DNA of 64,000 nucleotides, taken from positions 90,923 through 154,922 of the forward strand of contig CAZVGS010000002.1 in NCBI GenBank assembly GCA_964627245.1. The letters are read 5' to 3'. Numbering within the stretch: the stretch's first letter is position 1; every line of letters starts with the position of its first letter. Made by a program: the position numbers and the translations under genes. Below, piece by piece: positions 1-64,000 of this stretch. Under the pieces are notes generated by a model. That model worked only from the letters and a program-made list of their open reading frames with translations, had not been told where the DNA came from and ran no database searches. The stretch is from an uncultured Gammaproteobacteria bacterium. GTDB lineage: Bacteria > Patescibacteriota > Microgenomatia > Levybacterales > GWA1-39-11.

Positions 1-144
1 AACTGTTGACATGGCAATTACAACATGCAGGAGAAGTATCATAAATCAATATTACTAAAAAGGTGAAATAAAGTCTACCAAGATCATAACGCAAATATAA
101 TATAAAACACCAAAGGAGGAAAAGAAAAAATATTATTGCCACCC

Positions 145-927
145 TTATTCATTTTTACAAGAATCTGATATACCCAAACCGTCTTCTAGAACATAGTCTC
201 CGATCCCGATTCTTTTTATTGATAAGGCGAATGCACCGCAAAAGATCTTCTCACCAACGTCTGATGCCAACTTTCTTACATATGTACCTGACGAACAAGA
301 TACTTTAATTTTAACAGTCCTAAATTTTTCCCCTGCGTATTTCTCTCCAAACCCCTCCCACCGTTTTATTATCTCATCTTGCCTAAAATCCCCCTTAACT
401 TCTCTAATTCTTTTAGTTATTTCCGCGACCAAATCACTACAAGATATAAAAGACAAACCAAGAACCTCCAATGAGTATATTTCGACCTCTTTTTCTGGAA
501 TTACGATTTCAGAAAGTTTATTTCTTCTTGACCACCAATAGAGCGGTTTTCCATTAACTGTCATCGAAGAGTAGTGGGGATACTTTTGCTTTTGTTTTCC
601 GATAAACGACTCCAAAGTCTTTTTAATATCTTCTCTGCCTATTTTTTTTATATTTACCTTTTCAATAATCCCAAGAGCATCGTACGTATCGGTTGTCACG
701 CCCAAAACAAACTCGGCTTCATAGTTTTTTGAAAGACTCTCATACTTTTTTCTATATTTATTCTCCTCTCCAACCAACAACAACAATAATCCATCAGCCA
801 TTGGGTCAAGCCGTCCAGCATAAGATATAGCTTCATTTCTATATTCAGAATTAATTTTCCTGAATTCATCGATCGCTTCAAGTGGAGTTGATCCTAACTT
901 CTTGTTAATTAAAATAATTTTTTTCAT
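145..927 (-). CDS. truB: tRNA pseudouridine(55) synthase TruB
   Basis: 260 aa ORF with the TruB catalytic motif AGRLDPMADGLLLLLVG (catalytic Asp in GxLDxxAxG context); typical TruB length. Confidence 0.8.
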   Translation of the reverse strand: MKKIILINKKLGSTPLEAIDEFRKINSEYRNEAISYAGRLDPMADGLLLLLVGEENKYRKKYESLSKNYEAEFVLGVTTDTYDALGIIEKVNIKKIGREDIKKTLESFIGKQKQKYPHYSSMTVNGKPLYWWSRRNKLSEIVIPEKEVEIYSLEVLGLSFISCSDLVAEITKRIREVKGDFRQDEIIKRWEGFGEKYAGEKFRTVKIKVSCSSGTYVRKLASDVGEKIFCGAFALSIKRIGIGDYVLEDGLGISDSCKNE

Positions 928-1089
928 CGGGGTAGCAAGATTAAATAGAATCAGCTCTTCTTATAATCTCTTGAATATTTACCCCACATATCACAACCCA
1001 TTCCGTCAAGCTTGTTCTGACATAAAAAACAGATTCGCCAGCAAAAGTCACCTTCCACATAAGAATAAAGTATAACAAACTAGCACTCG

Positions 1090-1118
1090 TTGACAATAAC
1101 TGCTAATTTAGCTACAAT
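1090..1118 (+). promoter_or_regulatory. sigma70-like promoter of the clpB-like gene: TTGACA -17 bp- TACAAT, about 6 nt upstream of the ATG
   Basis: ttgaca at 1090-1095, 17 nt spacer, tacaat at 1113-1118, ATG at 1125; perfect consensus hexamers, implying a very short or leaderless 5' UTR. Confidence 0.5.
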
Positions 1119-1124
1119 ATTGTT

Positions 1125-3281
1125 ATGCCAGACCAGGACCTAGACTTCCTCAAACCCATAACGCCCGAAGAGGGCCTTAAAAAATTCACGATAGATCTAA
1201 CAGCCCAGGCAAAAGAAGGCAAGCTGGATCCCGTGATAGGCCGGGAGGAAGAAATAAGAAGAGTAATGGAAATACTCTCAAGAAGGACAAAAAACAACCC
1301 AATCCTAATTGGAGACCCAGGGGTAGGAAAAACTGCAATTGTCGAAGGGCTTGCGCAAAAAATTGTAGCAGGCAATGTCCCAACAACACTTCAAGATAAA
1401 ACTGTTCTTGTGTTGGATTTCGCTCAACTTTTAGCGGGTGCGAAATTTAGGGGTGAATTTGAAGAAAGACTAAAAGCAGTCGTTAAAGCAGTTGAGGAAT
1501 CTAATGGGGAGTATGTTGTCTTCATAGACGAACTGCATACACTTGTAGGAGGAGGGTCCTCTGATGGGGCGGTTGATGCGGCAAACATCTTAAAACCGTC
1601 TCTTGCCAGGGGGTTATTAAGGGTTGTGGGGGCCACAACAATTTCAGAATACAGAAAATACGTTGAGAGCGATCAAGCATTGGCAAGAAGATTTCAACCT
1701 GTAACTGTCAACGAGCCATCAATCGAAGACACTATATCCGTTCTTCGAGGTCTTAAAGAACGATATCAACTCCATCATGGGATAAGAATTACTGACAACG
1801 CGCTTATTGCTGCCGCAAAGCTTTCAGCTCAATATATTCCCCAAAGATTTTTGCCTGATAAGGCAATTGATCTTGTTGATGAGGCGGCCGCCGCGATAAA
1901 AATTGAAGCTGAAAGCATGCCGACAGAACTTGATGCCTTAAAAAGAAAGATTACAAGCCTTGAAATAGAGCTTGCAGCTCTAAGAAAGGAGAAGAGGGAT
2001 AGTGTTGAGATGAGGAGAAAAGAAGGAGAAAAAGAGCTTGAAGAGCTAAAAGTGAAAGCGGGAAAAATTGAAAACCGGTGGAAAGCCCAAGGGGAAATAA
2101 TAAAAACCATACAAGACAAAAGAGCAAAACTTGACGCTGCAAGGATAGAGTTGGAAAGAGCCCAACGCGAGGTAAACCTTCAAAGAGCAGCAGAGCTAGC
2201 GTATGGAACAATTCCAAACCTTGAAAAGGAGATCGAGAAGAATCAAGAGGAGTGGAGTAAAATTCCACAAGACGAGAGGGCTTTGCGTGAGGAGGTTGAT
2301 GAAGATGATATCGCCAAGGTTGTCGCAAGATGGACAGGCATTCCAGTAACCAGACTTCTATCGACCGAGTCAGAAAAACTTTCACACCTTGAAGAGGAGT
2401 TATCAAAAAGAGTAATTGGGCAGAAAGAGGCATTAAGCACATTGTCTAAAGCCATAAGAAGATCTAGAACGGGACTTGGAGCAAAAGATAAGCCAATAGG
2501 ATCTTTTCTTTTTTTGGGTCCGACGGGTGTTGGCAAAACGGAAACCGCAAAGGCTTTAGCCGAAATTCTTTTTTCAGATGAACACGCTATAACAAGAATC
2601 GACATGAGTGAATATCAAGAGGCGCATAGCGTTGCTCGACTTATTGGTGCGCCTCCAGGATATGTAGGCCACGAAGAAGGCGGTCAGCTAACAGAAGCTG
2701 TTAGAAGAAAGCCTTATTCTGTCGTATTGATTGATGAAATCGAAAAAGCCCATCCTCAAGTTTTTAATCTGTTCCTGCAGATATTTGATGAGGGAAGACT
2801 TACTGACAGCACAGGCAAAACAATAGATTTTAAAAATGCGATTATTATTATGACTTCAAATTTGGGTAGTGAATTAGTTCTTGAAAGTAAAAACAGAGAG
2901 GATCTTAAAACAAAAATCAACTCGGCCCTACACAAATTTTTCAGACCAGAGTTTCTTAACAGAATTGACGCAACTGTTATATACAGCAAGCTGACAGAGC
3001 AAGAAATAAAAGATATTTCCCGCCTGCAGCTTGAACGGGTTGCGAAAAGACTCGAAGAATCAAACATCAAGCTGGATATTACGAATGAGCTCATCGATCA
3101 CTTTGCAAAAAAAGGATTCGACCCAATATTTGGGGCTAGACCTCTTAAGCGCAACATCGAAGATGAACTTGTTGATAAAATTGCCATGCAAATTCTTGAA
3201 AACCAGATAAAACCTGGTGATACAGTTGAGGCAAAACCAAAAGGCAAAGATTTGGAAGTTGCCCCACAGTTTAAGAACTGA
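1125..3281 (+). CDS. clpB: ClpB/ClpC-family AAA+ chaperone lacking the N-terminal domain (two NBDs plus coiled-coil middle domain)
   Basis: 718 aa; first Walker [10 protein letters not shown], second Walker [10 protein letters not shown], long coiled-coil M-domain ([14 protein letters not shown]...), Clp signature region; only 197 nt non-coding upstream, so the N-domain is genuinely absent. Confidence 0.8.
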
Positions 3282-3316
3282 TTTTAATTTAACTCCTTTT
3301 AAGCTAAAATAGGGTC

Positions 3317-4303
3317 ATGCTTAGAACTCTTTTTGAATATTTACAAAAAAACCAATTCATAGCTGGTCTGGTTCTTCTTGGGTTAGTTCTTATTATTTAT
3401 CAGCTAAAAGAGATTATCGCAGTCATTTTTATGGCTTATATAATTGTTGCAGCCCTCAATCCCGTGGTTAATTTTTTGAGAAAGAGGAAGGTTCCTAACT
3501 CTGTAGCGGTAATGCTTACTTTTTTTACGACTCTTTGTCTTTTTGTGTTGCTGATCGCCCCCTTAGTGCCTTTTTTAACCCAGCAGATCCAATCTCTAGG
3601 TACAAGATTTCCGTTCTTCCTACAGCAGGCAGCTACGTCTATTGGCATCTCCCTTAATTCTGATGACCTCGGGAAAATTTTTACGGGAGAACAGATTGGC
3701 CAGAATGCATTTGCGCTTGCCGGGGGAGTTTTCGGTGGATTTTTCACTATAGTTTCAACAATTGCCATAAGTTTTTATCTGCTTCTTTCTTATGAAAAGG
3801 CAAAATCCGGAGTCTCAAAACTCTTTGCAGAAAAACATCAGCAAAGAGCAGGGGAGATAATTGAGCAAGTAAATGATAAGCTGGGGGCTTGGCTTCAGGG
3901 ACAGCTTTTACTATCTTTGTCTATCGGTCTTTTAACGTGGGTTAGCCTTACCATCTTACAGGTTCCATTTGCCCTTCCATTGGCAGTTCTTGCAGGAATA
4001 TTTGAAATTGTGCCAACTGTTGGGCCAATTATTGCCGCAGTTCCTGCCGTCATAGTAGCTCTTACAATTTCGCCTAATATGGCACTGATAATTATTGCTC
4101 TTTATATAGGTATTCAAATGCTTGAGAACCATCTCCTGGTTCCCCGAATTATGCAAAGAGCAGTGGGTCTTAATCCCGTTATAGTGATTTTGGGAGTAAT
4201 AATAGGGGGAAATCTTATGGGAATTGCAGGGGCGCTTCTTTCAGTCCCATTCATCTCCCTTATTGTTTTGACCTTGAGAAATTTAGAAAAATCCAGAGAA
4301 TAG
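3317..4303 (+). CDS. AI-2E family transporter (PerM/YhhT-like membrane protein, UPF0118)
   Basis: 328 aa polytopic membrane protein with the characteristic layout and C-terminal conserved region of the AI-2E family. Confidence 0.55.
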   Translation: MLRTLFEYLQKNQFIAGLVLLGLVLIIYQLKEIIAVIFMAYIIVAALNPVVNFLRKRKVPNSVAVMLTFFTTLCLFVLLIAPLVPFLTQQIQSLGTRFPFFLQQAATSIGISLNSDDLGKIFTGEQIGQNAFALAGGVFGGFFTIVSTIAISFYLLLSYEKAKSGVSKLFAEKHQQRAGEIIEQVNDKLGAWLQGQLLLSLSIGLLTWVSLTILQVPFALPLAVLAGIFEIVPTVGPIIAAVPAVIVALTISPNMALIIIALYIGIQMLENHLLVPRIMQRAVGLNPVIVILGVIIGGNLMGIAGALLSVPFISLIVLTLRNLEKSRE

Positions 4304-4318
4304 GCTCTTGACAAAAAG

Positions 4319-4327
4319 TTATCCACA
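4319..4327 (+). promoter_or_regulatory. DnaA box (TTATCCACA) inside the dnaA promoter spacer
   Basis: perfect consensus 9-mer TTATCCACA at 4319-4327, between a TTGACA -35 hexamer (4308-4313) and a weak -10 (catact, 4331-4336); classic dnaA autoregulation arrangement. Confidence 0.6.
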
Positions 4328-4381
4328 TTACATACTGTAACGATCCTAAAAGGTACGGCCGCCCAACACTTCTGAAATCTT

Positions 4382-5716
4382 ATGGACGAACTCTGGAAAA
4401 AAACACTTGAAGAAATTGAACTTGAGGTTTCAAAACCGCGCTTTGTTACTTTTTTCAAGCAAACCCAACTGGTATCAATAGAAGGGGATGTCGCGACAAT
4501 CTCTTCGCCTAACTATATGGCAAGCGCTTACATTGAGAAAAATTATTATTCTCTTGTTAAAAGAGCTTTGGACAAATATTCTGAAAAGAACCTAAGCCTT
4601 GTCTTTGTAACAAATTCAAAAGAAACACTAACCACTGACGGAGGACCTCTTTTTTCAAGCTCTGTAATAAAAAAAGCCGAGAAAAAACCCCTTGCCCGAA
4701 TACGGGAGGACTTCACCTTTGACACTTTCGCAGTTTCTGACAGCAATCAGCTGGCTTATACAGCGGCTATGGCTGTTGCGGAGGACCCCGGAGGAAAATA
4801 CAACCCCTTATTTCTATATGGAACTGTGGGGGTTGGAAAAACACATCTTATGAATTCCATAGCCAACATTGTTCACCAAAAAAAGGGAGGGGCGAGTATT
4901 ATCTACCTGACAACGGAGGAATTCACCAATGAAGTTGTCGAGGCCATACAATTCAAAACAACACAGCAATTAAGAAGAAAGTTCAGAAACGCAGACCTGT
5001 TACTGCTTGACGATATTCAATTTCTAACGGGTAAGGAAAAAGTTCAAGAAGAGCTTTTTCACACATTTAATGCTCTCATCGACAGAAAGGGTCAGGTCAT
5101 CTTCTCCTCAGACCGTCCCCCTCATGAATTAAGAAAAATCGAAGCTAGGCTGGCGTCCAGATTTGAGGGCGGCCTTACGGTTGATATTGAACCTCCCGAT
5201 TTTGAATTAAGAACAGCAATCCTCTTGATAAAAAGCGCAAAGTTCGGTTTTTCATTAACGCCTGACCTTGCAAAAATTATTGCACAAAAAGTTTCTGACT
5301 CAAGAGGGCTTGAGGGATTTTTACTAAAACTCTCATCTCTCTTATCAACCTCCAATTCCCCGGTCGTTACCGAAGAACTTATAAAGAAGTGCTTAGGCAA
5401 AAGCAGACAGGAAAAAACGGTTGTTCATCCAGACGATTTAATTAATGCTGTTTGTGAATTTTATGACATAAAGCAAACCCAGCTTAAGGGATCCAAGAGA
5501 GATGCTTCCCTGGTCAGGCCCAGACACATATGCATGTTTTTATTGAAAGAGCAGGGACTTACCTTTGTTGAAATAGGAAACCTTCTTGGAGGAAGAGATC
5601 ACACAACGGTTATGCACGGTGTGGAAAAGATTTCCAAGATGAGCCCAAAGACACCCTTTCTAAATGAGGAAATCATGTCGATAAAAAAGAGCATTACCAA
5701 CACTTATCTACAATGA
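4382..5716 (+). CDS. dnaA: chromosomal replication initiator protein DnaA
   Basis: 444 aa; AAA+ Walker A GTVGVGKTHL, Walker B LLLLDDIQFL, C-terminal DnaA DNA-binding domain (signature region around VRPRHICMFLLKE); followed by dnaN. Confidence 0.9.
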   Translation: MDELWKKTLEEIELEVSKPRFVTFFKQTQLVSIEGDVATISSPNYMASAYIEKNYYSLVKRALDKYSEKNLSLVFVTNSKETLTTDGGPLFSSSVIKKAEKKPLARIREDFTFDTFAVSDSNQLAYTAAMAVAEDPGGKYNPLFLYGTVGVGKTHLMNSIANIVHQKKGGASIIYLTTEEFTNEVVEAIQFKTTQQLRRKFRNADLLLLDDIQFLTGKEKVQEELFHTFNALIDRKGQVIFSSDRPPHELRKIEARLASRFEGGLTVDIEPPDFELRTAILLIKSAKFGFSLTPDLAKIIAQKVSDSRGLEGFLLKLSSLLSTSNSPVVTEELIKKCLGKSRQEKTVVHPDDLINAVCEFYDIKQTQLKGSKRDASLVRPRHICMFLLKEQGLTFVEIGNLLGGRDHTTVMHGVEKISKMSPKTPFLNEEIMSIKKSITNTYLQ

Positions 5717-5743
5717 AAAAACACAAACCGGGTTATAAACAAA

Positions 5744-5817
5744 TTATCAACAATATTATCAACAAGATATCCACATTTTACTCACCTCGCCCTTTTGCTT
5801 TTATACACTTATCCACC
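5744..5817 (+). promoter_or_regulatory. cluster of four DnaA-box-like 9-mers in the dnaA-dnaN intergenic region (candidate oriC)
   Basis: TTATCAACA (5744-5752), TTATCAACA (5756-5764), aTATCCACA (5767-5775), TTATCCACC (5809-5817) within 75 bp of AT-rich spacer between dnaA stop and dnaN start. Confidence 0.6.
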
Positions 5818-5844
5818 TATACTACTACTGCTACTATTTAATAT

Positions 5845-6945
5845 ATGAAAGTATCTTTTCTTCCAGAAAACATAATTAAATATTTACCACTTATCAACAA
5901 GGCTCTACCATCCCACACACAGGTTCCAATCCTTTCAAACGTTTTATTAAAAGCTACAAAAGAAGGGTTGACCCTTGAAGCAACAGATCTTGAAATCGGG
6001 GTAAGGATTAAAATACCGTCAAAAATAGAAGAAGAAGGTTCAATAACGGTTCCCGGTAAAGAGTTCCTTGAAACAATAAACTCCCTTCCCAAGGAAAAAA
6101 TTTTATTAGAAAAAGACAAAGACTTACTTGTTTTAACCTGCATGGATAGCCGGGCTGTTTTTAATACAATTTCAGGTGAGGAATTCCCCCAACTATTAAA
6201 GGAAAAAGGAGACTTGGTTTTTAGGATGAAGAGAGAACAATTTGTCAGCGTTTTTTCAAACATTACGTTTTCAGTCTCACAGGAGGAATCAAGACCCCAG
6301 TTAACAGGGGTCTTTATTGAGGTTGTTGATGACGGGGTTAATTTTGTATCAACGGACGGTTACAGGATGACGATGAAGAAAATAAAAGAAAAAGAAGTAA
6401 AGAGAAAAGAAGGATTAATAGTTTCCGTCAAGCTTATAAATGAAGTAATTTCTCTTAAAGGAAGTGAGGATATAAGTCTTTTTGTAAATGAGAAAGAAAG
6501 CCAGGTGATTTTTGAAGTGGGAGACGTGCTTGTTATTGGAAGAATGATAGGAGGGGTCTTTCCTGATTATTTGAATGTATTACCAAAAAAATCCTTAACA
6601 AATATAGTTTTTGATAGGGAGGGGTTGCTTCAGAATGTCAAGCTAGCATCGGTTTTTGCAAAAGATAGTAGTAATATCGTAACGTTAAAAATAAAAAATG
6701 GAATTGTTTCTGTTGAAACAAAAACCCAAGGCATTGGAAGCGGGGAGGCAAGCGTCGATTGTGATCAAAAAGGGGAAGATGTACAAATAACTTTTAACAT
6801 CAAGTATCTGTCAGATGTTTTAAAAGCGGCTAATGGTAAAACGATAAAAATGGGTCTCAACTCATCTTCAGAACCCGCTTTGTTTGAAGACAAGGAATTT
6901 TTACACGTTATTATGCCCATTCAGGTGGAAGGGTTGGGTGGGTAG
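5845..6945 (+). CDS. dnaN: DNA polymerase III beta sliding clamp DnaN
   Basis: 366 aa; N-terminal MKVSFLPENIIKYLPLINKALPSH... typical of DnaN, three-domain length, immediately downstream of dnaA. Confidence 0.85.
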   Translation: MKVSFLPENIIKYLPLINKALPSHTQVPILSNVLLKATKEGLTLEATDLEIGVRIKIPSKIEEEGSITVPGKEFLETINSLPKEKILLEKDKDLLVLTCMDSRAVFNTISGEEFPQLLKEKGDLVFRMKREQFVSVFSNITFSVSQEESRPQLTGVFIEVVDDGVNFVSTDGYRMTMKKIKEKEVKRKEGLIVSVKLINEVISLKGSEDISLFVNEKESQVIFEVGDVLVIGRMIGGVFPDYLNVLPKKSLTNIVFDREGLLQNVKLASVFAKDSSNIVTLKIKNGIVSVETKTQGIGSGEASVDCDQKGEDVQITFNIKYLSDVLKAANGKTIKMGLNSSSEPALFEDKEFLHVIMPIQVEGLGG

Positions 6946-7434
6946 CTATTCTATGTCGAAGACTCCGCTTGGAACAGGTGGAACGTCTATTATTAGTGTA
7001 TATTCGTAGGGTGTGTAAAGTCTTTTATTTGATGTAGACACTGTTGTTGTGAGGATGGTTACTCTTGTGCTTCCAAGTTGCCATTTTGTCTTTGGGATTA
7101 TGTGGATTGTTTTTTTATCTTCTCCACCCCTAACGAAAACATCTGTTTGTGGTTCTATTTCATAGCGTAGATCTATTGGTCTAATTTCCTCGCTGAATCT
7201 GAGAGTGATTTTTTGAAAAGTGAGATATGGTTCAGTTGGGTTTTGGGGAGGAAGAGCGTTTTGTATGAAGAGGTCGGTGGGCTCAGGTGTGATAGTCGGT
7301 ACAACCGTAATAGTTGTTTTTGGGTAATCCGTGACGGGATCTGGTTTTTTGGAAAAAAAGAATATCAATAGAAGGAAAAGTGTAGCTAGAAGAATGCCAG
7401 AACTAAATATTAATAATTTTTTATTCATTTTCAT
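6946..7434 (-). CDS. hypothetical N-terminally membrane-anchored protein
   Basis: 162 aa; single N-terminal hydrophobic helix then a Pro/Thr-rich segment; no recognisable family; first gene of the T4SS-like block. Confidence 0.4.
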   Translation of the reverse strand: MKMNKKLLIFSSGILLATLFLLLIFFFSKKPDPVTDYPKTTITVVPTITPEPTDLFIQNALPPQNPTEPYLTFQKITLRFSEEIRPIDLRYEIEPQTDVFVRGGEDKKTIHIIPKTKWQLGSTRVTILTTTVSTSNKRLYTPYEYTLIIDVPPVPSGVFDIE

Positions 7435-7437
7435 TTT

Positions 7438-8064
7438 TTATTTACAAAAATAATTTGGCGCGTCTTGCCACGATTGGTTACCTGAGTTATCTATTTTTGC
7501 AAACTCGATGTGCAGGTGGGGACCGGATCCTGTGCTACACCCCGATTGGCAAATCTGAGCTCCTTTTTCTCCAGAGTAAATTTCCCCCCCGCCACTTCCG
7601 GGAGCAGTGTGGTGGAACTGTATCCAGTATTGGTCTTGGGTCTCCTCATCGGTTCCCCCATAGTATTGTATGGCCGTTATTCCATCGGGTCCAATGGTTT
7701 GGTGGCTAAAAGTCCATCTTATTTTTTTCCCGTTAACAAGGGGCATATAAACTGGATCTAGTGGTTGGGCGCCTATGTCCATCGCGTAAGCAAGGCTATT
7801 GTAGTTGCAAGGATAGCTTTCGTATCCAATTCCGCAATGCCCACAACCTGGGACAGGTACAGACCTGCTGCCGCAGGTGATGTTTCCGTTTGGAATCGGA
7901 CAGGAGGTTGCGTCTATGCTTTCGGGGCCACTAGAGCCTTGGGGGGGACTCCCGACTTTAGTTGTAACAGTGTTTGAGCTGTGCTCTTGAGAATAAGCAG
8001 CGACCGTTAAGAGAACCACTAATAGCAAGGGCAGTGTTAGAATGATTATTTTTTTCATGGACAA
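7438..8064 (-). CDS. secreted M23-family (LytM-like) metallopeptidase
   Basis: 208 aa; signal peptide; Cys-rich; C-terminal M23 HxH motif GPHLHIEF. Confidence 0.55.
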   Translation of the reverse strand: MSMKKIIILTLPLLLVVLLTVAAYSQEHSSNTVTTKVGSPPQGSSGPESIDATSCPIPNGNITCGSRSVPVPGCGHCGIGYESYPCNYNSLAYAMDIGAQPLDPVYMPLVNGKKIRWTFSHQTIGPDGITAIQYYGGTDEETQDQYWIQFHHTAPGSGGGEIYSGEKGAQICQSGCSTGSGPHLHIEFAKIDNSGNQSWQDAPNYFCK

Positions 8065-8588
8065 AAATCGGGATACGGGCCGAATTTTTCGTTATCTGGT
8101 ATGGATTTTGCAATCTCAAAATTTAAGTAAAACATTAAGGGGAGTTTGCATATCCCCTCGTCGCTAAAGCCTTTTTGCCTTAAGAAAGAGATAACGTCTT
8201 CTTTTGCTTTGGAAATTTGAGTAGTGATAATTTCAGCCTCAAAATCATTTGGTGCTTTTACATACTCCAGTCTGTAGGAGTTGGTGGAATTGATTATTCC
8301 CGAGTTTCCGTCAAGCTCTGAAATAATTTGACTTCTTAAGGTTTTGTCTGCTGTCAGGCCTGGCGTTGGTCTTGTGGTTACAACCACCAGCAGCTTGTCT
8401 GTTGATTCCTTGCTATATTCAACAACAGGATCATCTATTTTCCTTTCATTGCTAGCGGTGGATGTAGGGGATGGCGATTCTGTTGACGTGTCTTCTCCCC
8501 CATTCTTCAGGCTCTCAAGGAAGGTTATTCCTATGAGAATGAGTATAAAAAGAAAAATTCCGGTTCCGATTGCAAAAATTCTTTTCAT
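8055..8588 (-). CDS. hypothetical membrane-anchored protein
   Basis: ORF 8055..8618; internal Met (MKRIFAIGTGIFLF...) at 8588 avoids overlap with the upstream gene; one N-terminal TM; no family recognised. Confidence 0.35.
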   Translation of the reverse strand: MKRIFAIGTGIFLFILILIGITFLESLKNGGEDTSTESPSPTSTASNERKIDDPVVEYSKESTDKLLVVVTTRPTPGLTADKTLRSQIISELDGNSGIINSTNSYRLEYVKAPNDFEAEIITTQISKAKEDVISFLRQKGFSDEGICKLPLMFYLNFEIAKSIPDNEKFGPYPDFCP

Positions 8589-8589
8589 G

Positions 8590-9573
8590 TTAATTACTTG
8601 CGCACCCCCAATACGCAAAAGATGAGTTTATTAGATCTCTATTATATGTTACCGCATTTGATGTTTGAGAACTCCAGCCGACATCTCCATGGTCAAATTG
8701 TCCATTCCTCCCTTGTCCCATTTGAAAAAGTCCCCATGCTCCGACCGGATCAACGGCTGAGCCGTTGTACGCATTTGGATTGTACCCGCTTTCACAGGGC
8801 ACAATCTCGAAATACCATTTGTTAGCATTGCTAGGGTCAAGGCTTTGGAGGAGTCTGAATAGTGCATCTTTCGTGAATTGGCAGTCCGGATCACCAAAAT
8901 TTGCGCCAATAGGACTTGTTGCTAAGTTGTATTTCCCGCTGCAGCTGTTAGCGGTAGGATTTGCTCCGGCAGATGCACCCGATGCAACACCTGCATAGAC
9001 CGTATTTGTGATAAGTATATCGGGAGCCGTTGGGCGGAGGGTAAATGTAAAAGAATTTTGGTTTTGAGACATGGGCCAGGATATTTGGCCATTTTCGTAT
9101 GTATATGCTCCGGTCGCTTCAACAAAAGAAGTGTTGTCGGGTAAGATGTCGTAAACGACGATATCTGAAAGTGGCGTAGTCGCAACCGAGGGATTATAGG
9201 TTACGCTCACGGTGTACTGCAACTGCTCTCCATTATTTATTTCAACAGGGCCAGTCAGGGTCAGCGTTAGGCCCGGAATTGTTTGTTTGGGTTGAGATGA
9301 GTCTGTTGGAAGCGTTGGGATTGACCCTCCGGGAATTGGGTCCATAAGTCCGAAAACGATTGAAAAAAAGGCTAGAGCAAGAAGCGCGCCGATAATTATT
9401 GCACCTAAAGTCAGCGGCCCTCCGGGGAGAAAGCTGAACAGCCATCGAGCCGCTTGTATTAATTTTTTCCCCGTGCGGTATATTTTTTTTAGATTTTCTA
9501 CAGAGTCGGAGACGCTTTGTCCATCACGCTTTTTTTGATCTTTTTCATTATCAATACTTGCGATGTTTTCCAT
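8590..9573 (-). CDS. membrane-anchored protein with DUF11-like repeat domain and C-terminal transglycosylase-like (Rpf-like) domain; candidate VirB1-type cell-wall hydrolase
   Basis: 327 aa; N-terminal TM; central region resembling conserved-repeat-domain proteins (LQYTVSVTYNPSVATTPLSDIVVYDILPDNTSF); C-terminal CESGYNPNAYNGSAVDPVGAWGLFQM resembling the Transglycosylase-like family consensus CESGGNW...G.YGGLQF. Confidence 0.55.
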   Translation of the reverse strand: MENIASIDNEKDQKKRDGQSVSDSVENLKKIYRTGKKLIQAARWLFSFLPGGPLTLGAIIIGALLALAFFSIVFGLMDPIPGGSIPTLPTDSSQPKQTIPGLTLTLTGPVEINNGEQLQYTVSVTYNPSVATTPLSDIVVYDILPDNTSFVEATGAYTYENGQISWPMSQNQNSFTFTLRPTAPDILITNTVYAGVASGASAGANPTANSCSGKYNLATSPIGANFGDPDCQFTKDALFRLLQSLDPSNANKWYFEIVPCESGYNPNAYNGSAVDPVGAWGLFQMGQGRNGQFDHGDVGWSSQTSNAVTYNRDLINSSFAYWGCASN

Positions 9574-9579
9574 AAGGCT

Positions 9580-11718
9580 CTATTTTGGCTGTTGGCCTTG
9601 AAGCGGGAAAGACGATCCTTGTTGCGGGGAAGAAGGGATGGGTGGTTGATAGGTTGGGGTTTGGAAAGGAGGTTGGGTTGATTGAATGGTGGGGGGTACT
9701 AACGGCAGCGATTGTCCGGTCAGAGGAGTGGAGAGTGGGGTTGGGGTGTTTGTGAACTGTTGCCCCGGCGGATTTTGGGTACCCGGAAACTGTGGCGCGG
9801 ATTGGAGGGGTGGCGGCTGTTGCTGTTGTGGGGGGGTGCTTGGGGGAGGTGCTTCAAGCTCTCTTTCCATGGTGTCTTGGGGCCTTGAAGTAACAAGGTC
9901 GTACTCGAATTGAGATGCAACAAACTGAGCCGTTACGTGATTTTGACCTGCAAAAAGAAGACCTTCTCCAACCTGTGCCGTTAGGAGATATTGCTTTTCT
10001 CCCTCAGAAAGATTTAAGGTTTTTGCAAGCGCCTCTACTTCTGATGAGCCTTGCTTCAGTAATATCTGCATCGAGGAGCTTGAAAGTATAGCTTTTCCAT
10101 AGTCTGATGACAGAAAGTCTTCGATGTCTTGAGTAAGAGTAGTGAGTCCCAAATAATACTTACGGCAACGCTTTGCAATTCCCTGCAGAAACGAAGCCGA
10201 GTCAGGGTATTTCATCATGTACCAGGCCTCATCAACGATAAGTAGTCTCTTTTTCATTTTTGTTCTAACCCTTGTCCATATAAAATCCAAAATAACATGC
10301 ATGGCAATAGGTCTTAACACATCCTCAAGCTGTTTAAGTGAAAAAACAGTAAGCTGGTTTTTCACGTCATAATTGGTCTGGTGATTGAAAAGACCGGAAA
10401 ACCCTCCCTTGACGTATTTTTCAAGTCTAAATGCAAGCTCTTTTGCGTCCGCCTCCTCCATGTTGAGAAGGGTTTTGTAAAGATCTTCAAGAATTGGGGG
10501 TTCGTTTTTGTATGTTGAGGGATCCGGGGTAATCCCCTTTTGCTTGTAGGCAAGAACAATTGAGCGGTCCAGTATTGCTTCCTGCGTTGCGTTCATTTCT
10601 CCCATCATGGTTTTAAACAACCCATGTACGCTTAAAATTTTTGTTCCTAGCTGTGCCTCCGATTGGTCATCTGGCATAAGGGCGAAGGGATTTATCTTTA
10701 TCTCCGAATCTTTGGAAAAAGCAACATACTCTCCACCTAATGAGTCGCAAAGCACCTTGTACTCATCTTCGGGATCTATTATCATAACCTCGGCATCAAA
10801 CATCATTTGTCTCAAAACCTCAAGCTTAACAAGAAATGACTTACCGGAGCCGGATTTCCCAAAAACAACAGAATTGGCATTCTCAAACGAGAATCTGTCA
10901 ACCACAACAAGCGAATTATTTAGAGTATTTATACCGTAGAGTATACCGTTGGGATGCGATATTTCGTATGAGGTAAAGGGAAAAGTGGAAGCGACTGAGG
11001 TTGTATCCATGTTGCGCGTTGAGAAAAGCTTGTCAATTCCCGTTGGCAGAGTGGTCTTAAATCCGTCTTCCATCTGAAGGGTTGCGGGTTTTATCACCAA
11101 TAGATTGGATGACAAAAGAGACATGAGCTCTTTTGAGCGGAGATTGAGGTCTTCAAGGTCGCCTGAGGCAAGAGTTACGTAAAGCCCGAATTGATAAAAG
11201 CGCTCAAGACCTCTGGCTAACTCTTCCCGAAGCGCAATTGCATCCTCCAAAGACGCTCTTATTTTAGGATCCGGCTCAAGACCTTGCTGGGTGTCTGACT
11301 CGATTGTTGCTTCCATCTCGGCAATTTTACGCCTCAAGTTGGAAAGTACATCTTTTGACTCAACCGGGTATATGAACATAGAGATATTCATCGTTTCTTT
11401 GTAGTCGATAAGTATCGAAAGCCAGTTGGGTGAAACCTGACGGGGGTAATCAACGACAAAAAAAGTGCGGTAATATGTGTCGCCGACTCTTATGTTTTTG
11501 AAATCTACCTCAACCGACGAGGGAGCAATGATATCAACTATTCCTACAGATCCCTGCTTTAGAGCCTCTGTGCTTTTTGCATTTTGGGCAGGAGTGGGCG
11601 CTGCGGGAGGTGCTTGGACCGGCTGCTGTTGGGCATTTTGCACGGGTTGACCCTGAGCCTGTTGCGCTGTATTTGATTGGGGAGGATTTGGTTGTTCTTG
11701 TTTCTTTTTTCCAAACAT
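9580..11718 (-). CDS. virB4: type IV secretion ATPase VirB4 (Gram-positive PrgJ/TraE/TcpF-type) with low-complexity Pro/Gln-rich N- and C-terminal tails
   Basis: 712 aa; Walker A GKSGSGKSF, Walker B LLIVDEAWYMM; N-terminal core IAPSSVEVDFKNIRVGDTYYRTFFVVDYPRQVSPNWLS matches the Gram-positive VirB4 N-domain; roughly 50 aa N-terminal and 90 aa C-terminal Q/P-rich tails. Confidence 0.85.
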   Translation of the reverse strand: MFGKKKQEQPNPPQSNTAQQAQGQPVQNAQQQPVQAPPAAPTPAQNAKSTEALKQGSVGIVDIIAPSSVEVDFKNIRVGDTYYRTFFVVDYPRQVSPNWLSILIDYKETMNISMFIYPVESKDVLSNLRRKIAEMEATIESDTQQGLEPDPKIRASLEDAIALREELARGLERFYQFGLYVTLASGDLEDLNLRSKELMSLLSSNLLVIKPATLQMEDGFKTTLPTGIDKLFSTRNMDTTSVASTFPFTSYEISHPNGILYGINTLNNSLVVVDRFSFENANSVVFGKSGSGKSFLVKLEVLRQMMFDAEVMIIDPEDEYKVLCDSLGGEYVAFSKDSEIKINPFALMPDDQSEAQLGTKILSVHGLFKTMMGEMNATQEAILDRSIVLAYKQKGITPDPSTYKNEPPILEDLYKTLLNMEEADAKELAFRLEKYVKGGFSGLFNHQTNYDVKNQLTVFSLKQLEDVLRPIAMHVILDFIWTRVRTKMKKRLLIVDEAWYMMKYPDSASFLQGIAKRCRKYYLGLTTLTQDIEDFLSSDYGKAILSSSSMQILLKQGSSEVEALAKTLNLSEGEKQYLLTAQVGEGLLFAGQNHVTAQFVASQFEYDLVTSRPQDTMERELEAPPPSTPPQQQQPPPLQSAPQFPGTQNPPGQQFTNTPTPLSTPLTGQSLPLVPPTIQSTQPPFQTPTYQPPIPSSPQQGSSFPLQGQQPK

Positions 11719-11719
11719 A

Positions 11720-12373
11720 TCAAACGATTACATTTTTAATATCTTGTGAATCAAAATCAACGGTAATTGAGTCGTTGTTGAGAATTTCATAATAAAGTTT
11801 TATCAACTCTTCATGCGACAATGGTCTTGCCATAAGACCCATTCTTTCAACCTGAGCCTGAATAACAGCCCTTTTTGAAATCAAAGCGTTTTTTGCCTGA
11901 TCCGCGAAGGGTCCGCTCGTGCCTTGCTTGGATTTTGCTTGTTGTGGCGCACTGCCCGGAACGACGCTTGCCTCAAGGTAAGAGTACGGAACCACTATGT
12001 ATATCTTTTTATCCAAAAGACCTTCGTTTTTTACCAGCTCATCAATGAATTGCCTGTACATTGTTAAATGCTCTTTGAGTTTTTGGTTTTGAAGTGATTC
12101 GATTTTTTGATCCAAAAGTTTTAGGTAGTTACCCATATCAACTCTTTTTGAGACAATTAAAATTTGTATAGGAAATGAAAGTGAATTTATGAGAGACATA
12201 TATCCGTAAATTCTTGCGTTCTGCTCATCTGCTGATAAGAGAAAAAAATTAACGGATGAGATCTCAAGAACACAGCAGGCATTTTTTCCCTTAAAGAGTA
12301 CTATGTCACCAACTATGTCGACAATTTCGGTAAAGTCTTGTGTTGTTGAGTGGATTTTGTCTTTTTTTGACAT
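11720..12373 (-). CDS. hypothetical protein in T4SS block
   Basis: 217 aa, soluble, no recognisable motif; translationally coupled between the PrgI-like gene and virB4. Confidence 0.35.
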   Translation of the reverse strand: MSKKDKIHSTTQDFTEIVDIVGDIVLFKGKNACCVLEISSVNFFLLSADEQNARIYGYMSLINSLSFPIQILIVSKRVDMGNYLKLLDQKIESLQNQKLKEHLTMYRQFIDELVKNEGLLDKKIYIVVPYSYLEASVVPGSAPQQAKSKQGTSGPFADQAKNALISKRAVIQAQVERMGLMARPLSHEELIKLYYEILNNDSITVDFDSQDIKNVIV

Positions 12374-12376
12374 ATA

Positions 12377-13687
12377 TTATGCTTGCTGTGCGGTTTGGGG
12401 TGCCTGGTTCTCAAAAAGCTCGCGTCTTAGTCTTTCCCGCTGGTCAACAGAAACAATCTCGAGGGGCTCGAATAAATTTCCATCAAGTGCTATGTGTATT
12501 TGTTCAAATTCGTGTTGTTTTCTCGGGTCCTCCAGAAGAACATTGTATTCGCCGTCGGGAAGCGGGGTTGCGGCCGCAAATTGCCCAAGCGCATTAGTCT
12601 TAAAAGCTCTTACGGGAATTCCCTGAAGATCCATTATCTCAACCAATATATTCGGAAGTATTCTCCCTCTTGGGTCTTTGATTATACCCAAAACAATATT
12701 TGGGGCATCTGGAAGACTTGGAAATCCACCTTTCAGAGAGGTTTCTTTCGAAAGCGTTGTAACATTTTGAGATTCATTGGGAATTACTGTTGGGATCTTT
12801 GCTTCATTTCCTTGAACGACCGTAAGATCCTTAGGCGCTTGGGGGGGCGCTTGTTGCTGGGTCTGGATGGGAGGCTGTTGGGGGATCAGGTTTTCCATTT
12901 TGATCTCCTCAGGCTTTCCCCCTTCAAATACGGGCTTTGAATCTGTTTCCTGGACAGCCGGCGAAGGTTTTGCTATCGGGGTCTCCTTCGGAAGATTGGC
13001 CGGCGAGACAACTTTTATTGCATCTGAAATGCTTGTTTGAGGAATAGCAGACGGCTGTGCTATTTGGGTAGAACGCTGAGTTTCATTGGGGGGGGAGTCT
13101 ACTTTTTGGACTTGAGGGCTCGCCGAATGCTGGGATTCATTTAAGTAGTTATTTATATTTAAGAGCATTGCCTGCTCGCGCTCGTCGGGCCGGTAGTTCT
13201 TTTTAAGCGCCCCGTATAGAAGAGCTCTTTTTGAGGAGAGGGCACTATTATTTTCGGTTTTTTTCACCTCTATTTTTTGGGATGCTGTGCTTTGAGGTGA
13301 GAAAAATTCGCCGATAATTACCTCGGCACCCCTTTTTTTGTATATGTATTGGTTTTCGGCAGGAAGTGCCTTCAGGAAATTCTTTGCCATTACATCCATC
13401 GGACGCCCTTCAATAGGAACAAAAGCAAGCATTACGCCAAAGCTTCCAAAAAGTATGCTCAAAGGAATTTTTATGAAAGGTGTCATCGGCAAGATAAAAC
13501 AAACTGCGGCAACTATTCCGCCTCCTAAAATATAAAGAAATTGCTTGACCGTAACGCTTCCAATAAGCTTGAATTTAAATCCTGTAACGTCCTGCGGAAT
13601 AGGGTGGTTTTCCATAATAATAACAAACACACCAAGTTGATGCGCCGTTGTTAAGCGTATAACGTGAAAATTTTGTCTGCAAGACAA
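12377..13687 (-). CDS. PrgI/VirB3-like two-TM protein with long Pro/Gln-rich linker and C-terminal beta-sandwich-like domain
   Basis: N-terminus DVTGFKFKLIGSVTVKQFLYILGGGIVAAVCFIL...PIEGRPMDVMAKNFLKAL matches the PrgI-family two-helix layout that precedes VirB4 in Gram-positive systems; a more likely start is Met at 13615 (MENHPIP...); C-terminal 110 aa (GRILPNILVEIMDLQGIPV...) resembles a carboxypeptidase-regulatory/prealbumin-like fold. Confidence 0.5.
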   Translation of the reverse strand: MSCRQNFHVIRLTTAHQLGVFVIIMENHPIPQDVTGFKFKLIGSVTVKQFLYILGGGIVAAVCFILPMTPFIKIPLSILFGSFGVMLAFVPIEGRPMDVMAKNFLKALPAENQYIYKKRGAEVIIGEFFSPQSTASQKIEVKKTENNSALSSKRALLYGALKKNYRPDEREQAMLLNINNYLNESQHSASPQVQKVDSPPNETQRSTQIAQPSAIPQTSISDAIKVVSPANLPKETPIAKPSPAVQETDSKPVFEGGKPEEIKMENLIPQQPPIQTQQQAPPQAPKDLTVVQGNEAKIPTVIPNESQNVTTLSKETSLKGGFPSLPDAPNIVLGIIKDPRGRILPNILVEIMDLQGIPVRAFKTNALGQFAAATPLPDGEYNVLLEDPRKQHEFEQIHIALDGNLFEPLEIVSVDQRERLRRELFENQAPQTAQQA

Positions 13688-13738
13688 TCAAAGTGTGTCA
13701 AAACAGATATACCTTTGAGGCTGGTTGTGAAAAGAAGA

Positions 13739-15811
13739 CTAAAGAGCCCCCGACCAAGCGGCTCCGCCCGCGGCTTTTGCCCCAGCGCCTGCCGCAACAG
13801 CAATAGGTGCTATTCCAATCCCCGCAACCGCACCAACTCCAAGAATTGCAGCAAGCCAGATAAGCCACTTCATCTTGAAGTCGGGTCTTATGCCTTGAGC
13901 CTCAAGGTTTTTAATAATTCCTTGGGCTTCTTTCGATTTTGAAATTGCATCGGATAGCTTCCCAGAGAAATTTTGTTCTAAAAGTTCCCATTCATGTTTT
14001 TTGAGGCCAATTTTATGTGTTCCGGGTATTCTGTCCTTCAATCTACTTCCCAACGTGCGGGCCAAGAACATGTCTTTGAAGAGCTTGTTTCTGAGAGTCT
14101 CGCCGTGTTTTGAATATGCTTCCTCAAGCCGTTTCTTTTGATCCTCACTTAACTTTGTTAAATCTACAGTGCGGTAATCGACTGGGTCAGGAATGGGGTT
14201 GCCATCTTCATCAATAAGAGTGAATCCAAGCTCGCGTACCAACAACCTTTTGACCCCATCTTCACCTTCATAAGCAAGCATTCTAACGTCTGTATTGATT
14301 TGTGCAGTATCGGAATCTTTAGACCTAGTATTTGGGTCATATCGTATCCATCTTGTTTCCATTGCTTTTTTGATTGCTTCATCGTCTGAATTGTTTTGTT
14401 TTTCTTTGTCCTCAGTTAGAGCTTTTTTCTCAAGCCCTTCTAGCTCATCGTATCTTTTCTCCAGAGTAGAGGCGGCCGCATCAGCCATAACGTTTTCAAG
14501 TCTCTCTATCAGATCTTGTTCAGCAGCCAGCCTTGCATTTTTGCTTGCCTTTTCGCTTTTCAAGGAATCAGACTCTTTTCTCTTTATAATGTCATCACTA
14601 GCCTTGATTTCTTTTCCGAGTGCCGATGCTTCTGAAATGCTTTGCGCAATACCACTTACATAAATTCCCGCAGCGTCTTTTGCTGGTGAATATTTAGTTA
14701 ATAAATCGACAAAGTTGTTTATGTCTGTGTCTGACACAACCGTTCCTTTTAGTACATTTATGTCACCTAATAAATTGTTTATGTCATTTTGCAGTCCGCC
14801 CCTTTCGGCAGGCTTCGATGTTTTATTAAGTCTTTCTTTTGTTTGGGAGATTTCCCTTTGCTTCTCGACTATTGCTTGAAGCTCGGTAAACTTAGGTATA
14901 TTTGTTCCATTTATGACAAGTCCACCCAAGCTTTTCATAATTGTTTCTGGTGCCATTCCCTGGTCTATCCAGCTTTTTATCTGATCTTCTTGTGCAGGAG
15001 TTAATGGAGGAGTAGCGGAAATATCAGCACGTATAACATTTAGAATATTTGTTTTTGCCGTGTCGAGTTTCGGTTCAGCAATTGCCTTATCGGCTTTCGC
15101 TTTTGAATAATCTTCGTCAGTTGTTACATCCGGAAGCTTTTGGGCATCTACAGCTATGTTTTTCATAAGTTTTACAACTTCATTTCTCATCACAGGATCT
15201 TTGGCAAGCGTTTCTTCGATGTAACGTCTTCTTGCACCATCATTGAGAGATGATAGTTCTGGAAATAGTTCCTGGACTGTTGAGCTTTGAAGAATTAGGT
15301 TCAAACCATCCTCTCGCGCATTGATGAAATCTCTTGTATTACTTATGCTTGTATCTCCCCTTGCTACTCTTTCTCTAATAACTACATCAATGGATTTATT
15401 CCTTCTTCCTGCCTCTGCAGTGATATCAGCATACTGGATATAATTACTAACACCCTCAATTAGTTGTTTGGCGGTTTCGTGAGAGTTTTTTTCAGCATTG
15501 TCTGGATTTTTCGTACTATCCGGTTCTGTGGTTTGTTTTCCTGTGGCACTCACAACCTCATGCGCTTTACCTGCTCCGAATGCCAATTCCATAGCAACTG
15601 CTTGATTTGTTGAGAAAGAGCCGGCTCCGGATTCTCGGGCTGCTGTTATTCTTTCTTTCCCGGTAGCACCTTTCTCTTTAAGAGCTCTTAGTCTTTTTTG
15701 TCTCTCAAGCGTTTCGGGGCGTGTCGTTGGGATCGTGCGTGTTTCGCTTCCATATTGCAGTACATCTATCGGAGCAATTTTGGGTGTTTCTGGTGTTGAA
15801 ATGTCCGGCAT
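13739..15811 (-). CDS. large coiled-coil protein with C-terminal Gly/Ala-rich hydrophobic anchor (tail-anchored); hypothetical T4SS-associated
   Basis: 690 aa, no signal peptide, extensive coiled-coil or charged repeats, C-terminus WLIWLAAILGVGAVAGIGIAPIAVAAGAGAKAAGGAAWSGAL; no family recognised. Confidence 0.4.
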   Translation of the reverse strand: MPDISTPETPKIAPIDVLQYGSETRTIPTTRPETLERQKRLRALKEKGATGKERITAARESGAGSFSTNQAVAMELAFGAGKAHEVVSATGKQTTEPDSTKNPDNAEKNSHETAKQLIEGVSNYIQYADITAEAGRRNKSIDVVIRERVARGDTSISNTRDFINAREDGLNLILQSSTVQELFPELSSLNDGARRRYIEETLAKDPVMRNEVVKLMKNIAVDAQKLPDVTTDEDYSKAKADKAIAEPKLDTAKTNILNVIRADISATPPLTPAQEDQIKSWIDQGMAPETIMKSLGGLVINGTNIPKFTELQAIVEKQREISQTKERLNKTSKPAERGGLQNDINNLLGDINVLKGTVVSDTDINNFVDLLTKYSPAKDAAGIYVSGIAQSISEASALGKEIKASDDIIKRKESDSLKSEKASKNARLAAEQDLIERLENVMADAAASTLEKRYDELEGLEKKALTEDKEKQNNSDDEAIKKAMETRWIRYDPNTRSKDSDTAQINTDVRMLAYEGEDGVKRLLVRELGFTLIDEDGNPIPDPVDYRTVDLTKLSEDQKKRLEEAYSKHGETLRNKLFKDMFLARTLGSRLKDRIPGTHKIGLKKHEWELLEQNFSGKLSDAISKSKEAQGIIKNLEAQGIRPDFKMKWLIWLAAILGVGAVAGIGIAPIAVAAGAGAKAAGGAAWSGAL

Positions 15812-15812
15812 A

Positions 15813-16157
15813 TTATTGGATGCTTCTTATCTGTTCTTGTGCTTGTTGAAGTTGCACGTTGTCTTGTTTTTTAGCTTCTTCTGCTTGTAGCTCAGAATAA
15901 AAACTTTTATAAACAGGCCATAGAGTAGAAAGCTTGTTCAGAAAATCCATTAAGTCTTTCCTTGTGCTTAAGACTTCTAGTTGTTCAAGAATAAACTGAG
16001 CAGAGGTTTGTGAGTCCTCATCTGTAAGCGCATTCGCCTCAAGACCTTCAAGCATTGCATCGGCCAATCTAGTATAGATGCTATTTTTTTCCTCCTCGGT
16101 AACCTGGTCATAATTGTCCATATATACACAATACGTCAAGTTGAGTGAGGCTGTCAA
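15813..16157 (-). CDS. small acidic hypothetical protein
   Basis: 114 aa, strongly acidic, helical; sits between the pilin genes and the 690 aa protein. Confidence 0.3.
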   Translation of the reverse strand: MTASLNLTYCVYMDNYDQVTEEEKNSIYTRLADAMLEGLEANALTDEDSQTSAQFILEQLEVLSTRKDLMDFLNKLSTLWPVYKSFYSELQAEEAKKQDNVQLQQAQEQIRSIQ

Positions 16158-16161
16158 CTAA

Positions 16162-16458
16162 CTAGAGGGTGGGGTTTTGGATTTGACTGACTCCTGTGAG
16201 CTGGGAGATAAATCCGACGATAAAAAATGAAAGAAAGATAACGATAAGTCCAACTATCGTATACGTTGCTGTTTTTTTGGCCATGGCAACTTTTTCAGGA
16301 TCTCCTTTTGAAGTTATATACATTATGCCTGCATAGATAAAGAGAATAAGGGCAACAAGACCCGAAAAGGCAAGAGCGGCATTAACGATATTTCTTACAA
16401 TAATTGGAATACAGGCAAGAGTTGCGACGCCGTTTTCAAGACATTGGTCCCAAGGCAT
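16162..16458 (-). CDS. VirB2/TrbC-like pilin paralog 1
   Basis: 98 aa; two hydrophobic helices separated by the SxGDxxKVxxAxxxI motif (YITSKGDPEKVAMAKKTATYTIVGLIV) shared by all four tandem genes; Cys pair in the N-terminal region. Confidence 0.6.
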   Translation of the reverse strand: MPWDQCLENGVATLACIPIIVRNIVNAALAFSGLVALILFIYAGIMYITSKGDPEKVAMAKKTATYTIVGLIVIFLSFFIVGFISQLTGVSQIQNPTL

Positions 16459-16463
16459 AAAAT

Positions 16464-16874
16464 TTATTCACCGCTGAGGGTAGGAAGCTGAAGGTCAAAT
16501 AGGCTAAGTCCGAATAGCTGAAGAACGAGGTTGAGTATGAAAAATGCCAAGAATACTACGATAAGGCCAATTACGGCAGCAATTATTTGATTTCTTGCAG
16601 CTTCAACTCCTGCTTTGTCACCACCAGACGTTATCCATTTGATGCCTCCCCACACGAGGAAAAGAAGGGCAACGAGTACCGCAATAACAAATGCTATTGT
16701 TACGATAAAACCTACCAATTGACCTATGCTTCTATCGGATCCTGCGCATGCTTGCTTCAGAATTCCCGTCGCACCTTCGCAAGGATTGAGGTCTTTGGTG
16801 TCTGCAGCGTATACAGAGACAGCTGTTGCAAGATATACGGGGGCAGTTCCGAGGACAGCTAATACTTTTTTCAT
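16464..16874 (-). CDS. VirB2/TrbC-like pilin paralog 2 (with signal peptide)
   Basis: 136 aa; signal peptide ending ...SVYAADT; Cys pair (NPCEGATGILKQAC); WITSGGDKAGVEAARNQIIAAVIGLIVVFLAFFI motif. Confidence 0.6.
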   Translation of the reverse strand: MKKVLAVLGTAPVYLATAVSVYAADTKDLNPCEGATGILKQACAGSDRSIGQLVGFIVTIAFVIAVLVALLFLVWGGIKWITSGGDKAGVEAARNQIIAAVIGLIVVFLAFFILNLVLQLFGLSLFDLQLPTLSGE

Positions 16875-16918
16875 AGATAATTAATTGTTAACAGGTTTGT
16901 TATTCCTTGTCAAGCATT

Positions 16919-17260
16919 CTATATGGTAAGGTTAAAAAAGTTAACCCCAAGCGCCGAGCCTACAAAATTGATAATAAAAAAGGAGAAAAAGACGACCAAA
17001 AGCCCTATTATCGCGTAAATAATGGTGCGTCTGGCGCTTTCAACTTTTGTTTTGTCCCCCTCAGACATTATGTAATTTGCGCCTCCATATATTAGAAAAA
17101 GCAGAGCGATAATAATGCTTGCGATAAGAAGCCAGGTGATAACAAGTCCTATTATTCTTCCTCCATCTCCCTCAAGTCCTCCTGTCGGAACCCCGGAGGG
17201 CGCAGCTATTTCAATGGGTTCGCCGTCAGTGCCCGGAATGGTTAATGATAAAAGTTTCAT
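16919..17260 (-). CDS. VirB2/TrbC-like pilin paralog 3
   Basis: 113 aa; YIMSEGDKTKVESARRTIIYAIIGLLVVFFSFFI motif; Gly-rich N-terminal region. Confidence 0.55.
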   Translation of the reverse strand: MKLLSLTIPGTDGEPIEIAAPSGVPTGGLEGDGGRIIGLVITWLLIASIIIALLFLIYGGANYIMSEGDKTKVESARRTIIYAIIGLLVVFFSFFIINFVGSALGVNFFNLTI

Positions 17261-17262
17261 AA

Positions 17263-17688
17263 TTAATTAAAGCCCGGAATTTTTATAATGTCTCCTGCTA
17301 TTACTGATAGTATCACAAGCGAGAATACTATAAAAAGAAGCCCGACAATTGCCGATGTTAAGGTCTCGCGTGCTCCCTGGACAATTTCTTTATTGGCTCT
17401 TGAAACGAGGAGCTTGTATCCTGAAAAAATAATAATTATTAGTGCTGCAAATCCTCCCAACGAAAGTGCAATTGAGAATATTTTGGTAACAACCACAACC
17501 GGGCTTGAAACATCAACTATTCCTATTGCTGTATCGCACTTATTATTCGGACAAGGTTCCTTAGATGTTGCTGAACCTCCTCCCCCCGGGGGAGGATTGC
17601 TGGCAGTGTCGGCTAGGGTTGGAAAAGTAATAAACATAAGAAGGGTTATTGCTAAAAGCAACGGCAGGTTTATTAAAAATTTTTTCAT
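17263..17688 (-). CDS. VirB2/TrbC-like pilin paralog 4 (with signal peptide)
   Basis: 141 aa; signal peptide; Cys pair (EPCPNNKCD); LLVSRANKEIVQGARETLTSAIVGLLFIVFSLVI motif. Confidence 0.55.
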   Translation of the reverse strand: MKKFLINLPLLLAITLLMFITFPTLADTASNPPPGGGGSATSKEPCPNNKCDTAIGIVDVSSPVVVVTKIFSIALSLGGFAALIIIIFSGYKLLVSRANKEIVQGARETLTSAIVGLLFIVFSLVILSVIAGDIIKIPGFN

Positions 17689-17725
17689 ATATATATGGTA
17701 CTTTTAATAACGCTCCAATTCAACA

Positions 17726-19057
17726 TCACGCCAATTTGTAGCCGGTACCTTTTAAGGTCTGGATGTAATGGGGATTTGCAGGATCTATTTCCACCTTTTT
17801 TCTTAGCCTGTAAAATATCTGATCCAATGCTTGGTCGGTGACCCCCTCCTGGGATTTTTGCTCACTCCATGTGGCAGATATGAGTTCGTCTTTTGTGCAG
17901 ATCTTCCCCCTATTGAGGATTAAGTACTTTAATAGTCTGAATTCCAGCGGAGAAAGTCTGTTTGAGACCTGAATATCTCCTATATATATTTCATTTTTTG
18001 CTTCATCGTAAGAGAGTGATTCGGTGCTTTTGACAGGAATATTATTGATGAATGATTCGAAAAGGGGTATGGTAATCCCATTCTCATTGTATAGAAAGGT
18101 ATTTACTAAATAAGGAAATTCTTCCTTTGTTTTTTCAAAGGAAACGTTTTCTTTTAGTGCAAGCTGTTCTGCAGGAAGAAGCGCATGCCAAATCTCATCA
18201 AGGGCTTTTTGTATGGTGGATCTTTTTTTAAGGAATTCTTCGATATTCTCAACAGGCTCATTTTCAGTTGTAACTGCCTCGAAAGATAATTTTGAAAGTC
18301 TTGAATGTCCACCTGTCATCTCCAATATCTTTCTTTTTTGCTCTGGATCAAGCTTTTTTCTAGCGGCTTTTTCGATATATGAGGCTCGAAAATCAAGCCA
18401 TACATCATCACTGAAAGACACATAGACAACATTTTCTGCTATAAGATCATGAAAATCAGTGAGTAGTGAGGAGTCTAAGAGTTCTTCAAGAGGTCTTACT
18501 AGTGAAAATATACACCCAAATCTATATTTTGCACGGTTTCTTAGTGAGTTGAGATTATTGAAAAATTGAGGGGTAATGCTTGGTATTATGCATTCAAATT
18601 TGTCAAAAAGTAAATTTATGGTTAACTTTTTTTCAATGGATAGGTAGTCGATGCTTTTTTTCAGGCTTTGAAAGAGCATAAGCTCATCTCCACCGGATAG
18701 CCCTTCTTTCAAAAAGTCGTTAATTTTTTGAGAGTCTTTCATCATCCGTCTTTCGCCAAGCGAAAAAGAGAGGGAAATTAGGATAAATTTTAATATTTCA
18801 AAAAGAGACTTGTCATTTACTTCGGAGCAATCCAGGTAGACAAAGTGCAGTAATTTTTCGTAGTCGCCATAATTGTTGTATCTCGCATCTCTATTATAGG
18901 AAAGAAGGCGAAGAACATTGCTTTTTCCGCACCCCGGGATACCTACGAGTTGAGTTGAAAGGCCTTTTTCAAGGTACGGAATTATCAATTTGAACTCGCG
19001 TTCACGTGTTTTTGGAGGGTAGAGCGAATCAAAATATTTTAACGGCTGTAAATCCAT
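17726..19057 (-). CDS. P-loop NTPase fused to a C-terminal OmpR/PhoB-type winged-helix DNA-binding domain (putative regulator of the T4SS-like locus)
   Basis: 443 aa; Walker A GIPGCGKSN near the N-terminus; C-terminal 80 aa (LSPLEFRLLKYLILNRGKICTKDELISATWSE...YRLRKKVEIDPANPHYIQTLKGTGYKLA) fits the trans_reg_C pattern. Confidence 0.6.
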   Translation of the reverse strand: MDLQPLKYFDSLYPPKTREREFKLIIPYLEKGLSTQLVGIPGCGKSNVLRLLSYNRDARYNNYGDYEKLLHFVYLDCSEVNDKSLFEILKFILISLSFSLGERRMMKDSQKINDFLKEGLSGGDELMLFQSLKKSIDYLSIEKKLTINLLFDKFECIIPSITPQFFNNLNSLRNRAKYRFGCIFSLVRPLEELLDSSLLTDFHDLIAENVVYVSFSDDVWLDFRASYIEKAARKKLDPEQKRKILEMTGGHSRLSKLSFEAVTTENEPVENIEEFLKKRSTIQKALDEIWHALLPAEQLALKENVSFEKTKEEFPYLVNTFLYNENGITIPLFESFINNIPVKSTESLSYDEAKNEIYIGDIQVSNRLSPLEFRLLKYLILNRGKICTKDELISATWSEQKSQEGVTDQALDQIFYRLRKKVEIDPANPHYIQTLKGTGYKLA

Positions 19058-19097
19058 AATCTAATGATACAACGAAAATAAGCTTGTTGTCAGGTCC

Positions 19098-22013
19098 TTG
19101 AGAGGAACATATCAAGTTGACGAAGTACACTTCCCATACAATGAGCGCATGGAAAACGAATTGACACATTACCAAGCCTTGGCCAATAATGTAGTTAGGA
19201 CTACTACGGGTTTTGATAGAAATCCGCGGTCAAAACTTATGGAAGAAAACGGCGAAATCAATAGTCTCGAGAAAGAAGTTGTTAGTGAGGAAGAGCTTAA
19301 GAAAAGAGCAGTGCGTCAGCTGTCCGAAAGACAAAGAAAAGTAGAAGAAGCGTGGCAGAAAGTATTAAAAGAAAAGCAGGCTAGAGGAGAAAAAGTAACG
19401 CAAGAGGACGTGGAGATAGCAAGAAGGGCTAGTGAAAAAGGTGAAATGCCTGTAAATGTCGGCGGCGCAAGCGACGGATTTGAGGGTTTTAATGCAGAGA
19501 AATATAAACAGACCAAGTTCGGTCAATTCGCGCAAGAGTTAAAAGTAGCAGGGGAAAAAGGGGAGGTTACTAATGAGTTATTGCAGGATATAGGAAATAG
19601 GGCAAGGGCAGCTGTTGTAAGTGGGCAGGATCAATTTGTTTACGACCAATTTGCTGGAGAAATAAATGAGATAGTCACAAGATTGGCAGCTCAAGAGCAA
19701 AGTAATCAAGAACGAGCCGGTCAAGAGCAGAGTAGTCAGGGGGATGTTAAGACAAGAACGATTGAAGAATTGCTGCAAAGCAGGGTTAATGCTTCTCTTG
19801 AAAAGAAAGAAGGAAGAAGCAGTAATCCTCGTTCGATTCAAGAAGTTGCGTTAAGTATTATAAATGACGAGGGACCTGATAGGTGGGGTCCAAACGGCAC
19901 TTATCCTCTCGTAGAGTTGATCTACGATGAAAATGGAGAGCCAAAATACAAAACTAATTATAAAGGTGAAAAAACACTAGATCCTCAAGTAAAGCTTAAT
20001 GAAAAAAATTTTGTGAGATGGTTTCGGGAGCGTATGATGTATCACCACGCAAGTAATTCAAGAGATGAAAGCTTGCAGCTCGGAAACCTTGTGGGTATAA
20101 CCAGTGAATTTGGAAGTACGATAAACATTTTTTCAATGGATAAAGATCGTGCTCAGTATTTCCTTGACGAATCAACCGGGACTGTTATGGATAAACTAGC
20201 CAATCAATTAAAAATGGAGTTATGGCTTTTTGGGAACATGAGAAATTACGACCTTTTGTACCAAAAATATATGGGGAGCGACTCCGACCTTCCAAAATTC
20301 TTGTCCCAGCTTCATGAGAAAGAGGAAATCACCCAGCCTCAGAGTCTTGAGACTATCATGACATTGCCTAAAGAATTTGGTGAAGATGGTGACACGTCAG
20401 TCGGAGACGGCATAAGGAAGGCATACGAAATATACTATTATGCGTCTGACTATAACATGCTCAAAAAAGTTTTGGGAGAAAATTCCATATTTTTCAAAAG
20501 AGAAGGATTTGAGAATGCATTAAGAATTATTGAAGGGTTGAATCCAACCGATGCCATACCTCAGTCATCACAAAAAATAATAGACTCGGTATTTGACGGA
20601 AAGAATGTTAATCCAGAAAAATTTATAAAACTCATGAATCCATTCAATGAAAAGAACAAGCCTGAGTTTGCGAAAAAGCTTATCCGCGAAATGGTAAGGC
20701 AGGTTATTTCCAGAAAGTATGACTTAGAATATGGCTTGACGGAAATGAGGGTTGTGAATGGGGTATTTAATAGTGAGGATGTTAAGGAGAGAGATCTGGT
20801 CAGAAAGGATTTAGAATACGCTGAAGCTTTTGCTTGGGTTTTAACTCATTGGACTGGGGCAGCAGCAAGAAATGACACAGGCGCAATCGGTTTTGACGCC
20901 TTCACAAAGACTATGAAATTAAGAGAATACAGAAAAGGCCAGTCCGGGTTAAATAGGGCGGGGTCTTTTGGGAATGAATATGATCTTGGAGTATTTAAGG
21001 GCTTAGCGGTCGATTTTTTTAACGGAATAACTGTTGAGAAAAAGCTTGAGGATAAAGGTAACAATTACACTCCCTTTGAGATCTTTAGGATAATGAGTGA
21101 TATAGAGGACTCATCTCTTCCCGAGGACGAGAAAAAAAGGCAAAAGACCCAGTGGGCGAAGAGGCTTAACTTTGAGCAATACATACAAAGATCATATTCC
21201 GGGGATCACATCAACCGTGCTTTTGAAATATTCCACGCCACGCTTGGGGCCGAGGAGATGAGGCTTGAGGAGATAGTCAAGTGGGACCCTTTTAGGGGAA
21301 TAATATTGGATAGGGGTAAATTTGAAGAGCAGGTTAAGGAGAAATTTCTAAAGCCCATAAGATATGCATTCAGAACATACGCCCAGCTTGATATGGGCAA
21401 GATGCAGAGACTTCAAGTCGGTGGCTTTGGTTCCAATGACCTCCCAATTTATAAGGATGTAACCACGGCAGAAACCATATTTGGACCTGAGGTGTTAAAA
21501 GATATAAGGCCAATGGCACAACAAAGATATGAAGGTTGGAATAGTGAGGATAAAGGTAAATTCGATGAAAGGCTAAAGCAACGTGGAGTAGATTTTAACT
21601 CGCTTTCTGCGGATGAGAAAAAACAGCAAATATGGCAGGACTATTTATCATCTCAAGACGGTAAAGATATTCTTTGGAAAAGGGCGGCCATGGCAAAGAT
21701 TGCGGCCCACATAAAATCTCACAGAGAATTTGGTAACGGGTATACACAATTTACAGCGGGTATGGTAGAAACGTTTTACCAGGCTCTCGAATCAATAAAG
21801 GCAATGGATATTAATGAAGGAGAGGATGATACAGAGCTTTCCTACGCCCAAAGCTTTCTGTCCAAGGAGGATATTGAATGGATAAGAAAAAGAAGCGGAA
21901 CAACTCACAAGAGGCTATTTATGGTTGACTTCTTAGGCAAGGGAGTCGGAACGGGGGTTGCAAAAGGCATGTGGGAAGGAGCAGGGGTTATTATCAAAGA
22001 TATATTCAAGTAG
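19098..22013 (+). CDS. large hypothetical soluble protein (971 aa) of the T4SS-like block
   Basis: long ORF beginning with TTG at 19098 (first ATG at 19149, MENELTHYQ...); acidic, no TM, no recognisable catalytic motif (no clear relaxase HUH triad or P-loop). Confidence 0.45.
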   Translation: MRGTYQVDEVHFPYNERMENELTHYQALANNVVRTTTGFDRNPRSKLMEENGEINSLEKEVVSEEELKKRAVRQLSERQRKVEEAWQKVLKEKQARGEKVTQEDVEIARRASEKGEMPVNVGGASDGFEGFNAEKYKQTKFGQFAQELKVAGEKGEVTNELLQDIGNRARAAVVSGQDQFVYDQFAGEINEIVTRLAAQEQSNQERAGQEQSSQGDVKTRTIEELLQSRVNASLEKKEGRSSNPRSIQEVALSIINDEGPDRWGPNGTYPLVELIYDENGEPKYKTNYKGEKTLDPQVKLNEKNFVRWFRERMMYHHASNSRDESLQLGNLVGITSEFGSTINIFSMDKDRAQYFLDESTGTVMDKLANQLKMELWLFGNMRNYDLLYQKYMGSDSDLPKFLSQLHEKEEITQPQSLETIMTLPKEFGEDGDTSVGDGIRKAYEIYYYASDYNMLKKVLGENSIFFKREGFENALRIIEGLNPTDAIPQSSQKIIDSVFDGKNVNPEKFIKLMNPFNEKNKPEFAKKLIREMVRQVISRKYDLEYGLTEMRVVNGVFNSEDVKERDLVRKDLEYAEAFAWVLTHWTGAAARNDTGAIGFDAFTKTMKLREYRKGQSGLNRAGSFGNEYDLGVFKGLAVDFFNGITVEKKLEDKGNNYTPFEIFRIMSDIEDSSLPEDEKKRQKTQWAKRLNFEQYIQRSYSGDHINRAFEIFHATLGAEEMRLEEIVKWDPFRGIILDRGKFEEQVKEKFLKPIRYAFRTYAQLDMGKMQRLQVGGFGSNDLPIYKDVTTAETIFGPEVLKDIRPMAQQRYEGWNSEDKGKFDERLKQRGVDFNSLSADEKKQQIWQDYLSSQDGKDILWKRAAMAKIAAHIKSHREFGNGYTQFTAGMVETFYQALESIKAMDINEGEDDTELSYAQSFLSKEDIEWIRKRSGTTHKRLFMVDFLGKGVGTGVAKGMWEGAGVIIKDIFK

Positions 22014-22014
22014 G

Positions 22015-24264
22015 CTAAGCAGATCCTTCCGGCTTTTCGGGCTCATCAGGTGCTGTGTCCGGTTGGGGTGCTTCCGGAGCCGGGCTATCTGCTGCTGGGT
22101 GCTCGGGTTCTGTCTCACCGCTTCTTCCTATTTCGCTTCCGTCAGCTTCTCCGCCTGCCATACGCGCTCTAGATCTTTCCATGACTTCGCGTTTTGTTTT
22201 TTCAGCAAGTGTTTCTCCCTCAATAGATGGAGAGGTGGCTCCCGAAGTGCCTCCGGGCCTTGTAGCACTAGCAATTGTAGATTTTTTCTTGCCACCAAAA
22301 ATTGAAGGTAGCCAGCCAACTTTATGCTCTGACTTCTCCTTTTCACTCATTCCCCTCATGCTTAATCCTTCATTTGTATGCGTTTGTTTAATTCCTCCGC
22401 CCGTAAGGGCTCTGCCAATCCCTGCAAATTTTCTCTGAGCCCATAGGGAGCCTTCCTTTGGAGCGCCAAGTGCGTCTTTACCGAATAATTCGTGTTTTAT
22501 CCCAGATATTGGCTTGCCCAAGGCTCCTTGCCCAGTACCAAGAGCACGTCCTATGGAGCTTGCAAATTTGAAGTCTTGAGCCTTTAGAGTCTCTTTTACT
22601 ATATTTGCAACCTCAGGTGTCAGAAGCAATATTCCCATGCCTAAAATTGCCGCAAACCCGGCCATGCTATTGCTGAAGTCACCGACAAGAGGTGGTATAA
22701 AAACATTTCCGTTGCTTTGTCCGACACTGTCAATTAAGACCTTACCTAAAAGAAGCATCATATAAGTTGCGGGAAAGACTGCTAAATTTGCAACTACGCT
22801 TCGAAACCAAGACCCGACCCCCATCTGTACCCCCGGGAGTATGCCAAATGCTATAAAGAAAGGAGCAAAAATTAGAAAAAGGAAAAGGTAAATATAGGCT
22901 TTTATCAGCTGAAACCATAACCGGAACATTGCAGTAAAAATAGCAATAAGTATGATAAAAAAGGCAATAAGGTTTGGTAAGAGTTCTCTTAATAAAGTTT
23001 CTGTAAGTGCAGCAACTGCTCCTCCAGCTATTGTTCCAGCTGGCCAGCCCATTAAAAAGCCAGGTATTACTTGAAATCCTCCCCCTCCCCCTATTCCCAG
23101 GAAAGATCCTTGTATTGAAAACCCCCCACCAGGAGTATTTGATACTAGAGTTCCAACTTGTATTCCAGCAACAAAACCTGCTCCTATACTCGCTGCATGT
23201 ATTAAATAATTCACAAAACTCTGATTTGCAAAACTTCCCACAGTACCTTTCGCTATATTGCCTAGACCTCCAATCAGCCCTCCTATGAGCGGGATCTTAC
23301 TTAGCAATGAACCAAGTTCACTTAGACCGGGGATATGTTTTATTATACTGCCAAATATATCACCAATACCTTTAATTTCGGGTAGGCCAGGAATACTTGG
23401 GCCGCCTCCGGGGCCAAGACCTATAGCATCTTTAATAGAACCGACAACGGTTCCTGTTACGTGAGTTGCTATTCCGGCAATCCCTCCGGCATTAGTGCCG
23501 CCTGCCAATTGATTGGCTGCCGTAAAAGGATTTGCTCCCTGAATATCCGATGGTTTGAGCCCGCCGACATCGGCCCCGGGAATACTTGCCATAATTCCGT
23601 AAATAAAATAAGTGCTAATTCTCATAAGATCAATCATAAATCCGACAATTGCGTAGGAAAGAGTAATAAAGACAAGGCCGATTATTATCTTTGGAATTGC
23701 ATTTTGAATTGTCATAACACTTCTAGGGTCAATTTTTACACGAAACATTATTCCAACTCCGATAACGACAAATATAAGAACAAAAAATAAATACATTATA
23801 TTTCTAAAAGCTTCCCAGATAGGTAAAAATGGAGTAAGTCCGCGGAACCCATCCCCGGTCCCGAATTGCGCATTGGCAGTCTTTGTGAGGCCAAAATTTG
23901 AGGCAACGTGCGCAATGTATTGACTTCCTGATGCAGGAAAATCATAAGTAGCTGCAATTCCCCTGTTCATAAATCCCAAAGCGCCTCCGCTTTCAACAAA
24001 CCCGATTTTCCCATCATTCCCGCTTGCTCCCAGGCATTTTCCTTCAGGGTTAATGGGGTTAATTCCCGAAAGCTGGCAGGAGATGGCAGACATCAGCTCA
24101 ATAAATACAACCTGTGAATAGGTACTTAAATTTTGCGGTACATTTTGCTCAATATTTAAGGGGAGGGATTGATTTGGGGGGGGAGTTAAATTTTGGGCAA
24201 AGGATGAGTTAGTAGAAAGTGCTAGGAAAAATACAGCAAAGATAACACCAAATATTTTTTTCAT
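22015..24264 (-). CDS. VirB6/TrbL-like polytopic membrane protein with disordered Pro/Glu-rich C-terminus
   Basis: 749 aa; signal peptide, then at least six hydrophobic helices separated by Gly-rich loops, hydrophilic C-terminal tail; position next to other T4SS genes; family assignment by topology only. Confidence 0.45.
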   Translation of the reverse strand: MKKIFGVIFAVFFLALSTNSSFAQNLTPPPNQSLPLNIEQNVPQNLSTYSQVVFIELMSAISCQLSGINPINPEGKCLGASGNDGKIGFVESGGALGFMNRGIAATYDFPASGSQYIAHVASNFGLTKTANAQFGTGDGFRGLTPFLPIWEAFRNIMYLFFVLIFVVIGVGIMFRVKIDPRSVMTIQNAIPKIIIGLVFITLSYAIVGFMIDLMRISTYFIYGIMASIPGADVGGLKPSDIQGANPFTAANQLAGGTNAGGIAGIATHVTGTVVGSIKDAIGLGPGGGPSIPGLPEIKGIGDIFGSIIKHIPGLSELGSLLSKIPLIGGLIGGLGNIAKGTVGSFANQSFVNYLIHAASIGAGFVAGIQVGTLVSNTPGGGFSIQGSFLGIGGGGGFQVIPGFLMGWPAGTIAGGAVAALTETLLRELLPNLIAFFIILIAIFTAMFRLWFQLIKAYIYLFLFLIFAPFFIAFGILPGVQMGVGSWFRSVVANLAVFPATYMMLLLGKVLIDSVGQSNGNVFIPPLVGDFSNSMAGFAAILGMGILLLTPEVANIVKETLKAQDFKFASSIGRALGTGQGALGKPISGIKHELFGKDALGAPKEGSLWAQRKFAGIGRALTGGGIKQTHTNEGLSMRGMSEKEKSEHKVGWLPSIFGGKKKSTIASATRPGGTSGATSPSIEGETLAEKTKREVMERSRARMAGGEADGSEIGRSGETEPEHPAADSPAPEAPQPDTAPDEPEKPEGSA

Positions 24265-24348
24265 GGCAGTGCTTTTAGTATTGCTAAATTAGCGTGAAAA
24301 ATCAACTGCACCAAAGTTGTAAAAGATAGAATTTGAAGCAGAATATAT

Positions 24349-24990
24349 TTGACATGGGAAAGTCTGGGGAGTAGTATACAAAGACCAATGAAAAGGGCGG
24401 TTTTTCTCCTCATTTTTATGTTTTTGGCGCTTTTGGTATTTCCAAGATCAGATTCTTTCGCGCAGGAAAACGTAGTCGAAACAGAGACTCCCATCGGAGA
24501 AAGTGAAACGGCAACGGAAAGTGCCCCAACCGTTACAAAAGTAAATTACGAGCTGCCGTATCCCGGAATGCTTCCCGACAACCCATTCTATTTTTTGAAA
24601 GTTATAAGGGATGGGATTGTTAAGATGTTAATAAACGATGATCTTAAAAGAGCGCGCTTTAGTCTTGAAAGCGGGGAGAAGAGAATGTATGCAGGAAAAC
24701 TTTTGGTAGAGAAAAATAAAGACGAACTGGCTGTTGAGACTATCTCAAAAAGCAATAATTATCTAGACGATGCGCTAAAGGCGATAGTAATATACATGAA
24801 AGCGCATCCCAAAAATACGGACGCAAAACAATTTCTCCACCAATTTGATTCTGCGGTCAGGAAGCATATGGAAATAGCAGGCGAGATAAAAGACAAAGTA
24901 GATAAAAATTACCAAAACCTTTTTGCAAAAGAGCAAGAAAGAATGAAAAAAATAGAACAAAGTGTAAAAGGCTTGCTCCTCAGCAGTTAG
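24349..24990 (+). CDS. secreted DUF5667-like protein
   Basis: 213 aa (probable start MKRAVFLL at 24388); signal peptide; PGMLPDNPFYFLKVIRDGI resembles the DUF5667 N-terminal motif; coiled-coil. Confidence 0.4.
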   Translation: MTWESLGSSIQRPMKRAVFLLIFMFLALLVFPRSDSFAQENVVETETPIGESETATESAPTVTKVNYELPYPGMLPDNPFYFLKVIRDGIVKMLINDDLKRARFSLESGEKRMYAGKLLVEKNKDELAVETISKSNNYLDDALKAIVIYMKAHPKNTDAKQFLHQFDSAVRKHMEIAGEIKDKVDKNYQNLFAKEQERMKKIEQSVKGLLLSS

Positions 24991-25115
24991 ATTATCCTGC
25001 CGTTTTGGACATTTTTATTGTACGTAAAATTAACACTTTTCATGGAATTTTCCGTGAAAACAAAAATGAGGCTAAAAAGTAAGATGGTACAATTTGATCT
25101 AGTTATTAATAGTTG

Positions 25116-25165
25116 ACACTATAAATCTAGTGGTTTACAGTAGTTGTTGACACTAAATATTGTGT
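25116..25165 (+). promoter_or_regulatory. two NrdR-box-like palindromes overlapping consensus -35 hexamers upstream of nrdR-nrdJ
   Basis: acactataaatctagtg (25116-25132) and ACACTAAATATTGTGT (25150-25165) fit the NrdR box pattern acaCwAtATaTwGtgt; each preceded by gTTGACA (25113-25118, 25147-25152); spacing about 34 bp. Confidence 0.55.
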
Positions 25166-25247
25166 CAGTTCTTTTCACGGAATTACACTTTCTCTCTTAA
25201 AGATTAAGAACGAAAGTAGTAGTACATTTACAATACGCTAGAAATTT

Positions 25248-25697
25248 ATGCATTGTCCATATTGTCATTCAAACAACACGGAGGTATCAGAAACAAGAGT
25301 AGGTGAGGACGGAAGCAACATAAGACGCCGACGTCTTTGCTCTGACTGCAAAAAGAGGTTCACGACCTATGAGAGGATCGAGAACATAATGCTTTTAGTT
25401 AAGAAAAAAGATAACAGGTCTGAAAGATTTTCGAGGGACAAGCTGCGGGGAGGGATACTCAAGTCGGTCGAAAAAACGACGGTAACAATTGACCAGGTAA
25501 ATAATATAGTTGATGAGGTTGAGCGGGAAATTTTAGGACGTGATAGTGTTGAAGTTGAGAGTAAGACCATCGGCAGACTGGTTGCAACAAGGCTTAAGAA
25601 ATTGGACAAAATTGCATATATAAGATTTGCCAGCGTATTTCAACATTTTGTTGATATAGAAGATTTTGAAAGAGAAGTGAAAAAGTTATTAAAATAG
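25248..25697 (+). CDS. nrdR: transcriptional repressor NrdR
   Basis: 149 aa; N-terminal zinc ribbon CPYC...CSDC followed by ATP-cone; directly upstream of nrdJ. Confidence 0.9.
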   Translation: MHCPYCHSNNTEVSETRVGEDGSNIRRRRLCSDCKKRFTTYERIENIMLLVKKKDNRSERFSRDKLRGGILKSVEKTTVTIDQVNNIVDEVEREILGRDSVEVESKTIGRLVATRLKKLDKIAYIRFASVFQHFVDIEDFEREVKKLLK

Positions 25698-25704
25698 ACA
25701 AAGC

Positions 25705-28086
25705 TTGAATTTATATATGAGTGAATTAACAGGAATTCGACAAAAAGTATTTTTAGACCGCTACGCATTGAAGGACAAAGACGGTTCTTTGCTCGAAAAA
25801 ACCCCCGAGGAAATGTGGAGACGGGTTGCTTGGGGAATTTCCCAAAATGAAAAAAAGGGCGATCAGAAAAAATGGGAGAGTGAATTTTATAGAGTCATGG
25901 ATGACTTCAAATTCGTTCCCGCAGGAAGAATTTTATCCGGCGCCGGAACCAACTACCAGGTAACCTATTTTAATTGTTTTGTTATCCCTTCCCCCAAAGA
26001 CTCAAGAGACGGAATTCTCGAAAGCCTCAAGCAGTTGGTTGAAATTCAAAGCAGAGCCGGTGGAGTTGGGTTGAATCTATCTTCTCTTAGACCCCGAGGT
26101 GCAAGGGTTAAGAAGGTTAACGGAACATCTTCAGGTCCTGTTACATGGGCTGGGCTTTTTTCTTATGCTACGCACGATGTTGTTCAGCAGGGCGGATCAA
26201 GAAGGGGTGCAACTATGCTTATGCTTTGGGATTGGCATCCTGATATCGAGGAATTTATAACTGTTAAGGAGGACTTATCAAAGATAAACGGCGCCAATTT
26301 GTCTGTTTGTGTGTCGGATGCTTTCATGGAGGCAGTTAAGAAGGATGCTGATTGGGACTTAATATACCCGGATATTGATGATCCCGAATACGACAAACTG
26401 TGGGATGGGGAAATTGATAAATGGAAGGCTTTAGGCAAAAAAGTTAATGTCCATAAGACCGTTAAGGCACGCGAATTATGGGATCTTATCTGCAAAGCGG
26501 CATGGAACAGCGCCGAGCCAGGTCTTCATTTTATGGAGCGCTCCAACAAAAGATCTAACACTTGGTATTTTGAAAGACTTATTGCAACAAACCCTTGCGG
26601 AGAGCAGCCTCTTGGTGCTTGGGCTGTTTGTAATTTGGGAGCAATGAATTTGTCTGCATATGTAAAAGACGCTGATCTTTCCAATGAAAAGGTGGGGTGG
26701 TTTGACTTTGAGTCATTTGAAAAAGACGTAAAAGTTGCGATGCGCCTTTTGGATAATGTAATTGATCAGACATATTATTTTTTCAAAGAAAATGAAAAAT
26801 GCGCAAAAGAAATAAGAAGAACGGGTCTTGGAATAATGGGTCTTGGGGATGCACTAATCAAAATGCAGCTTGCTTACGGCTCTGAGGAATCGCTTCCAGT
26901 AATTGAAAAAATATTTAAGACTCTTCGCGACAGCGCTTATGATGCTTCAAGCGATATGGCAAAAGAGAAGGGATCTTTCCCGATGTATGATAAAGAAAAG
27001 TATCAGAAGGGGTATCATATAAAGGCTCTTCCGAAAAATCTACGTGAAAAAATTGAAAAGCAAGGAATAAGAAATGCAGTTTTACTCACAATTGCACCAA
27101 CAGGAACAACTTCATTGGTATCGGGAGTGTCATCGGGCGTTGAGCCAGTTTATGAGTTCTCTTTCCTGAGACGGTGGAGAGGCGGGGAAGAAATAATATA
27201 TCATCCCTTATTTGAAGAGTGGAAGAAAGCTCATATGGAAAATCAAAAGCCTTCCTATTTTGTAAGTGCAAATGACCTAACTCCTATTGAGCATGCTAAA
27301 GTGCAGGCGGTTGCTCAAGAATATATAGACTCATCCATTTCAAAAACAGTAAATGCGCCGAATACCCACACAATTGATGATGTAAAGACTCTTTACATGA
27401 TGGCATACGACATGGGTCTTAAAGGAGTAACCTATATGAGAGACGGGTCTAGGCAAGGAGTTTTGGAGAGAGTGGACGATAAGAAAAAAGAAGAGGTAAA
27501 GGAGGAAGCGAAGATGCCTATAAGAAAAAGACCGCTTGCTTTAACCGGAGTAACACACGAAACACAAACACCCTTGGGAAATACATTTATAACCATAAAT
27601 CACGACAGTGAGGGAAAGCCATTTGAGTTATTTATAAATTCCGGAAAGTCCGGAAGTGATGTAATGGCCATGTCTGAAGCATTGGGAAGAATTATGTCAA
27701 TGGTTCTAAGGATGCAGTCCTCGGTTGAGCCAAGAGAAAGGATCCGCGAAATGATTGACCAGCTAACCGGTATCGGCGGCGGAAGGTCTGTAGGGTTTGG
27801 AGCAAATAGGGTAAGGTCTCTTCCCGACGCAGTTGCAAAAGTCCTGGCTGAGCATTTTGAATTTAGAGTTAATGGACATGTGGCGGATAAAAATCCGATG
27901 AAGTCGGTTAAAGCGGATGAGATAGAAGGAGTTGCTACTCAAGCTCCCTTGCCAATGGTTGCCGCCGTAGCTCCCGCGTCCTCAACTCACGCAAATGCAG
28001 ACCTTTGTCCGGAATGCGGGTCGGCATCATTTGTTCATGAAGAAGGCTGTGCCAAATGCTACTCTTGCGGACATGCTGAGTGTTAA
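25705..28086 (+). CDS. nrdJ: adenosylcobalamin-dependent (class II) ribonucleoside reductase NrdJ
   Basis: 793 aa; FKFVPAGRILSGAGT, active-site NPCGEQPL, C-terminal CxxC...CxxC zinc ribbon; probable start MSELTG at 25717. Confidence 0.85.
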   Translation: MNLYMSELTGIRQKVFLDRYALKDKDGSLLEKTPEEMWRRVAWGISQNEKKGDQKKWESEFYRVMDDFKFVPAGRILSGAGTNYQVTYFNCFVIPSPKDSRDGILESLKQLVEIQSRAGGVGLNLSSLRPRGARVKKVNGTSSGPVTWAGLFSYATHDVVQQGGSRRGATMLMLWDWHPDIEEFITVKEDLSKINGANLSVCVSDAFMEAVKKDADWDLIYPDIDDPEYDKLWDGEIDKWKALGKKVNVHKTVKARELWDLICKAAWNSAEPGLHFMERSNKRSNTWYFERLIATNPCGEQPLGAWAVCNLGAMNLSAYVKDADLSNEKVGWFDFESFEKDVKVAMRLLDNVIDQTYYFFKENEKCAKEIRRTGLGIMGLGDALIKMQLAYGSEESLPVIEKIFKTLRDSAYDASSDMAKEKGSFPMYDKEKYQKGYHIKALPKNLREKIEKQGIRNAVLLTIAPTGTTSLVSGVSSGVEPVYEFSFLRRWRGGEEIIYHPLFEEWKKAHMENQKPSYFVSANDLTPIEHAKVQAVAQEYIDSSISKTVNAPNTHTIDDVKTLYMMAYDMGLKGVTYMRDGSRQGVLERVDDKKKEEVKEEAKMPIRKRPLALTGVTHETQTPLGNTFITINHDSEGKPFELFINSGKSGSDVMAMSEALGRIMSMVLRMQSSVEPRERIREMIDQLTGIGGGRSVGFGANRVRSLPDAVAKVLAEHFEFRVNGHVADKNPMKSVKADEIEGVATQAPLPMVAAVAPASSTHANADLCPECGSASFVHEEGCAKCYSCGHAEC

Positions 28087-28314
28087 CGTAGCATAGAGCA
28101 AGAGCAAGCTCGCTTACAGTTGTGGGCACGCAGAGTGCTAAAATTAGTGGTTAGTTACTAGTTATTGGTGAATAGTTGGTAAGTAATTATTAAGTAGATT
28201 AAACAGTTATTTAGGTAAGTAGGGTGATCTAGACATAGAAATTCCCTCTCAGTGCCGCTACCGTAAAGACGGAAAACTAATTACTTTTATTGCTCGAGCA
28301 AGCTTATTTTTTGT

Positions 28315-28343
28315 AACCTTCTCGAGTTAGAGAAGGTTTTTTT
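28315..28343 (+). terminator. strong hairpin plus U-tract that ends nrdJ transcription and sequesters the Shine-Dalgarno of the downstream adenosyltransferase gene
   Basis: perfect 9-bp stem aaccttctc / gagaaggtt (28315-28323 with 28330-28338), 6-nt loop, then ttttt directly before ATG 28344; the 3' arm contains the only SD-like gaagg; a weaker hairpin plus T-run lies at 28290-28312. Confidence 0.55.
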
Positions 28344-28895
28344 ATGTCAATTTATACAAAAAAAGGAGACAAGGGAAAAACGTCTTTAGGAAGCGGTGTA
28401 AAAAAGTGGAAAGATGATGTGCGCGTAGATACATACGGTACGGTTGATGAGTTAAATTCTTTACTTGGTGTTGTTTCTTCAGAGCTTAACGCTAAAAAGG
28501 CACCCGGCAGATACTTAAATAATATAATCCTAAAAATCCAGGACGACCTTTTTTCTATCGGATCCTATTTATCAAATCCTGCAAATTCTAAGCTAATTTC
28601 TCATCTATCTAATAACACTTTAGAGTTTGAAAAAGAAATTGACGGGATGACAAAAATTCTCCCTGAATTATCCAATTTTATCTTACCTGGCGGTGGAAAA
28701 GCGGGAGCACTCTTGCAGTTTGCCAGAGCAGTATCAAGAAGGTGTGAGAGAAAACTAGTCACGCTTTCCAAAGAAGAAAAAATAAATGAAGATGTCTTGC
28801 AGTATATCAACAGACTCTCAGATCTTTTTTTCACCATGAGCAGATACGCAAATTTTAAGGAAAATATAAAAGAAACAATTTGGAAAAGAAGATAA
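28344..28895 (+). CDS. PduO-type ATP:cob(I)alamin adenosyltransferase
   Basis: 183 aa; N-terminus MSIYTKKGDKGKTSL matches the PduO/MMAB family start (MxIYTKTGDKGxTSL); functionally coherent with B12-dependent NrdJ. Confidence 0.75.
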   Translation: MSIYTKKGDKGKTSLGSGVKKWKDDVRVDTYGTVDELNSLLGVVSSELNAKKAPGRYLNNIILKIQDDLFSIGSYLSNPANSKLISHLSNNTLEFEKEIDGMTKILPELSNFILPGGGKAGALLQFARAVSRRCERKLVTLSKEEKINEDVLQYINRLSDLFFTMSRYANFKENIKETIWKRR

Positions 28896-28898
28896 ATT

Positions 28899-30026
28899 AT
28901 GAGCGTCGAAGCATCAGTCCAGCAAAGGCAAAGCCTTCAATTTGATCCCGAATTTCATAGAAATGAAGCAAGGCAGATAAATTCAATAGTGTCTATCGGG
29001 GAATACCGCCAGAGAAAAGAGCAGTTTTTAGAATACATTCCATTTAATGTTGAGACGGCGCTGGGGGAACGATTTAATGTTTCATTAAGTACATACGAAT
29101 ACGACATAGATGGCGGGATAATATATGGGAAAGGCATAGATGAGCCTGCGATAAACAGTTTTAGAAGGGGCAGGGATTTTAGGCGCAAAACAGGAAATCC
29201 CATAGATCACGCACGTGAGGATGCTGAAATTGAAGGATTTGAAAAAATACAATCACACCTTACTGACCCCTCAACTAGAGTGGGTAGCATGATGCTTTCG
29301 GTTTCTCCAAAGGGTGGAGAGGGTTCTTCTTATGGCCACAATTTTTATGACATTTTTATCTTAAAGGAGACAGAAAGCGGGAAAAGATACATTGAAGCAA
29401 GACGCTATGCGTCAGGTCTTGATATCGATGAATATGCCTCGGTTCTTATGCCATTTGGAGTTGAAATTGATAAGCAAAATCCTGATGTAGGCCTTCTTAA
29501 AGACCCCATAAAAATTCCTCCGATGTTAACGCCTGATGACCTGCACAAATATTTGCATAAAGACAAAGGCTTTATGAGCGAGGAAAAATTTGCTGTTGTC
29601 AGAAAGCATACAAAAGCTTTAAGGCATGAATTTGCGCAAAGTCTGCTTGATGATCCCGACAACAATTTAGAGCACGAAAGAATATATAACGCAATACTCA
29701 ATAAGGCAGATGAAATAAGTGAGCGGGTAGGCAGGGAAGGAATTGAGATCTGGTCAAAAATTGAGCCTATTTCGACCAGATTTGCGGTAATAACAGATAT
29801 TGAGAATTATAGTAAAAAAGAAGTTAGAGAAGTTATAACCGGATGCGGTGTTTCTGCAGGGCTTGGCAATGGAAAAGAGAAAACTTCTCCTTTTAGCGTC
29901 TCGGAATTCGGGAAAAATTGGGATTATCACAAGGGAGATTGTGTGAATTGTAAGGCAAGATATACGCAAGTTGGGCCATGTAATATTTGCAAAGATTGTG
30001 AAAAAGAATTCGACAAAGAAGAATAA
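28899..30026 (+). CDS. hypothetical protein with C-terminal Cys4 zinc ribbon
   Basis: 375 aa; C-terminus CVNCKARYTQVGPCNICKDC; no other motif. Confidence 0.35.
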   Translation: MSVEASVQQRQSLQFDPEFHRNEARQINSIVSIGEYRQRKEQFLEYIPFNVETALGERFNVSLSTYEYDIDGGIIYGKGIDEPAINSFRRGRDFRRKTGNPIDHAREDAEIEGFEKIQSHLTDPSTRVGSMMLSVSPKGGEGSSYGHNFYDIFILKETESGKRYIEARRYASGLDIDEYASVLMPFGVEIDKQNPDVGLLKDPIKIPPMLTPDDLHKYLHKDKGFMSEEKFAVVRKHTKALRHEFAQSLLDDPDNNLEHERIYNAILNKADEISERVGREGIEIWSKIEPISTRFAVITDIENYSKKEVREVITGCGVSAGLGNGKEKTSPFSVSEFGKNWDYHKGDCVNCKARYTQVGPCNICKDCEKEFDKEE

Positions 30027-30032
30027 GATTGG

Positions 30033-30770
30033 GTGAATTTTTTGTACAATAAATTCATGCTCGATTTTATTGCATCACTTTTGTATCCAAAAAAATGTAT
30101 TAAATGCAGAAAGAGCGGAGCATATATTTGCGATAGCTGCTTTTCGGCAATAAAATTTCTGGACTTTCAAACTTGTGCAGTATGCCAGAAAGGGTCAATT
30201 GACGGATTAACTCATCCCAGGTGCAGAACTGCCTACGGAATAGACGGGATAATATCATCAATTGCATATAAAGGCATTGTTAAAAAGCTGCTTTATCAAT
30301 TCAAATATTCTCCATTTTTGTCCGACCTTAAAACAATTTTAGGAAAAATATTCTATGAAGGACTTATCCAGCAGGAAGCATTTGTTAGCTTTATAACTTC
30401 CAAAAGGATTTACATAATTTCTGTTCCTCTGCATCCCATGCGTTTGAAAAAAAGAGGGTATAACCAGGCAGAACTATTAGGTAAAGAATTGTCTTCAAGT
30501 TTGAATATCAAATATATTCCTGGCGTTTTACTAAGAAAAGTTAATACAAGGCCCCAATTTGATCTAAAAAAAGGGGAGAGGGGTAAAAATATTTTGGGAG
30601 CATTTTCTATCAATCCAAAGTTTCAAAAAAGAATAAAAGGAAAAAGATTTTTGTTGGTTGATGATATTACAACAACGGGATCGACACTTCGTGAATGTTC
30701 AAAAATACTTAAAAAATCAGGAGCTGTGCGTGTGATTGGAGTTGCACTGGCGCATGAGGGATTGATGTAG
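30033..30770 (+). CDS. comFC: ComF family phosphoribosyltransferase-like competence protein
   Basis: 245 aa; N-terminal Cys4 zinc finger (CIKC...CDSC / CAVC...HPRC) and C-terminal PRTase motif FLLVDDITTTGSTL. Confidence 0.7.
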   Translation: MNFLYNKFMLDFIASLLYPKKCIKCRKSGAYICDSCFSAIKFLDFQTCAVCQKGSIDGLTHPRCRTAYGIDGIISSIAYKGIVKKLLYQFKYSPFLSDLKTILGKIFYEGLIQQEAFVSFITSKRIYIISVPLHPMRLKKRGYNQAELLGKELSSSLNIKYIPGVLLRKVNTRPQFDLKKGERGKNILGAFSINPKFQKRIKGKRFLLVDDITTTGSTLRECSKILKKSGAVRVIGVALAHEGLM

Positions 30771-31061
30771 TTTTGGGTCTGTCGGTAGAAGTGATGAGAT
30801 AAGGATTATTTTTGGTTAGTCTGGTATGTCTCTTTTCTCGGGAAAATTTATAATACATTATATCCGATTTTGAGAATAGACGGGATGCATGTTGCGATGC
30901 ACACCCCATGTAAAAGAAAGTGTTTTTTTGTAACTAGCGGCAGTAATTGCAGATTGAGTTATTCCTATAATTTTAGCTGCTTCTACGTTTGTAAGATTAT
31001 ATGCGAAATTGGCTATAGGTATAAATCCAGCGCTTTCTTTTTCCATAAGCTATTAAGAGTG

Positions 31062-31451
31062 TGGAGATGGGGGGTAATGAGCCCCCGTCCAAAAATCATA
31101 TATAAAAACATCTACAAGCGTAGTCTGGGTTAAATTTCACTGTTTTATACTTCCCAAACTAAGAAAAAACAGCTAAGGTCTAATACAAAATAGCCCGACC
31201 GGCGCTATTAGGTTTTGCTAACAGGTTTATGCCCGTTTCCTCGTGCTAGCTGCGGATTGGAAACGAACAGGTCTTAGGCGAATGCCGCGTAACCTACGCC
31301 CGAATTTACATTCGGCATACGATTAGCGAAAAATCGCTTTACACCGCTAAAATTAGATTTAGCATGTATTTTTGATCCTTTTTTACGGCTTTGAATCATT
31401 GCCGGCTTGCAGTTTTTAAAGTACAATTCTTGTCGATACAATTGCATCCCC
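31062..31451 (-). ncRNA. ssrA: tmRNA (SsrA), minus strand, adjacent to smpB; predicted tag ANRMPNVNSGVGYAAFA
   Basis: minus-strand 5' end GGGGAUGCAAUUGUAUCGACAAG (compare E. coli GGGGCUGAUUCUGGAUUCGAC); 3' end GGACGGGGGCUCAUUACCCCCCAUCUCC-A (T-stem GGGGG/CCCCC, acceptor CAUCUCC pairing with 5' GGGGAUG including the G3-U wobble, discriminator A, no encoded CCA); internal tag frame from plus 31327 down to 31274 ending ...YAAFA-TAA. Confidence 0.75.
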
Positions 31452-31633
31452 TCGTCAAAATCTCATCTTTTATTCGCTTTAAGTTGACTTAAAGCTTCAT
31501 TGACGATGAGCTTCTCCTCTTCCAAAATGCTAAAGCATTTTGAGTTGGAAACAAAAGTATTATAGCACTTTTAGTCTATGATATCAAGCCTATAGCATGA
31601 TAAATGAAGCTAAAGAGCTTCAAAATATCAAGA

Positions 31634-32074
31634 TTAGAACTCGTTTTTAAGCTCACGGTCGCGGTCTCTTTGTATGGCTTGATTTTTTGCGTCTTTACGG
31701 CGTTCGTGTTCTTGTTTACCTTTTGCAAGGCCAATTTCAAGCTTAAATTTCCCATGTTTTAGATAAAGTGAGAGTGGGGCAAGGGTAAATTTACCGGTAT
31801 CAAGCTTATTTTTTATGCCCAAAAGCTCTTTTTTATGAAGTAGTAGACGACGTGTTCTATCCTCCTGATAGCCCTCAACTCTAGAGTATTTATAGGGGAA
31901 AATTTTGGCATTTATAAGATATGCCTGGTTACTCATGATTTTGACATAAGCGCTATTTATATCAACATGCCCAAGCCTAATGGCTTTGACCTCAGATCCG
32001 ATAAGCTCAATACCGGCTTCGAACTTTTCTTCTATATTGAATTTATTTGGTGCTTTCTTGTTAAATATTTTCAT
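31634..32074 (-). CDS. smpB: SsrA-binding protein SmpB
   Basis: 146 aa; typical SmpB sequence (LIGSEVKAIR..., YSRVEGYQEDRTRRLLLHKKE, basic C-terminal tail). Confidence 0.85.
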   Translation of the reverse strand: MKIFNKKAPNKFNIEEKFEAGIELIGSEVKAIRLGHVDINSAYVKIMSNQAYLINAKIFPYKYSRVEGYQEDRTRRLLLHKKELLGIKNKLDTGKFTLAPLSLYLKHGKFKLEIGLAKGKQEHERRKDAKNQAIQRDRDRELKNEF

Positions 32075-32343
32075 AGTATTTTAGGAAATATAATTCATTA
32101 TATCATCATAAATATTTTTTTAGCCTCAGGAGAAAGGGAGGAGAGTGCGGTAAAAATGAGCATTTTGTCTCAAATGATATAGTTGTATATAGTTACATGT
32201 GAAAAGTAGTGTGGATAACTTTTCACAGCCCTATAGTATTGCTGGTATAACTTAGGAGTATCATTTGAGGCTAATAACCGGTTTATCGCAGAAAAACGAA
32301 AAATAATCGAAAAGGTTTTATGACTGCTAAGGCTAGATTTAGA

Positions 32344-34224
32344 TTATAGATTAAAACTATAAACAATATTTCCGCTTAATACATAACCAATTTCATTTTC
32401 TTCATCAATTGCAAATGAATTTGCATCTTCGATAAATGAGCCCTCGTATTGCGTAACATAGTCGCCCTCTCCACTTATTACCACTACCCTCTGATTTTTC
32501 ACGTCGAGAACGTATATGTTGTCAAGTTCCGGTTCTGCGTAAATCTTGGCACCCGGACCGAAGGGAGAGGCAAGGCCGGTGAGCTCAAAATCGTCTTCAG
32601 CTCCTTTAGTGAAGCTTTGGATATCACCTTTTTCGCTCAGTATATAAATAGGGCCAGCAATAGACATATCTACCGGAGTGCTCTTAAAACTTGGCTCTTT
32701 CGTAAAGTAGGTGACTCCCTCGTATGCAGGCGATCGATATTTTAGGATATCATTGTTAGTTAGTGTGTAAAGATTGCTTCCAAAAATATCAAAAGCACTA
32801 CCCTCTATGTCGTCCATCACGTCATTAATATTCCCATTACCTCGGTCAATGCTTTTGACTCCTTCACCCATGGTGTATATGTATTTATCGTCGGCGCTTA
32901 TGAAGTTGTCGGAAGAGTTAATGTCGTAGGTTTTTCCTATAGTGCCGTCATCATCGATAGTTATAACCTGCTTTCCTGTTTTATCAAGCAATAAAAGGGT
33001 TCCGCCTTTTGCTGTAATTGCCGTTATGCTTTTTATCTCACTACCCGTCTTAACAAACTCCTTGATATTTTTTGCACTCCCCCCTCCCCCAAGCCCAGAA
33101 ATTTTTTCCTGAATTTGAGATTTAAGGCCGCTTAGGTCTTTATACTCATTTGAATCTTCGCTGTATTTTTGAAGAGCAGCATCAACGTCAGCGTTAAGCT
33201 TCGAGAACTCTTCAAGTGCAAGTGTTTTGTTGAGACTTTCAAGCTCAGCAGCCTCGTCAAACCGGCTTTTGATAGGATCAAAAATTTTGGAAAATTCAGC
33301 TTCCTTTTTGGCTTCGTTAGATTTTATTGTCTGAAATGCAATTCCTCCGACAAGAACAGCAATTAGAACCAGGATTGCTCCTCCGATAAGAATTTTTTTA
33401 TTGAAAAAATTTATTTTCGGAAGTGAAAAGCTTGGCAGTCTTGATTTTTTCTCCTCGTCATAAGAAGCATCTTCATACGAGTCGTGCAACTCGGCATTAC
33501 CTGTATCCGTTTCGGCAGGAGCTTTTGTCCAGAGGTTTTCTTTTTCCGGTGAAATATCTTCCTGCTCATCTTTCTCGTCAGAAGCCATTTCCAGAGAATC
33601 TTCCATTGTTGGATCTTCAATTACTTTGTCTTCTTTAACGTCCATACTTTTGAATTGAAGTATTATCGCACCTTCGGTTCCCTTAGAATCGCCATGAATA
33701 AGAGGCGTTATTGTTTCTGCAATTTGTAAAACGTCATTCGAAGCAAGCTGCTCGGTTAATCCGTCGAGAGGCATTTTTTTGGCGAAATCACCGGTTTCAA
33801 GCAGTATGATGTCATCATGCCTTAATTTGCCTGAAAAGCCGTGAAGCTCTCCCTCAATACCGGTCGCGACTACGCCTACCTTGTCACCTCTTTTTATAAC
33901 AACCCGCCCTTCGGAAGCGATTACTATGTAAAGTATTTCTCCTACAATTGCTCCAATTATTATTGAGTATTTGTATTCGCCTTCAATGCTTTTTGTGGCA
34001 TTAGAAACTGCCTTTTTAATATTGTCTAAAGTTTTTTCGTCGAGTGCAAAAAATTCACGCTGTAATTTTTCAAGTAACTCTTTCCCAAATGGAGTAACCG
34101 GGCTCTTGCTTTCGGGCTTTTCGATGCTTAATGCCATGTAGACATTAAGAGTCGTATACGCTTGTGCCCAGGAAGTATCGGTTGCGTTAGGTACAATTTT
34201 TGATAGAAGAATGTCTTGGTTCAT
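32344..34224 (-). CDS. hypothetical bitopic membrane protein (N-terminal cytoplasmic domain, TM, coiled coil, C-terminal beta-rich extracellular domain)
   Basis: 626 aa; N-terminal domain has weak resemblance to the end of PP2C phosphatases (GDKVGVVATG...HDDIILLETGDFAK); central TM ILIGGAILVLIAVLVGGIAF; C-terminal region rich in repeated strands, suggesting a beta-propeller or NHL-like fold. Confidence 0.3.
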   Translation of the reverse strand: MNQDILLSKIVPNATDTSWAQAYTTLNVYMALSIEKPESKSPVTPFGKELLEKLQREFFALDEKTLDNIKKAVSNATKSIEGEYKYSIIIGAIVGEILYIVIASEGRVVIKRGDKVGVVATGIEGELHGFSGKLRHDDIILLETGDFAKKMPLDGLTEQLASNDVLQIAETITPLIHGDSKGTEGAIILQFKSMDVKEDKVIEDPTMEDSLEMASDEKDEQEDISPEKENLWTKAPAETDTGNAELHDSYEDASYDEEKKSRLPSFSLPKINFFNKKILIGGAILVLIAVLVGGIAFQTIKSNEAKKEAEFSKIFDPIKSRFDEAAELESLNKTLALEEFSKLNADVDAALQKYSEDSNEYKDLSGLKSQIQEKISGLGGGGSAKNIKEFVKTGSEIKSITAITAKGGTLLLLDKTGKQVITIDDDGTIGKTYDINSSDNFISADDKYIYTMGEGVKSIDRGNGNINDVMDDIEGSAFDIFGSNLYTLTNNDILKYRSPAYEGVTYFTKEPSFKSTPVDMSIAGPIYILSEKGDIQSFTKGAEDDFELTGLASPFGPGAKIYAEPELDNIYVLDVKNQRVVVISGEGDYVTQYEGSFIEDANSFAIDEENEIGYVLSGNIVYSFNL

Positions 34225-34230
34225 AAAAAG

Positions 34231-34467
34231 TTAAAGCGAAAAAACTACAAGTAATAATAGTATAAAGGAAATTAAAGAATGAATCACGGCAACTGATTGA
34301 AAGACAGGCGCAAAAGTCGCAAGATTCATAAGTCTGTTATAAGAAAAAATCTGAAAAGCAAGCATTAATGCATAAAAATTATAAATTATTAAGCTCACCA
34401 AGAGAACAGCCCTCGTAAACGAGTCTGTATTTTGGAAAAAGCTAATAGTTGTTTCTATAATATTCAT
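34231..34467 (-). CDS. small membrane protein (2 TM)
   Basis: 78 aa hydrophobic ORF translationally coupled to the upstream bPH gene. Confidence 0.3.
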   Translation of the reverse strand: MNIIETTISFFQNTDSFTRAVLLVSLIIYNFYALMLAFQIFSYNRLMNLATFAPVFQSVAVIHSLISFILLLLVVFSL

Positions 34468-35105
34468 TTTGTTCCTAGAAGTCCTACAATGATTTGTGCT
34501 ATTTTTGCTGGTCTTGGAGCCTTGTCGAATTCAATGTTTGGCTTGGTACCCGCAGTCTGGATTGTGACCTCTCCGTAGTTAAATAATGAGCGGATAAATC
34601 CAATTTGAGAATGATTGACGTCTTGAATGAACTCATTGTTGGTTTCTGAAACATCTTTTAACAATATTCCATGAATATCAATATCTCTTATACGCAAGTT
34701 GGTGAGAATGCCTACATGAAAATACCAAAGCGTGAATCTTAGAAGTACAAAACCAAAAACCATTAAATAAAAGAATAGAGCAATAAGCATGCCGGTTTGG
34801 GGGTTGGGAGGGGTGAATGGAAAAAACATGATAACTAGCGGAAGAAGGGTTATGGGAATAAGTCCAAGAAGAATCGCTGATAAAATCCAAGGGACGTTGG
34901 TTATGAAGTGACGTCTTACAATGAGAATAATTTCCTCATTTGGCTTTTGGTCAGCAAATGTAATATTTTTAGGATGCTCAAGAAAAGAGGAGTAAAAGTG
35001 TGGGCTAATTTTAGAATGGCTGTGTGAAATTTTCGAATCACTCACGCTTCTCTCTTCTTGCTCGTCTTTTGCAGTTAAAATAAATTCTCCTCTGATATCA
35101 CTCAT
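34464..35105 (-). CDS. bacterial PH-domain (YdbS/YdbT-like, DUF304) membrane protein
   Basis: 213 aa; two TM helices followed by a domain ending NYGEVTIQTAG typical of bPH_2. Confidence 0.5.
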   Translation of the reverse strand: MSDIRGEFILTAKDEQEERSVSDSKISHSHSKISPHFYSSFLEHPKNITFADQKPNEEIILIVRRHFITNVPWILSAILLGLIPITLLPLVIMFFPFTPPNPQTGMLIALFFYLMVFGFVLLRFTLWYFHVGILTNLRIRDIDIHGILLKDVSETNNEFIQDVNHSQIGFIRSLFNYGEVTIQTAGTKPNIEFDKAPRPAKIAQIIVGLLGTK

Positions 35106-35152
35106 TGTAATTGGAATTATACGCCTAATAAGTATCTAAGTTCAAATTGCAC

Positions 35153-36868
35153 CTACTTTTTCTCAACATTAAAGAACGCGAATCCGCTTTGAGGTATAGA
35201 AAGGTAGCCAGGAGCCCTTAAATTAAAAGCTTTTTTGAACTCATCACCGCTGAAAGAAATGCCATTAACTGTAACATTTGTAGTTGATCCATTATTGCTT
35301 TGTGAAACCGAAACGCTTGACGCCTGAGATATTCCGCCGTTTGATGATACAAGGTTTCTTAATTCATCTCTGCTGTATGGGTTTCCTCCCCAGCATTCTG
35401 TTGTCGTGGGAGTTATACGTCCGGTATCGATGCCATCGGTTCTTAGGGCAATTGCCGCATTAACAATATCTGCCATTTCCTCAGGGGAAAGCCACGGATT
35501 TGATCTGCCGCATTTATTTGATGATGGGCTATAACCTTGTGTGTACCAAGCCTTGTACAGCCAAGGGGAACCGCCAATTTTATCATACGCATTATCAATA
35601 AAATTACCCCCCCCACTGCCATTTGTGGTATCCCAGCCGATAGGACTTGCATAGCCTCCATGGGTTGAAGCATAGTAAGTTACTACATCTTCCAAGACTT
35701 GTCCGCGGGTTTGTTCAACTGCTTGTTTCCACGCATCAGGTGGGTTGTCTGCTTTGCCCGAGTTAAAAACCTGACAAGCTTCAGTTGTACAGATCTCCTT
35801 GTTTTCAGCCTTATATCTATATGCATATGTTCTTGCAGCGACTGCTTGTGCTTTTAATGCTTCCGGATGCCAAGACGACGGCATTTCAGCGATACCAAGC
35901 AGATATCTTCCCTCAAAATCTATTTCGCCATGACCCGCTACGCGTATGTTGCCATTGGTATCTTTATTAACAGGCTCCTTCCCATAATAAGCATTTAAGA
36001 TCTGTCTGTAGTTTTGTCCGTTTTGCGCTCTTCCGCGGGCACCATATTGGCTCATGCCTTTTCTGTGGGTATGAGCGCCAAATGAAAACACGGCGAAATA
36101 ACCGGAAGGCGCAGATTCACGAAATCCATTTATTGACGCGTTATAATCATCAGCTAAATTACTATCCCCAATCGTAGCCGTAAATCCTCCAGATCTTGCA
36201 TTAATAATCTCTGTCTGGCGCGCTGTAAGAGTTGCAATTTGTCCTGAAAGGTCTGCTTGGTATGCTTTTGCTCCATCAACGACTTTTTGCACTTCAGACC
36301 TTTGAGTGCCAAGTGTCTTCATTGCAGAAGCAAGTCTTTTTTGTTCGTTTTCTAGTCTGGTTTTTTTTCCTTCAAGGTCTACTATTTGAAGGGCAATGTT
36401 TGTAATGGTTTCTTTATCTCTTTTGGTGTATCTTTCGTGATATGTTAAAAGCTTGGTTACATCACCTGCATCTTCGCCCGACAAAAATATGATAAGGGGT
36501 GTAAAACCGTAGCTGTTAATATAGCTATTCCTTACAGTGAAATTGAATATTTCCTGATTCTCGGATAAATTTTCATATCCTTTCTCAATTTCAATTTTTC
36601 TCTTGGCAATATCCGATTCTATAAGTCCAACTTGAAAATCTATATTATCAAGTTGTTTTTTTAGATTTGTCAGCTGGCCTTCTAAGGGTTTTGTAGCGTT
36701 TTGGGATGAGGTTAAGGCACTTTGAAGTTCTTGTATTTGCTTGTTAAGATCGTCCAATTCGTCAGAATAAGCGCTTTTATAAAAGAAGTTGCCGCTAAAT
36801 AGAAATGTTAGCAAAAATAAAATAATTAGTAATTTTTTGGCTCCGGATTTTTTGTAAAGAAATTTCAT
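35153..36868 (-). CDS. secreted SpoIID/LytB-domain protein with N-terminal coiled-coil region
   Basis: 571 aa; signal or anchor sequence; long coiled-coil; C-terminal SpoIID/LytB signature (GAHTHRKGMSQYGARGRAQNGQNYRQILNAYYG). Confidence 0.65.
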   Translation of the reverse strand: MKFLYKKSGAKKLLIILFLLTFLFSGNFFYKSAYSDELDDLNKQIQELQSALTSSQNATKPLEGQLTNLKKQLDNIDFQVGLIESDIAKRKIEIEKGYENLSENQEIFNFTVRNSYINSYGFTPLIIFLSGEDAGDVTKLLTYHERYTKRDKETITNIALQIVDLEGKKTRLENEQKRLASAMKTLGTQRSEVQKVVDGAKAYQADLSGQIATLTARQTEIINARSGGFTATIGDSNLADDYNASINGFRESAPSGYFAVFSFGAHTHRKGMSQYGARGRAQNGQNYRQILNAYYGKEPVNKDTNGNIRVAGHGEIDFEGRYLLGIAEMPSSWHPEALKAQAVAARTYAYRYKAENKEICTTEACQVFNSGKADNPPDAWKQAVEQTRGQVLEDVVTYYASTHGGYASPIGWDTTNGSGGGNFIDNAYDKIGGSPWLYKAWYTQGYSPSSNKCGRSNPWLSPEEMADIVNAAIALRTDGIDTGRITPTTTECWGGNPYSRDELRNLVSSNGGISQASSVSVSQSNNGSTTNVTVNGISFSGDEFKKAFNLRAPGYLSIPQSGFAFFNVEKK

Positions 36869-36930
36869 GTTTGAAAGTTAGGTTCAATTATGTCAATGCT
36901 AATGTTATAATAAGTTCTTGATCGACAAGT

Positions 36931-37002
36931 GGGCATGTAGCTCAGGGGTAGAGCGCTACTCTTATAAAGTAGATGTCCTTGGTTCAATTCCAAGCATGCC
37001 CA
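36931..37002 (+). tRNA. tRNA-Ile (anticodon UAU)
   Basis: cloverleaf: acceptor GGGCATG/CATGCCC, D-arm GCTC-AGGGGTA-GAGC, anticodon stem CTACT/AGTAG with loop CTTATAA (anticodon TAT), T-arm CTTGG-TTCAATT-CCAAG, discriminator A; no encoded CCA. Confidence 0.7.
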
Positions 37003-37023
37003 CTCATTATAGCTTTTTCCCCT

Positions 37024-39462
37024 CTACAAATTGCCGCCTACTCCGCCGTCTTTCCCAGGTAATTTATCTTGCGGATTTACCTTATCCAAAACCTCAAAGA
37101 GCCTGGATCTTTTTGCGATTTCCTGATCTACAATGTCTCTCTGTCTTCCGTATTTGAGTCTTGAGAGTTCGCGTATCAATTCTGCAACACGCGGATTTTG
37201 AAGCTTTTTATCTTCTTCAATATTTCTCGTCAAATCCAGTGAGAAAGGAGTTGTGGGATCACCGCCGACTAAAGTTTTGACATAAGCGTGATATCTTTCA
37301 ACATTGATAAGATCCCCTTCGTTGAATGTCGGCTGAAATTCGTGCTGCAGATATCCGGCGTCGGTAACCCCTACCCTAAAAGAACAAATAGTTCCGACAT
37401 TTCCAAAAATAGCGTTTTTAACGTCTTCATCAATTTGCCCAATAAATTGATTTGCTACGGTTAAATTGAGTCTGTATTTCCTTGCCTCGGAAAGTATCTG
37501 TGCAAAATCGGGAGTCGCAAAATTCTGGAACTCATCAACATATAGGAAAAAGTCCTTTCTCTGGTCTTGGGGCATATCTTGCCTTGACATAGCGGCAACC
37601 AACAATTTAGGCACGAGTATAAGTCCAAGAAAGCTGGAATTTTCCTCACCGATCCGGCCTTTGTTAAGAGAAATCAAAAGAATTTTTTGATCGTCCATAA
37701 CTTGCCTGAAATTAAATGCACTTTCTGACTGTCCTATTATATTTCTCATCATTTTATTAGTGACAAATCTTCCGAATTTACTGACTATATAATCCAAAGT
37801 TTCTGACTTATGAAAGTCTGACGTCTGTGCTATCTGATCCGTCCAGTAGCGTCTCACCATTGGGTCATCAACTTTTGGCAGCAACTCCTGAACAAAAGAC
37901 ATATCGGTAAGCGCTCTTACAACCTCAACAAATGTATTACCCTTTTCAGACATAACTGTCAGCATTGCATTTCTAACCGAATGTTCAAAGCGAGGCCCGA
38001 TGATACCTGTTTTTTGAGGATCGTAGAGCTTATACATAAGGTTAATAATTGATGAAGTAACAAAGTGTTTTTGATCTTCAGTGTCCGCTTCAAGCATGTT
38101 AAGCCCCATCGGCCGCTCTGTATCCGACGGGTCAAATAGAATTACATCTTCTGCTCTTTGAGGCGGAATTAGTGTCAATATGTCATCAATCAAATCACCA
38201 TGAGGATCAATAACAGCAACGCCTTGGCCGGATCTTATATCCTGCATTATCATATCTTTCAAAAATTCGGATTTTCCAACTCCAGTTTTACCGATGATAT
38301 ACATATGCCTGCGTCTATCATCATCGCCTATGAATACTGATTTTTCCTGACCACGGAACAGACTTTTCCCAATGTATAATCCTTCCGTTGGAATGTTAGC
38401 CGGTGCAGGCGCGGTGCGTGCTGCAAGCCAATTTATATAAGGACTTTCAACGCTTTTATTGGGAAAGTGAAAAATAGTGGCTAATTCTTCCGTTGTCAGA
38501 ACCGTTCCCTTTGTAAAAAGAGGCAAGTGGCGGTAAATAAAATCTACCATAAGCATGCTTTTGAAAAACTTCGGTTCTTCCTTAGTAAATGAATTGTAGG
38601 GTGAAGAAAATTGAGTAAATGAATTTTCAATATTTGAAAGATGGGCATCTGCCGCTTCTTTAGAAGACGAGCTTACAACAACTCTTATGTGGGTCGTAAA
38701 ACCAGGTTTTGAAATTTTCTGCTCTATTGCTTCCAATTCTTTAGGGTCAGTTGAATATTTGGCAGTTTCTGGATTTGATTCCGTTTTTTTACTCTCTGTA
38801 ATATGTGCGCGACCGGCCTTTTTCCATTGATCTCCTGCGTTTGCTATTACAATTTGCAAAGCTGCCGCTTCTCCTTCCTGCATTTTTCCAAGAGTTGATG
38901 TCAGAGTTGATAAGGGATCCAGGGCAAAATCCTTATAGGTTTTTATAGGTTTGAAGCTCTCTTTTTTGAGTGTTAATCCTGCAAATGAAACTTTGCCTTC
39001 ATTTTCAAAGATATTATAGTCGTCAACTTCCTTTATTTGTGCGTCAGGATAAGCGCCGTTGATTTGCTTCTCAACCATATCCTGAAGCTTTTTTGGTACT
39101 CCGACATAAAATCTTATATCCTGCGGTTTTGCAACCACTTCAAAAGTAATGCTGTCCCCAACTTTTGTAAAGGAAAGCATTCCACTAACTGATTTTAATG
39201 ATGCAAAGCTTGAAAACAACTGCTCGGCGGCGTCAATTTTTATTTCGTTGTCCCGGGGAAGAGCTACTTCAAGAAGTGTACTGTCTAGTGATTTTTTGTG
39301 TCTTTTTTTTGCCCTACTCCAAATTCCATAAAAATAAATTGCGCCTATCGTTATTGCAGCAACAAAGCTCAAAAGCAAAATACTTGAAAGAAAGGTTAGC
39401 GCTGTATTTAGTAAAAAAGATGTATCAAACATGATATCCCTCCGAAAAGACTTTCCCTCCAA
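37024..39462 (-). CDS. virD4: type IV secretion coupling protein (VirD4/TraG/TcpA-like T4CP)
   Basis: 812 aa; N-terminal TM helix; Walker A IIGKTGVGKSEF; Walker B FLYVDEFQNFA; overall T4CP/FtsK-like layout; lies 22 nt downstream of tRNA-Ile. Confidence 0.8.
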   Translation of the reverse strand: MEGKSFRRDIMFDTSFLLNTALTFLSSILLLSFVAAITIGAIYFYGIWSRAKKRHKKSLDSTLLEVALPRDNEIKIDAAEQLFSSFASLKSVSGMLSFTKVGDSITFEVVAKPQDIRFYVGVPKKLQDMVEKQINGAYPDAQIKEVDDYNIFENEGKVSFAGLTLKKESFKPIKTYKDFALDPLSTLTSTLGKMQEGEAAALQIVIANAGDQWKKAGRAHITESKKTESNPETAKYSTDPKELEAIEQKISKPGFTTHIRVVVSSSSKEAADAHLSNIENSFTQFSSPYNSFTKEEPKFFKSMLMVDFIYRHLPLFTKGTVLTTEELATIFHFPNKSVESPYINWLAARTAPAPANIPTEGLYIGKSLFRGQEKSVFIGDDDRRRHMYIIGKTGVGKSEFLKDMIMQDIRSGQGVAVIDPHGDLIDDILTLIPPQRAEDVILFDPSDTERPMGLNMLEADTEDQKHFVTSSIINLMYKLYDPQKTGIIGPRFEHSVRNAMLTVMSEKGNTFVEVVRALTDMSFVQELLPKVDDPMVRRYWTDQIAQTSDFHKSETLDYIVSKFGRFVTNKMMRNIIGQSESAFNFRQVMDDQKILLISLNKGRIGEENSSFLGLILVPKLLVAAMSRQDMPQDQRKDFFLYVDEFQNFATPDFAQILSEARKYRLNLTVANQFIGQIDEDVKNAIFGNVGTICSFRVGVTDAGYLQHEFQPTFNEGDLINVERYHAYVKTLVGGDPTTPFSLDLTRNIEEDKKLQNPRVAELIRELSRLKYGRQRDIVDQEIAKRSRLFEVLDKVNPQDKLPGKDGGVGGNL

Positions 39463-39610
39463 CAGTTTCAGCGATTTCCTTCATTTTTTTTAGATCAAAA
39501 CTCTCATGGTGGAGTACCATTTCTTCAAATACCCCAACCGGAATAACATTTTCCGCAGATCTTTCTATCACTAAATTATCCTGCTCCTCAAAAAGCACAC
39601 TCATACACAT
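39425..39610 (-). CDS. small ORF overlapping the start of the coupling protein gene (possible coupled small protein)
   Basis: 61 aa acidic ORF whose 3' end overlaps the T4CP start by 38 nt; no homology recognised. Confidence 0.2.
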   Translation of the reverse strand: MCMSVLFEEQDNLVIERSAENVIPVGVFEEMVLHHESFDLKKMKEIAETVGGKVFSEGYHV

Positions 39611-39785
39611 CTATCATAACATAACATAAGCTATATAGACTCGCCTCAATAGGTTCAAATGCAACATTGAGAGCTTTTTTTTGAGCCTAATTCTGATATA
39701 ATGTTTGGCAAGGTATTTCTTAAAAATCAGAGTTCGTAGACTTTAGGTTTGTTATTTGTAGTTTTAGACTACTACCTACCATAAT

Positions 39786-39876
39786 GGAGGAGTCGCATAG
39801 CTGGTCCATTGCGGGGGATTGCTAATCCCCTGAGCTCTTAAACAAGCTCGCGCAGGTTCAAATCCTGTCTCCTCCG
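39786..39876 (+). tRNA. tRNA-Ser (anticodon GCU)
   Basis: type II tRNA: acceptor GGAGGAG/CTCCTCC, anticodon stem GGGGA/TCCCC with loop TTGCTAA (GCT), long variable arm, T-loop TTCAAAT, discriminator G. Confidence 0.75.
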
Positions 39877-39967
39877 CAACGTAAGAAATTTTCATCCGAA
39901 AATTTCCACGTTGCTGAAACGTTTTAATTTATGAAATTTATTACGTTTTGCCTATGATGCAGTGCCC

Positions 39968-40227
39968 ATGTATTATGTTTATGTTCTTTTAAGTAATAAA
40001 GATAAAAGTTTTTATATTGGTTATACAGCAAATTTAAAAAAGAGATTAGCCGAGCATAATTCTGGTAAGTCGAAAGCAACAAAATAAAAATACCTTATAA
40101 ATTATTGTTTTATAAAGCATTTACTAATAAAAAAGACGCAAAACATAGGGAAGAGTATCTAAAAAGCGGGTGGGGATTTAAAAGCATAAACAAAATGTTA
40201 GTGAATGCACTCGGAGAGGTCGCATAG
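39968..40227 (+). pseudogene. GIY-YIG (UPF0213-type) small nuclease gene disrupted by a frameshift in a poly-A run
   Basis: frame A: MYYVYVLLSNKDKSFYIGYTANLKKRLAEHNSGKSKATK-stop; the next frame continues IPYKLLFYKAFTNKKDAKHREEYLKSGWGFKSINKMLVNAL..., the conserved C-terminal half of this family; break lies in aaaataaaaata near 40080; the 3' end overlaps tRNA-Ser(UGA). Confidence 0.5.
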
Positions 40228-40298
40228 TGGTCTAGTGCAGCGGTCTTGAAAACCGCCAGGTGAAAGCCTCGAGGGTTCGAATCCCTCCCTCTCCGCCA
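40213..40298 (+). tRNA. tRNA-Ser (anticodon UGA), CCA encoded
   Basis: acceptor GGAGAGG/CCTCTCC, anticodon stem GCGGT/ACCGC with loop CTTGAAA (TGA), long variable arm, T-arm GAGGG-TTCGAAT-CCCTC, discriminator G, then CCA. Confidence 0.8.
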
Positions 40299-40342
40299 GC
40301 ATACATATTGAAATAAGATTTGAATGAGCATAAGATAAATAT

Positions 40343-40819
40343 GTGTCTGTCCAAAGAGCATTAATATTTATAATTTGTATTGCGACCCCTCTTTTAATTG
40401 GTTTTCTAGGTAGTTACTTTACGCTTCCCTCCATCCAGAGTTGGTACCAGACTCTTCAAAAGCCGATAATTGCACCTCCTAACTGGATTTTCGGACCTGT
40501 TTGGACAACCCTTTACATTTTTATGGGTACTGCAAGTTATCTAGTATTTCAAAATGGGGTAAAAAAGAAAAATACTTATGCCCTAAAGATCTACGCTCTG
40601 CAATTGTCATTAAATCTTCTATGGTCAATAGTTTTTTTCGGACTGCAATCAATATTAGGAGGTATGGTTGTTATTACCTTATTATGGATAATTATTCTTT
40701 TGACAATAAAAGAGTTTGCTAAATTAAATAAAACTGCTGGATTGCTTTTGTGGCCGTATATTGCCTGGGTATCATTTGCCGGCATCCTGAATTTATTGCT
40801 ACTTATTCTTAACAAGTAG
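40343..40819 (+). CDS. tspO: TspO/MBR family tryptophan-rich sensory protein
   Basis: 158 aa, five TM helices, Trp-rich (WYQTLQKPIIAPPNWIFGPVWTTLY) typical of TspO. Confidence 0.75.
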   Translation: MSVQRALIFIICIATPLLIGFLGSYFTLPSIQSWYQTLQKPIIAPPNWIFGPVWTTLYIFMGTASYLVFQNGVKKKNTYALKIYALQLSLNLLWSIVFFGLQSILGGMVVITLLWIIILLTIKEFAKLNKTAGLLLWPYIAWVSFAGILNLLLLILNK

Positions 40820-40861
40820 CTTGAATTTTTTCTTTGAATTGTCTATTGTATTAGTCCTTCT

Positions 40862-42277
40862 ATGCTTTATGACAAATTAGCAATTCTTGATGTAGAAACA
40901 ACCGGCGCTGTTCCCCCTTATGACAGGATAATCGAAATTGGAATAATAAGAATTGAAAAAGGAGAGATTGTAAAAAAGTTTGAAACTCTTCTCAATCCCG
41001 AAGTAACAATTTCCCCATTCATAGAAAATTTGACAGGAATTGTAAATTCGGATCTAAAAAGTGCGCCTGTATTTTCGGAAATAAAAAGTGATCTGGCGGA
41101 ACTTTTGGAGGGATGTACTTTTGTTGCGCACAATGCCAGGTTTGATTATTCATTCATTAAAAATGAGTATAAAAGGATCGGCATTTTATACAGTGCAAAG
41201 CAATTATGCAGTGTAAAAATGTCACGGCTATTATTTCCGAATTTTTCCCATCACAATTTAGACAGCATTATTGAAAGATTTGAAATAGAATGCAAAAGAC
41301 GGCACCGCGCATTGGACGATGCGTTAGTTGTTTGGGAATTTTTGAAGAAATTAGAAAAATCTATAAATGAGGAAAAATTAAAAAAAGTTTTTGACACAAT
41401 ACTAAAAAAGCCTTCACTCCCTTACCTTCTAAAACATAAAGATGTAAATTTGCTTCCTGAAAAGCCGGGGGTTTATTTATTTTTTGGAAAAAGTGAAATA
41501 CCCTTATATATAGGAAAGAGCGTAAATATAAGGGATAGGGTGCTTTCGCATTTTATTAATGATACGGATTCATCAACCGAGTTGGAAATTTCTCAGCAAG
41601 TGGAAAGGATAGAAACATTTGTTACAGGAGGTGAATTAAGTGCATTGTTACTCGAATCAGAGTTAGTCAAGAAAATGCAGCCTATATATAATAGGAAGCT
41701 TAGATATGCTAGAAAATTAGTTACGCTTCGAAAAAAAGAACGGAAGGATGGATACTACAGCTTGAGTATTTCAAATGGGGAGGAAATAAAAAGTGATGAC
41801 ATAGAAAGCATATTAGGAATATTTAAGAGTGTAAAATCAGCTAAAGAACACTTGTCGCGGATGGTCAATGAAAATTTCTTATGTCAAAAAATGCTAGGAC
41901 TGCAAAATGGTAAAGGGCCTTGTTTCTCTTACCACTTGGAAGTTTGCCGGGGTGCGTGTGTCAATAAAGAAAAACCTGAGATGTTCAACGCCAGATTTGT
42001 TATGGCATTTTCCTCAACAAAATTAAAAGCATGGCCATTTAACGGACCGATATTGATTAATGAGAAAAGTGAAGACATAGAAGAAGCTCTGGTGTTTGAT
42101 AAATGGTGCTATTTAGGAAAATACAGTGAATACAATTCATCTCAAGAAGCATTGGCAATTTCGGATTTTGATGTTTACAAAATTTTGGCGAGCTTCTTAA
42201 AAGACCCAAAGAATTTGAAGAAAGTTACTACTATTTCACAACAGAGTATTTCAAAAGAAGAGTTCCTTTACCATTAA
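40862..42277 (+). CDS. DnaQ-like 3'-5' exonuclease fused to GIY-YIG nuclease domain (Cho/UvrC-homolog-like)
   Basis: 471 aa; N-terminal exonuclease motif I LAILDVETTG and downstream H-x4-D region; central GIY-YIG motif PGVYLFFGKSEIPLYIGKSVNIRDR. Confidence 0.7.
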   Translation: MLYDKLAILDVETTGAVPPYDRIIEIGIIRIEKGEIVKKFETLLNPEVTISPFIENLTGIVNSDLKSAPVFSEIKSDLAELLEGCTFVAHNARFDYSFIKNEYKRIGILYSAKQLCSVKMSRLLFPNFSHHNLDSIIERFEIECKRRHRALDDALVVWEFLKKLEKSINEEKLKKVFDTILKKPSLPYLLKHKDVNLLPEKPGVYLFFGKSEIPLYIGKSVNIRDRVLSHFINDTDSSTELEISQQVERIETFVTGGELSALLLESELVKKMQPIYNRKLRYARKLVTLRKKERKDGYYSLSISNGEEIKSDDIESILGIFKSVKSAKEHLSRMVNENFLCQKMLGLQNGKGPCFSYHLEVCRGACVNKEKPEMFNARFVMAFSSTKLKAWPFNGPILINEKSEDIEEALVFDKWCYLGKYSEYNSSQEALAISDFDVYKILASFLKDPKNLKKVTTISQQSISKEEFLYH

Positions 42278-42767
42278 GTTTGTCCACAGATAAAAGTTTT
42301 AGACTTACATCAATTTCTTCTTCTCCAACTATTCCGTTTCCAAGACCGAGAATTTTTGGCTCTAAAGTCTGCCAAACATCCGTTATAAGTTTTTCCCTAA
42401 AAAAGCCGGTTGCCGTGTGTGCACCTCCTACAAAAAGCGCTTCTTTATAACCCACTTTTTTTAGACGGCGGACAAGTGTCTTAACCGGTTCATTTGTGAA
42501 TTCCAACTGGCCATCGATTTTTTCTTTGTTATATTTATTTGGAGTTCTGGTAATTACAATTCTTAATTTTCCTTTTTTGTGAACCATTTGATTTTTTGCG
42601 CCTTCGTAAGTCGTCGAGCCCATTATGATAAGAGATGCTTCATCTCTTTTCTTTGTAAATATTTCAGCGTCTTCATCAGACCGCCATTCATGATGACTCT
42701 CAAGTCCTGTACTTTTTTGTGTCGTCCTCCCATCCAAAGATGTAACAATCATATAAATAATTTTCAT
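42231..42767 (-). CDS. RibD C-terminal domain / dihydrofolate reductase-like family protein
   Basis: 178 aa; MKIIYMIVTSLDGRTT... and overall pattern of the bacterial bifunctional deaminase-reductase C-terminal family. Confidence 0.55.
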   Translation of the reverse strand: MKIIYMIVTSLDGRTTQKSTGLESHHEWRSDEDAEIFTKKRDEASLIIMGSTTYEGAKNQMVHKKGKLRIVITRTPNKYNKEKIDGQLEFTNEPVKTLVRRLKKVGYKEALFVGGAHTATGFFREKLITDVWQTLEPKILGLGNGIVGEEEIDVSLKLLSVDKLNGKGTLLLKYSVVK

Positions 42768-42782
42768 AAGAGAATTGTAGCA

Positions 42783-43517
42783 TTACTTTTTTGCAACTAT
42801 TATATAGTTTGATTCGCCGAAAAACTTCAGGGATAGATTATCTAGAAAAGTAGCTATATCCGAAAGTACCCGTGAGTAATTAAGAAATCTTACAAATTTT
42901 CCTGCATACGGATTTACAAAAAGAAAATTTCTAAATATGCCTTCTGTTTTTTTTGTTTCTAAAATTCGGAACCCTGCATCTTTTATCAGCTTTCTAAGAA
43001 GACGAAGATTATATCTGCGGAGATGACCAACTTCTTTATCAAATTTTCTTGTAGCACCCAACTTATGCAGTGGAGCATTTACTGAAGGAGTAGATAATAT
43101 TAGTATTCCCCCATTTTTAAGCAGACTATTTATCTTTCTTAGGGCAAGTTTATCACTTGGTAAGTGTTCAATTACTTCGGTGAATATTACTGCGTCGAAT
43201 TTTTTTGTACTGTTGAATTTTGGAAATTCGGATTGTACAAAATCGACATTACTTAGACCCATCATTTTTGCGCTTTCCCTACACTTTCTGATTGCCTTTT
43301 CAGAGATGTCCAAACCCAAAACATAATTTTTTTTAGAAGCCAAATAGAATGAGAGAGATCCTGCCCCACAGCCGATGTCCAGCACCGACACATTTTCCCT
43401 TATATGTTTGTTTAATTTATTTATAAGTAAGCGATATGTAAAATTACTTTCGCTTACAATGCGTGGCTGTTGATGGGTTTTTCGATGATATCTTTCGTGG
43501 ATTCTTTTACTTGACAT
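42783..43517 (-). CDS. class I SAM-dependent methyltransferase
   Basis: 244 aa; motif I VLDIGCGAGSLSF. Confidence 0.65.
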   Translation of the reverse strand: MSSKRIHERYHRKTHQQPRIVSESNFTYRLLINKLNKHIRENVSVLDIGCGAGSLSFYLASKKNYVLGLDISEKAIRKCRESAKMMGLSNVDFVQSEFPKFNSTKKFDAVIFTEVIEHLPSDKLALRKINSLLKNGGILILSTPSVNAPLHKLGATRKFDKEVGHLRRYNLRLLRKLIKDAGFRILETKKTEGIFRNFLFVNPYAGKFVRFLNYSRVLSDIATFLDNLSLKFFGESNYIIVAKK

Positions 43518-43569
43518 ACTTTATTTAGAGTGATTATATATTCTTAGATAACATTTTTCATCATTTAAC

Positions 43570-45354
43570 ATGAAGAAAGTATTACTTGCCCTAATATTTC
43601 TTTTTCTTTTTACTACTTTAATTTCCGATAAATCACATGCAGCAGTATTGTTTGAAGATGATTTCGAAGACGGTGATAGCAATGGATGGACTGCTATTCT
43701 AGGACCGAACATGTGGGAGGTAAAAGAAATAAGCGGGAATAAGATGTTCGGCGCAAGAATTAACGGAGGGTCTACTCTTATGGATATTGTTGCGACGACT
43801 ATTAATACTCCTAATTATTAAATAGAGTTTGATTATATGCCTGTAACCGGTGCTGATCGAAATCTAGATTTTAGATGGATAAAAAACCCGGATGACACAG
43901 GATATACACCATATGAAGTACATTACATTGGGGCAAATTATTCATTCAATAATTTTGGTGCTACACCAATTGCTACTAATCCACTAATAGATAATCAACT
44001 GAATCACATTACTATAATATTGGAAGGCCAGAGAGTTCAATTTTTTGTTAATCAAGTTAAAATAATTGACCACACAGTTCCAGGATACGAGTATACTAGT
44101 GAGAAAGTTGGTTTAAGATTAAGTACTGGAGCTTCGTTTCCGACGGAGGGCTGGTTTGATAATGTTAAGGTAACTACTTTGGATCATGAGGATGAAGATC
44201 AGGGACTGGATGTGCCTTTGCTGAAACAAACAAACCCATTATGGGGTAACGACATTTATGATACAGCTGGTAACTGGTCTTCTAATGGCGTGACAATGGC
44301 GGATTGGGGTTGTGCAGTTACTTCTGCTTCGATGGTATTTCAATATAATGGTTTAACTAAAATGCAGGATGATTCTGAATTAAATCCAGGAAGCATCAAC
44401 TCGTGGCTTAAAAATCAACCTGACGGTTATGTTAGAAATGGCTTATTGAACTGGATTGCTTTATCCAGACTTTCTAGAGAAGTATCTGCGAATAATTCGG
44501 TTGCATTTGACGCTTTAGAATACGCAAGACATAGTGTAGACGATGCATACCTAACAAATATTATAGAAAACAGTCAGCCTGCAATTCTTCATGAACCTGG
44601 ACATTTTATAGTTGCAAAAGGGGTTAGTGAAGAAGACTCGACTTTCTGGATTAATGATCCATACTTTGAGATTAATAAATTGTCAGACTCAAAATACAGT
44701 AACTCATATGCAAAAATAGGAACATATACCCCGGTAAATTCCGACTTATCATACATGATGTTAGTGGTTGATTCCCATGTCGAAATAACACTGCTTGATC
44801 CGGTTGGAGATCAGGTTGGGGAAATTGAGTTAGAAGAACCAATTAGCGATCCTGAAAACGATTCCAACAATAACGTTGGATCTCTTAAGATATTGTATCT
44901 TCCAAAACCTGAAAGCGGTGAATACGAGCTAAATTTAAGTTCCACTACCGGGGGTTCTTATGTTCTTGATCAATATTACTATGACGAGAATGGGGAAATG
45001 CATGTAATTACGAGCACTGGTCTTCTCGATGAAGGAGATACAAACATTTACTTAGTTAATTATGATAAAGATGAAATTTCTAACACAACCTCTGAGATGT
45101 TGACTGATGAGGAAGTCACTTTCGAAAGTATTAGGCAGAAGATCAAAGATGGCTACAAGGATAAAAAAATAAAATTCGGGACCTACATTGTTTTGCTTGT
45201 TGAACTGGAGATTGCTGAAAGAGCAAAAAAAGTAAAAATTTCACAAGGCTCCCTTAACTTAATGGTACACACTCTTAAAAGAGATAAGAGAATTGATGAT
45301 GATTTCAAAAGTGAATTGATTGAAGATATTCAAGCACTCAAAGATAATTTGTAA
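43570..45354 (+). pseudogene. secreted LamG/DUF1080-like plus papain-like (C39-like) peptidase-domain protein interrupted by an in-frame TAA at 43819-43821
   Basis: ORFs 43570..43821 (signal peptide plus first half of a DUF1080-like domain: FEDDFEDGDSNGW...WEV) and 43837..45354 are in the same frame, separated only by TAA plus 15 nt; the domain continues across the stop (...TINTPNY*IEFDYMPVTG...RVQFFVNQVKIID...FDNVKV); the downstream part has a Cys/His peptidase-like pair (WGCAVTSASMV; EPGHFIVAKG). Confidence 0.5.
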
Positions 45355-45999
45355 TTACTTACTGTCTATACTCTTTTTTATTTGTTCAATAGGAATTAAT
45401 TCGCTCAGGAATATCCTCGCGGTTACATTACAAGGGCAATCTGAAATATTCTCTTTTGTTGCTTTTCCATAATAATCAATCGAGTATTCAAGAATTATTA
45501 TTTGCAGAGTGTCCCCGGTTTTTTTGAGATAACCCCATACACTTGATCCGGGTCTATCTGCTGATAACACACTTATTTCTGTTCCAAAAAGGCTAATACT
45601 TGAACGCCAATCAGCATTTTCAAGAAGTTTATTGCTTGTAATTTCAAAATTATTTATCGATGAAGAACTAATATCGTGTAAATTTTTTTCAGTTGTAATC
45701 CACTCAGTTCCTTCCAGTGGGATATCTAACTGATTCCCTGATGAATCGTAGAGAAGTGAATTGTTGGATATAGATAGGGAATTGGGAGCATTTTTATCAG
45801 CTTTACTCCATGCAGCTTCCGGATATATTACAGTGGGATCTGTCAAAAATGTTGTATTCTGCGAAATTGTTGAGTTAGAATCGGATTCTATCTTTTGATT
45901 GTTTTGTTGAAATAGTAATAGATTAATTAAAACAGCTACTTCCAGTAGTACGACTGTTGCTAGCAGAAAAATCAAAAAAATAAGATGGGACCTTTTCAC
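45355..45999 (-). CDS. hypothetical secreted or membrane-anchored protein
   Basis: 214 aa; N-terminal hydrophobic anchor; Ser/Asn-rich; no family recognised. Confidence 0.3.
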   Translation of the reverse strand: MKRSHLIFLIFLLATVVLLEVAVLINLLLFQQNNQKIESDSNSTISQNTTFLTDPTVIYPEAAWSKADKNAPNSLSISNNSLLYDSSGNQLDIPLEGTEWITTEKNLHDISSSSINNFEITSNKLLENADWRSSISLFGTEISVLSADRPGSSVWGYLKKTGDTLQIIILEYSIDYYGKATKENISDCPCNVTARIFLSELIPIEQIKKSIDSK

Positions 46000-46065
46000 T
46001 ATCTATAGTTTAACATTTTTGGTATTTCTTGCTAAAGATATTCCCTTTTTGTAATACTAAGTAAT

Positions 46066-46890
46066 ATGGAGAAATTGTTTGTTGTTAAAAGGTCCGGGGA
46101 GAGGGAGGAATATAGCGAGGAAAAAGTAAGACGCTCAATGAATAGGGTTGGAGTTCCTGATAACCTCAAGCCTGAAGTACTGCAGCATATTAGGCAAAAG
46201 TTTGAGAATAGTGAAATGAGTACGGATGATGTTTTTCATCACATCATGGAGTTCTTAGAGCCCCGTGACAGGAAATCATCTTTGCGTCTTAACTTACGTG
46301 AAGCCATATTTGATTTGGGTCCGACCGGTTTTCCATTCGAGCAGTATCTTTCAAAAATTTTTGAAAGTATGGGATACAAGGTTGAAACGAATGTTAATTT
46401 GGAGGGAGATTGTGTAAGACACGAAATTGATATTTTACTTGAAAAAGACGGGCACAGGGAAATAGTTGAAGTTAAATTTCACAATCATCACGTCGTCAAA
46501 ACAGATGTTCAGGTCGCTTTGTATACCTACGCGCGGTTTTTGGATGTTAAGGAGAAGAATAATATTTCAAATGTTTGGCTTATTACGAATACAAAGCTGA
46601 CTGAAGATGCGATAACCTACACAAAATGTAAAGGAATTCCGGCAATTGCATGGAATTATCCTGAAAAAGGAAATTTGCAGGATTTGGTTGAAGAGCCTGC
46701 GATGTATCCCATAACTCTTTTGACCTCTCTATCAGAACAAGAGAAAAAAAGACTTATTGAAAAAGATGTCGTTTTGTGTACAGACCTTCTTACTAAGAGC
46801 GACGTTGATTTGGCTGATCCTTTGCTTAGAAATGACAGTTTACAAAAAGCGCGTGATGATGCAAAATTAGTGTGCCCCTTGCCCCAATAG
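46066..46890 (+). CDS. ATP-cone domain fused to Mrr-like restriction endonuclease domain
   Basis: 274 aa; N-terminal ATP-cone (MEKLFVVKRSGEREEYSEEKVRRSMNRVGV); C-terminal PD-(D/E)xK-like core (HEIDILLEKDGHREIVEVKFHNHH...). Confidence 0.5.
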   Translation: MEKLFVVKRSGEREEYSEEKVRRSMNRVGVPDNLKPEVLQHIRQKFENSEMSTDDVFHHIMEFLEPRDRKSSLRLNLREAIFDLGPTGFPFEQYLSKIFESMGYKVETNVNLEGDCVRHEIDILLEKDGHREIVEVKFHNHHVVKTDVQVALYTYARFLDVKEKNNISNVWLITNTKLTEDAITYTKCKGIPAIAWNYPEKGNLQDLVEEPAMYPITLLTSLSEQEKKRLIEKDVVLCTDLLTKSDVDLADPLLRNDSLQKARDDAKLVCPLPQ

Positions 46891-46895
46891 TAATA

Positions 46896-47954
46896 ATGGC
46901 AAAAATCATAACTCTACCCGGTCTTATAGATGTTCATACCCACCTGCGTACACCCGGGCAAAGTCACAAAGAAGACTTTTATACAGGGACACTCGCTTCA
47001 CTAAATGGTGGTTTTACGACTGTTATTGACATGCCGAATAATGCGGTACCTATTACCACAAAAAGACTTTTAGATGAAAAGATAAGAATTGCAAAAACTC
47101 AAGCAGTCTCAGATATCGGTTTTCACTTTGGATCTTTAGGTGACAATCTCGATGAATTTAAGAAAGTTAATGGTAAAGTCATGGGGTTGAAGCTGTATCT
47201 TAATATGACTACGGGAGGATTTATCATTGGCAAAAAAGAGTTAAATGCAATATACAAATCCTGGGAGTCAAAACAGCCAATTTTACTACATGCGGAAGAG
47301 GATGTTTTGGATATGGTTTTTGAGATAGTGAAGCGTACAAAAAAAGCAACTCATATTTGTCACGTTTCATCGGAAGAAGAACTAACAAAAATTGCAAAAG
47401 CAAAAGAAAAGGGACTTCCTGTTACTTGCGGAATAACTCCTCACCATTTATTTTTGACAAAAGAGGATGGAAAAAAACTTGGGGCATACGGAAAAATGAA
47501 ACCTTACCTTAAAGGGAAAAAAGATCAAAGGTTTATATGGGAGAATTTACAGTACGTAGATATTATTGAGTCTGATCACGCACCGCATACCGTGAAAGAA
47601 AAAGATACGGAGGAACCATTTGGTGTTCCGGGTCTTGATACCACTCTACCCCTTTTGTTGTCTGCGTCAGAAGAAGGCAAACTAACTTTGGATGAAATAA
47701 TTCAGCTTTGTCATACCAATCCTGCAAGAATATTCAATGTCCCAACTGCCAAAAACACCTTAGTTGATGTTGAGATGAAAGAATATATACTTTCAAAAAA
47801 AGACTTAAAAACAAAATGCGCCTGGTCACCCTTTGAAGGAAGAAAAGTTATTGGAAAAGTCAGAAGCGTCACAATCCGCGGAAAAGAAATTTACAAAAAC
47901 GGAAAATTAGCTGTAAAGAAAGGCAGTGGAAAAGTAATCTCCCCAAGCATATAA
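46896..47954 (+). CDS. dihydroorotase-like cyclic amidohydrolase (PyrC family)
   Basis: metal-binding DVHTHLRTPG motif, later HAE... and D-H motifs; the ORF runs from 46872, but MAKIITLPG at 46896 avoids overlap. Confidence 0.6.
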   Translation: MAKIITLPGLIDVHTHLRTPGQSHKEDFYTGTLASLNGGFTTVIDMPNNAVPITTKRLLDEKIRIAKTQAVSDIGFHFGSLGDNLDEFKKVNGKVMGLKLYLNMTTGGFIIGKKELNAIYKSWESKQPILLHAEEDVLDMVFEIVKRTKKATHICHVSSEEELTKIAKAKEKGLPVTCGITPHHLFLTKEDGKKLGAYGKMKPYLKGKKDQRFIWENLQYVDIIESDHAPHTVKEKDTEEPFGVPGLDTTLPLLLSASEEGKLTLDEIIQLCHTNPARIFNVPTAKNTLVDVEMKEYILSKKDLKTKCAWSPFEGRKVIGKVRSVTIRGKEIYKNGKLAVKKGSGKVISPSI

Positions 47955-47961
47955 TCATGGC

Positions 47962-48438
47962 ATGAGCCATAAGGTTGAATCGCCCAATTCTTACGAGGTT
48001 TTGTCTCCTGCAGAAAAGAATGGAATGTTAAAGACAGCGCTTTTAAGTTTGCCAAGACAATTAACATTGGGAGAGCCACAACTGGTTGAAAATCTCAAAT
48101 TCATTAATCACCTTTCTGAATTACTCGAATTTTCCCGCGGTACGAAAGGATCAACAAGATTTATTTTGGACAACGCTGCCTATGCAACAGAGTTTGGCGT
48201 GGAGGCAGTTGCTCCGAAGCCTGAAAGGTTTGATCCTGAAAAGTCGTTTCCCACAGTACTCTTTAATCCGCTTGATCCTGAAGGTCTTTTTGGAGATAAC
48301 CCCCAGTTAACCGAACAAAGAGGATTGATTTACCTTTCGAAGAATAGGGAAGCCTCCAGGTACAATTCACGAGAGCACAAACTATATGCAGTTTGGTGGG
48401 CTGAATATGTTACTGCCTACCACCATGACCCGTTTTAG
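47962..48438 (+). CDS. hypothetical protein
   Basis: 158 aa, no motif recognised. Confidence 0.3.
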   Translation: MSHKVESPNSYEVLSPAEKNGMLKTALLSLPRQLTLGEPQLVENLKFINHLSELLEFSRGTKGSTRFILDNAAYATEFGVEAVAPKPERFDPEKSFPTVLFNPLDPEGLFGDNPQLTEQRGLIYLSKNREASRYNSREHKLYAVWWAEYVTAYHHDPF

Positions 48439-48447
48439 GCAACTAGA

Positions 48448-49563
48448 TCATGCCGGTTTGTTTTGTTGGGATTTAATTTCAATGGCAAGGCTTGGGTTCC
48501 ACATTGCACCGGTTGCAGACATAACAGCATCTGCACCTGCTTCGCGATATTCAAAATAATCCTCAGGAGTTGTCACTCCTCCAACACCTGTAATGCTAAA
48601 TTGATAATTTTTTTTGTCTTTAATTTTCTTAAGTTTCTTTACAAAATCAAGACCTGCCCATTTTATTCCTGCACCGCAAAGACCACTTCTAGTTCTGTTT
48701 GGCCCCGGTAGAGCTTGCTTACCATTTGCATCCACAACTGTCGCCTGCAAAGTGTTAATGCCTGAAATATCATCGGCATATTCGTTTGCGATTTCTGCTA
48801 ACTTTTCAAGTTCCTTAGTGTTTTTATAATAACCAACTTTAACTGAAAAAGGAGTATTTCCGATTACACTTCTTATTTTTTCACAAACTTTTTTTGTAAC
48901 ATCCAAGTTGTAACAAACCAACCCCTCATTGCCAATATTTGGACAGGAGAGATTAGTCTCCAATACCTTTGCTCCGGTTTCATATGCTAACCTTGCTGCA
49001 AGAACATAGTCATCGATAAATTGTTTTTGCGTTTGGTCTTTCTTTACAGTCCCCATAAAACTTAACACCATAACTTGTCCATTGCCTTCGTAAGAAATAG
49101 CTTTTTTTACATCTTCCTGCCAAACCTCAGGATTTTTGGAAGGTACTCCGAAGGAATTCGTAATGGTAATCGGATCCTTAAATACCCCGTCAACAACAAT
49201 TGGTTGATCGAGTTTTTCCAAAGTTAGATTTCCACCCTTTTTAACTGCCAAAAGATTTGGAAAGGGATGACAGGGGTAGGCCGTTGCTCTGACTGTTTTA
49301 TACACACAAATATCAAAACCGTTCTCAAAAGCTCCTTTGATAAACTTGCTATTCAAAAGAGGTCCTGCAGGAATACCAAAAGGCAGGTTAACTTTTAGAC
49401 CAAGATAATCATACTTAAGAGTTTTTTCCTTCGCCAATTTCTTTGGATTTGCAAAATCTCCAAAAGGACCCTTATTGTAGTTATCTTCGTAGCTTAAGTG
49501 CGGATCATAAAAGGGGACTTTAATCATTGGTCTAAGATTAGCAGATCGCAAAATATGAGTCAA
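48448..49563 (-). CDS. dihydroorotate dehydrogenase-family flavoprotein (PyrD-like)
   Basis: 371 aa; C-terminal FMN-binding TIM-barrel signature ...ITGVGGVTTPEDYFEYREAGADAVMSATGAMWNP. Confidence 0.6.
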   Translation of the reverse strand: MTHILRSANLRPMIKVPFYDPHLSYEDNYNKGPFGDFANPKKLAKEKTLKYDYLGLKVNLPFGIPAGPLLNSKFIKGAFENGFDICVYKTVRATAYPCHPFPNLLAVKKGGNLTLEKLDQPIVVDGVFKDPITITNSFGVPSKNPEVWQEDVKKAISYEGNGQVMVLSFMGTVKKDQTQKQFIDDYVLAARLAYETGAKVLETNLSCPNIGNEGLVCYNLDVTKKVCEKIRSVIGNTPFSVKVGYYKNTKELEKLAEIANEYADDISGINTLQATVVDANGKQALPGPNRTRSGLCGAGIKWAGLDFVKKLKKIKDKKNYQFSITGVGGVTTPEDYFEYREAGADAVMSATGAMWNPSLAIEIKSQQNKPA

Positions 49564-49566
49564 TTG

Positions 49567-50289
49567 TCATCGGATGTAAAGTCCTCCATTAACATCGATA
49601 GTTGAGCCGGTAATATAAGAGGCGTCTTCAGAGAGAAGAAAAAATACTGCACCGGCTACATCGTTAACATTTCCTGCTCTCTTAACAAGACTATTTTCTA
49701 TGTTCTTTTGCCTATCTTTGGTTTTCATTCTTCTGGACATTCTCGTATCAATCATCCCAGGAGCAACTGCATTTACCAGTATATTATACTTACTAAGGCT
49801 TCTTGCAAGAGATTTTGTTAACCCGATTTGGCCTGCTTTTGAAGCTGAATAAGCAGGATCGCGACTACCCAAATGTGCTCCTGTTGATGAAATATTTACT
49901 ATTCTTCCTCCATAGTGTTTCATAAACGGCAAAGCATACTTTATGCATCGAAAAGTCGCACTGAGATTAATTTCAATAACTAAATCCCACAAGTCATCAG
50001 TATATTTTTCGAAAGAAACAATGGGATAAACACCTGCATTATTTATCAAAACATCTATTCTTTTTTGTTCTTTTTTTAATCCTTCAAAAAAAGATTTAAC
50101 TTCATTCTTATTTAAGAAATCTATCTCAAAAGTCCTCACTTTTGAGCCTAAATTTTCTAATGTTTTTATGTTTGTTTTGCTGATTTTATGTTTGCTAAGA
50201 AGTATGAGGTGCCACCCATCCTCAGAAAGCCGTTTAGCAATTGAAAATCCAATATCACCATGGGCTCCTGTAATTAATGCTGTTTTCAT
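49567..50289 (-). CDS. short-chain dehydrogenase/reductase (FabG-like)
   Basis: 240 aa; TGAHGDIGFSIA Rossmann motif, YSASKAG catalytic motif. Confidence 0.7.
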   Translation of the reverse strand: MKTALITGAHGDIGFSIAKRLSEDGWHLILLSKHKISKTNIKTLENLGSKVRTFEIDFLNKNEVKSFFEGLKKEQKRIDVLINNAGVYPIVSFEKYTDDLWDLVIEINLSATFRCIKYALPFMKHYGGRIVNISSTGAHLGSRDPAYSASKAGQIGLTKSLARSLSKYNILVNAVAPGMIDTRMSRRMKTKDRQKNIENSLVKRAGNVNDVAGAVFFLLSEDASYITGSTIDVNGGLYIR

Positions 50290-51152
50290 CTTAAAACTAT
50301 ACCGTATGATTGCATCTTCTTAATTGCCTCATCTATGTCTTGTTGGGAAATAATTACACCATTTCTCTTAATCGCGTGTGAAGCAAGAATTGTTCCTATT
50401 TCTGCACACTGTTCCGGAGGTAATTTTCTAATAAAAGCTAGAATAAATCCGAGAGAAAATGCATCGCCAGCACCTGTTGTATCGGTAAGTTCCCGTTTTT
50501 GGGTTGGCACAAATACCTCCTGGTTTTGACCGTCTCTATAGTGAACTGTTGCTCCACGCGGCCCAAGCGTAGTGACTACTACTTTGGGTCCATAATCGAG
50601 GACTTCATTTTGATCTGAAACATTGAGAATGCTTTTTGCCCTTTGCCATTCTGATTCATTAAGAAATAATATTTGAGATCGTCTTAGGACATCAAGATGC
50701 AGATATTCATCAGCCTTCAATAGCTTTGGCCCAGGAGTGTATGTTAGTAATCCCTCTCTTTTCCTTGCAACATTTTTAGCCAACCCGTGGTGCGCGCTTG
50801 CCAGATGTACCACTTTGTATGGTTCTATTTCGTCTCCTGAAACCACAACATGAGGACTCAGTTCTGCGACTCCATTATCATGCCATTCACCGATTTGATT
50901 AAGTTCGGCTATCTCGTTTATAGGTATTGATATACCAGGACGCCGAGGAGAAAGTGTTATATCTACACCTATTTCACTGAGAAGGTTAGTGTATCTGACG
51001 CTTATTTCGTCAGTCCCAAACAAAGCTAGCAACCCCGTATCGACACCAAAGACTTTTCCGTTGATTGCTATACCTGCTGCAGCTCCCCCAAAATAATCAT
51101 TTCCTTCAATTTTATCAATGGCAGCATATCCTACAGAGAGTAGCTCCGGCAT
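50286..51152 (-). CDS. PfkB-family carbohydrate/nucleoside kinase (ribokinase-like)
   Basis: 288 aa; C-terminal DTTGAGDAFSLGF motif. Confidence 0.65.
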   Translation of the reverse strand: MPELLSVGYAAIDKIEGNDYFGGAAAGIAINGKVFGVDTGLLALFGTDEISVRYTNLLSEIGVDITLSPRRPGISIPINEIAELNQIGEWHDNGVAELSPHVVVSGDEIEPYKVVHLASAHHGLAKNVARKREGLLTYTPGPKLLKADEYLHLDVLRRSQILFLNESEWQRAKSILNVSDQNEVLDYGPKVVVTTLGPRGATVHYRDGQNQEVFVPTQKRELTDTTGAGDAFSLGFILAFIRKLPPEQCAEIGTILASHAIKRNGVIISQQDIDEAIKKMQSYGIVLR

Positions 51153-51156
51153 ATTG

Positions 51157-51807
51157 TTAAGTAAAATTCAATAAATCTATAAAATTAGGGATTGTATGCG
51201 TAAAACCAGCTTTTTCTATCTTTTTACCATCGATCCCATAAAGAACTCCTATTGAGTCAACTCCAGCATTTGAAGCAGAAAGTGAATCAACGCTAGTATC
51301 TCCTACCATCACTATTTCATCGAGTGGAATTTTTGTTTTTCGGGCGATATAAAGGATACATCCCTTGTTTGGTTTATCTCCTCCTGGCATTCCACCACCA
51401 TAAACGACTTCGAATAAGCTATCTACTTTAAGGGACTTAAGTATTCGATTAATCGAGGACGCTTTCTTAGTAGTTAGAATAGCAAGCTTTCTATCCAACC
51501 CAATCAATTTCTTGAGGGTTTCCTCTACGCCTGGAAAAAAGATGAGTTCTTTGATAGCACTTTCTAGTAAGTAAGATCTAAAATCCTCGGTGAGTTTCTC
51601 AATTTCTTGTTTTGAAAGATCTGGTTTTAAAAGTGAAAAAGCTTCTCCAATAGATACCTTACCTATCGTTGGATAAATCAATAAAGGATCTACCTCTTCG
51701 TATCGATTTTTAACTAATGCGTAATTTACACTTTTTGATATATGTTGGCGTGAATCAACTAACGTCCCGTCAAAATCAAAGATAAAAAGCTTATATCTAC
51801 GCATCAT
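51157..51807 (-). CDS. HAD-superfamily phosphatase
   Basis: 216 aa; motif I FIFDFDGTLVDS, motif IV VGDTSVD. Confidence 0.65.
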   Translation of the reverse strand: MMRRYKLFIFDFDGTLVDSRQHISKSVNYALVKNRYEEVDPLLIYPTIGKVSIGEAFSLLKPDLSKQEIEKLTEDFRSYLLESAIKELIFFPGVEETLKKLIGLDRKLAILTTKKASSINRILKSLKVDSLFEVVYGGGMPGGDKPNKGCILYIARKTKIPLDEIVMVGDTSVDSLSASNAGVDSIGVLYGIDGKKIEKAGFTHTIPNFIDLLNFT

Positions 51808-52657
51808 TTTTTCGCATTGTAAATTTATCTTCGGGTATTACGTGGCCAAGATTGACAGCCTTTGAACGGAGGTCGCTGGCTATTATTTCATTGGCAGGCT
51901 CTATATGGATAGAGACAGGAGTTACTCTAATGCCTGCTGACTCAATTCCTTTTATCTTGCGTGGATTATTTGTTAGTAGTCTAACCGACTTTACTCCAAT
52001 ATGATGCAACATATCTCCTGCGATAGTAAAGTCACGTACCTCTGATGGGTATCCCGCCTTTTTGTATGCTTTATCAGTATCAACACGTTCCCCAGTTTCT
52101 GGATCTATCTTTTGAGATATCTTTCCATTTCTCCACTCAAACATCCCATTTAATTGAGCCATTTTTCCTGAAACGCCTGTGCCTCTTCCTTCCTGTTCGA
52201 GATACATTATTATTCCACTCCCTTCATCGCGCACTTGATTCATTGCCTCACGAAATTCATCTTTGCATTCACAATTTATTGCTCCATACACCTCACTTGT
52301 TCTACAGGAAGAATGAATTCTAACCAAAATATCTTCACCGTTTCCCAAGGCATTTTCAACGATGTTTCCAAAAACTAGCATTTCATGATGAGAACCGTTT
52401 GTGTAGTCTCCAAAAACAAGGTACGTCCAATCACCAAACTCGGTAGGTAAAGGTGAGCGTCCGATCTCTTCAACTAGAGGTTTTTGTTCAGTTCTTAGTA
52501 TTTTTTGCATTTCGGTTTCATTTTCCCAGGGCTTTTTCCAAATAAATTTTCTCAAATTGACTATTTGATTGACAGAGAGCTCATGCGGATCATAATGTCC
52601 AGACAAGCCTCCAATAAATTCTTGCCCTTGATCTAAGCGTATTTCAGCTGATTTCAT
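51797..52657 (-). CDS. GTP cyclohydrolase II (RibA)-family protein
   Basis: 286 aa; zinc-site pattern VRIHSSCRTSEVYGAINCECKDE (compare RibA HSECLTGD..CDCG) and EGRGTGVSGKMAQL. Confidence 0.55.
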   Translation of the reverse strand: MKSAEIRLDQGQEFIGGLSGHYDPHELSVNQIVNLRKFIWKKPWENETEMQKILRTEQKPLVEEIGRSPLPTEFGDWTYLVFGDYTNGSHHEMLVFGNIVENALGNGEDILVRIHSSCRTSEVYGAINCECKDEFREAMNQVRDEGSGIIMYLEQEGRGTGVSGKMAQLNGMFEWRNGKISQKIDPETGERVDTDKAYKKAGYPSEVRDFTIAGDMLHHIGVKSVRLLTNNPRKIKGIESAGIRVTPVSIHIEPANEIIASDLRSKAVNLGHVIPEDKFTMRKNDA

Positions 52658-52725
52658 CGAATTATAGCTTATTCAATTTTCCGTATCAACTAGCTAAGTT
52701 TTATTACATTTGAGTTCACGATTCA

Positions 52726-53817
52726 ATGACAATATTGTCAATATATAAAAATGGTGATAGACTCCAGAAAATGTTTGAAAATTACTCCTTCGCTGACTTA
52801 TTTAGGAAATATAAGGTAAAGGCTGGATTGAAGACATTGTCACATCTTGGTGAGGAATTTGAAAAACAGGGGTTGTTGTTTGAAAATAGCATCTTCTCAC
52901 ACTGGCAACGTGGTTCAAGAATTCCCACGAATAGAAATACTCTTCTTGCTCTGATAAGAATATTTATTAAGCGAAAAGCAATAAAAACCATTACAGAAAT
53001 TAACATATTTCTTGAATCAAGCGGGCATGGATATCTCACAAGAACAGAAGCGGGTGCGTTGTTCTCAAGCATTAAAAGGTATCGACGTGAAGGATTCATT
53101 GGTAGACCTGGTATACCTCTGGTCAATAAAACATCTCATCGACTAGGGAGGACTGCAGAAGAAATATTCATAGAAAATAATTTGGCAATTTTTAATTTCG
53201 ATACACCTTTTACATATACAACCGGATTAAAGAGTCCGATGTTCGTTGATAACAGACTACTTCTTTCTTTGACCAAAGAGCGAGACTTTATTATTAATGA
53301 AATGGTAAAGTTTATTAAAAGAAATGTACCTATTGGTGAAATAGATTATGTGTCATCTTCATTCTCATTTGCTGCGCCATTTGGTGTACTGGTTGCGGCT
53401 GCACTAAAACTTCCCCTCATCTTAATAAGAGAAAGTAAATCTTCGTACGGACGATTTACGAAGATTGAGGGACATCTACCATATGGAAAAAGAGTACTAA
53501 TAGTAGAAGATCTTATCTCAACAGGGGTCGCAGTAATTGATAATTGTGAAACCGTACGTTTGGCGGGAGGAAAGACTAAATATTGTGTTTCTCTTGTTGA
53601 CTACGAAATAAAACTTGTACGAAAAAGTATGGCTGCTCACAATCTGAAAGTCTTTGCACTAACTAGTGGTAAGAGAATTCTCATAGAGGCAGAGAAGAAA
53701 GGAGTGTTAACAAAAGATGAAAAAAAGGAGGTAACAGACTGGTTAGAAGCACCTTTTAAGTGGGGTAAGATAAGGGGATGTTACAAGAACGGAAGCGCGA
53801 CAGATTATTATAAATAG
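52726..53817 (+). CDS. protein with unknown N-terminal domain and C-terminal type-I phosphoribosyltransferase (orotate PRTase-like) domain
   Basis: 363 aa; C-terminal GLKSPMFVDNRLLLS and PRPP-binding VLIVEDLISTGVAV motifs resemble PyrE. Confidence 0.55.
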   Translation: MTILSIYKNGDRLQKMFENYSFADLFRKYKVKAGLKTLSHLGEEFEKQGLLFENSIFSHWQRGSRIPTNRNTLLALIRIFIKRKAIKTITEINIFLESSGHGYLTRTEAGALFSSIKRYRREGFIGRPGIPLVNKTSHRLGRTAEEIFIENNLAIFNFDTPFTYTTGLKSPMFVDNRLLLSLTKERDFIINEMVKFIKRNVPIGEIDYVSSSFSFAAPFGVLVAAALKLPLILIRESKSSYGRFTKIEGHLPYGKRVLIVEDLISTGVAVIDNCETVRLAGGKTKYCVSLVDYEIKLVRKSMAAHNLKVFALTSGKRILIEAEKKGVLTKDEKKEVTDWLEAPFKWGKIRGCYKNGSATDYYK

Positions 53818-53824
53818 TTGGTGT

Positions 53825-54307
53825 TTGACGTGTTTCAAAAAGCTTTGGTATAGTTGTTATATGCGATTTCTCAAAATAATTTTTGGCATTCTTCCTATAC
53901 GCTACGCTAGTGCGCACTGTGATGTTCCTTGCGGGATTTATGACCCTAAAGCTATGCAGATTGCTGCTGCAACTGTTCTTGTAATGGTTCAAAAGATTAA
54001 CTCTTTAGAAAAACCTGAAAAAGAAGATAAAAAAGAATGGCTAAATTATAAAAATGGTCTTACTCGAATGATTTGGACAAAAGAGGAGCATGCGAGGAAA
54101 TGCAAGGAAGAACTTTTAATACTTTGGACCGATTATTTTAAGCCTGAACATTTGGAAAAATTCCCTGATTTACACAATACTTTTTGGAGAGCAGCCAAGC
54201 TTTGCTCACAAAATAAGCAAGAAATTTCCGAAGATACTGCTCAAGCTTTAGTTGATGCCACTTCCAGCATTGCTGATATCTTCCAAAAAACAAAAGCTAA
54301 TCCGTGA
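53825..54307 (+). CDS. sodN: nickel-containing superoxide dismutase precursor (SodN)
   Basis: mature N-terminus HCDVPCGIYDP matches the Ni-hook motif HCDLPCGVYDP; leader ...ILPIRYASA precedes it (probable start Met 53861); helical 4-helix-bundle-sized remainder. Confidence 0.8.
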   Translation: MTCFKKLWYSCYMRFLKIIFGILPIRYASAHCDVPCGIYDPKAMQIAAATVLVMVQKINSLEKPEKEDKKEWLNYKNGLTRMIWTKEEHARKCKEELLILWTDYFKPEHLEKFPDLHNTFWRAAKLCSQNKQEISEDTAQALVDATSSIADIFQKTKANP

Positions 54308-54606
54308 ACCTCCTCCGCAATTTTCCAGTAAAAAGATTCCGTATAAAAAATAAAAGCATGAGTCCAGTTCTTAAAGAAAAATCTGAGGTTATTACTTTCC
54401 CATATTTATTCTTCCAGCCAAAAATAGGAGATATTATTGTTTTTAACAATATTGTTCCGCCATTTATTTTCTGTAAAAAGATTACTAAAATTATTGGGGA
54501 TAGGATATGGGTTGAAGGAGTCAATAGAAAAGTAAGTATTGATAGTAGAAATTTTGGGTTTATCGATAAAAAAAATATTATTGGAAAAGTAATAATTAAA
54601 TTCTAA
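54304..54606 (+). CDS. sodX: signal-peptidase-I-like NiSOD maturation protease (SodX)
   Basis: 100 aa S24/S26-like fold (...IGDIIVFN...GDRIWVEGVNRKVSIDSRNFGFIDKKNIIGKVI) immediately downstream of sodN. Confidence 0.6.
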   Translation: MNLLRNFPVKRFRIKNKSMSPVLKEKSEVITFPYLFFQPKIGDIIVFNNIVPPFIFCKKITKIIGDRIWVEGVNRKVSIDSRNFGFIDKKNIIGKVIIKF

Positions 54607-55106
54607 TGCTCATTTCTCTAGTTATAATAATCTTATTGCTGGTAATCCTTTCTTTTGTTTGGCCTCCTGACAGTCCGTGGAGTCCATGGTGGAGAACATC
54701 CAGAAAGACGGCAAGGATAGCTTGTAAATTAGCAAAAATTTCAAGTAAAGACGTTGTATATGAGTTGGGAAGCGGAGACGGCGAATTCATTCTTACTGCT
54801 GTTTCGGAGTTTGGTGCAAAGAAAGCAGTAGGGATAGAAATTGATCACACGAGATATTTAATAGCTTCCTTAAAAAAGAAGAAGGCAAAAATAAAAAATG
54901 TTAAGTTTATCCGCTCTGATTTCAAAAAAGTAAATCTAAGTAGTGCAAATATTGTATATTTCTATCTGGTGCCGGCAGTAATAAAAAGAATATTGCCGAA
55001 GCTTAAAAAAGAACTAAAGCCCGGAACAAGAATTATCAGTTATAAATACAAATTGCCCGTTAAAGAATTAAAAAGAAAAGGGGAACTCTATCTTTATCAA
55101 ATTTGA
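54606..55106 (+). CDS. class I SAM-dependent methyltransferase (small)
   Basis: 166 aa; motif I VYELGSGDGEF. Confidence 0.55.
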   Translation: MLISLVIIILLLVILSFVWPPDSPWSPWWRTSRKTARIACKLAKISSKDVVYELGSGDGEFILTAVSEFGAKKAVGIEIDHTRYLIASLKKKKAKIKNVKFIRSDFKKVNLSSANIVYFYLVPAVIKRILPKLKKELKPGTRIISYKYKLPVKELKRKGELYLYQI

Positions 55107-56119
55107 ATTTTTTTTCTGAGTTTTAGATATAACCATCTAGCTTTGTCCGCAATTTTATAAATTTGATACATATTTTTACTTATAATCAAATCATAGCTTC
55201 CTGCAAATTCGGTTAATGTTGCGCCATAGCCTTCTTTGAATTTGTGAAATCCAAACCATGGATCTTTAGGGTCAGGATTATTTCCAAGGGCTCCCCACAT
55301 ATCAAAGTATTTCAAACCGAGGCTTTTCCCGAATTTAATAGACTCCCACATAATAAGATTTGATGCCATTACTTTTCTATTCTCGGAAGATGATGCGCCG
55401 TAGGGATAGTAAAGATAATCATGGAATACAAAAAGAACCCAGGAGGTCAGAGTTTTTTTGTTATATTTAGCATTTATCAAGTGAGCGCTGAGTCCTTTAT
55501 TCTTAATATTTAAGTTGCCTAATGTCTCCCACATTTTTTTGTGATAATCAGGAGTATGTGCAAAGAACTTCTGTCTGTTTGTTGTTTCCTCTGTAAGCCT
55601 TAAATACTCTTCAAATGCCTTTTGCGAGTTCTCAATTTCTATTTTAACTCCATGTTTTTGAGCCACTTTAATATTGTATCTGGTTTTTGAGTGAAAGCTT
55701 TTCATAAGCTCTTCTTCATTTTTTGTTAAGTCTAAAATGAACGTAAATTTGGTAAAAAGAGGATGGAAAGAAGGCCGAAGAGCACTGTTGTTGATTAACG
55801 ATTTACGATTTATGACATTTGGTTCGAGTTGGATAAAAATGCAATTATTGTCTGTTCCAATTTTTTTTAATTCGTCAAGAATTTCTTTTGTTGGATTATT
55901 ACCCTTTGGCAAATATCCTATCGTGAGTTTGGTCCTTGGTATTTTGTGAATTGTTAATGTAAATCCGTCAACTAACTTTCCATTTTTTATCAAACCTCTT
56001 CTAACAACCTTAACTCCTGTTTTTTTTCTGAATTCACCCCATTCATAGCTTTGGAGAGGATGAGAAACAACTAAATTGAAATTATTTTTATTTGACTCGT
56101 TGATATCAGTAAATTCCAT
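55097..56119 (-). CDS. FemAB-family aminoacyl-transferase (peptidoglycan interpeptide bridge formation)
   Basis: 340 aa; overall FemABX-like pattern (…YEWGEFRKKTG…, paired GNAT-like halves). Confidence 0.5.
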   Translation of the reverse strand: MEFTDINESNKNNFNLVVSHPLQSYEWGEFRKKTGVKVVRRGLIKNGKLVDGFTLTIHKIPRTKLTIGYLPKGNNPTKEILDELKKIGTDNNCIFIQLEPNVINRKSLINNSALRPSFHPLFTKFTFILDLTKNEEELMKSFHSKTRYNIKVAQKHGVKIEIENSQKAFEEYLRLTEETTNRQKFFAHTPDYHKKMWETLGNLNIKNKGLSAHLINAKYNKKTLTSWVLFVFHDYLYYPYGASSSENRKVMASNLIMWESIKFGKSLGLKYFDMWGALGNNPDPKDPWFGFHKFKEGYGATLTEFAGSYDLIISKNMYQIYKIADKARWLYLKLRKKIQI

Positions 56120-56162
56120 ATTTCCCAGTATTAACTATCTACAGAATAACGGCAAGCTCTTT

Positions 56163-58019
56163 TCACCAGTACTCTTTATTTAGAATGGTAGTGTCAATGT
56201 TGTTATACGAAAGGACTTCTTCGGGAAGCTCATAAATAAATCTTGAAGGGGTGGCGGTATTTCTTTGACCGAAGATAATTCTCTGTCTTGCATAAGTCAA
56301 GTATAAGTTTTTTTTAGCTCGAGTTACGCCGACATAACAAAGCCGGCGTTCTTCTTCTATATCTGAATAGTCAAAGAGACTCTGAGCATGTGGAAAGACT
56401 CCTTCTTCAAGACCCACAATAAAAACCATACTAAACTCCAATCCTTTTGCAGCATGCATAGTCATTAGAGTTACCGCTTGTTCATTTTCCAAAGCTTTCT
56501 TTCCATTTGGCAAATAATCTTGCTCAACAAGCGCAACGTTTTCTAGAAAATCTATTAGATTTGGAAATTCAATAGCAACAGAACGCAACTCCTTAATATT
56601 TTCCAGCCGAGATCTGTCCTCAGCGTCTTCGGGGTCATACCTTTCTAAATACTTAGATTTTTTAAGTACTTCATCAATGATTTCAATTGTTTCTTTGCTG
56701 TCTATGTAGTTTGATTCATTAAACTCTCTTCTATAGAACTCAAATTCTTCAAACCTCCTTTTACCTAATTTTTGTATTCTTTTTAATGAAACTTCATCTT
56801 TTTGATTTGAAAGATATGAAATATAGGAAAGAACGTCTTTCACTTCTTTTCTATCATAAAATCTGACACCTCCTACAAGTTTGTATGGGATAGAGTGATG
56901 TAGAAAGACTTCCTCAAGTGTTCTTGATTGGGCATTCATCCGGTACAATATGGCAACATTATTCAAGTCAAAGTCAGGATCTGAAGATCTCTTCTCGGAT
57001 ATTTTTTTTACAATGTACTCCGCTTCTTTATGTTCATTATCTGCCTCAAAAATGTTTATTTCATCCCCTTCTTTATTATCGGTCCAAAGATTTAATACAG
57101 GATGAGAGGAATTATTGGAGATTATAGAATAGGCTGCGTCAAGAATTATTTGGGTTGATCTATAATTTTGTGATAGTTTGAAGATCTTTGATGTGGGATA
57201 ATCGTTCTTGAATTTCTCCAAATTCTTGTAGTCAGCTCCCCTAAATGAATAAATACTTTGAGAGAAATCTCCAACGATGCAAATGTTATTATTTTTTTCG
57301 GATAAGTATTTTGTGAGCTTATATTGACTCAGATTTGTGTCTTGATATTCATCAATTAGTATATATTGAAAAATATCTTGATAATAATTTAATGTTTTGG
57401 GTGAATCCTTGAAAAGCGTTAACGTTTTGTTCAACAGGTCGTCAAAGTCAAGTGCATTTCTTTCGAAAAGCAGCTGCTGATATAGGGGATAAATTTTTGC
57501 AACTCTTTCCTGAATGTATCCCCTTGCATATTTTTTGTATTGTTCTTCATCAATCATTTGATTTTTAGCAGAGGATATTGCCTCAAGTGCAGCGCGGGGC
57601 CTTACATCTTTGACTGAAAACTCCAGCTTCTCGAAGCAGTCTTTTATAGTATCGATCTGATCATTTGTGTCGTAGATCACGAAATTATGAGGTATTCCAA
57701 TGGCAACTCCGCTCTTTCTCAATATCCTTGCGCATAAGGAATGGAATGTTGACACTGTCGGTGTGTCACCCATACTTTCCATTGCCTGATTTTGAAGCAG
57801 CTTTATTCTATCCCTCATCTCCCCCGCCGCTTTATTCGAAAAGGTTACCATGAGGATGTTAGCTGGATTAACACCTTTTTCATTTATCAGATACAATACC
57901 TTATTAACCAATACTCTTGTTTTGCCGCTTCCAGCACCAGCAAGTATAATCGCAGGGCCGTTAACGTGCTTAACGGCTTCGAGTTGTTCTTTATTCAATT
58001 TGTTGAGCGGATCTATCAT
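56163..58019 (-). CDS. UvrD/PcrA-family ATP-dependent DNA helicase
   Basis: 618 aa; motif I AGAGSGKTRVL, motif II LIDEYQDTN, further SF1 helicase motifs. Confidence 0.8.
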   Translation of the reverse strand: MIDPLNKLNKEQLEAVKHVNGPAIILAGAGSGKTRVLVNKVLYLINEKGVNPANILMVTFSNKAAGEMRDRIKLLQNQAMESMGDTPTVSTFHSLCARILRKSGVAIGIPHNFVIYDTNDQIDTIKDCFEKLEFSVKDVRPRAALEAISSAKNQMIDEEQYKKYARGYIQERVAKIYPLYQQLLFERNALDFDDLLNKTLTLFKDSPKTLNYYQDIFQYILIDEYQDTNLSQYKLTKYLSEKNNNICIVGDFSQSIYSFRGADYKNLEKFKNDYPTSKIFKLSQNYRSTQIILDAAYSIISNNSSHPVLNLWTDNKEGDEINIFEADNEHKEAEYIVKKISEKRSSDPDFDLNNVAILYRMNAQSRTLEEVFLHHSIPYKLVGGVRFYDRKEVKDVLSYISYLSNQKDEVSLKRIQKLGKRRFEEFEFYRREFNESNYIDSKETIEIIDEVLKKSKYLERYDPEDAEDRSRLENIKELRSVAIEFPNLIDFLENVALVEQDYLPNGKKALENEQAVTLMTMHAAKGLEFSMVFIVGLEEGVFPHAQSLFDYSDIEEERRLCYVGVTRAKKNLYLTYARQRIIFGQRNTATPSRFIYELPEEVLSYNNIDTTILNKEYW

Positions 58020-58049
58020 TTGCTATAATTATACGATATTGCCCTTGTT

Positions 58050-58712
58050 ATGAATAAAAAACTATATATAGCAAATTGGAAATCACACAAAACAAAAGAG
58101 GAGGCAATAATTTTTTTCAACAGCCTAAAGACCGAAATAGATAAAGTAGATCTTTCAGATAAGGAAATAGTAATTGCCCCGCCTTTTACTCTTATTGCAG
58201 AATGCAGAGATCTAATTGAAAAACACAATCTTCCGGTAAAATTAGCTGCACAAAATGTTTCTCCATTTCCCCAGGGTGCCTATACCGGTGAGGTTAACGC
58301 CAGACAAGTAGCAGAGTTTGCGGAATATGTAATTATTGGTCATTCTGAGAGAAGAAAATATTTCCATGAGGCAGAGGCTGATTTGGAGAATAAAATTCGA
58401 GAGGCAAAAGAGGTAGGCCTTACAATTATTCAGTGTGTTCAAGATGAAAATGGGATAGTCCACAAAGGAGTAGGGATTGTTGCATACGAACCCCCTAGCG
58501 CGATAGGGTCAGGTGACCCAGACGACCCCGAGCATGTCGCATACGTTTTTAAGAATATAAGTGCAGACAATTCTGACGTTTCGGTCCTGTATGGGGGGAG
58601 TATAAACCCTGGAAATATAAAAAGTTATCTAGGTATTGAGAAATTGGCGGGATTTTTAATTGGCGGGGCAAGCCTGGAAGCTGATTCATTCATTTCACTT
58701 CTTAATGGTTAA
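58050..58712 (+). CDS. tpiA: triosephosphate isomerase
   Basis: 220 aa; ANWKSHKT and active-site IIGHSERR motifs. Confidence 0.8.
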   Translation: MNKKLYIANWKSHKTKEEAIIFFNSLKTEIDKVDLSDKEIVIAPPFTLIAECRDLIEKHNLPVKLAAQNVSPFPQGAYTGEVNARQVAEFAEYVIIGHSERRKYFHEAEADLENKIREAKEVGLTIIQCVQDENGIVHKGVGIVAYEPPSAIGSGDPDDPEHVAYVFKNISADNSDVSVLYGGSINPGNIKSYLGIEKLAGFLIGGASLEADSFISLLNG

Positions 58713-59856
58713 AGAAACAAAACTCCAGAAAAAAAATATACTGCTTCTTTGTGCAGTCGTAGCTTTTATACTGATCGGAATTTTCCACAAACAGCTTGGA
58801 TCGCTTCTCGGAATTTTTTATGGAGTAACTATTGATAAAGCGATCAACCTTACAGCGCGTGAAAAGGAGTCATTCAACATTGCACTTCTAGGTATTGGAG
58901 GCGCAGCCCACGACGGACCTGATCTTTCAGACACGATGATTGTTGCAAACGTTAATCTAAAACAGAATGAAGTTTTTATGTTTTCCATTCCCAGGGATTT
59001 GTGGATCGAGCGGAACAAAGACAAAATTAACGGCATTTATGCCAAAGAAAAAAATGATGGCAATGGGTTAGGAGGGGTTGCGGGAGTTTTGGAAATGATT
59101 ACCGGCCAAAAAATTGATTATGTATTTGTTCTTGATTTTGAAGGATTTACAAAACTCGTAGATCATCTTGGGGGTATAGATGTTAATGTTACTTCTACAT
59201 TAGACGATTATCATTATCCTATTGAGGGGCTCGAAAACGAAACATGCGGAAAGAGCGATGAGGAAATATCGGAGTTCTCAGCTACGGTTTCGGCGGAAAT
59301 GGATTTTTGGGACTACTTCCCTTGCAGGTACAAACACCTGCATGTTGATAAAGGAACAGTTCATATGGATGGCCAGCTTGCTTTGGAGTTTGTCAGATCC
59401 AGGCACGGAGTTGGTTCTGAGGGTAGTGATTTCGCAAGGTCTAAAAGACAACAGCAAGTGATTACGGCATTAAAGGATAAGGCTTTTTCACTTGGCGTGA
59501 TATTAAATCCTGTAAAACTGATTGGGGTATTTAATATTTTAAGGGAAAATATTGATACAAATATTGATATCGAGAAAGTAGATGATTTTATAAAGCTTGC
59601 AGATAAGTTGAAGGACGGAGAAATTAACAGTTACGTTTTTGATCAAGGAAATGGGTCTGATGAGTTTGGATTATTGCTAAATCCACCAATAACCGAAGAG
59701 TATAGATATAAATGGGTTCTTATTCCAAGGATTGGCAATGATGATTTTTCTGAGATTAAAGAGTATGTTAGTTGTGTTACAAAAGGTGATGATTGTAGGA
59801 TAGGAAAACAGGGCATCCTCACTCCATCACCAACTGCAGTTGATGATACCCGCTAG
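58705..59856 (+). CDS. LytR-CpsA-Psr (LCP) family cell-envelope phosphotransferase
   Basis: N-terminal TM then LCP core (NIALLGIGGAAHDGPDLSDTMIVANVN...FSIPRDL); the ORF extends from 58660, but MVKETK at 58705 overlaps tpiA by only 8 nt. Confidence 0.65.
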   Translation: MVKETKLQKKNILLLCAVVAFILIGIFHKQLGSLLGIFYGVTIDKAINLTAREKESFNIALLGIGGAAHDGPDLSDTMIVANVNLKQNEVFMFSIPRDLWIERNKDKINGIYAKEKNDGNGLGGVAGVLEMITGQKIDYVFVLDFEGFTKLVDHLGGIDVNVTSTLDDYHYPIEGLENETCGKSDEEISEFSATVSAEMDFWDYFPCRYKHLHVDKGTVHMDGQLALEFVRSRHGVGSEGSDFARSKRQQQVITALKDKAFSLGVILNPVKLIGVFNILRENIDTNIDIEKVDDFIKLADKLKDGEINSYVFDQGNGSDEFGLLLNPPITEEYRYKWVLIPRIGNDDFSEIKEYVSCVTKGDDCRIGKQGILTPSPTAVDDTR

Positions 59857-61994
59857 AGCTTGTATAGTTTTGAATTGTTAACCTTAAATACAACTTTTCC
59901 AAGTACGCCGAATTTCTCCTCATCAATGTTTTGGTACTTTTCCCTTTCAAGATTTCCGATATAAACATATTCTATATTATATTTCTCAATAAGCGGTATT
60001 GTTTGCGCAAACCCTGCCTCGTATAAATTTTTAATGTCATCAAGTCTTGATTGAGGAAAACTGTAGTCTCCCCGCCATAACCATTCATGGACAGTCCAGC
60101 CAAGCGGTGTGGGAAGTCCCGTGTTTGCAGAAATTCTGCCATAGTCGGTATAAGAGTCTCCCTGGGCTTCCAGAATAATCGGCTGGCCTTTTATATTTTT
60201 TTGTATCCAGAGGATTGCTAGATAGTCATCTCCCCGCGAAGATTTTAAGTAACTAATTCCATCTAGGCTTTTTTGGTTCTTAAGTTCACCAAAATACGAA
60301 TTAACCGCAAAGTACGGGTACATAAGAATTAATGCTAGAAAGAAGAATATGACTGGTATCCATCTAGCCCTTTTGCCGTTGTGAAGTATGTATGTTATAG
60401 AAAAACTTGTAACAAGCATAAGCATAATAAATGCCTGATATCCTAGCTTGAACATTGTGTTGGCCCGGTAATGTGCAGGATAGATATCTTTTGCGTATAT
60501 GAATTCCGGAGCGGCAATTAAGATTGTTGATAGGAGAGTTAAAAGTAAAAGATATATAAAAACAGCGGGCGTTTTTTTAAGTCTTAATATTTTGATAACA
60601 AAAACAGTCGTGAATAGATAGAAGAAACCATAAAGAATTGTAAGCATCCAAAATGGAGTCCTTTGACAATGATCTGCTTCAAATATGAATGGTCCTACTC
60701 TTCCTAAATTAATTAAGAAATCCGGTGCACATAAAATACCAATCCCGGATACGAAAGGTTTGAAATTAATGTTGAAAGGAAATGTAAAAATAAAATATCC
60801 AAATCCAGCAAATAAGATGATCTTAAGGCTCGCTAGTAAATAAGTTCTTTTATTTGTAATTCTATTAAAATAATATTTAAAATTAAACCAATGGATTTTA
60901 TTCTTTGTATCTTTAATCCCTAATAAATCGCTTCTCCAAATAAAAGCTGTCATTATCAGCAGGATAAAATAAATTATTCCATCCCATGCATTTGTCATAT
61001 ACATAACAGCGAGCATAAAGGAAATGAGAAGGGTAATTTTATAAGTAAGTTTTTTATCCAGAAAAACTTTTAGTATCAATGCAAGAGTCAGAAAGACAAA
61101 TGGTATGTCCAGGACATGTCCATGAAGATCTGAAACTACGAATGAGTAAGATGGAAATTCATGAATAGTGAAAGGTATGAATCTTGTAGCATTTGGATAC
61201 CAGTAACTATTCGGAAATGTCTGTGGTAGAAAGGGCAACTGCCAAAAAGGAACAGGATTTTCAGGAGGAGAGTATGGCTTAAAAAAGGTGTATACGGTAT
61301 GCAGATTTCCACCTAGGGACGTTATTATTCCTGCTAAAAAACCCGACAAGACACTTGTTTTATTGGACTTAAAAACAACAGAACTAACAGTCGAAACGAT
61401 AGAAAGAGAACACGTAACAGTGAAAGCAAAAATTGTTGAAAGCATAAGGTTGAAAGCAATAAAAGGCGGTATGTTTGAAAGTTTGATTAATACAGCTGTA
61501 GTTAAATGTCCAAAATAATAATAATTTATTGAAAAAGGAGGAAACCAGATGTCTGTCGGCGGAAAGTAAGTGCTTCTTAGTATAGAATTCATGAATCCGA
61601 AATCCATGAATTTCTCAAGACCATTTATGTCAGGTTGGAATGATTTTATATAACTCCAAAAAGAAAGAGCTAGCAGGAATATAGCTTCTTGAAAGAGAAT
61701 AACGGTGATATCTTTCTTTTGTAATTTAAGTTTGTGTTTGCGTAATAACCACAGGTTAAAAAGACCTGCAGCTGCAATAATTATAAATATTGAAAATCTA
61801 GTGAAAGGCAAAATATGCAGCACTCCGGCTATGAATATTGCATACGATAGAACTAAAATCCCAATTATCTTTGAGAAAATGTATCCTTTGTCAAAAAATT
61901 TTGGGAAAAGAGATTTGGTAACCGGCAAGAAAAGAAGTCCGATTCCCAGAAGGACAAACCACCATTTTAGAATAAAAACAAAGTCAGAATTCAT
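59853..61994 (-). CDS. large polytopic membrane protein (YYY/DUF2298-like, putative glycosyltransferase-like) with C-terminal extracytoplasmic domain
   Basis: 713 aa; at least 12 predicted TM helices, then a 150 aa soluble C-terminal domain; family inferred from topology only. Confidence 0.35.
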   Translation of the reverse strand: MNSDFVFILKWWFVLLGIGLLFLPVTKSLFPKFFDKGYIFSKIIGILVLSYAIFIAGVLHILPFTRFSIFIIIAAAGLFNLWLLRKHKLKLQKKDITVILFQEAIFLLALSFWSYIKSFQPDINGLEKFMDFGFMNSILRSTYFPPTDIWFPPFSINYYYFGHLTTAVLIKLSNIPPFIAFNLMLSTIFAFTVTCSLSIVSTVSSVVFKSNKTSVLSGFLAGIITSLGGNLHTVYTFFKPYSPPENPVPFWQLPFLPQTFPNSYWYPNATRFIPFTIHEFPSYSFVVSDLHGHVLDIPFVFLTLALILKVFLDKKLTYKITLLISFMLAVMYMTNAWDGIIYFILLIMTAFIWRSDLLGIKDTKNKIHWFNFKYYFNRITNKRTYLLASLKIILFAGFGYFIFTFPFNINFKPFVSGIGILCAPDFLINLGRVGPFIFEADHCQRTPFWMLTILYGFFYLFTTVFVIKILRLKKTPAVFIYLLLLTLLSTILIAAPEFIYAKDIYPAHYRANTMFKLGYQAFIMLMLVTSFSITYILHNGKRARWIPVIFFFLALILMYPYFAVNSYFGELKNQKSLDGISYLKSSRGDDYLAILWIQKNIKGQPIILEAQGDSYTDYGRISANTGLPTPLGWTVHEWLWRGDYSFPQSRLDDIKNLYEAGFAQTIPLIEKYNIEYVYIGNLEREKYQNIDEEKFGVLGKVVFKVNNSKLYKL

Positions 61995-62572
61995 TATGCC
62001 TTTATATATTTTAGAAGTTCTTCAAGATTTGTTATTGGAGTAACATTTTTTGGAAGCTCTGAAGGTATGGATTGATTATTCATTACCCAATAAATTTTTA
62101 GTTTTGGATTCTTTTTTGCTAAGTAGGTAGATAAATGTATATCATCGTCTATATATGTATCAATTTTTAATTTTTCTATAGTTTTGGACTTAAATAAATG
62201 AGGCTGTGAATTGTTGTAGTTGAAGTAAATTCCGTCAAAGTATTTAGCCAATCCATACTTATCCAATAATTTTTCAGTTCTATTTCTTAAAAAACCGAAC
62301 CTGCTTGAAACAAGATAGGTTTTATTATTTTTAATTGTATAAATTTTTTTTAAAGTATTAACATTCTCGTTAATTAGCGGTCTAAAGATGGGATAGTGTG
62401 TCAGTATTCTAATTTTTTGTTCAAATTTACCCGGGAATCTATAGTGCATCTTGCCGTTTTTTGTTGTGCTCTTAAAATAGGTAGAGCCTTTATATAAAAA
62501 ATCAATTAAAGAATACGGAACGTAGGGAGGGTAATCAATAAAAACTTTGTCAAAGTCAAACCCAATTACCAT
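61994..62572 (-). CDS. hypothetical HAD-like protein
   Basis: 192 aa; N-terminal GFDFDKVFID resembles HAD motif I. Confidence 0.3.
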   Translation of the reverse strand: MVIGFDFDKVFIDYPPYVPYSLIDFLYKGSTYFKSTTKNGKMHYRFPGKFEQKIRILTHYPIFRPLINENVNTLKKIYTIKNNKTYLVSSRFGFLRNRTEKLLDKYGLAKYFDGIYFNYNNSQPHLFKSKTIEKLKIDTYIDDDIHLSTYLAKKNPKLKIYWVMNNQSIPSELPKNVTPITNLEELLKYIKA

Positions 62573-62574
62573 AT

Positions 62575-63615
62575 TTATTTAAAAAACTTTTGTGCAAAAT
62601 CAACAAGCTTAAAATTCCAAACGGTTCTATGCGTTGTCCCTTCTCTTCCGATAAATTCTTTCCTATGTTTTCTATACCAATCATATGATTCATCTAAAAT
62701 ATCTTGATTGCTTTTCTTGGGTTTGAATTTTAGGATTTTTTTTGCCTTATCAATGCTTACGTAAGAATCGACAGGAAAAGTTTTATAGTGCCATGCAACT
62801 AATGGAGAAAGATTGAGAGCTTCTAATATCGAAAGTGCAATTTGTGTCGGCAGGACCGGAAGCGCTATTATTTTTGATTTCGATCCGGCAGATTTAATCA
62901 AGTTTGTTAAGTTTTCCCTCCACGTTCCGAATTTTTCAGACCCTATATTAACTATTTCACCGGATTTTTTTATAGTGAGCGCAGAATGAATAGCATCGCA
63001 TAAATCGCCAACTTCAAGAAGCTGATATAAATTATTCCCATTGCCTAATATAAAAACCGGCCTGTTATTGTAGATTGCTTCAAACCAAATGGTGAATACG
63101 CCGAGCCGCTCAGGTCCCAAAAAAGATTTTGGTCTTAAAATATTTACTTGCAGACCCTTTTTTTGATAGGACATGCATAGTTTTTCGGCTTCAGCCTTGG
63201 ACTCTCCGTAGTGCCCAATAGGATATATCTTGTCTGTTTCCTTTTCAGGTAAGGTTCTGGGAACCCCGTACATAGCAGTTGTTGAGATAAAAACAACTCT
63301 TTTAACTTTGTGATTTAATGCAGCTTTTAGGACATTTTTTGTGCCGTTAACATTCACGTCAAAAATATATTTTTTGTCATGATGGATCGGAAGCGCTGCT
63401 GCGGCGTGAACAACATAGTCAACTTTACTAAAATAATCCTCAATCCTGTTGAAGTTTCTGATGTCTTCATTAATAACTACAACTTTCCCTTCAAGGTCTT
63501 TAGCAGTTAAAGGAGCAGTATCCAGAAGGATAACGCGATACTTCTGTTTTAAAAAAAATCGTGACAAGTGTACTCCTAAAAATCCTGTTCCACCCGTAAT
63601 TAATATGCTTTTCAT
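62575..63615 (-). CDS. NAD-dependent epimerase/dehydratase (UDP-sugar epimerase-like)
   Basis: 346 aa; N-terminal ITGGTGFLG Rossmann motif, YxxxK catalytic motif (YGESKAEAEK). Confidence 0.7.
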   Translation of the reverse strand: MKSILITGGTGFLGVHLSRFFLKQKYRVILLDTAPLTAKDLEGKVVVINEDIRNFNRIEDYFSKVDYVVHAAAALPIHHDKKYIFDVNVNGTKNVLKAALNHKVKRVVFISTTAMYGVPRTLPEKETDKIYPIGHYGESKAEAEKLCMSYQKKGLQVNILRPKSFLGPERLGVFTIWFEAIYNNRPVFILGNGNNLYQLLEVGDLCDAIHSALTIKKSGEIVNIGSEKFGTWRENLTNLIKSAGSKSKIIALPVLPTQIALSILEALNLSPLVAWHYKTFPVDSYVSIDKAKKILKFKPKKSNQDILDESYDWYRKHRKEFIGREGTTHRTVWNFKLVDFAQKFFK

Positions 63616-63655
63616 AAAATCTAATTCTAGTCAATAAAAGAAATTAAATCAATGC

Positions 63656-63982
63656 TTATTGTTTTTTGAAAATCATAATTTTTGGATGATCATACACAGT
63701 GAATGATTCATCAGCAGTGCTGTCATTTAGAGTGATATTGAGAAAAGGTACGGTTGGATATTCTGAAAACTCAGCTACTTTGGTAAAGCCTAAGTTGCCT
63801 GAAAACAAATTATTGTAGTAATTTGCCGTCTGTGGGTAGCACTTCCCTGGCAGTAATTTATCACAGTCTGTCATTTTTTGCAGGGGTGTATATAGTCTAT
63901 TGGAAGCAATTATTATGTATTCTGCTCTTTGTAGCGAAGCATTGATACCCTGCCATTTAGATGGTGTATCTGGATTATACAA
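63656..63982 (-). CDS. hypothetical protein (may be the C-terminal part of a longer gene that starts beyond the window edge)
   Basis: 108 aa ORF; Met at 63982 lies only 18 nt from the window end, so the true start may lie outside. Confidence 0.25.
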   Translation of the reverse strand: MYNPDTPSKWQGINASLQRAEYIIIASNRLYTPLQKMTDCDKLLPGKCYPQTANYYNNLFSGNLGFTKVAEFSEYPTVPFLNITLNDSTADESFTVYDHPKIMIFKKQ

Positions 63983-64000
63983 AGGTAGGGATTCATGGAT

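Follow-up and report, generated by a model that had tools for sequence, protein, structure and literature searches.

The block of about 17 kb that lies next to the replication origin in the stretch of DNA analysed here (64 kb, hereafter the window) is a type IV secretion system (T4SS) locus with pilus genes and without a relaxase. It probably represents a chromosomal, vertically inherited T4SS of the Patescibacteria clade in Levybacteria (Microgenomatia), which was derived from a monoderm conjugation machinery (MPF_FATA, CD1110-like) and may act as a host-directed conduit. What was observed directly is which components it encodes, its conserved gene order beside the origin and the lack of mobility genes across the window. 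The locus belongs to a system whose origin-near position, pilin arrays and lack of a relaxase have already been published (Wang 2023, Cell; Quinonero-Coronel 2025, Microb Genom; FEMS review 2025). A preliminary description of this DNA had rated its novelty too highly, as the same picture emerges from PMC12102498, PMC10633639 and PMC12857230.

Position and gene content of the locus

The re-derived gene map matches the mostly minus-strand block after dnaA-dnaN that had been described before. Its start has to be moved from 7438 to 6946, 1 nt after the end of dnaN. An unbroken run of minus-strand genes (6946-19057) is followed by a 971 aa ORF on the plus strand and a 749 aa ORF on the minus strand.

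4382..5716, plus strand: dnaA (Pfam Bac_DnaA 1e-63, also Bac_DnaA_C and DnaA_N)
5620..5899, no strand: DnaA-box cluster, candidate oriC
5845..6945, plus strand: dnaN
6946..7434, minus strand: 162 aa membrane-anchored protein, last gene of the operon
7438..8064, minus strand: 208 aa secreted, divergent M23-like peptidase
8055..8618, minus strand: 187 aa bitopic membrane protein whose extracytoplasmic domain is small
8590..9573, minus strand: 327 aa membrane-anchored DUF11 protein with a putative C-terminal lysozyme-like/transglycosylase domain (VirB1 analogue)
9580..11718, minus strand: 712 aa VirB4 ATPase of the CD1110 (Gram-positive, MPF_FATA) type
11720..12373, minus strand: 217 aa TrsD/TraC-like protein
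12377..13687, minus strand: 436 aa extended PrgI/VirB3-like protein
13739..15811, minus strand: 690 aa helical protein anchored by one transmembrane (TM) segment at its C-terminus (647-678), partner in a hypervariable cassette
15813..16157, minus strand: 114 aa acidic helical protein
16162..17688, minus strand: four VirB2-like pilin genes in an array (16162-16458, 16464-16874, 16919-17260, 17263-17688)
17726..19057, minus strand: 443 aa P-loop NTPase with a C-terminal OmpR/PhoB-type winged helix
19098..22013, plus strand: 971 aa soluble protein, family uncharacterised
22015..24264, minus strand: 749 aa polytopic protein, predicted VirB6-like channel subunit
37024..39462, minus strand: 812 aa VirD4-like coupling-protein homologue

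The candidate oriC spans the 3' end of dnaA and the dnaA-dnaN intergenic region. These 280 nt contain 9 of the 24 matches to TTATCCACA (at most one mismatch) in the window, and the minimum of the cumulative GC skew lies near this cluster. The neighbouring dnaN, whose name is kept from the preliminary description, is convergent with the T4SS operon.

The proposed membrane motor

T4SS membership requires a VirB4-family ATPase, and the 712 aa protein matches both Pfam P-loop_TraG (8e-35) and the CD1110-family model NCBIfam NF045971 (405 bits, curated cutoff 325, model positions 177-732), as the earlier call of a Gram-positive-type VirB4 had implied. Its best plasmid relatives come from Bacillota and Actinomycetota (30-35% identity). 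Its tentative placement in the Patescibacteria VirB4 clade is based on HMM scores and relatives, the best model being the Gram-positive CD1110. The usual N-terminal domain is missing from this VirB4, and its equivalent is encoded by a separate gene for the 217 aa protein. This protein had been listed as lacking a family, which can now be corrected: NCBIfam models for VirB4_plasma (positions 97-235, 2.4e-10) and TrsD (5e-5) match it, both below their curated cutoffs, and a precomputed annotation assigns it to PF26593 (TraC-like).

The PrgI/VirB3-like assignment of the 436 aa protein was borne out by a Pfam PrgI match above the gathering score (6.6e-7). Two TM segments are followed by a disordered linker and a C-terminal beta-sandwich-like domain that is conserved, with residues 300-425 retaining about 50% identity in distant loci. 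The protein also matches Pfam CarboxypepD_reg below cutoff (6e-4). Among the best 80 of 232 VirB4 relatives, the TrsD-like gene is kept in 78 loci, and the TrsD-like and PrgI-like genes adjoin virB4 in 77-78.

Pilins and regulator

The four proposed VirB2-like pilins all match T4SS_pilin PF18895 (1e-12, 7e-12, 1e-6 and 2e-5), with three of the scores above the gathering score and the fourth just under it. They share 28-45% pairwise identity and also match the NCBIfam Mbov_0395 pilin-like model (1e-6 to 4e-4). In related loci, TraX-like genes occur among the pilins; TraX is the family of the F-pilin acetylase. The adjacent 443 aa protein, described earlier as an NTPase-winged-helix regulator, indeed combines a Trans_reg_C domain (3e-19) with a visible Walker A motif (GIPGCGKS). 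Its gene adjoins the pilins in 25 loci as well as in the distant loci L086 and L087, and it is probably the regulator of the locus.

The proposed VirB6-like channel and the 971 aa protein

The 749 aa protein had been proposed as VirB6-like, which holds for its topology and predicted fold, whereas a sequence profile match is lacking. Hydropathy indicates about 6-7 TM segments (at least five are expected of a polytopic channel subunit), and the AF2 model contains long TM helices (pLDDT 84-96) with a predicted fold similar to solved VirB6-type subunits. No VirB6, TrbL or PrgH profile in Pfam or NCBIfam matched, a profile search of PDB sequences returned nothing relevant, and none of the 120 homologues listed carries a Pfam domain. 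Besides a signal peptide and a Cys-containing ectodomain, the protein has a Gly-rich insert of about 190 residues and a hydrophilic C-terminal tail.

Its gene is always convergent with that of the 971 aa protein. The latter probably starts at 19149 (MENELT) and is a member of a family that comprises about 320 clusters and has no known fold. The preliminary description had suggested the large unknown proteins as candidate new components, which is reasonable for the 971 aa protein in view of its conserved linkage to the locus.

Predicted cell wall hydrolases and small membrane proteins

Two predicted cell wall hydrolases are encoded downstream of virB4. The earlier M23 assignment of the 208 aa protein stands at the level of residues, since the Zn-binding/catalytic set H76, D96, H152, H183 and H185 does not vary when the protein is aligned with canonical M23 proteins that occupy this slot in loci L001 and L002 (Pfam 1.5e-23), but not at the Pfam threshold: PF01551 reaches only E 0.092 (13.4 bits, cutoff 28.7) and covers the HxH region alone. 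Between H76 and D96 lies a Cys-rich insert. The protein carries a leader motif (TVTTKVGSP, residues 32-40), which is present in one copy per locus in 23 loci and absent from a reversed control. Behind this conserved N-terminal motif, the catalytic domains are swappable (M23, CHAP, HExxH, M74-like), which fits an adaptation to varied host walls.

The DUF11 call for the 327 aa protein was confirmed (Pfam 1e-6). Its C-terminus, previously called an Rpf-like transglycosylase, may be lysozyme-like according to profile searches, with no Pfam match at 0.01. It weakly matches c-type lysozymes (best E 0.0018, aligned on the invariant Glu), a PHROG transglycosylase (0.0097) and EmtA (E 0.7, aligned on the ES...GLxQ motif); both the Glu and GLFQM are invariant. 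These hydrolases have Sec signal peptides and may just remodel the cell's own wall in the manner of VirB1.

Between the two hydrolases, the 187 aa protein has 20 direct homologues, among which C157 and C186 are invariant. An N-terminal TM segment followed by a domain of about 120 residues is compatible with the topology of VirB8/PrgL-like proteins, which are bitopic and have an NTF2-like extracytoplasmic domain; a PDB profile search gave no match, and no VirB8-like or adhesin components were identified in the locus. The 162 aa protein has an N-terminal TM segment, a weak Ig-like match (Pfam Big_5 0.0064, below cutoff) and direct homologues at the same position in nine loci.

A variable two-gene cassette

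The genes for the 114 aa and 690 aa proteins form a hypervariable, invertible cassette. The 114 aa protein has 18 homologues (E 1e-30 to 1e-48), and its gene always lies immediately 5' of, and in the same direction as, a gene for a tail-anchored protein of 580-740 aa; PDB and family searches found no match to it. The 690 aa protein is only 22% identical in locus L005, although VirB4 of L005 is 84% identical, and it had no family match in Pfam, NCBIfam or PHROG searches. A ClyA-type alpha pore-forming toxin was considered for it but found no support: the profile of its own subfamily (A10) does not match Nhe, Hbl or Mak, and only that of the sister subfamily A9 matches NheL1 and MakE (1.2e-5). 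Pfam HBL or ClyA matches were absent from 17 members.

Synteny and mobility genes

The relatives used for comparison are the best 80 of 232 VirB4 relatives (52-92% identity), mostly from Levybacteria/Levyibacteriota or Patescibacteria metagenome-assembled genomes. In these best 80 loci, VirB4, TrsD and PrgI were counted in 77-80, dnaN in 63 and dnaA in 60, while about 50 have pilins; by tblastn the dnaN ORF adjoins dnaA in 63. The recurring order is dnaA-dnaN-(hydrolases)-VirB4-TrsD-PrgI-(variable cassette)-pilins-regulator-p971-VirB6-like, and it recurs in the distant loci L085-L088. The synteny comparison proposed in the preliminary description thus shows that the order next to dnaN/dnaA is kept in about 60 of the best 80.

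The coupling protein was found where it had been placed earlier (37-39.5 kb). The 812 aa VirD4-like protein matches TrwB_AAD_bind (1.7e-8) and TraG-D_C (1.5e-4), and the NCBIfam TraD/CD1115 models below cutoffs (1e-12 to 1e-13). Its gene is unlinked to the T4SS locus, 13 kb away, with flanking tRNAs at 36931, 39786 and 40213. The earlier description had seen no relaxase or integrase, and among the ORFs of the 64 kb window that were scanned, Pfam and NCBIfam models likewise gave no match to a relaxase, integrase or transposase domain. Repeats were confined to chance-level matches of 16-34 nt, none of them bracketing the block. An integrative and conjugative element (ICE) would be expected to carry a relaxase, an integrase/recombinase and flanking direct repeats, none of which was found. 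It would also be expected to vary in presence or insertion site among related genomes, but position and gene order are constant across related loci. The conserved gene order and the failure to find a relaxase, an integrase or flanking repeats fit a vertically inherited chromosomal system and not an ICE. These data, together with the Levybacteria relatives, uphold the earlier view of a chromosomal, non-conjugative T4SS-like apparatus in a small-genome, possibly episymbiotic bacterium.

Proposed function and alternative explanations

In the model that we consider likely, the split VirB4 (217 aa N-domain protein and 712 aa ATPase) would dock on the extended PrgI/VirB3 protein to form the membrane motor, the 749 aa VirB6-like polytopic protein would provide the channel, and the four Sec-exported VirB2-like pilins would build the pilus. 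The membrane-anchored DUF11-lysozyme and the secreted M23-like peptidase would open the wall by cutting peptidoglycan, and the P-loop/winged-helix protein would control the locus. As no relaxase was found, the machine is not expected to be used for conjugation, although the VirD4-like protein encoded 13 kb away might still serve DNA transfer with an unrecognised relaxase. We infer pilus assembly, host targeting and a substrate: the apparatus could be a contact-dependent conduit linking the epibiont to the bacterium on which it lives, for protein export or for import of host material, in either direction. Essentiality and host dependence in Levybacteria would follow by analogy with Saccharimonadia.

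Three other explanations have to be weighed against this model. The block could be a domesticated or still active ICE, with DNA passing between cells by means of the T4SS, the VirD4-like protein encoded at a distance and an unrecognised relaxase, perhaps the 971 aa protein. VirB4 does score above the curated cutoff for a family of conjugal-transfer ATPases, its nearest non-CPR relatives reside on plasmids of Bacillota and Actinomycetota, a T4CP homologue is present in the window, and the conserved 971 aa protein is a large cytoplasmic protein with no assigned function. Nonetheless, an ICE is very improbable in view of the 64 kb in which no mobility domains or att-like repeats were found, the constant position beside dnaN in 63 of the best 80 of 232 related loci, and the lack of any match to the 971 aa family in 72,556 plasmids. 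A phylum-wide survey also reports relaxases from no more than 103 of 3,035 Patescibacteria genomes, where they rarely lie near virB4 (PMC12102498). A nucleic-acid importer like Helicobacter ComB or crenarchaeal Ced, which feeds nucleotides to an organism unable to make them, would agree with the weak matches of VirB4 and the VirD4-like protein to archaeal CedB/CedD (4.6e-9 to 1e-5, far under cutoffs) and with the proposal that Saccharibacteria, in which the classical competence system is dispensable, import host material via their T4SS (PMC11665869). The CedB/CedD scores are, however, far below those for the conjugative VirB4 families, components specific to ComB or Ced (CedA) were not seen, and the direction of transport is not readable from sequence; we regard an importer as unlikely. 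A machine that merely assembles VirB2-like host-binding fibres and moves no substrate appears less probable still. The four divergent pilin paralogues, the TraX-like genes of related loci and the absence of a substrate-recruiting T4CP from the locus would favour such an adhesion pilus, but type IV pili already serve adhesion and motility in Patescibacteria (PMC12857230), and the conserved VirB6-like channel with the 971 aa cytoplasmic partner suggests more than fibre assembly.

Within the proposed host-directed T4SS, it is conceivable, though doubtful, that Levybacteria hold undescribed lineage-specific working parts, namely the 971 aa subunit, the leader as a targeting tag and the 114 aa + ~600-700 aa pair as an effector cassette. 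If so, the 971 aa family would supply a new subunit, either of the core or for substrate handling, that might replace the missing coupling/relaxase functions. The mature N-terminal motif x-V-x-T-K/R-V-G-N-P would be a tag that docks the swappable peptidoglycan hydrolases onto the pilus/T4SS, where they would breach different host walls. The cassette would encode a chaperone and a membrane-active effector, whose sister subfamily is weakly ClyA-like.

Comparison with known systems

The putative channel protein shares 8% sequence identity with the T4SS inner-membrane channel subunits R388 TrwI/VirB6 and Legionella DotA. It is much larger than these and differs by its signal peptide, Cys-ectodomain, Gly-rich insert and tail.

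Like the Gram-positive MPF_FATA systems (CTn2/CD1110, pCF10 Prg, pGO1 Trs), the locus combines a VirB4 above the CD1110 cutoff with PrgI, TrsD and a hydrolase adjoining VirB4, and lacks VirB7, VirB9, VirB10 and VirB11. In contrast to conjugative MPF_FATA systems, no relaxase or integrase was found in it, no oriT is visible and its T4CP is unlinked; it is chromosomal, origin-proximal and order-conserved, with a pilin array and an NTPase-winged-helix regulator. The closest VirB4 in the plasmid collection (35% identity) is encoded on the 898 kb replicon of Pontibacillus sp. ALD_SL1 (NZ_CP062975.1). The gene order there is similar: a pilin-like protein (Mbov_0395 family), proteins of 780, 117 and 275 aa, VirB4 and an M23 DD-metalloendopeptidase. 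Over 85 residues, a window pilin is 32% identical to the pilin-like protein of this Bacillota locus (E 9e-12), and the 780 aa protein weakly matches the VirB6-like profile (E 0.063). The Pontibacillus locus differs by having one annotated pilin-like gene instead of an array, no dnaA context and no 971 aa homologue. The Mycoplasma ICE families Mbov_0395/0397 were grouped with it in this comparison.

The closest correspondence is with the T4SS of Patescibacteria, which the literature describes as kin to Gram-positive conjugation machineries with VirB2-like pilin arrays, no relaxase, a distant T4CP and a location near dnaA (PMC12102498, PMC10633639, PMC12857230). This gene set, the pilin arrays and the dnaA proximity are all described in the phylum-wide survey (PMC12102498), and the origin-near position is reported for Microgenomatia and Paceibacteria. 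The Southlakia T4SS lacks a relaxase and is essential for epibiotic growth (PMC10633639). VirB6 homologues are scarce in Microgenomatia in the survey (PMC12102498), whereas the window locus encodes a VirB6-like protein supported by its predicted structure. The available text of Wang 2023 and Quinonero-Coronel 2025 holds no description of the 971 aa family, the 114 + 690 aa cassette or the leader-tagged polymorphic hydrolase. Southlakia epibionticum SEML1_0006-0019 (Wang et al. 2023) and the survey clade share with the window locus an MPF_FATA-related VirB4 with adjoining TrsD and PrgI/VirB3, a divergent pilin array, genes for a peptidase and a putative lysozyme directly downstream of virB4, a T4CP encoded elsewhere without a relaxase, and the adjacency to dnaA/dnaN. 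Of the features that characterise the Patescibacteria clade, TrsD/PrgI adjacency, a pilin array, an unlinked T4CP without a relaxase and the dnaA/dnaN position are present in the window.

Genomic position and layout of the locus

The window is a chromosome segment of low GC content (approximately 0.39), and its left end carries truB, a ClpB-like gene, an AI-2E transporter gene, dnaA and dnaN in this order. The window contains 24 near-consensus DnaA boxes, nine of them within 5620-5899, the region in which the cumulative GC skew of the window reaches its minimum. The clustering of these boxes and the skew minimum make a replication origin at dnaA-dnaN plausible. The T4SS genes begin 1 nt past dnaN with a minus-strand run (6946-19057), in which gene spacing varies from a 29 nt overlap to a 51 nt gap. 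The gene list and coordinates of the preliminary description are correct, except that it placed the start of the block at 7438 instead of 6946.

Features of the locus
4382-5716, plus strand: dnaA
5845-6945, plus strand: dnaN
6946-7434, minus strand: 162 aa protein
7438-8064, minus strand: 208 aa M23-like protein
8055-8618, minus strand: 187 aa protein
8590-9573, minus strand: 327 aa protein with DUF11 and a putative lysozyme-like C-terminus
9580-11718, minus strand: VirB4
11720-12373, minus strand: 217 aa protein, putative N-terminal part of VirB4
12377-13687, minus strand: PrgI (VirB3-like)
13739-15811, minus strand: 690 aa tail-anchored protein
15813-16157, minus strand: 114 aa acidic protein
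16162-17688, minus strand: four pilins
17726-19057, minus strand: 443 aa NTPase-wHTH regulator
19098-22013, plus strand: 971 aa ORF, following the minus-strand run
22015-24264, minus strand: 749 aa VirB6-like candidate, convergent with the 971 aa ORF

The 749 aa ORF is followed by DUF5667, nrdR and ribonucleotide reductase genes. A 77 aa ORF upstream of it (24261-24494, minus strand) overlaps the DUF5667 gene (24349-24990, plus strand), lacks homologues at the related loci and is unlikely to be a real gene. The GC content rises to 0.43-0.46 at 8001-14000 and 22001-24000, compared with 0.33-0.41 elsewhere in the window, and these stretches coincide with Pro/Gln-rich and Gly-rich low-complexity parts of VirB4, PrgI and the VirB6-like protein. 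Further downstream, a 274 aa protein (46066-46890) shows an unusual combination of an ATP-cone and an Mrr-type restriction endonuclease domain.

Conservation among related genomes

A VirB4 protein scan with one genome per species identified 232 relatives, of which the best 80 share 52-92% identity with the window protein. Many of their titles are uninformative, but those among the best 80 that are informatively named are Candidatus Levybacteria/Levyibacteriota or "Patescibacteria group" MAGs, and one match is a complete chromosome of 762,565 bp. When every window protein was searched by tblastn against these best 80 loci, VirB4, TrsD and PrgI were found in 77-80, dnaN in 63, dnaA in 60, the pilins in about 50 and the regulator in 25, the counts for distal genes being bounded by the 10 kb flanks. 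The order of genes matches that of the window. The counts and the shared order indicate that the block is a vertically inherited chromosomal feature of this lineage beside the origin. Because the operon converges on dnaN and the DnaA boxes at 5620-5899, its transcription would run head-on to the presumed direction of replication; 63 of the 80 related loci share this convergence with dnaN.

Core components of the secretion system

The assignments of VirB4, PrgI and the pilins hold in HMM searches. VirB4 matches the Pfam family P-loop_TraG (8e-35) and the NCBIfam model "VirB4-like conjugal transfer ATPase, CD1110 family" (405 bits; cutoff 325), the latter only from model position 177 on. The adjacent 217 aa protein, previously regarded as having no recognisable family, aligns with VirB4 models in their N-terminal region (2.4e-10), with TrsD (5e-5) and, in precomputed annotation, with a TraC-like family. 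Together, these alignments indicate that VirB4 is effectively split over two genes, an arrangement for which Quinonero-Coronel et al. 2025 (PMC12102498) give precedents in Patescibacteria. PrgI scores at or above the curated Pfam threshold (6.6e-7), and the four small membrane proteins match T4SS_pilin (PF18895), three of them passing the gathering score and the fourth reaching 25.1 bits against 26.6.

The 443 aa regulator combines a C-terminal Trans_reg_C domain (3e-19) with an N-terminal Walker A motif (GIPGCGKS). Its orientation varies among loci: in the window (17726-19057) it is encoded with the pilins, while in the related loci L086 and L087 it is encoded with the 971 aa family gene (compared for L068, L078, L086 and L087). 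A VirD4-like protein encoded at 37024-39462 matches TrwB_AAD_bind (1.7e-8). Its gene lies between tRNA-Ile(tat) (36931-37003) and two tRNA-Ser genes (39786-39877 and 40213-40298), downstream of a SpoIID-like gene (35153-36868), and no integrase was found in these surroundings (36931-40298).

A gene of about 230 aa with six TM segments and a TraX domain (PF05857, F-pilin acetylase family) lies amid the pilins in 11 of the 80 loci (e.g. L001, 952-1647) and in L086 (5479-6168). No such TraX-like pilin acetylase was found in the 64 kb window.

The VirB6 candidate and the 971 aa family

Structural modelling supports the 749 aa protein as a VirB6 candidate. In the 2025 survey (PMC12102498), VirB6 homologues are reported as scarce in Microgenomatia. 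Four independent Logan assemblies of the same locus (L081-L084, SRR20718477-80) stop at one identical point inside the VirB6-like gene, equivalent to window position ~23300, with 320 residues left and at or near the Gly-rich insert; this shared break suggests strain heterogeneity or an assembly-breaking repeat.

Relatives of the 971 aa protein numbered only 12 in a word-index search, whereas in a full profile search 320 cluster representatives (about 850 to 1,890 aa long) reached E<=1e-3, and 291 had E values below 1e-10. Homologue N-termini point to the Met at 19149 as its probable true start. No Pfam domain is shared by 41 diverse members, and a search of 72,556 plasmids found no match to the family. 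The gene lies beyond the regulator and is convergent with a VirB6-like gene wherever its context was examined (the window, five related loci, L005, L024, L056, L061 and L068, and three distant members fetched separately). Members have neither a signal peptide nor a TM segment but contain many near-invariant polar residues, and we infer that the protein is a conserved cytoplasmic component or a dedicated substrate of the T4SS. A large conserved family that is genetically tied to the VirB6 candidate also offers a handle for studying the system.

Wall hydrolases behind a shared leader

The 208 aa protein had been described as an M23 peptidase, and its Pfam M23 match reaches only E 0.092. Nevertheless, H76, D96, H152, H183 and H185 are invariant in comparison with canonical M23 proteins (Pfam 1.5e-23) that occupy the same slot in sister genomes, a Cys-rich insert being located between H76 and D96, and on this basis we accept the protein as a divergent M23-like enzyme. 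The 327 aa protein contains DUF11 (1e-6), and its C-terminal 120 residues carry a G-L-F-Q-M motif together with an invariant Glu flanked as C-E-S. A profile built from 19 homologues aligned with c-type lysozymes on this Glu (best E 0.0018), a single-sequence search returned the lytic transglycosylase EmtA as the sole match (E 0.7) and PHROG gave "transglycosylase" (0.0097). A lysozyme-like or transglycosylase assignment seems reasonable; these matches do not identify the domain as Rpf specifically, the likeness that had been proposed.

An iterative search from the 208 aa protein gathered proteins with the same N-terminus but differing catalytic domains. Iterated local searches for small membrane proteins drifted via signal-peptide similarity, and family counts refer to first-round matches only. 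The shared leader motif, x-[VICLT]-x-T-[KRNQ]-[VI]-G-[NTSDE]-[PSG], directly follows the signal peptide in 23 ORFs from 23 loci, one in each; the 208 aa protein is its sole match in the window, and a control with 2,891 ORFs of reversed sequence gave none. A stricter version has 18 matches, all of them encoded on the same strand as virB4 in the interval between virB4 and dnaN. Judged by simple active-site motifs, 11 of the attached domains are M23-like, 7 HExxH, 4 CHAP/NlpC-like and 1 unclassified, and Pfam searches with ten slot representatives returned canonical M23, CHAP (6e-10), M74-like (4.6e-5) and M57-like (0.008) domains. The exchange of catalytic domains behind a constant leader suggests that these enzymes share a step of targeting or docking and are under selection for differing peptidoglycan chemistries. 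The substrate would be either the cell's own wall, as for VirB1-like enzymes, or the wall of the host, and the swapping hints at the latter.

A variable cassette and small membrane-anchored proteins

Clear homologues of the 114 aa acidic protein number 18 (E 1e-30 to 1e-48), and 17 of them are encoded directly upstream of, and co-directionally with, a tail-anchored helical protein of 580-740 aa (16 cases) or 249 aa (L026); the remaining locus, L003, contains no partner ORF. Relative to virB4, this cassette can point either way, and about ten loci lack it. The 690 aa partner diverges very fast, being only 22% identical in L005, where VirB4 is 84% identical, and a word-index search with its family profile returned the query alone. 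A profile of a sister subfamily matches the ClyA-type proteins NheL1 and MakE over nearly the full length (E ~1e-5). The profile of the window's own subfamily gave no such match and the family members scanned contained no Pfam HBL or ClyA domain; the resemblance is a lead only, and the window protein is not claimed as a ClyA-type toxin.

In some loci, the pair is replaced between the pilins and PrgI by an alternative trio (for example L011, 3149-7854; L057, 2395-7049; L053, 2912-7625), consisting of a protein of ~115-123 aa, one of 900-1070 aa without TM segments and a tail-anchored protein of 400-470 aa on the opposite strand. The ~900-1070 aa proteins are not homologous to the 971 aa protein.

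Two further proteins, of 187 aa and 162 aa, are membrane-anchored, are kept in some sister loci and match no recognisable Pfam or NCBIfam family. PDB profile searches returned no match for the 187 aa protein, considered as VirB8-like, or for the 114 aa protein, considered as a known chaperone.

Function of the apparatus

The locus shows a complete part set of a monoderm-type inner-membrane T4SS, with a split VirB4, a VirB3-like and a VirB6-like protein, together with pilins, wall hydrolases and a regulator dedicated to it; its origin-proximal position is conserved, and no mobility genes were found in the window. The machine would assemble a VirB2-type fibre or conduit for an essential interaction with its host bacterium, a reading that we consider likely and that leaves the direction and nature of the cargo free. 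A machine for the import of DNA or nucleotides is an unlikely alternative, and a pilus serving adhesion only is more doubtful still. These alternatives, like the conjugative one considered next, partly overlap with the reading as a host-interaction apparatus.

An element that is still conjugative is the least probable of these readings. Pfam searches of nearly all ORFs of at least 100 aa across the 64 kb detected no relaxase, integrase, recombinase or transposase, and direct repeats of at least 16 nt in the first 30 kb were short and imperfect, none of them bracketing the block. Combined with the fixed position of the locus, these results lead us to reject a conventional ICE, within the limits of current profiles, as the preliminary description had also done.

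Relation to known systems

Patescibacteria represent a large share of bacterial diversity and are host-dependent, and their T4SS is essential in the sole species tested. In that species, the Saccharibacterium Southlakia, Wang et al. 2023 (PMC10633639) describe an essential T4SS (SEML1_0006-0019) that is also located at the genome start, contains pilin genes within the cluster and has no recognisable coupling protein or relaxase. Quinonero-Coronel et al. 2025 (PMC12102498), who surveyed 3,035 Patescibacteria genomes, report that VirB4 forms a monophyletic clade inside MPF_FATA, that TrsD and PrgI adjoin virB4 and that VirB2-like genes occur in arrays of 2-11, above all in Microgenomatia and Saccharimonadia. 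In their survey, relaxases are rare, T4CP genes lie far away from virB4, the locus is close to dnaA/dnaN in Paceibacteria and Microgenomatia, and VirB8 goes mostly undetected. The window system is of this already described kind and not a new one: the proposed non-conjugative chromosomal T4SS-like apparatus was correctly recognised, but its novelty was pre-empted by these publications. The window adds a well-resolved Levybacteria example; what it still has to offer is a VirB6 assignment for Microgenomatia, the family of the 971 aa protein, polymorphic hydrolases tagged by the leader, and the cassette that varies between loci.

Outside Patescibacteria, the best VirB4 matches in the plasmid collection belong to Bacillota and Actinomycetota (30-35% identity), several being annotated as CD1110 family. 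The top match lies on an 898 kb Pontibacillus replicon typed as non-mobilizable (L089, NZ_CP062975.1 351801-361354), where a "Mbov_0395 family pilin-like conjugal transfer protein", proteins of 780, 117 and 275 aa, VirB4 and an M23 DD-metalloendopeptidase follow in an order similar to that of the window. The 136 aa window pilin aligns with the Pontibacillus pilin-like protein (32% identity over 85 residues, E 9e-12), and this homology indicates that pilin-like genes are present in monoderm VirB4 loci outside Patescibacteria. Mbov_0395 is also the best NCBIfam match for all four window pilins, and both observations suggest that the pilin may have come with the monoderm-type machinery and not from diderm systems. 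The origin of the pilins is left open in the 2025 survey (PMC12102498), and the homologues in Bacillota VirB4 loci bear on whether they were co-opted from diderms or inherited with monoderm machinery.

Follow-up and report, generated by a model that had tools for sequence, protein, structure and literature searches.

Four divergent VirB2-like pilin genes in fixed order at an origin-proximal T4SS locus of a Levybacteria-like genome

Introduction

Why does a single T4SS locus carry four divergent pilin genes side by side: are they alternative versions of one subunit, or different parts of one structure? Series of pilin genes have been described in Patescibacteria. In Southlakia epibionticum, a pilin series within the T4SS cluster was reported to be essential, and the only species tested depends on its T4SS and the associated pilins to grow as an epibiont (Wang 2023, Cell, PMC10633639). 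A survey described 441 arrays of 2–11 pilins, which were abundant in Microgenomatia, with the T4SS genes often lying near dnaA (Quiñonero-Coronel 2025, Microb Genom, PMC12102498). In this published work, the arrays are treated as variable sets with a mean identity of 25%, and a versatility in host adaptation is suggested. A review proposes that the product is a pilus or a conduit (PMC12857230).

Here, we analyzed a stretch of 64,000 nucleotides, hereafter the window, which contains four such genes. The original prediction for this DNA held that four tandem VirB2/TrbC-like paralogs share a helix-loop-helix architecture and differ in their N-termini, and it offered two functional readings: antigenic or host-range variation of a surface filament, or distinct major and minor pilins. 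It proposed structural modelling as a check, and it named the absence of TrbC/VirB2 profile similarity, or evidence for unrelated small membrane proteins, as what would speak against it.

Results

Layout of the array and its locus

The ORF list bore out four consecutive small genes of the predicted lengths on the minus strand (Table 1). The intergenic gaps p4–p3, p3–p2, and p2–p1 were 2, 44, and 5 nt, respectively. Independent gene calls in public assemblies gave these four genes as well, and all are labeled PF18895 there, two of them as "weak". No further copy of the family was found in the window by a scan with the family HMM.

Table 1. Coordinates of the pilin array and of the associated features in the window.
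Feature	Position	Strand	Size	Basis or remark
VirB4-family T4SS ATPase, monoderm CD1110 / MPF-FATA-like type	9580-11718	-		profile matches
TrsD-like protein, resembles the VirB4 N-terminal part	11720-12373	-		sub-threshold profile matches
PrgI/VirB3-like membrane protein with extracellular extension	12377-13687	-		PF12666 PrgI 6.6e-07, 30.2 bits, cut-off 27
Variable insert between pilins and core T4SS genes	13739-16157	-		two ORFs
p1, fourth pilin gene	16162-16458	-	98 aa	ORF list
p2, third pilin gene, candidate major pilin	16464-16874	-	136 aa	ORF list
Promoter-like element in the p3-p2 gap	16884-16913	-		TTGACA 16913-16908, 18 nt, AACAAT 16889-16884
p3, second pilin gene	16919-17260	-	113 aa	ORF list
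p4, first pilin gene in transcription order	17263-17688	-	141 aa	ORF list
Putative regulator, immediately upstream of p4	17726-19057	-		AAA-type NTPase region and C-terminal OmpR/PhoB-type winged helix
VirD4-like coupling protein, unlinked	37024-39462	-		TrwB_AAD_bind 1.7e-08, TraG-D_C 1.5e-04

Hydropathy analysis revealed two long hydrophobic segments in each of p1–p4 with a short loop of polar or charged residues between them, and together with the alignment of all four proteins it confirmed the common helix-loop-helix architecture. Identity to p1 across the aligned array proteins was 30–41%. The predicted loop SxGDxxKVxxAxxxI was exact in p3, whereas the other three deviated from it; in the alignment, only S, V, A, and a subsequent K/R were invariant among the four. 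The N-termini differed as expected. In p2 and p4, an additional N-terminal hydrophobic segment follows "MKK" and ends in VYA before A (p2) and in TLA before D (p4). By inspection and hydropathy, from which the topology was also judged, these N-termini look like Sec signal peptides. Cys pairs were present in p1 (C6/C16), p2 (C32/C43), and p4 (C46/C51). Furthermore, p3 contained no Cys and had a Gly-rich N-terminus, and a GGGG run was also observed in p4.

The operon runs in the order of regulator, four pilins, PrgI/VirB3-like, TrsD-like, and VirB4; it is chromosomal and adjoins dnaA/dnaN. The whole locus was syntenic across 79 related loci. Array homologues are named Levybacteria or Levyibacteriota, and the window appears to belong to a Levybacteria-like lineage of Microgenomatia, Patescibacteria. 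The ORF directly upstream of the array matched Trans_reg_C (Pfam, 3.1e-19), which suggests a putative regulatory role; in 48 of the 79 loci, a homologue immediately precedes the array, either on its strand or on the opposite one. The VirB4 gene, 4.4 kb downstream of the array on the same strand, matched NF045971 with 405 bits (cut-off 325), PF19044 at 8e-35, and AAA_10 at 3e-14. The TrsD-like ORF, which shows 81–86% identity in close relatives, matched positions 97–235 of the NCBIfam model VirB4_plasma at 2.4e-10 and the TrsD model NF041427 at 5.2e-05, both sub-threshold. Homologues of the PrgI/VirB3-like, TrsD-like, and VirB4 genes were syntenic in 46–51 of the 79 loci (51 for the PrgI/VirB3-like gene). 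The insert between the pilins and these genes encodes a small soluble protein of 114 aa (102 aa in other gene calls) and a charged protein of 690 aa with one C-terminal membrane anchor at residues 647–678. Neither insert protein was assigned to a Pfam family, and their homologues were observed in 12 and 6 of the 79 otherwise syntenic loci, respectively.

The VirD4-like coupling protein is encoded ~20 kb from the array. Profile scans recognized no VirB5-like or VirB1-like gene in the locus, and none of the scanned ORFs matched a relaxase domain. A mobile-element origin of the locus was not supported, given that no relaxase was found, that the flanking genes are housekeeping genes, and that the G+C content is similar to that of the surroundings. 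Another ORF, g749 (22015-24264), was considered as a divergent VirB6 and rejected, as its AlphaFold2 model had a mean pLDDT of 58 and no significant Foldseek match. Among the Foldseek hits of g749, the TrwJ/VirB5-TrwI/VirB6 chains of the R388 stalk complex recurred (E 1.5–2.8, TM 0.2–0.3), which we regard as a hint only.

Relation to the VirB2/TrbC family

Next, we compared the four proteins with profiles of pilin families. PF18895 (T4SS_pilin) was matched by p1, p2, p3, and p4 with 48.2, 45.7, 29.2, and 25.1 bits, respectively, against a gathering score of 26.6 bits, of which p4 fell 1.5 bits short. The matches were specific, down to E 1e-12. The p4 orthologues scored 26.0–40.9 bits, and six of the seven valid ones exceeded the threshold, the L002 orthologue (26.0) lying just below it. 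Of the 34 family members taken from related arrays, 33 matched PF18895 as well. Furthermore, p2 had 440 homologues at E<=1e-3, the best 120 of which showed 46–100% identity. Because of these PF18895 matches, the independent gene calls, and the 440 homologues of p2, the shared pattern of the four genes is not a matter of chance.

Similarity to TrbC/VirB2 proper (PF04956) was weak. The Pfam scan gave 18.5 bits for p1 (E 0.0023) and 12.9 bits for p4, below the gathering score of 27.9, and no match for p2 or p3; among the 34 related array members, three reached E<=0.01, with a best value of 2e-5. We then compared the 34 array pilins, using hhalign, with eight annotated VirB2/TrbC proteins from plasmids that had been gathered by tblastn with A. 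tumefaciens VirB2. This alignment had a probability of 19% and an E-value of 0.0012, covering 63 columns with TM1, loop, and TM2 in register. Profile similarity to TrbC/VirB2 proper, whose absence would have spoken against the original prediction, appears to be present but weak. NF045849, the NCBIfam model of the Mbov_0395 family pilin-like conjugal transfer protein of Mycoplasma ICEs, was matched by the four array proteins over nearly its whole length with 28.4, 24.3, 26.8, and 20.1 bits (i.e., 20–28 bits; E 1e-6 to 4e-4), below its curated cut-off of 40, and they are non-members of this family.

Structural modelling yielded the predicted hairpin and no discriminating fold match. The AlphaFold2 model of p2 was a helical hairpin (H48–81 and H86–119, pLDDT 84–92), which is too simple to discriminate in a Foldseek search against the PDB (best E-value 2). 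At rank 37, this search listed the conjugation pilus of Aeropyrum pernix (8dfu) with a TM of 0.64 on the target, which was non-significant. An HMM of the 34 array pilins against PDB sequences retrieved only spurious matches to TM or designed proteins. The PF18895 matches and the surrounding T4SS operon support the assignment of the four proteins as VirB2/TrbC-like pilins at the superfamily level.

p2 and its promoter

The gap upstream of p2 holds a promoter-like element that matched 10 of 12 positions in a consensus scan (Table 1). With 9 nt between the end of its −10 box and the ATG of p2, the p2 transcript would be leaderless or nearly so. Searching the related loci for TTGACA-N16-19-[TA]ANNNT, we observed this motif upstream of p2 in 63 of 77 loci, compared with 0 of 49 for p4, 1 of 54 for p3, and 1 of 72 for p1, and with a background of 0.7%. 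The TTGACA box is conserved at this position upstream of p2 in these relatives, where the motif typically ends ~10 nt before the ATG. The consensus match and this conservation suggest that p2 has its own promoter. In more distant relatives, an extended −10 motif often preceded p1 (24/72) and p3 (12/55), indicating that p2 is not the sole separately transcribed gene there. No terminator or attenuator hairpin was found after p2 in relatives (median z-score 0.19).

Among the aligned homologues of p2, the Cys pair and the loop WITSGGDKxGVEAARNQ were invariant. The hairpin was 63.9% identical to those of the orthologues, whereas the exposed N-terminal segment was only 18.5% identical, such that p2 combines the most conserved helical core of the four classes with the most variable exposed N-terminus. 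Three features single out p2 as the best candidate for the bulk or major subunit: a consensus promoter of its own, a hairpin that is the most conserved of the four, and a disulfide-closed surface loop that varies the most.

The p1, p3, and p4 classes

p1 has no signal peptide. Its short N-tail (MPWDQCLENGVATLAC) carries the Cys pair and precedes the two-helix pilin domain, and among orthologues this tail was as conserved as the hairpin (53% and 51%). Since p1 starts 5 nt after p2, the two genes are probably co-transcribed in this genome. p3 has neither a signal peptide nor Cys; an acidic, Gly-rich N-tail of ~35 residues, in which the orthologue alignment showed a conserved PxGxPTGGL motif, is followed by the two-helix domain.

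In p4, the signal-peptide-like N-terminus leads into a short exposed stretch with GGGG, CPNNKC, and TAIG, and the two-helix domain at the C-terminus ends in IIKIPGFN. In most relatives, the p4 class bears a Cys-rich ectodomain of 270–570 aa, whereas p4 of the window is a short form without the ectodomain. The long orthologues comprise a signal peptide, an ectodomain with 10–14 Cys, and the C-terminal pilin domain; their large N-terminal domain matched no Pfam family and had no PDB relative by profile. Short forms of 126–141 aa are also common, and a database search with the p4 of the window returned only proteins of 91–241 aa. As for p2, the exposed N-terminal segment of p4 differs greatly between species.

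Age and order of the four classes

We then compared the positions of the pilins between loci. Among the 36 related loci that contained exactly four pilin ORFs, 142 of 144 best matches between loci fell at the same array position, indicating that the duplications are ancient. Median between-position scores were equal within a locus and between loci; thus, there was no sign of concerted evolution or gene conversion. The recent duplication or gene conversion of a variation-type model, as for Bartonella and Anaplasma, was therefore seen in neither the position nor the score comparison. The order p4-p3-p2-p1 was found in 30 of the 79 related loci, and a further 17 had shortened orders, p3-p2-p1 in 11 and p2-p1 in 6; several of these shortened arrays lie at the end of a contig. 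Larger arrays elsewhere contained several p2-like copies, up to 5–6, indicating that the p2 class has expanded to some extent in individual lineages. On these sequence comparisons, the four pilins prove to be old, fixed-order subunits that seem specialised, and not a fast-varying repertoire.

Discussion

We propose, with a probability of about 60%, that the array encodes VirB2-superfamily hairpin pilins of four specialised, fixed-order classes belonging to an origin-proximal, monoderm-type T4SS, with p2 as the bulk subunit. By analogy with VirB2/TraA, the charged SxGD..V..AR loop of each pilin would face the cytoplasm after insertion into the cytoplasmic membrane, and both termini would lie outside. 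Insertion may proceed via cleavable Sec signal peptides in p2 and p4; in p1 and p3, the short acidic N-tail would be translocated instead. Once extracted by the VirB4/TrsD/VirB3-like machinery, the pilins would be polymerised by it to form a tube or pilus that spans the wall. p3 and p4 may be lower-abundance accessory pilins, and the p4 class could act as a carrier module that displays the Cys-rich ectodomain in most relatives, possibly as an adhesin or tip piece. Because no relaxase was found in the scanned ORFs, such a filament would serve host contact or exchange more likely than conjugation. Points against this model are that no VirB2-type filament has been reported for any Patescibacterium in the literature examined, that the array proteins resemble bona fide TrbC/VirB2 only weakly, and that the promoter is a consensus match and not a mapped transcription start.

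The alternative that survives best, although we consider it rather unlikely, is that VirB2-like proteins work here without an extended pilus, as a short stalk or channel of the T4SS embedded in the membrane or the wall, or by assisting the T4SS as membrane chaperones or adaptors. In monoderms, T4SSs are normally devoid of pili (PMC12857230), a VirB2-type filament is unobserved in CPR, and the lack of a recognizable VirB5-like or VirB1-like gene in the locus is consistent with this. In one CPR species, Ca. Mycosynbacter amalyticus, the thin filaments that have been solved are Pam pili, which belong to an unrelated Ig-fold system (bioRxiv 10.64898/2026.03.03.709456). We rejected Pam as the identity of the present array, since Pam pilins have an Ig fold, assemble by donor-strand exchange, and are encoded in a different operon, and that report does not mention a T4SS. 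Three features argue for a pilus, none of them decisively: the conserved core and variable, disulfide-closed exposed loop of p2 are typical of a surface-exposed polymer, the large ectodomains of the p4 class make most sense on an exposed structure, and a strong promoter of its own points to a structural protein made in bulk.

An array that is a repertoire of alternative major pilins, serving antigenic variation, phage evasion, or host range, seems improbable. Such a role has been proposed for the VirB2 paralogs of Bartonella and Anaplasma and suggested for Patescibacteria (PMC12102498), and it would fit the strong divergence of the paralogs, the highly variable exposed segments of p2 and p4 across species, and the expansion of p2-like copies to 5–6 in some related loci. 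However, each paralog forms its own orthogroup at a conserved position, with no extra similarity within a locus; the architectures differ in whether a signal peptide or a Cys pair is present and in whether the class carries an ectodomain; p1 and p3 have conserved N-tails; and the pilin series of Southlakia is described as essential, not dispensable (PMC10633639). The ancient positional orthogroups and the consensus promoter on p2 only thus favor distinct major and minor pilins, the second of the two readings first offered, over antigenic or host-range variation.

That the four are unrelated small two-TM membrane proteins (holin-like or stress-related), resembling pilins through hydrophobic composition only, is effectively excluded, since the weak cross-matches to many TM families, the low hhalign probability, and the want of a significant PDB match are outweighed by the specificity of the PF18895 matches, the sub-threshold NF045849 matches of all four, and the tight, persistent synteny with VirB3-like, TrsD-like, and VirB4 genes.

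A more elaborate form of the four-class pilus model, which we offer as speculation and doubt in this full form, is an ordered heteromeric filament in which all four classes are obligatory. p2 and p1 would form the bulk from the near-leaderless promoter, p3 would be accessory, and p4 would carry a swappable ectodomain that takes over the tip or adhesin role of the Gram-negative VirB5, with the present genome in a natural ectodomain-less state. If true, a monoderm would use a VirB2 hairpin as a polymerisable anchor that holds adhesin domains, a design that the literature examined does not describe for any T4SS.

The kind of array found here is already known from the publications of 2023–2025, and it is no new kind of system. 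In PMC12102498, an array is defined as 2–11 pilin genes, in tandem or one gene apart and of low mutual identity, in a genome with a VirB4 of the Patescibacteria clade; the window has four tandem genes of 30–41% identity, a VirB4 of the monoderm CD1110 type by profile, and adjacent dnaA/dnaN. As in the patescibacterial arrays so described, tandem divergent PF18895/VirB2-like genes stand beside a monoderm-type VirB4/TrsD/PrgI cluster, chromosomally near dnaA/dnaN, without a relaxase and with the coupling protein encoded elsewhere. There is no difference in kind; the Levybacteria-type loci are special in their four fixed classes, their fixed order, and one promoter-equipped member, and such a unit with a dedicated promoter is not stated in the available sections of PMC10633639 and PMC12102498. 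In one large lineage, the pilins would accordingly fall into four fixed classes, including a promoter-equipped candidate major subunit and an ectodomain-carrying class, which argues against treating arrays simply as variation cassettes. The class assignment also tells experimenters which pilin gene to tag, to knock down, or to seek in filament preparations.

VirB2/TrbC/TraA proteins (PF04956; T-pilus and F-pilus) are likewise small helix-loop-helix hairpins, some with a cleavable signal peptide, encoded next to VirB3/VirB4 homologues. In contrast, the loop in the window is ~7 residues longer with a distinctive SxGDK..VE.AR motif, the host is a monoderm without VirB5, VirB7, VirB9, and VirB10, four specialised paralogs replace the one major pilin, and cyclisation or acetylation enzymes were not recognized. 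The Mbov_0395 family likewise places a small pilin-like hairpin near VirB4 in a monoderm MPF-FATA-type system, although the Mycoplasma elements are mobile ICEs, whereas the window locus is chromosomal and origin-proximal. Similarly, Bartonella Trw and Anaplasma phagocytophilum possess divergent tandem VirB2-like genes in the T4SS locus of a host-dependent bacterium. Those arrays are read as lineage-specific amplification for surface variation (summarised in PMC12102498), whereas the copies in the window are ancient, positionally orthologous, and architecturally distinct.

Identification of the four pilin genes

The ORF list contained four consecutive small genes at the predicted positions, all on the minus strand, and the same array with the same gene calls was found in public assemblies. 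These genes, p4, p3, p2, and p1 in order of transcription, are separated by 2, 44, and 5 nt, respectively. Hydropathy analysis confirmed the proposed common architecture of two long hydrophobic segments with a short charged loop in between (the pilin hairpin) in all four proteins. The proposed N-terminal differences were also observed: p2 and p4 had signal peptides of the MKK-hydrophobic-AxA type, which are Sec-like by inspection; p1, p2, and p4 each carried one Cys pair N-terminal to the first helix; and p3 had an acidic, Gly-rich N-terminal tail without Cys. In the alignment, identity to p1 across the four was 30–41%. The loop motif SxGDxxKVxxAxxxI was exact in p3 only, but a common core, S..(G/A)(D/N)...V..A(K/R), was shared by all four. 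AlphaFold2 modeled p2 as a helical hairpin, with a pLDDT of 84–92 over residues 48–119.

The Pfam T4SS_pilin profile (PF18895; threshold 26.6 bits) scored 48.2, 45.7, 29.2, and 25.1 bits for p1, p2, p3, and p4, respectively. p4 was marginal; six of the seven valid p4 orthologues tested exceeded the threshold, and the seventh was just under it (range 26.0–40.9 bits). PF18895 was matched by 33/34 pilins of related arrays. Similarity to the TrbC/VirB2 family, as originally predicted, was found as weak matches, but the PF04956 threshold of 27.9 bits was not reached (p1, 18.5 bits), and 3/34 related array pilins matched PF04956 at E ≤ 0.01. A comparison of profiles, made against eight genuine VirB2/TrbC proteins from plasmids, gave an E-value of 0.0012 and a probability of 19% in a helix-loop-helix register, in which the loop of the present family is ~7 residues longer than that of the classical proteins. 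Fold and profile searches of the PDB gave no significant match for the very simple hairpin fold of the p2 model or for the family profile. All four proteins also matched full-length, at sub-threshold scores, the Mbov_0395 pilin-like conjugal transfer protein of Mycoplasma ICEs (NCBIfam NF045849). These matches suggest that pilin-like hairpin proteins may exist in monoderm MPF-FATA systems, and they bear on the published question of whether the pilins of Patescibacteria arose by co-option from diderm T4SSs. That the four belong to the T4SS_pilin family and to a patescibacterial T4SS is secure.

Such arrays are already known, and the present one was correctly recognized as of the published kind, the system of Wang et al. 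2023 (PMC10633639). Using PF18895 and PF04956 as queries, Quiñonero-Coronel et al. 2025 (PMC12102498) identified 441 arrays of 2–11 pilin genes in 383 assemblies, which occur especially in Microgenomatia and Saccharimonadia and have a mean identity of 25%; there, T4SS genes lie near dnaA/dnaN, TrsD is frequent, and most clusters are without a relaxase. To this known kind we add a fixed four-class architecture, a predicted p2 promoter, and an ectodomain-carrying p4 class, which are small but testable additions.

Coordinates of the array, its putative promoters, and associated genes
Feature	Position	Strand	Remarks
p4	17263–17688	-	141 aa; first in transcription order
p3	16919–17260	-	113 aa; second
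p2	16464–16874	-	136 aa; third
p1	16162–16458	-	98 aa; fourth
Long p4 orthologues	L002:8238–9512; L007:8194–9585; L011:7726–9597; L031:2713–4656		in related loci; orthologous to 17263–17688
Promoter-like TTGACA-18 nt-AACAAT	16884–16913	-	in 44-nt gap before p2; ends 9 nt before ATG
Same promoter geometry, ClpB-like gene	1090–1118	+
Same promoter geometry, DUF5667 gene	24349–24377	+
Same promoter geometry, 102-aa gene after p1	16128–16157	-
dnaA	4382–5716
dnaN	5845–6945
Four small signal-anchored proteins	6946–9573	-	327 (DUF11 Ig-like repeat), 187, 208, and 162 aa; between VirB4 and dnaN
VirB4 ATPase	9580–11718	-	monoderm CD1110 type; 405 bits (cut-off 325)
TrsD-like protein (sub-threshold)	11720–12373	-	profile match
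PrgI/VirB3-like protein	12377–13687	-	profile match
114-aa ORF (called 102 aa) and 690-aa protein	13739–16157	-	soluble; charged with one C-terminal TM anchor; between p1 and PrgI-like gene
AAA-type NTPase	17726–19057	-	OmpR/PhoB-type winged-helix DNA-binding domain; adjoins array upstream
g749	22015–24264	-	749 aa; polytopic, ~5–6 TM segments; without Pfam family
tRNA-Ile(TAT)	36931–37003	+	uncommon anticodon
VirD4-like coupling protein	37024–39462	-	20 kb from T4SS operon

Order and conservation of the array

Next, 79 related loci gathered with p2 orthologues were searched with the family HMM, and each pilin ORF was classed against the four. The order p4-p3-p2-p1 was found in 30/79 loci, and 17 more showed the shortened orders p3-p2-p1 (11) or p2-p1 (6), in several cases where the contig ended. 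The flanking genes were likewise syntenic. Exactly four pilin ORFs were present in 36 loci. When the C-terminal 100 residues were compared among these loci, 142 of the 144 top matches in other loci fell at the corresponding array position, and between-position scores were equal within and between loci. Therefore, the duplications are older than the split of these genomes, and the between-position scores gave no sign of gene conversion. In close relatives, identity to the window was 79–90% for VirB4 and 52–74% for the pilins, the latter being similar to that of the PrgI-like protein and the AAA/winged-helix regulator candidate. Judged by these identities, the pilins are not hypervariable.

Among the pilins, the hairpin of p2 was the most conserved (median identity to orthologues, 63.9%) and its exposed segment, bracketed by the invariant Cys pair, the most variable (18.5%). 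Such a combination is usual for subunits that make up the bulk of a surface polymer. In p1, the short N-tail and the hairpin were conserved at 53% and 51%, respectively. In most relatives, the p4 position encoded a 300–670-aa protein with a signal peptide, an ectodomain containing 10–14 Cys, and, at the very C-terminus, a pilin hairpin that ends in ILKIPGF. This form amounts to a predicted "pilin-anchored" ectodomain, for which no Pfam or PDB relative was found. The short p4 forms of L001, L050, and the window retain just the CxxxxC..TAIG part of the ectodomain, close to the membrane; short forms were found elsewhere too.

Promoter-like element upstream of p2

As shown in the table, the gap before p2 contains a promoter-like element, predicted from a consensus match rather than from a mapped transcription start. 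Across loci, CTTGACAA and the -10-like box are kept in this gap, and the remainder has diverged. The pattern TTGACA-N16-19-[TA]ANNNT, scanned ≤100 nt upstream of each gene, was present before p2 in 63/77 loci, compared with 0/49 for p4, 1/54 for p3, 1/72 for p1, and 0.7% of random windows. The -10 box usually ended ~10 nt from the p2 start codon. Three more window genes showed the same geometry, and at all four the consensus -35/-10 motifs ended 6–10 nt before the ATG. The pilin genes were not preceded by any recognizable Shine-Dalgarno sequence. These features suggest that p2 transcripts are near-leaderless and that leaderless or near-leaderless mRNAs may be common in this genome.

In distant relatives, an extended -10 motif was enriched upstream of p1 (24/72) and p3 (12/55) over a background of 5%, and no hairpin was found after the p2 gene. 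In L016, L021, L030, L033, L036, L042, L059, and others, a T-rich tract is conserved in the ~50-nt p2-p1 gap, and after it, near the start codon, comes the extended -10-like motif TGCTA(N3)T. The gap has been lost in the clade that includes the window, where p1 starts 5 nt past p2.

Functional reading of the array

The best-supported functional reading is that the array encodes four non-redundant subunit classes, and of the two alternatives in the original prediction, distinct major and minor pilins is favored. In this reading, p2 would supply the main structural subunit, p1 being probably co-transcribed with it in this genome; p3 may be an accessory pilin, and p4 a putative carrier for an ectodomain absent from this genome. 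By analogy with VirB2/TraA, the pilins would insert with both termini outside the cell, be extracted by VirB4, and polymerize into a wall-spanning tube that might be used in host contact or exchange instead of conjugation.

In the main rival reading, the pilins would build only a short embedded stalk instead of a pilus. This accords with the record so far: no VirB2-type filament is reported from CPR, and the structures of filaments from one CPR species showed the unrelated Pam pili (bioRxiv 10.64898/2026.03.03.709456). A 2025 review (PMC12857230) finds it "intriguing" that a monoderm might have a pilus and speculates that this would be a conduit. Quiñonero-Coronel et al. suggest, by analogy with Bartonella and Anaplasma, that paralogs may aid adaptation to different hosts. 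The orthology and architecture data make an antigenic or host-range repertoire the less likely reading of the four-gene core, but it may hold for larger arrays in which p2-like copies have expanded in particular lineages, and for the divergence of the p2 exposed loop between species.

Genomic context

The window is chromosomal, with dnaA and dnaN followed by a long minus-strand operon. In the order of transcription, this operon runs from the AAA/winged-helix protein through the four pilins, the poorly conserved 114-aa/690-aa pair, and the PrgI/VirB3-like, TrsD-like, and VirB4 proteins to several small proteins that are secreted or anchored. A homologue of the AAA/winged-helix protein lies just upstream of the array, on either strand, in 48/79 loci, and the protein is likely a dedicated regulator of the pilin/T4SS operon. 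Homologues of the 114/102-aa and 690-aa proteins were present in 12/79 and 6/79 loci, respectively, in otherwise syntenic surroundings; within the locus, it is this pair that truly evolves fast or is replaceable, and it is a candidate surface or host-interaction cargo. The proteins of 327, 187, 208, and 162 aa after VirB4 showed patchy conservation (25, 13, 3, and 2 related loci). The window ORFs that were scanned gave no match to a relaxase domain. The VirD4-like gene adjoins a SpoIID-domain gene and the tRNA-Ile gene.

The large membrane protein g749 was conserved beside the array in 52/79 loci and had 336 database homologues. Its AlphaFold2 model was poor (pLDDT 58), and Foldseek gave nothing significant, with chains of the R388 TrwJ/VirB5-TrwI/VirB6 stalk complex recurring at E 1.5–2.8. 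A possible identity for g749 is the VirB6/PrgH "missing" from Microgenomatia, in a highly divergent form.

Named homologues were from Levybacteria/Levyibacteriota. The record titles of many of the 79 genomes read "uncultured Gammaproteobacteria bacterium", Lysobacterales, Sulfotelmatobacter, or Acidiferrales, although the locus is clearly patescibacterial; therefore, record titles in that collection are unreliable for taxonomy.

Follow-up and report, generated by a model that had tools for sequence, protein, structure and literature searches.

The gene at 17726-19057 of the window (the whole stretch of 64,000 nucleotides analyzed here) encodes a DNA-binding protein with a decayed STAND/ORC-type ATPase module as its input half. 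We think it fairly likely that this protein is a one-component factor dedicated to the T4SS-like locus of Levybacteria, with a pseudo-ATPase as its input and a pair of direct repeats in the adjoining promoter region as its operator. The candidate T4SS regulator amounts to one protein and one 18-bp site, both kept across more than 50 uncultured species. Its architecture recombines well-known domains, and the T4SS-linked clade is confined to one candidate phylum.

Domain architecture and fold of the regulator

The ORF at 17726-19057 (minus strand) has an ATG start and a product of 443 aa, full-length homologues of which occur in at least 129 species genomes and 454 protein clusters. The gene and its domains are:

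17726..19057, minus strand: regulator gene, STAND/ORC-like P-loop module plus C-terminal OmpR/PhoB winged helix (ORF list, Pfam, homologues, AlphaFold, Foldseek)
18413..19015, minus strand: P-loop alpha/beta core, residues ~15-215, with strands at 35-38, 70-76, 146-152, 180-186 and 210-212 (AlphaFold secondary structure; Foldseek matches to PABY2304, Cdc6/Orc1 and SSO1545)
18263..18406, minus strand: helical lid, residues ~218-265, with TGGH at 18305-18316 (AlphaFold secondary structure, alignment)
18038..18244, minus strand: small helical domain with a beta hairpin, residues ~272-340 (AlphaFold secondary structure)
17729..18025, minus strand: OmpR/PhoB-type winged helix, Trans_reg_C (Pfam, NCBIfam, PDB search, Foldseek, alignment)

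Residues 367-442 match the Pfam Trans_reg_C model (PF00486) with 69.3 bits (cutoff 26.2; E 3e-19), the same domain is found in 32 of 32 aligned homologues, and the C-terminus also matches the solved DNA-binding domains of PhoB, KdpE and RegX3 (PDB search, E 2e-10). Foldseek aligned the modeled C-terminal domain with the DNA-binding domains of KdpE, PhoB and CovR (target TM 0.70-0.78, rmsd 2.3-3.0), PDB entry 1gxp being among the matches. The recognition-helix region, GVTDQALDQIFYRLRKK, is nearly invariant within the T4SS-linked clade and differs outside it. Variants of the recognition helix include TDQ, SEQ and SNE. Neither Pfam nor NCBIfam found a receiver (Response_reg) domain, and the NCBIfam response-regulator models align to residues ~345-442 only, far under cutoff. 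Pfam gave no BTAD, GerE or TPR match; searches for TPR, WD40, LRR or other repeat domains also found none, and the chain stops at residue 443 after the winged helix. The only match to the PADLOC defense models was a P-loop-local one of 16 bits to mad8 (E 0.0013).

In the AlphaFold model (pLDDT 89.6, pTM 0.85) the N-terminal part is predicted to fold as an AAA+/STAND-like P-loop module. Its top Foldseek matches are PABY2304, Cdc6/Orc1, ORC4 and SSO1545 (E 2e-6 to 1e-3; top PDB entries 2qen, 1fnn, 2v1u, 2qby and 2fna, probability 1.00), with TM-scores of 0.40-0.54 against 2qen and 2fna and low ones, 0.29-0.41, against the ORC proteins. Residues ~272-340 would correspond to the winged-helix-like third domain of a NOD-type module. 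PABY2304/SSO1545 (Pfam ATPase_2) and Orc1/Cdc6 are the best structural matches to the whole NBD-lid-winged-helix module (E 2e-6 to 9e-4), but they lack an OmpR winged helix and have functional Walker motifs; Pfam and PDB sequence searches gave no significant match of the regulator to these archaeal ATPases or to Orc1/Cdc6. A match of residues 12-52 to ABC transporters (2ghi, E 0.0036) reflects local likeness around the P-loop, and an ABC-ATPase identity is contradicted by the fold of the model. Pfam searches with the N-terminus of the window protein gave sub-threshold matches only (AAA_22, 16.4; AAA_35, 14.0; cutoffs 27), and in the clade AAA_16 was matched by 10 of 32 members and nSTAND1 by one of 32, all under cutoff. 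Relatives such as P0240 and P0164 do pass, so that membership of the regulator in the STAND Pfam families is transitive only.

The initial annotation had described an N-terminal NTPase followed by a C-terminal OmpR-type winged helix, without a receiver and in the reverse of the SARP/AfsR order, and this description is borne out by the Trans_reg_C match, by the P-loop fold in AlphaFold and Foldseek, by the absence of a receiver in Pfam and NCBIfam, and by a winged helix that is C-terminal and has no BTAD beside it. Of the profile matches it anticipated, that to Trans_reg_C was found above cutoff.

How does this arrangement compare with known regulators? MalT and the other LAL regulators have an N-terminal STAND-type NTPase and a C-terminal DNA-binding domain, and are one-component activators that oligomerize on repeated sites. 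The regulator resembles them in its N-terminal STAND-type input and C-terminal DNA-binding output, but has none of their other hallmarks, namely a LuxR/GerE-type HTH, a large TPR-like sensor, an active ATP site and a length of about 900 aa. AfsR and other large SARPs unite an OmpR-type winged helix with a STAND (NB-ARC) NTPase and recognize direct repeats close to promoters. The regulator likewise joins these two kinds of domain in one chain, but whereas AfsR/SARP proteins begin with winged helix and BTAD and continue with NB-ARC and TPR, the regulator has the reverse order and neither BTAD nor TPR. An NTPase followed by a DNA-binding domain is common to MalT/LAL, DnaA, Orc1/Cdc6 and the directly related proteins of more than 1,000 clusters, so the order is not unusual in itself. 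The DNA-binding domains of PhoB, KdpE and RegX3 are homologous to the C-terminus of the regulator, and its probable target, like that of the OmpR/PhoB family, consists of direct repeats that are phased at 11 bp and placed at the -35 or farther upstream. Unlike the OmpR/PhoB response regulators, however, the protein has no receiver and no phospho-acceptor, and dimerization must therefore come from the P-loop module.

Motif decay in the N-terminal module

Is the ATP site of this module intact? Three stretches of the protein bear on the question:

18917..18943, minus strand: Walker A, GIPGCGKSN, residues 39-47, intact in the window protein (alignment)
18593..18613, minus strand: Walker B-like LLFDKFE, residues 149-155 (alignment)
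18485..18520, minus strand: strand 4 plus invariant Arg188, FGCIFSLVRPLE (alignment)

Across 113 homologues the Walker A of the clade reads G-[LI]-P-G-x-G-[K 70%/R 30%]-[S 73%/N 26%]-N, and about half of the clade breaks GK[ST], via K->R or S->N; P0085 is an orthologue of the GRS type. A sister subclade has Ile in place of the Walker A Lys, which indicates that members of the family can do without the site. Nearly all of the 113 homologues have D[KR]F[DE] at Walker B, and DE or DD was never seen: D152 is invariant, and the next residue is Lys or Arg where distant relatives carry the catalytic acid (hhhhDEFD). Three positions after D152, about 85% of the homologues have Asp or Glu. The GxP motif, GGHPGL in distant relatives, is GGHSRL or GGHGKL in the T4SS-linked clade, the Pro being gone; by alignment, the TGGH of the window protein corresponds to this motif. 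G42, G44, D152 and R188 are (nearly) invariant across homologues. Arg188 would occupy what, from established knowledge of STAND motifs, we take to be the position of the sensor-1 Arg.

With its Walker B acid replaced, and with GR[S] or GK[N] frequent at Walker A, the module resembles a non-hydrolyzing derivative, and judging from these motifs hydrolysis has probably been lost in the T4SS-linked clade, with nucleotide binding possibly kept. The window protein itself retains GKS and an acid three positions past D152 and so may hydrolyze slowly. The earlier idea of a STAND-like signal integrator was overstated: the regulator contains no repeat or sensor domain, so that it is not a classical STAND integrator.

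Linkage to the T4SS-like locus and a candidate operator

Levybacteria are ultra-small, uncultured candidate-phyla bacteria, and T4SS-like systems are widespread in the radiation. Such a system is reportedly essential for epibiotic growth of Saccharibacteria, the only Patescibacteria with genetics, according to work cited in PMC12102498. That paper, the one searchable survey, names no regulator of Patescibacteria T4SS-like loci, and our literature search found no paper on regulators of the Patescibacteria T4SS. The genes of the locus that concern us here are:

9580..13687, minus strand: core T4SS genes, on the same strand as the regulator (domain searches)
9580..11718, minus strand: VirB4 gene (domain searches)
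11720..12373, minus strand: TraC-like/TrsD-like gene (domain searches)
12377..13687, minus strand: PrgI-family gene (domain searches)
16162..17688, minus strand: four T4SS_pilin genes, an array directly downstream of the regulator gene (ORF list, Pfam)
19149..22013, plus strand: divergent gene of ~954 aa, earlier called as an ORF of 971 aa, start corrected (ORF list, start comparison)
22015..24264, minus strand: Gly-rich multi-pass membrane protein of 749 aa, conserved in the locus, which may be a VirB6 analogue (ORF list, synteny)

With VirB4, PrgI, a TraC-like gene and a pilin array, the window holds a Patescibacteria MPF-FATA-like T4SS locus as defined in PMC12102498. The regulator gene is flanked, as the initial annotation had it, by the four pilin genes (16162-17688) and by the large divergent ORF. 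The gap to the pilin array is 37 bp, with no predicted terminator. The most likely start of the large ORF is ATG 19149, not TTG 19098, and the divergent intergenic region is therefore 19058-19148 (91 bp). Pfam, NCBIfam, PDB sequence search and PADLOC returned nothing on the function of this ~1000-aa target gene.

All 59 of the 59 informative loci (regulator loci with flanks) have a pilin homologue no more than 2.5 kb from the regulator gene, 51 times downstream and co-directional and 8 times upstream and divergent. VirB4 is within 10 kb in 30 of 37 loci. Three different gene arrangements show the link, and it extends to relatives of about 30% identity, which adjoin either VirB4-TraC-PrgI or a five-pilin array. 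The link supports the role of dedicated regulator of the T4SS-like locus that had first been suggested from gene position. Much of the synteny is inherited gene order inside one phylum; the order that begins RNR-NrdR-DUF5667 is syntenic across Levybacteria.

The divergent promoter region contains the following elements:

19087..19104, minus strand: candidate operator, direct repeat CTCTCAA-ggac-CTGACAA with an 11-bp period (regex, matrix, alignment)
19064..19093, minus strand: promoter-like site of the regulator gene, CTGACA-18-TATCAT (promoter search)
19109..19117, minus strand: conserved ACTTGATAT box (k-mer enrichment, alignment)
19137..19142, plus strand: TACAAT, conserved -10 of the divergent large gene, 6 nt ahead of ATG 19149 (promoter search, alignment)

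The repeat pair, with consensus CTYACAR-N4-CTYACAR and an 11-bp period, is conserved and is probably the operator of the regulator. In 2.7 Mb, 22 of 39 regex matches fall in the 100 bp upstream of the regulator gene; with only 17 matches outside this interval, the pair is no general promoter feature. When the window was scanned with a matrix built from other genomes, the window itself being left out, the top match among 127,958 positions was 19085-19106 (minus strand). The window site scores 14.7 versus 20-28 in many relatives, its first half-site, CTCTCAA, matching weakly. Half-site variants include CTTACAA, CTCACAA and CTAACAG. A relative of 30% identity (L086) carries the module as CTAACAGgtagCTAACAG.

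Which gene does the site serve? For 38 of the 63 held-out loci, the top matrix match of the entire locus falls no more than 70 nt from a divergent ORF start, the ORF measuring 500 aa or more. Between the repeat and the start of the divergent ~1000-aa gene, the distance peaks at 42-45 nt, and the module stays beside this gene where the regulator gene is inverted. Being thus fixed geometrically to the ~1000-aa gene, the module points to that gene as the probable direct target. The initial annotation had proposed direct repeats in three intergenic regions; they do occur between the two divergent genes, at a spacing fixed to the promoter of the ~1000-aa gene and not to the pilin genes, whereas the other two regions, 17689-17725 and 24265-24348, were dropped with matrix maxima below 0. 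A few other genomes have a match near the ORF749/DUF5667 intergenic region, too few for a claim. No matrix site was found in the window ahead of the pilin genes or the VirB4 operon, so that the T4SS genes proper could at best be controlled indirectly.

The second repeat overlaps promoter hexamers, the -10 TACAAT in many relatives and the -35 CTGACA in the window, where the -10 of the regulator gene ends 6 nt ahead of its ATG. The conservation of the second repeat may therefore stem in part from that of the promoter. The first half-site is found 3-4 nt past the -35, where no promoter element is expected, and the 11-bp phasing persists even where the hexamers have moved. Transcripts of the two divergent genes are predicted to be leaderless, with starts at about 19057 and 19149.

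The ACTTGATAT box is the most enriched 8-9-mer upstream of the regulator gene. It provides a -35-like TTGATA for the ancestral regulator promoter and also stands where the divergent ORF971 promoter has its -35. Because TTGATA is spaced 18 nt from the -10 TACAAT in most relatives, the box is largely a -35 element, and we rejected it as the main operator; it may matter for the divergent promoter. A similar -35, CTTGATAT, occurs at another promoter in the window.

The second-best matrix match in the window (score 11.8) lies 28 nt upstream of dnaA, a position at which other genomes are uninformative (3 loci reach dnaA).

Proposed mechanism and alternatives

PhoB binds 11-bp direct repeats head-to-tail, and we infer that the winged helix of the regulator would most likely bind the CTYACAR-N4-CTYACAR pair in the 91-bp region in the same manner. 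Relative to the promoter of the ~1000-aa gene, the repeats lie at about -40 to -60, a position that would suit activation. They also overlap the regulator's own promoter (the -35 in the window, the spacer or -10 in most relatives), which suggests autoregulation. Read-through, or some indirect effect, might reach the downstream pilin and T4SS genes. The input, instead of a phosphorylatable receiver, would be the STAND/ORC-like NBD-lid-winged-helix module, presumably derived from ATPase-competent relatives. Since the glycine-rich loop, the basic Walker A residue, the Mg-binding Asp and the sensor-1 Arg are kept, a nucleotide or phosphate ligand is probably bound and not turned over, and the module could act as a unit of binding-controlled or constitutive oligomerization that places two or more winged helices on the phased repeats.

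A more specific possibility, which we regard as doubtful, is that the decayed STAND module is a non-hydrolyzing sensor coupling ATP/ADP (or other nucleotide) status to the T4SS-like host-interaction apparatus. If true, it could report host attachment in a scavenger of host nucleotides, nucleotide-dependent oligomerization on the repeats shutting the regulator promoter and at the same time switching on the ~1000-aa gene. This would be the first regulatory circuit to be defined for any Patescibacteria T4SS, and a case in which a pseudo-ATPase has taken over the function of a receiver domain.

Could the module instead be an active STAND/AAA+ switch that runs an ATP cycle as in MalT or AfsR, the variants being tolerated and the Walker B +3 acid serving as catalytic base? 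The GKS of the window protein, the invariant D152 with its frequent (about 85%) +3 Asp or Glu, the strong constraint on the P-loop glycines and Arg188, and the canonical motifs of relatives would all fit. We nevertheless hold this to be rather unlikely, as GK[ST] is broken by K->R or S->N in about half of the clade, no clade member has an acid beside the Walker B Asp, the GxP proline is gone, and the sister subclade has exchanged Lys for Ile. Another view would take the T4SS association for inherited gene order, with the regulator acting on some other target or on itself alone and the repeats being promoter elements or the site of another factor. The region, RNR/NrdR included, is indeed syntenic across Levybacteria, the repeat does overlap -10/-35 hexamers, and the window has no sites ahead of pilin or VirB4 genes. 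Yet the association holds where the regulator gene has been inverted in place (8 loci), where it has moved beside VirB4 or beside a five-pilin array, and where a small gene has come to lie between it and the promoter. The position of the first half-site, the phasing retained where hexamers moved and the scarcity of regex matches outside the 100-nt interval likewise speak against this view, and make it improbable.

The likeness to Cdc6/Orc1 and ORC subunits, the best fold matches, raises the further idea of an Orc1/Cdc6- or DnaA-like DNA-loading or architectural protein, acting, for example, in T4SS DNA processing or close to the replication origin, at a distance of 13 kb. DnaA and Orc1 likewise have an AAA+ module ahead of a DNA-binding domain, dnaA and dnaN are both in the window, and the second-best matrix match is close to dnaA. 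But the TM-scores against ORC proteins amount to generic AAA+ similarity, the output is a bona fide OmpR/PhoB winged helix, the candidate site has a fixed promoter geometry, and the dnaA-proximal match scores only 11.8. Patescibacteria T4SS loci, moreover, are mostly without relaxases (PMC12102498). We consider this idea very improbable indeed.

The one-component regulator that we favor belongs to a much larger family. A profile search with residues 1-340 retrieved 1157 clusters at 50% identity, 565 of them with E<=1e-10 and most of them proteins of 430-480 aa. Against proteins that pass the AAA_22, AAA_35 or nSTAND1 thresholds the profile gave E 1e-20 to 1e-36, and hhalign to one distant relative gave a probability of 99.8% (E 8e-28). 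Sampled distant relatives match nSTAND1, AAA_16, AAA_22 or AAA_35, some above cutoff, and they keep the canonical GKS, hhhhDEFD and GGHPGL; in 9 of the 9 that have Trans_reg_C this domain is C-terminal to the module. A STAND-like NTPase followed by a C-terminal Trans_reg_C is the layout of the family, in more than 1,100 clusters. Such uncharacterized proteins (P0164, P0169, P0175 and P0245 among them) are homologous to the regulator over residues 1-340. Half of the sampled relatives (5 of 10) share its two-part architecture and have a similar length (450-485 aa), but the recognition helix of these uncharacterized proteins is unlike that of the T4SS-linked clade. Our literature search found no publication on this architecture, and the N-terminal module has no dedicated Pfam model and no description that we could find in the literature. 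The search flags a large family of NTPase plus OmpR-type winged-helix one-component regulators, within which the ATP sites form a natural series from canonical to decayed.

Some relatives sit in ternary conflict-system neighborhoods (TCAD9, TIR, Ser/Thr kinase). In the single neighborhood viewed, that of one relative, there is no T4SS, unlike the regulator's locus, and the neighbors include histidine kinases and a receiver-TCAD9 protein.

Domain architecture and family of the regulator

The window features used here are the following.

17726-19057, minus strand: regulator ORF, 443 aa, with the P-loop motif GIPGCGKSN at residues 39-47
16162-17688, minus strand (that of the regulator): four T4SS_pilin genes
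9580-11718, minus strand (that of the regulator): VirB4
4382-5716: dnaA
5845-6945: dnaN

The regulator is a real, well-conserved feature. The initial annotation had described it as an NTPase with a C-terminal OmpR-type winged helix and no receiver domain, and this description held throughout. Residues 367-442 match Pfam Trans_reg_C (69.3 bits against a cutoff of 26.2; E 3e-19) and, in PDB sequences, the DNA-binding domains of RegX3, KdpE, PhoB and others; in Foldseek the C-terminus separately matched the KdpE, PhoB and CovR effector domains (target TM 0.70-0.78). No receiver domain was found with Pfam or NCBIfam profiles, and the NCBIfam response-regulator models aligned to the C-terminal part only, with scores far under their cutoffs.

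The N-terminal 340 residues gave only weak Pfam matches (AAA_22, 16.4 bits; AAA_35, 14.0 bits; cutoffs 27), so that from sequence the NTPase call rests on the P-loop motif. An AlphaFold model built from an alignment of 32 homologues (mean pLDDT 89.6, pTM 0.85) has a strand at 35-38, the P-loop, a helix at 45-54 and strands at 70-76, 146-152, 180-186 and 210-212; beyond this core come a helical lid (about 218-265), a small helical domain with a hairpin (about 272-340) and the C-terminal winged helix. Its top Foldseek match in the PDB was the Walker-type ATPase PABY2304 (2qen; E 2e-6, TM 0.45/0.54), followed by Cdc6/Orc1 proteins, ORC subunits and SSO1545 (2fna). As modeled, the N-terminal module is an NTPase fold. 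It is of note that residues 12-52 (window 18932-19024; YP..TR..E....L.F..KG.S.QVVG.PG.GKS) resemble the N-terminus of ABC-transporter ATPases (2ghi, E 0.0036); despite this segment the predicted fold is AAA+/STAND-like.

Is this architecture peculiar to the locus? For this, 1.84 billion representative proteins were searched with a profile restricted to residues 1-340. At E<=1e-3 it matched 1157 clusters, of which 565 reached E<=1e-10; most were 430-480 aa in length. Trans_reg_C lay C-terminal to the module in all nine sampled distant members having both. The order NTPase then OmpR-type winged helix is therefore widespread: the initial reading, correct for the most part, needs the amendment that many proteins outside the clade of T4SS-linked close homologues share this architecture. 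Distant members match nSTAND1, AAA_16, AAA_22 and AAA_35, some above curated cutoffs. An hhalign comparison of the clade profile with one distant relative, whose neighbourhood has histidine kinases and a receiver-TCAD9 protein without a T4SS, gave a probability of 99.8% (E 8e-28, 320 columns). A literature search found no paper on this architecture, and the regulator is a derived member of an undescribed STAND-like NTPase plus Trans_reg_C family. Three members, P0203 (1784 aa; module, Trans_reg_C, TCAD9 and TIR), P0264 (781 aa; N-terminal Ser/Thr kinase, then module, then Trans_reg_C) and P0240 (642 aa; kinase and module, Trans_reg_C not detected), tie the family to 'ternary' conflict-type systems.

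The regulator resembles MalT/LAL proteins in function (NTPase input, C-terminal DNA-binding output) but has neither their LuxR HTH nor a TPR sensor. It shares phased direct repeats, here a candidate operator, with PhoB-type activators, but lacks their receiver domain. The domain order, reversed as had been proposed, and the absence of BTAD exclude it from the SARPs. Nor does it pass any STAND Pfam cutoff or carry a sensor repeat domain; with no sensor and an ATP site that is degenerate in the clade, the suggestion of a STAND-like signal integrator was not upheld.

State of the ATP site

In 113 close homologues the Walker A motif reads G-[LI]-P-G-x-G-[KR]-[SN]-N (K 70%, R 30%; S 73%, N 26%) and the Walker B region hhhD-[KR]-F-[DE]; Asp152 is invariant and is never followed directly by an acidic residue. 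Gly42 and Gly44 of the P-loop, Asp152 and Arg188, which by alignment we take to be the position of the STAND sensor-1 Arg, are invariant or nearly so. Distant relatives have GKS, hhhhDEFD and GGHPGL, and the T4SS-linked clade G[KR][SN], D[RKH]F[DE] and GGH[GAS]KL. These motifs suggest that the clade has probably kept nucleotide or phosphate binding, with hydrolysis probably lost or very slow. In a sister subclade (P0170, P0183, P0201, P0206, P0217 and others) the Walker A Lys is Ile (GMKRVGISNF) and Walker B is replaced by [LIV]RFDRL; to judge from these motifs its ATP site is lost even more completely.

Association with the T4SS-like locus

As initially placed, the regulator lies between the pilin genes and the large ORF. 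The order on its strand is VirB4, TraC/TrsD-like, PrgI-family, two unknown ORFs, the four T4SS_pilin genes and the regulator; divergent from it is the ORF of about 1000 aa, followed by a 749 aa membrane protein. The locus corresponds to the Patescibacteria T4SS of PMC12102498, a paper in which no regulator is mentioned. About 2.6 kb separates dnaA and dnaN from the end of the cluster, which thus adjoins replication-origin genes, as reported for Microgenomatia (PMC12102498).

A scan of one genome per species gave 129 regulator loci, nearly all from Levybacteria/Microgenomates, of which 80 were retrieved. Every one of the 59 loci with flanks of 2.5 kb or more to either side has a pilin homologue within 2.5 kb of the regulator; in 51 it is downstream in the same orientation, and in 8 it is upstream in divergent orientation. 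VirB4 is no more than 10 kb away in 30 of 37 loci. Much of this link is inherited synteny, since even RNR/NrdR is conserved. Synteny as the sole explanation is unlikely, however, because the association persists in three gene arrangements: the link is kept in 8 loci where the regulator gene, and no other, is inverted in place, and also in relatives at about 30% identity, one directly adjoining VirB4-TraC-PrgI and another divergent from a five-pilin array.

In the inverted loci (L044, L054, L061, L062, L068, L073, L076, L081) the regulator diverges from the pilin array and runs in the same direction as the ~1000 aa gene; in L054, L068 and L081 it carries another promoter, GTTTGCAA ... TACAAT. 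The first pilin gene (17263-17688) encodes 141 aa in the window and 466-492 aa in relatives (L001, 11476-12954; L002, 11374-12774), and the array has four genes in the window and five in L088. The Gly-rich, multi-pass 749 aa protein (22015-24264, minus strand), kept in the locus of nearly all relatives, had no Pfam or NCBIfam match and may be a divergent VirB6 analogue; VirB6 analogues are reported to be scarce in Microgenomatia (PMC12102498). Many locus-bearing genome records (L004-L083) are titled 'uncultured Gammaproteobacteria bacterium' and one 'Bacteriovorax sp.'; such titles look like mislabelling of third-party MAG assemblies.

Divergent promoter region and candidate operator

The upstream regions of about 40 loci share a layout which, outward from the large gene, reads: start, 6 nt, -10 (TACAAT-like), 19 nt, ACTTGATAT, 3-4 nt, CTYACAR, 4 nt, CTYACAR, regulator ATG. 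Part of this is promoter, since the ACTTGATAT box contains a TTGATA -35 and the second repeat contains, in most relatives, the TACAAT -10 of the regulator gene. The first repeat, beginning 3-4 nt past the -35, is unexplained by the promoter. In the window's subclade about 20 extra bp supply a new -10 (TATCAT), and the -35 (CTGACA) falls in the second repeat; the 11-bp phasing is retained. The promoter of the ~1000 aa gene has a good -10 and no recognisable -35.

Hexamers resembling a -10 end 6 nt before the ATG of the regulator (19064-19069, minus strand), the ~1000 aa gene (19137-19142, plus strand) and the first pilin gene (17695-17700, minus strand), with no Shine-Dalgarno between hexamer and ATG, which suggests leaderless or near-leaderless mRNAs; the geometry is repeated in relatives. 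The large ORF was listed as 971 aa from a TTG at 19098, but two conserved features, the N-terminus M-[ED]-x-E-L-T-H and the -10, make ATG 19149 its likely start, which gives 954 aa. Part of the candidate operator falls within the mis-called extension (19098-19149).

A loose regular expression for the repeat pair had 39 matches in 2.7 Mb, 22 of them in the 100 nt upstream of a regulator gene. These 22 sites, none from the window, were made into a matrix, which ranked 19085-19106 (minus strand) first among 127,958 window positions (score 14.7; runner-up 11.8). When 63 held-out loci were searched over their entire length, the best match in 38 was no more than 70 nt from the ATG of a divergent ORF that is 500 aa or longer; 45 of 59 site-to-ATG distances were 42-45 nt. 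Behind the site comes the regulator in 33 loci; 16 have a small four-helix-bundle gene (23S rRNA IVP-type) inserted ahead of the regulator, and 10, inverted layouts among them, have neither type of gene there. In the inverted L073 the whole repeat module still precedes the large gene, before which it likewise stays in L044, L068 and L054. In the ~30%-identity relative beside VirB4, AACTTGAT...CTAACAGgtagCTAACAG is the best match of its locus (score 18.3). The inserts (L059, 9605-9976, and 15 related loci) encode PF05635-like proteins of about 120-160 aa and lie between promoter/operator and regulator; in L088 such a gene directly follows the regulator.

PhoB-type domains bind 11-bp direct repeats head-to-tail, and 1gxp is among the Foldseek matches of the regulator, whose recognition-helix region (GVTDQALDQ..RLRKK) is kept across the clade and is different in relatives that fall outside. 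Taken together with the matrix rank and the fixed geometry, this makes the repeat pair a probable operator, and the promoters of the ~1000 aa gene and of the regulator itself probable direct targets. Repeats had been proposed for three intergenic regions: they occur in the divergent promoter region, whereas 17689-17725 and 24265-24348 have no site in the window. Of the proposed role as regulator of the T4SS-like locus, the link to the T4SS stands, but it is the ~1000 aa gene, not the pilins, to which the candidate operator is tied.

In the mechanism we propose, two or more regulator molecules, joined into a dimer or oligomer by the NBD-lid-winged-helix module, bind head-to-tail to the repeats; the module itself would bind nucleotide without hydrolysing it. 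Binding at about -40 to -60 of the promoter of the ~1000 aa gene would activate this promoter and would occlude the regulator's own. The pilin/T4SS genes may be influenced by read-through from the regulator promoter (the gap is 37 bp, with no predicted terminator) or indirectly.

An active ATPase switch is possible, for the window protein in particular: its GKS is intact, so that the decay of the ATP site is a statement on the clade and no proof for this protein. A non-transcriptional role like that of Orc1/DnaA is only suggested, by fold similarity, which is generic to AAA+, by the nearby dnaA and by a weak matrix site upstream of it. This site, the matrix runner-up (4333-4354, minus strand; ACCTTTTAGGATCGTTACAGTA; score 11.8), lies 28 nt upstream of dnaA and could be a chance match.
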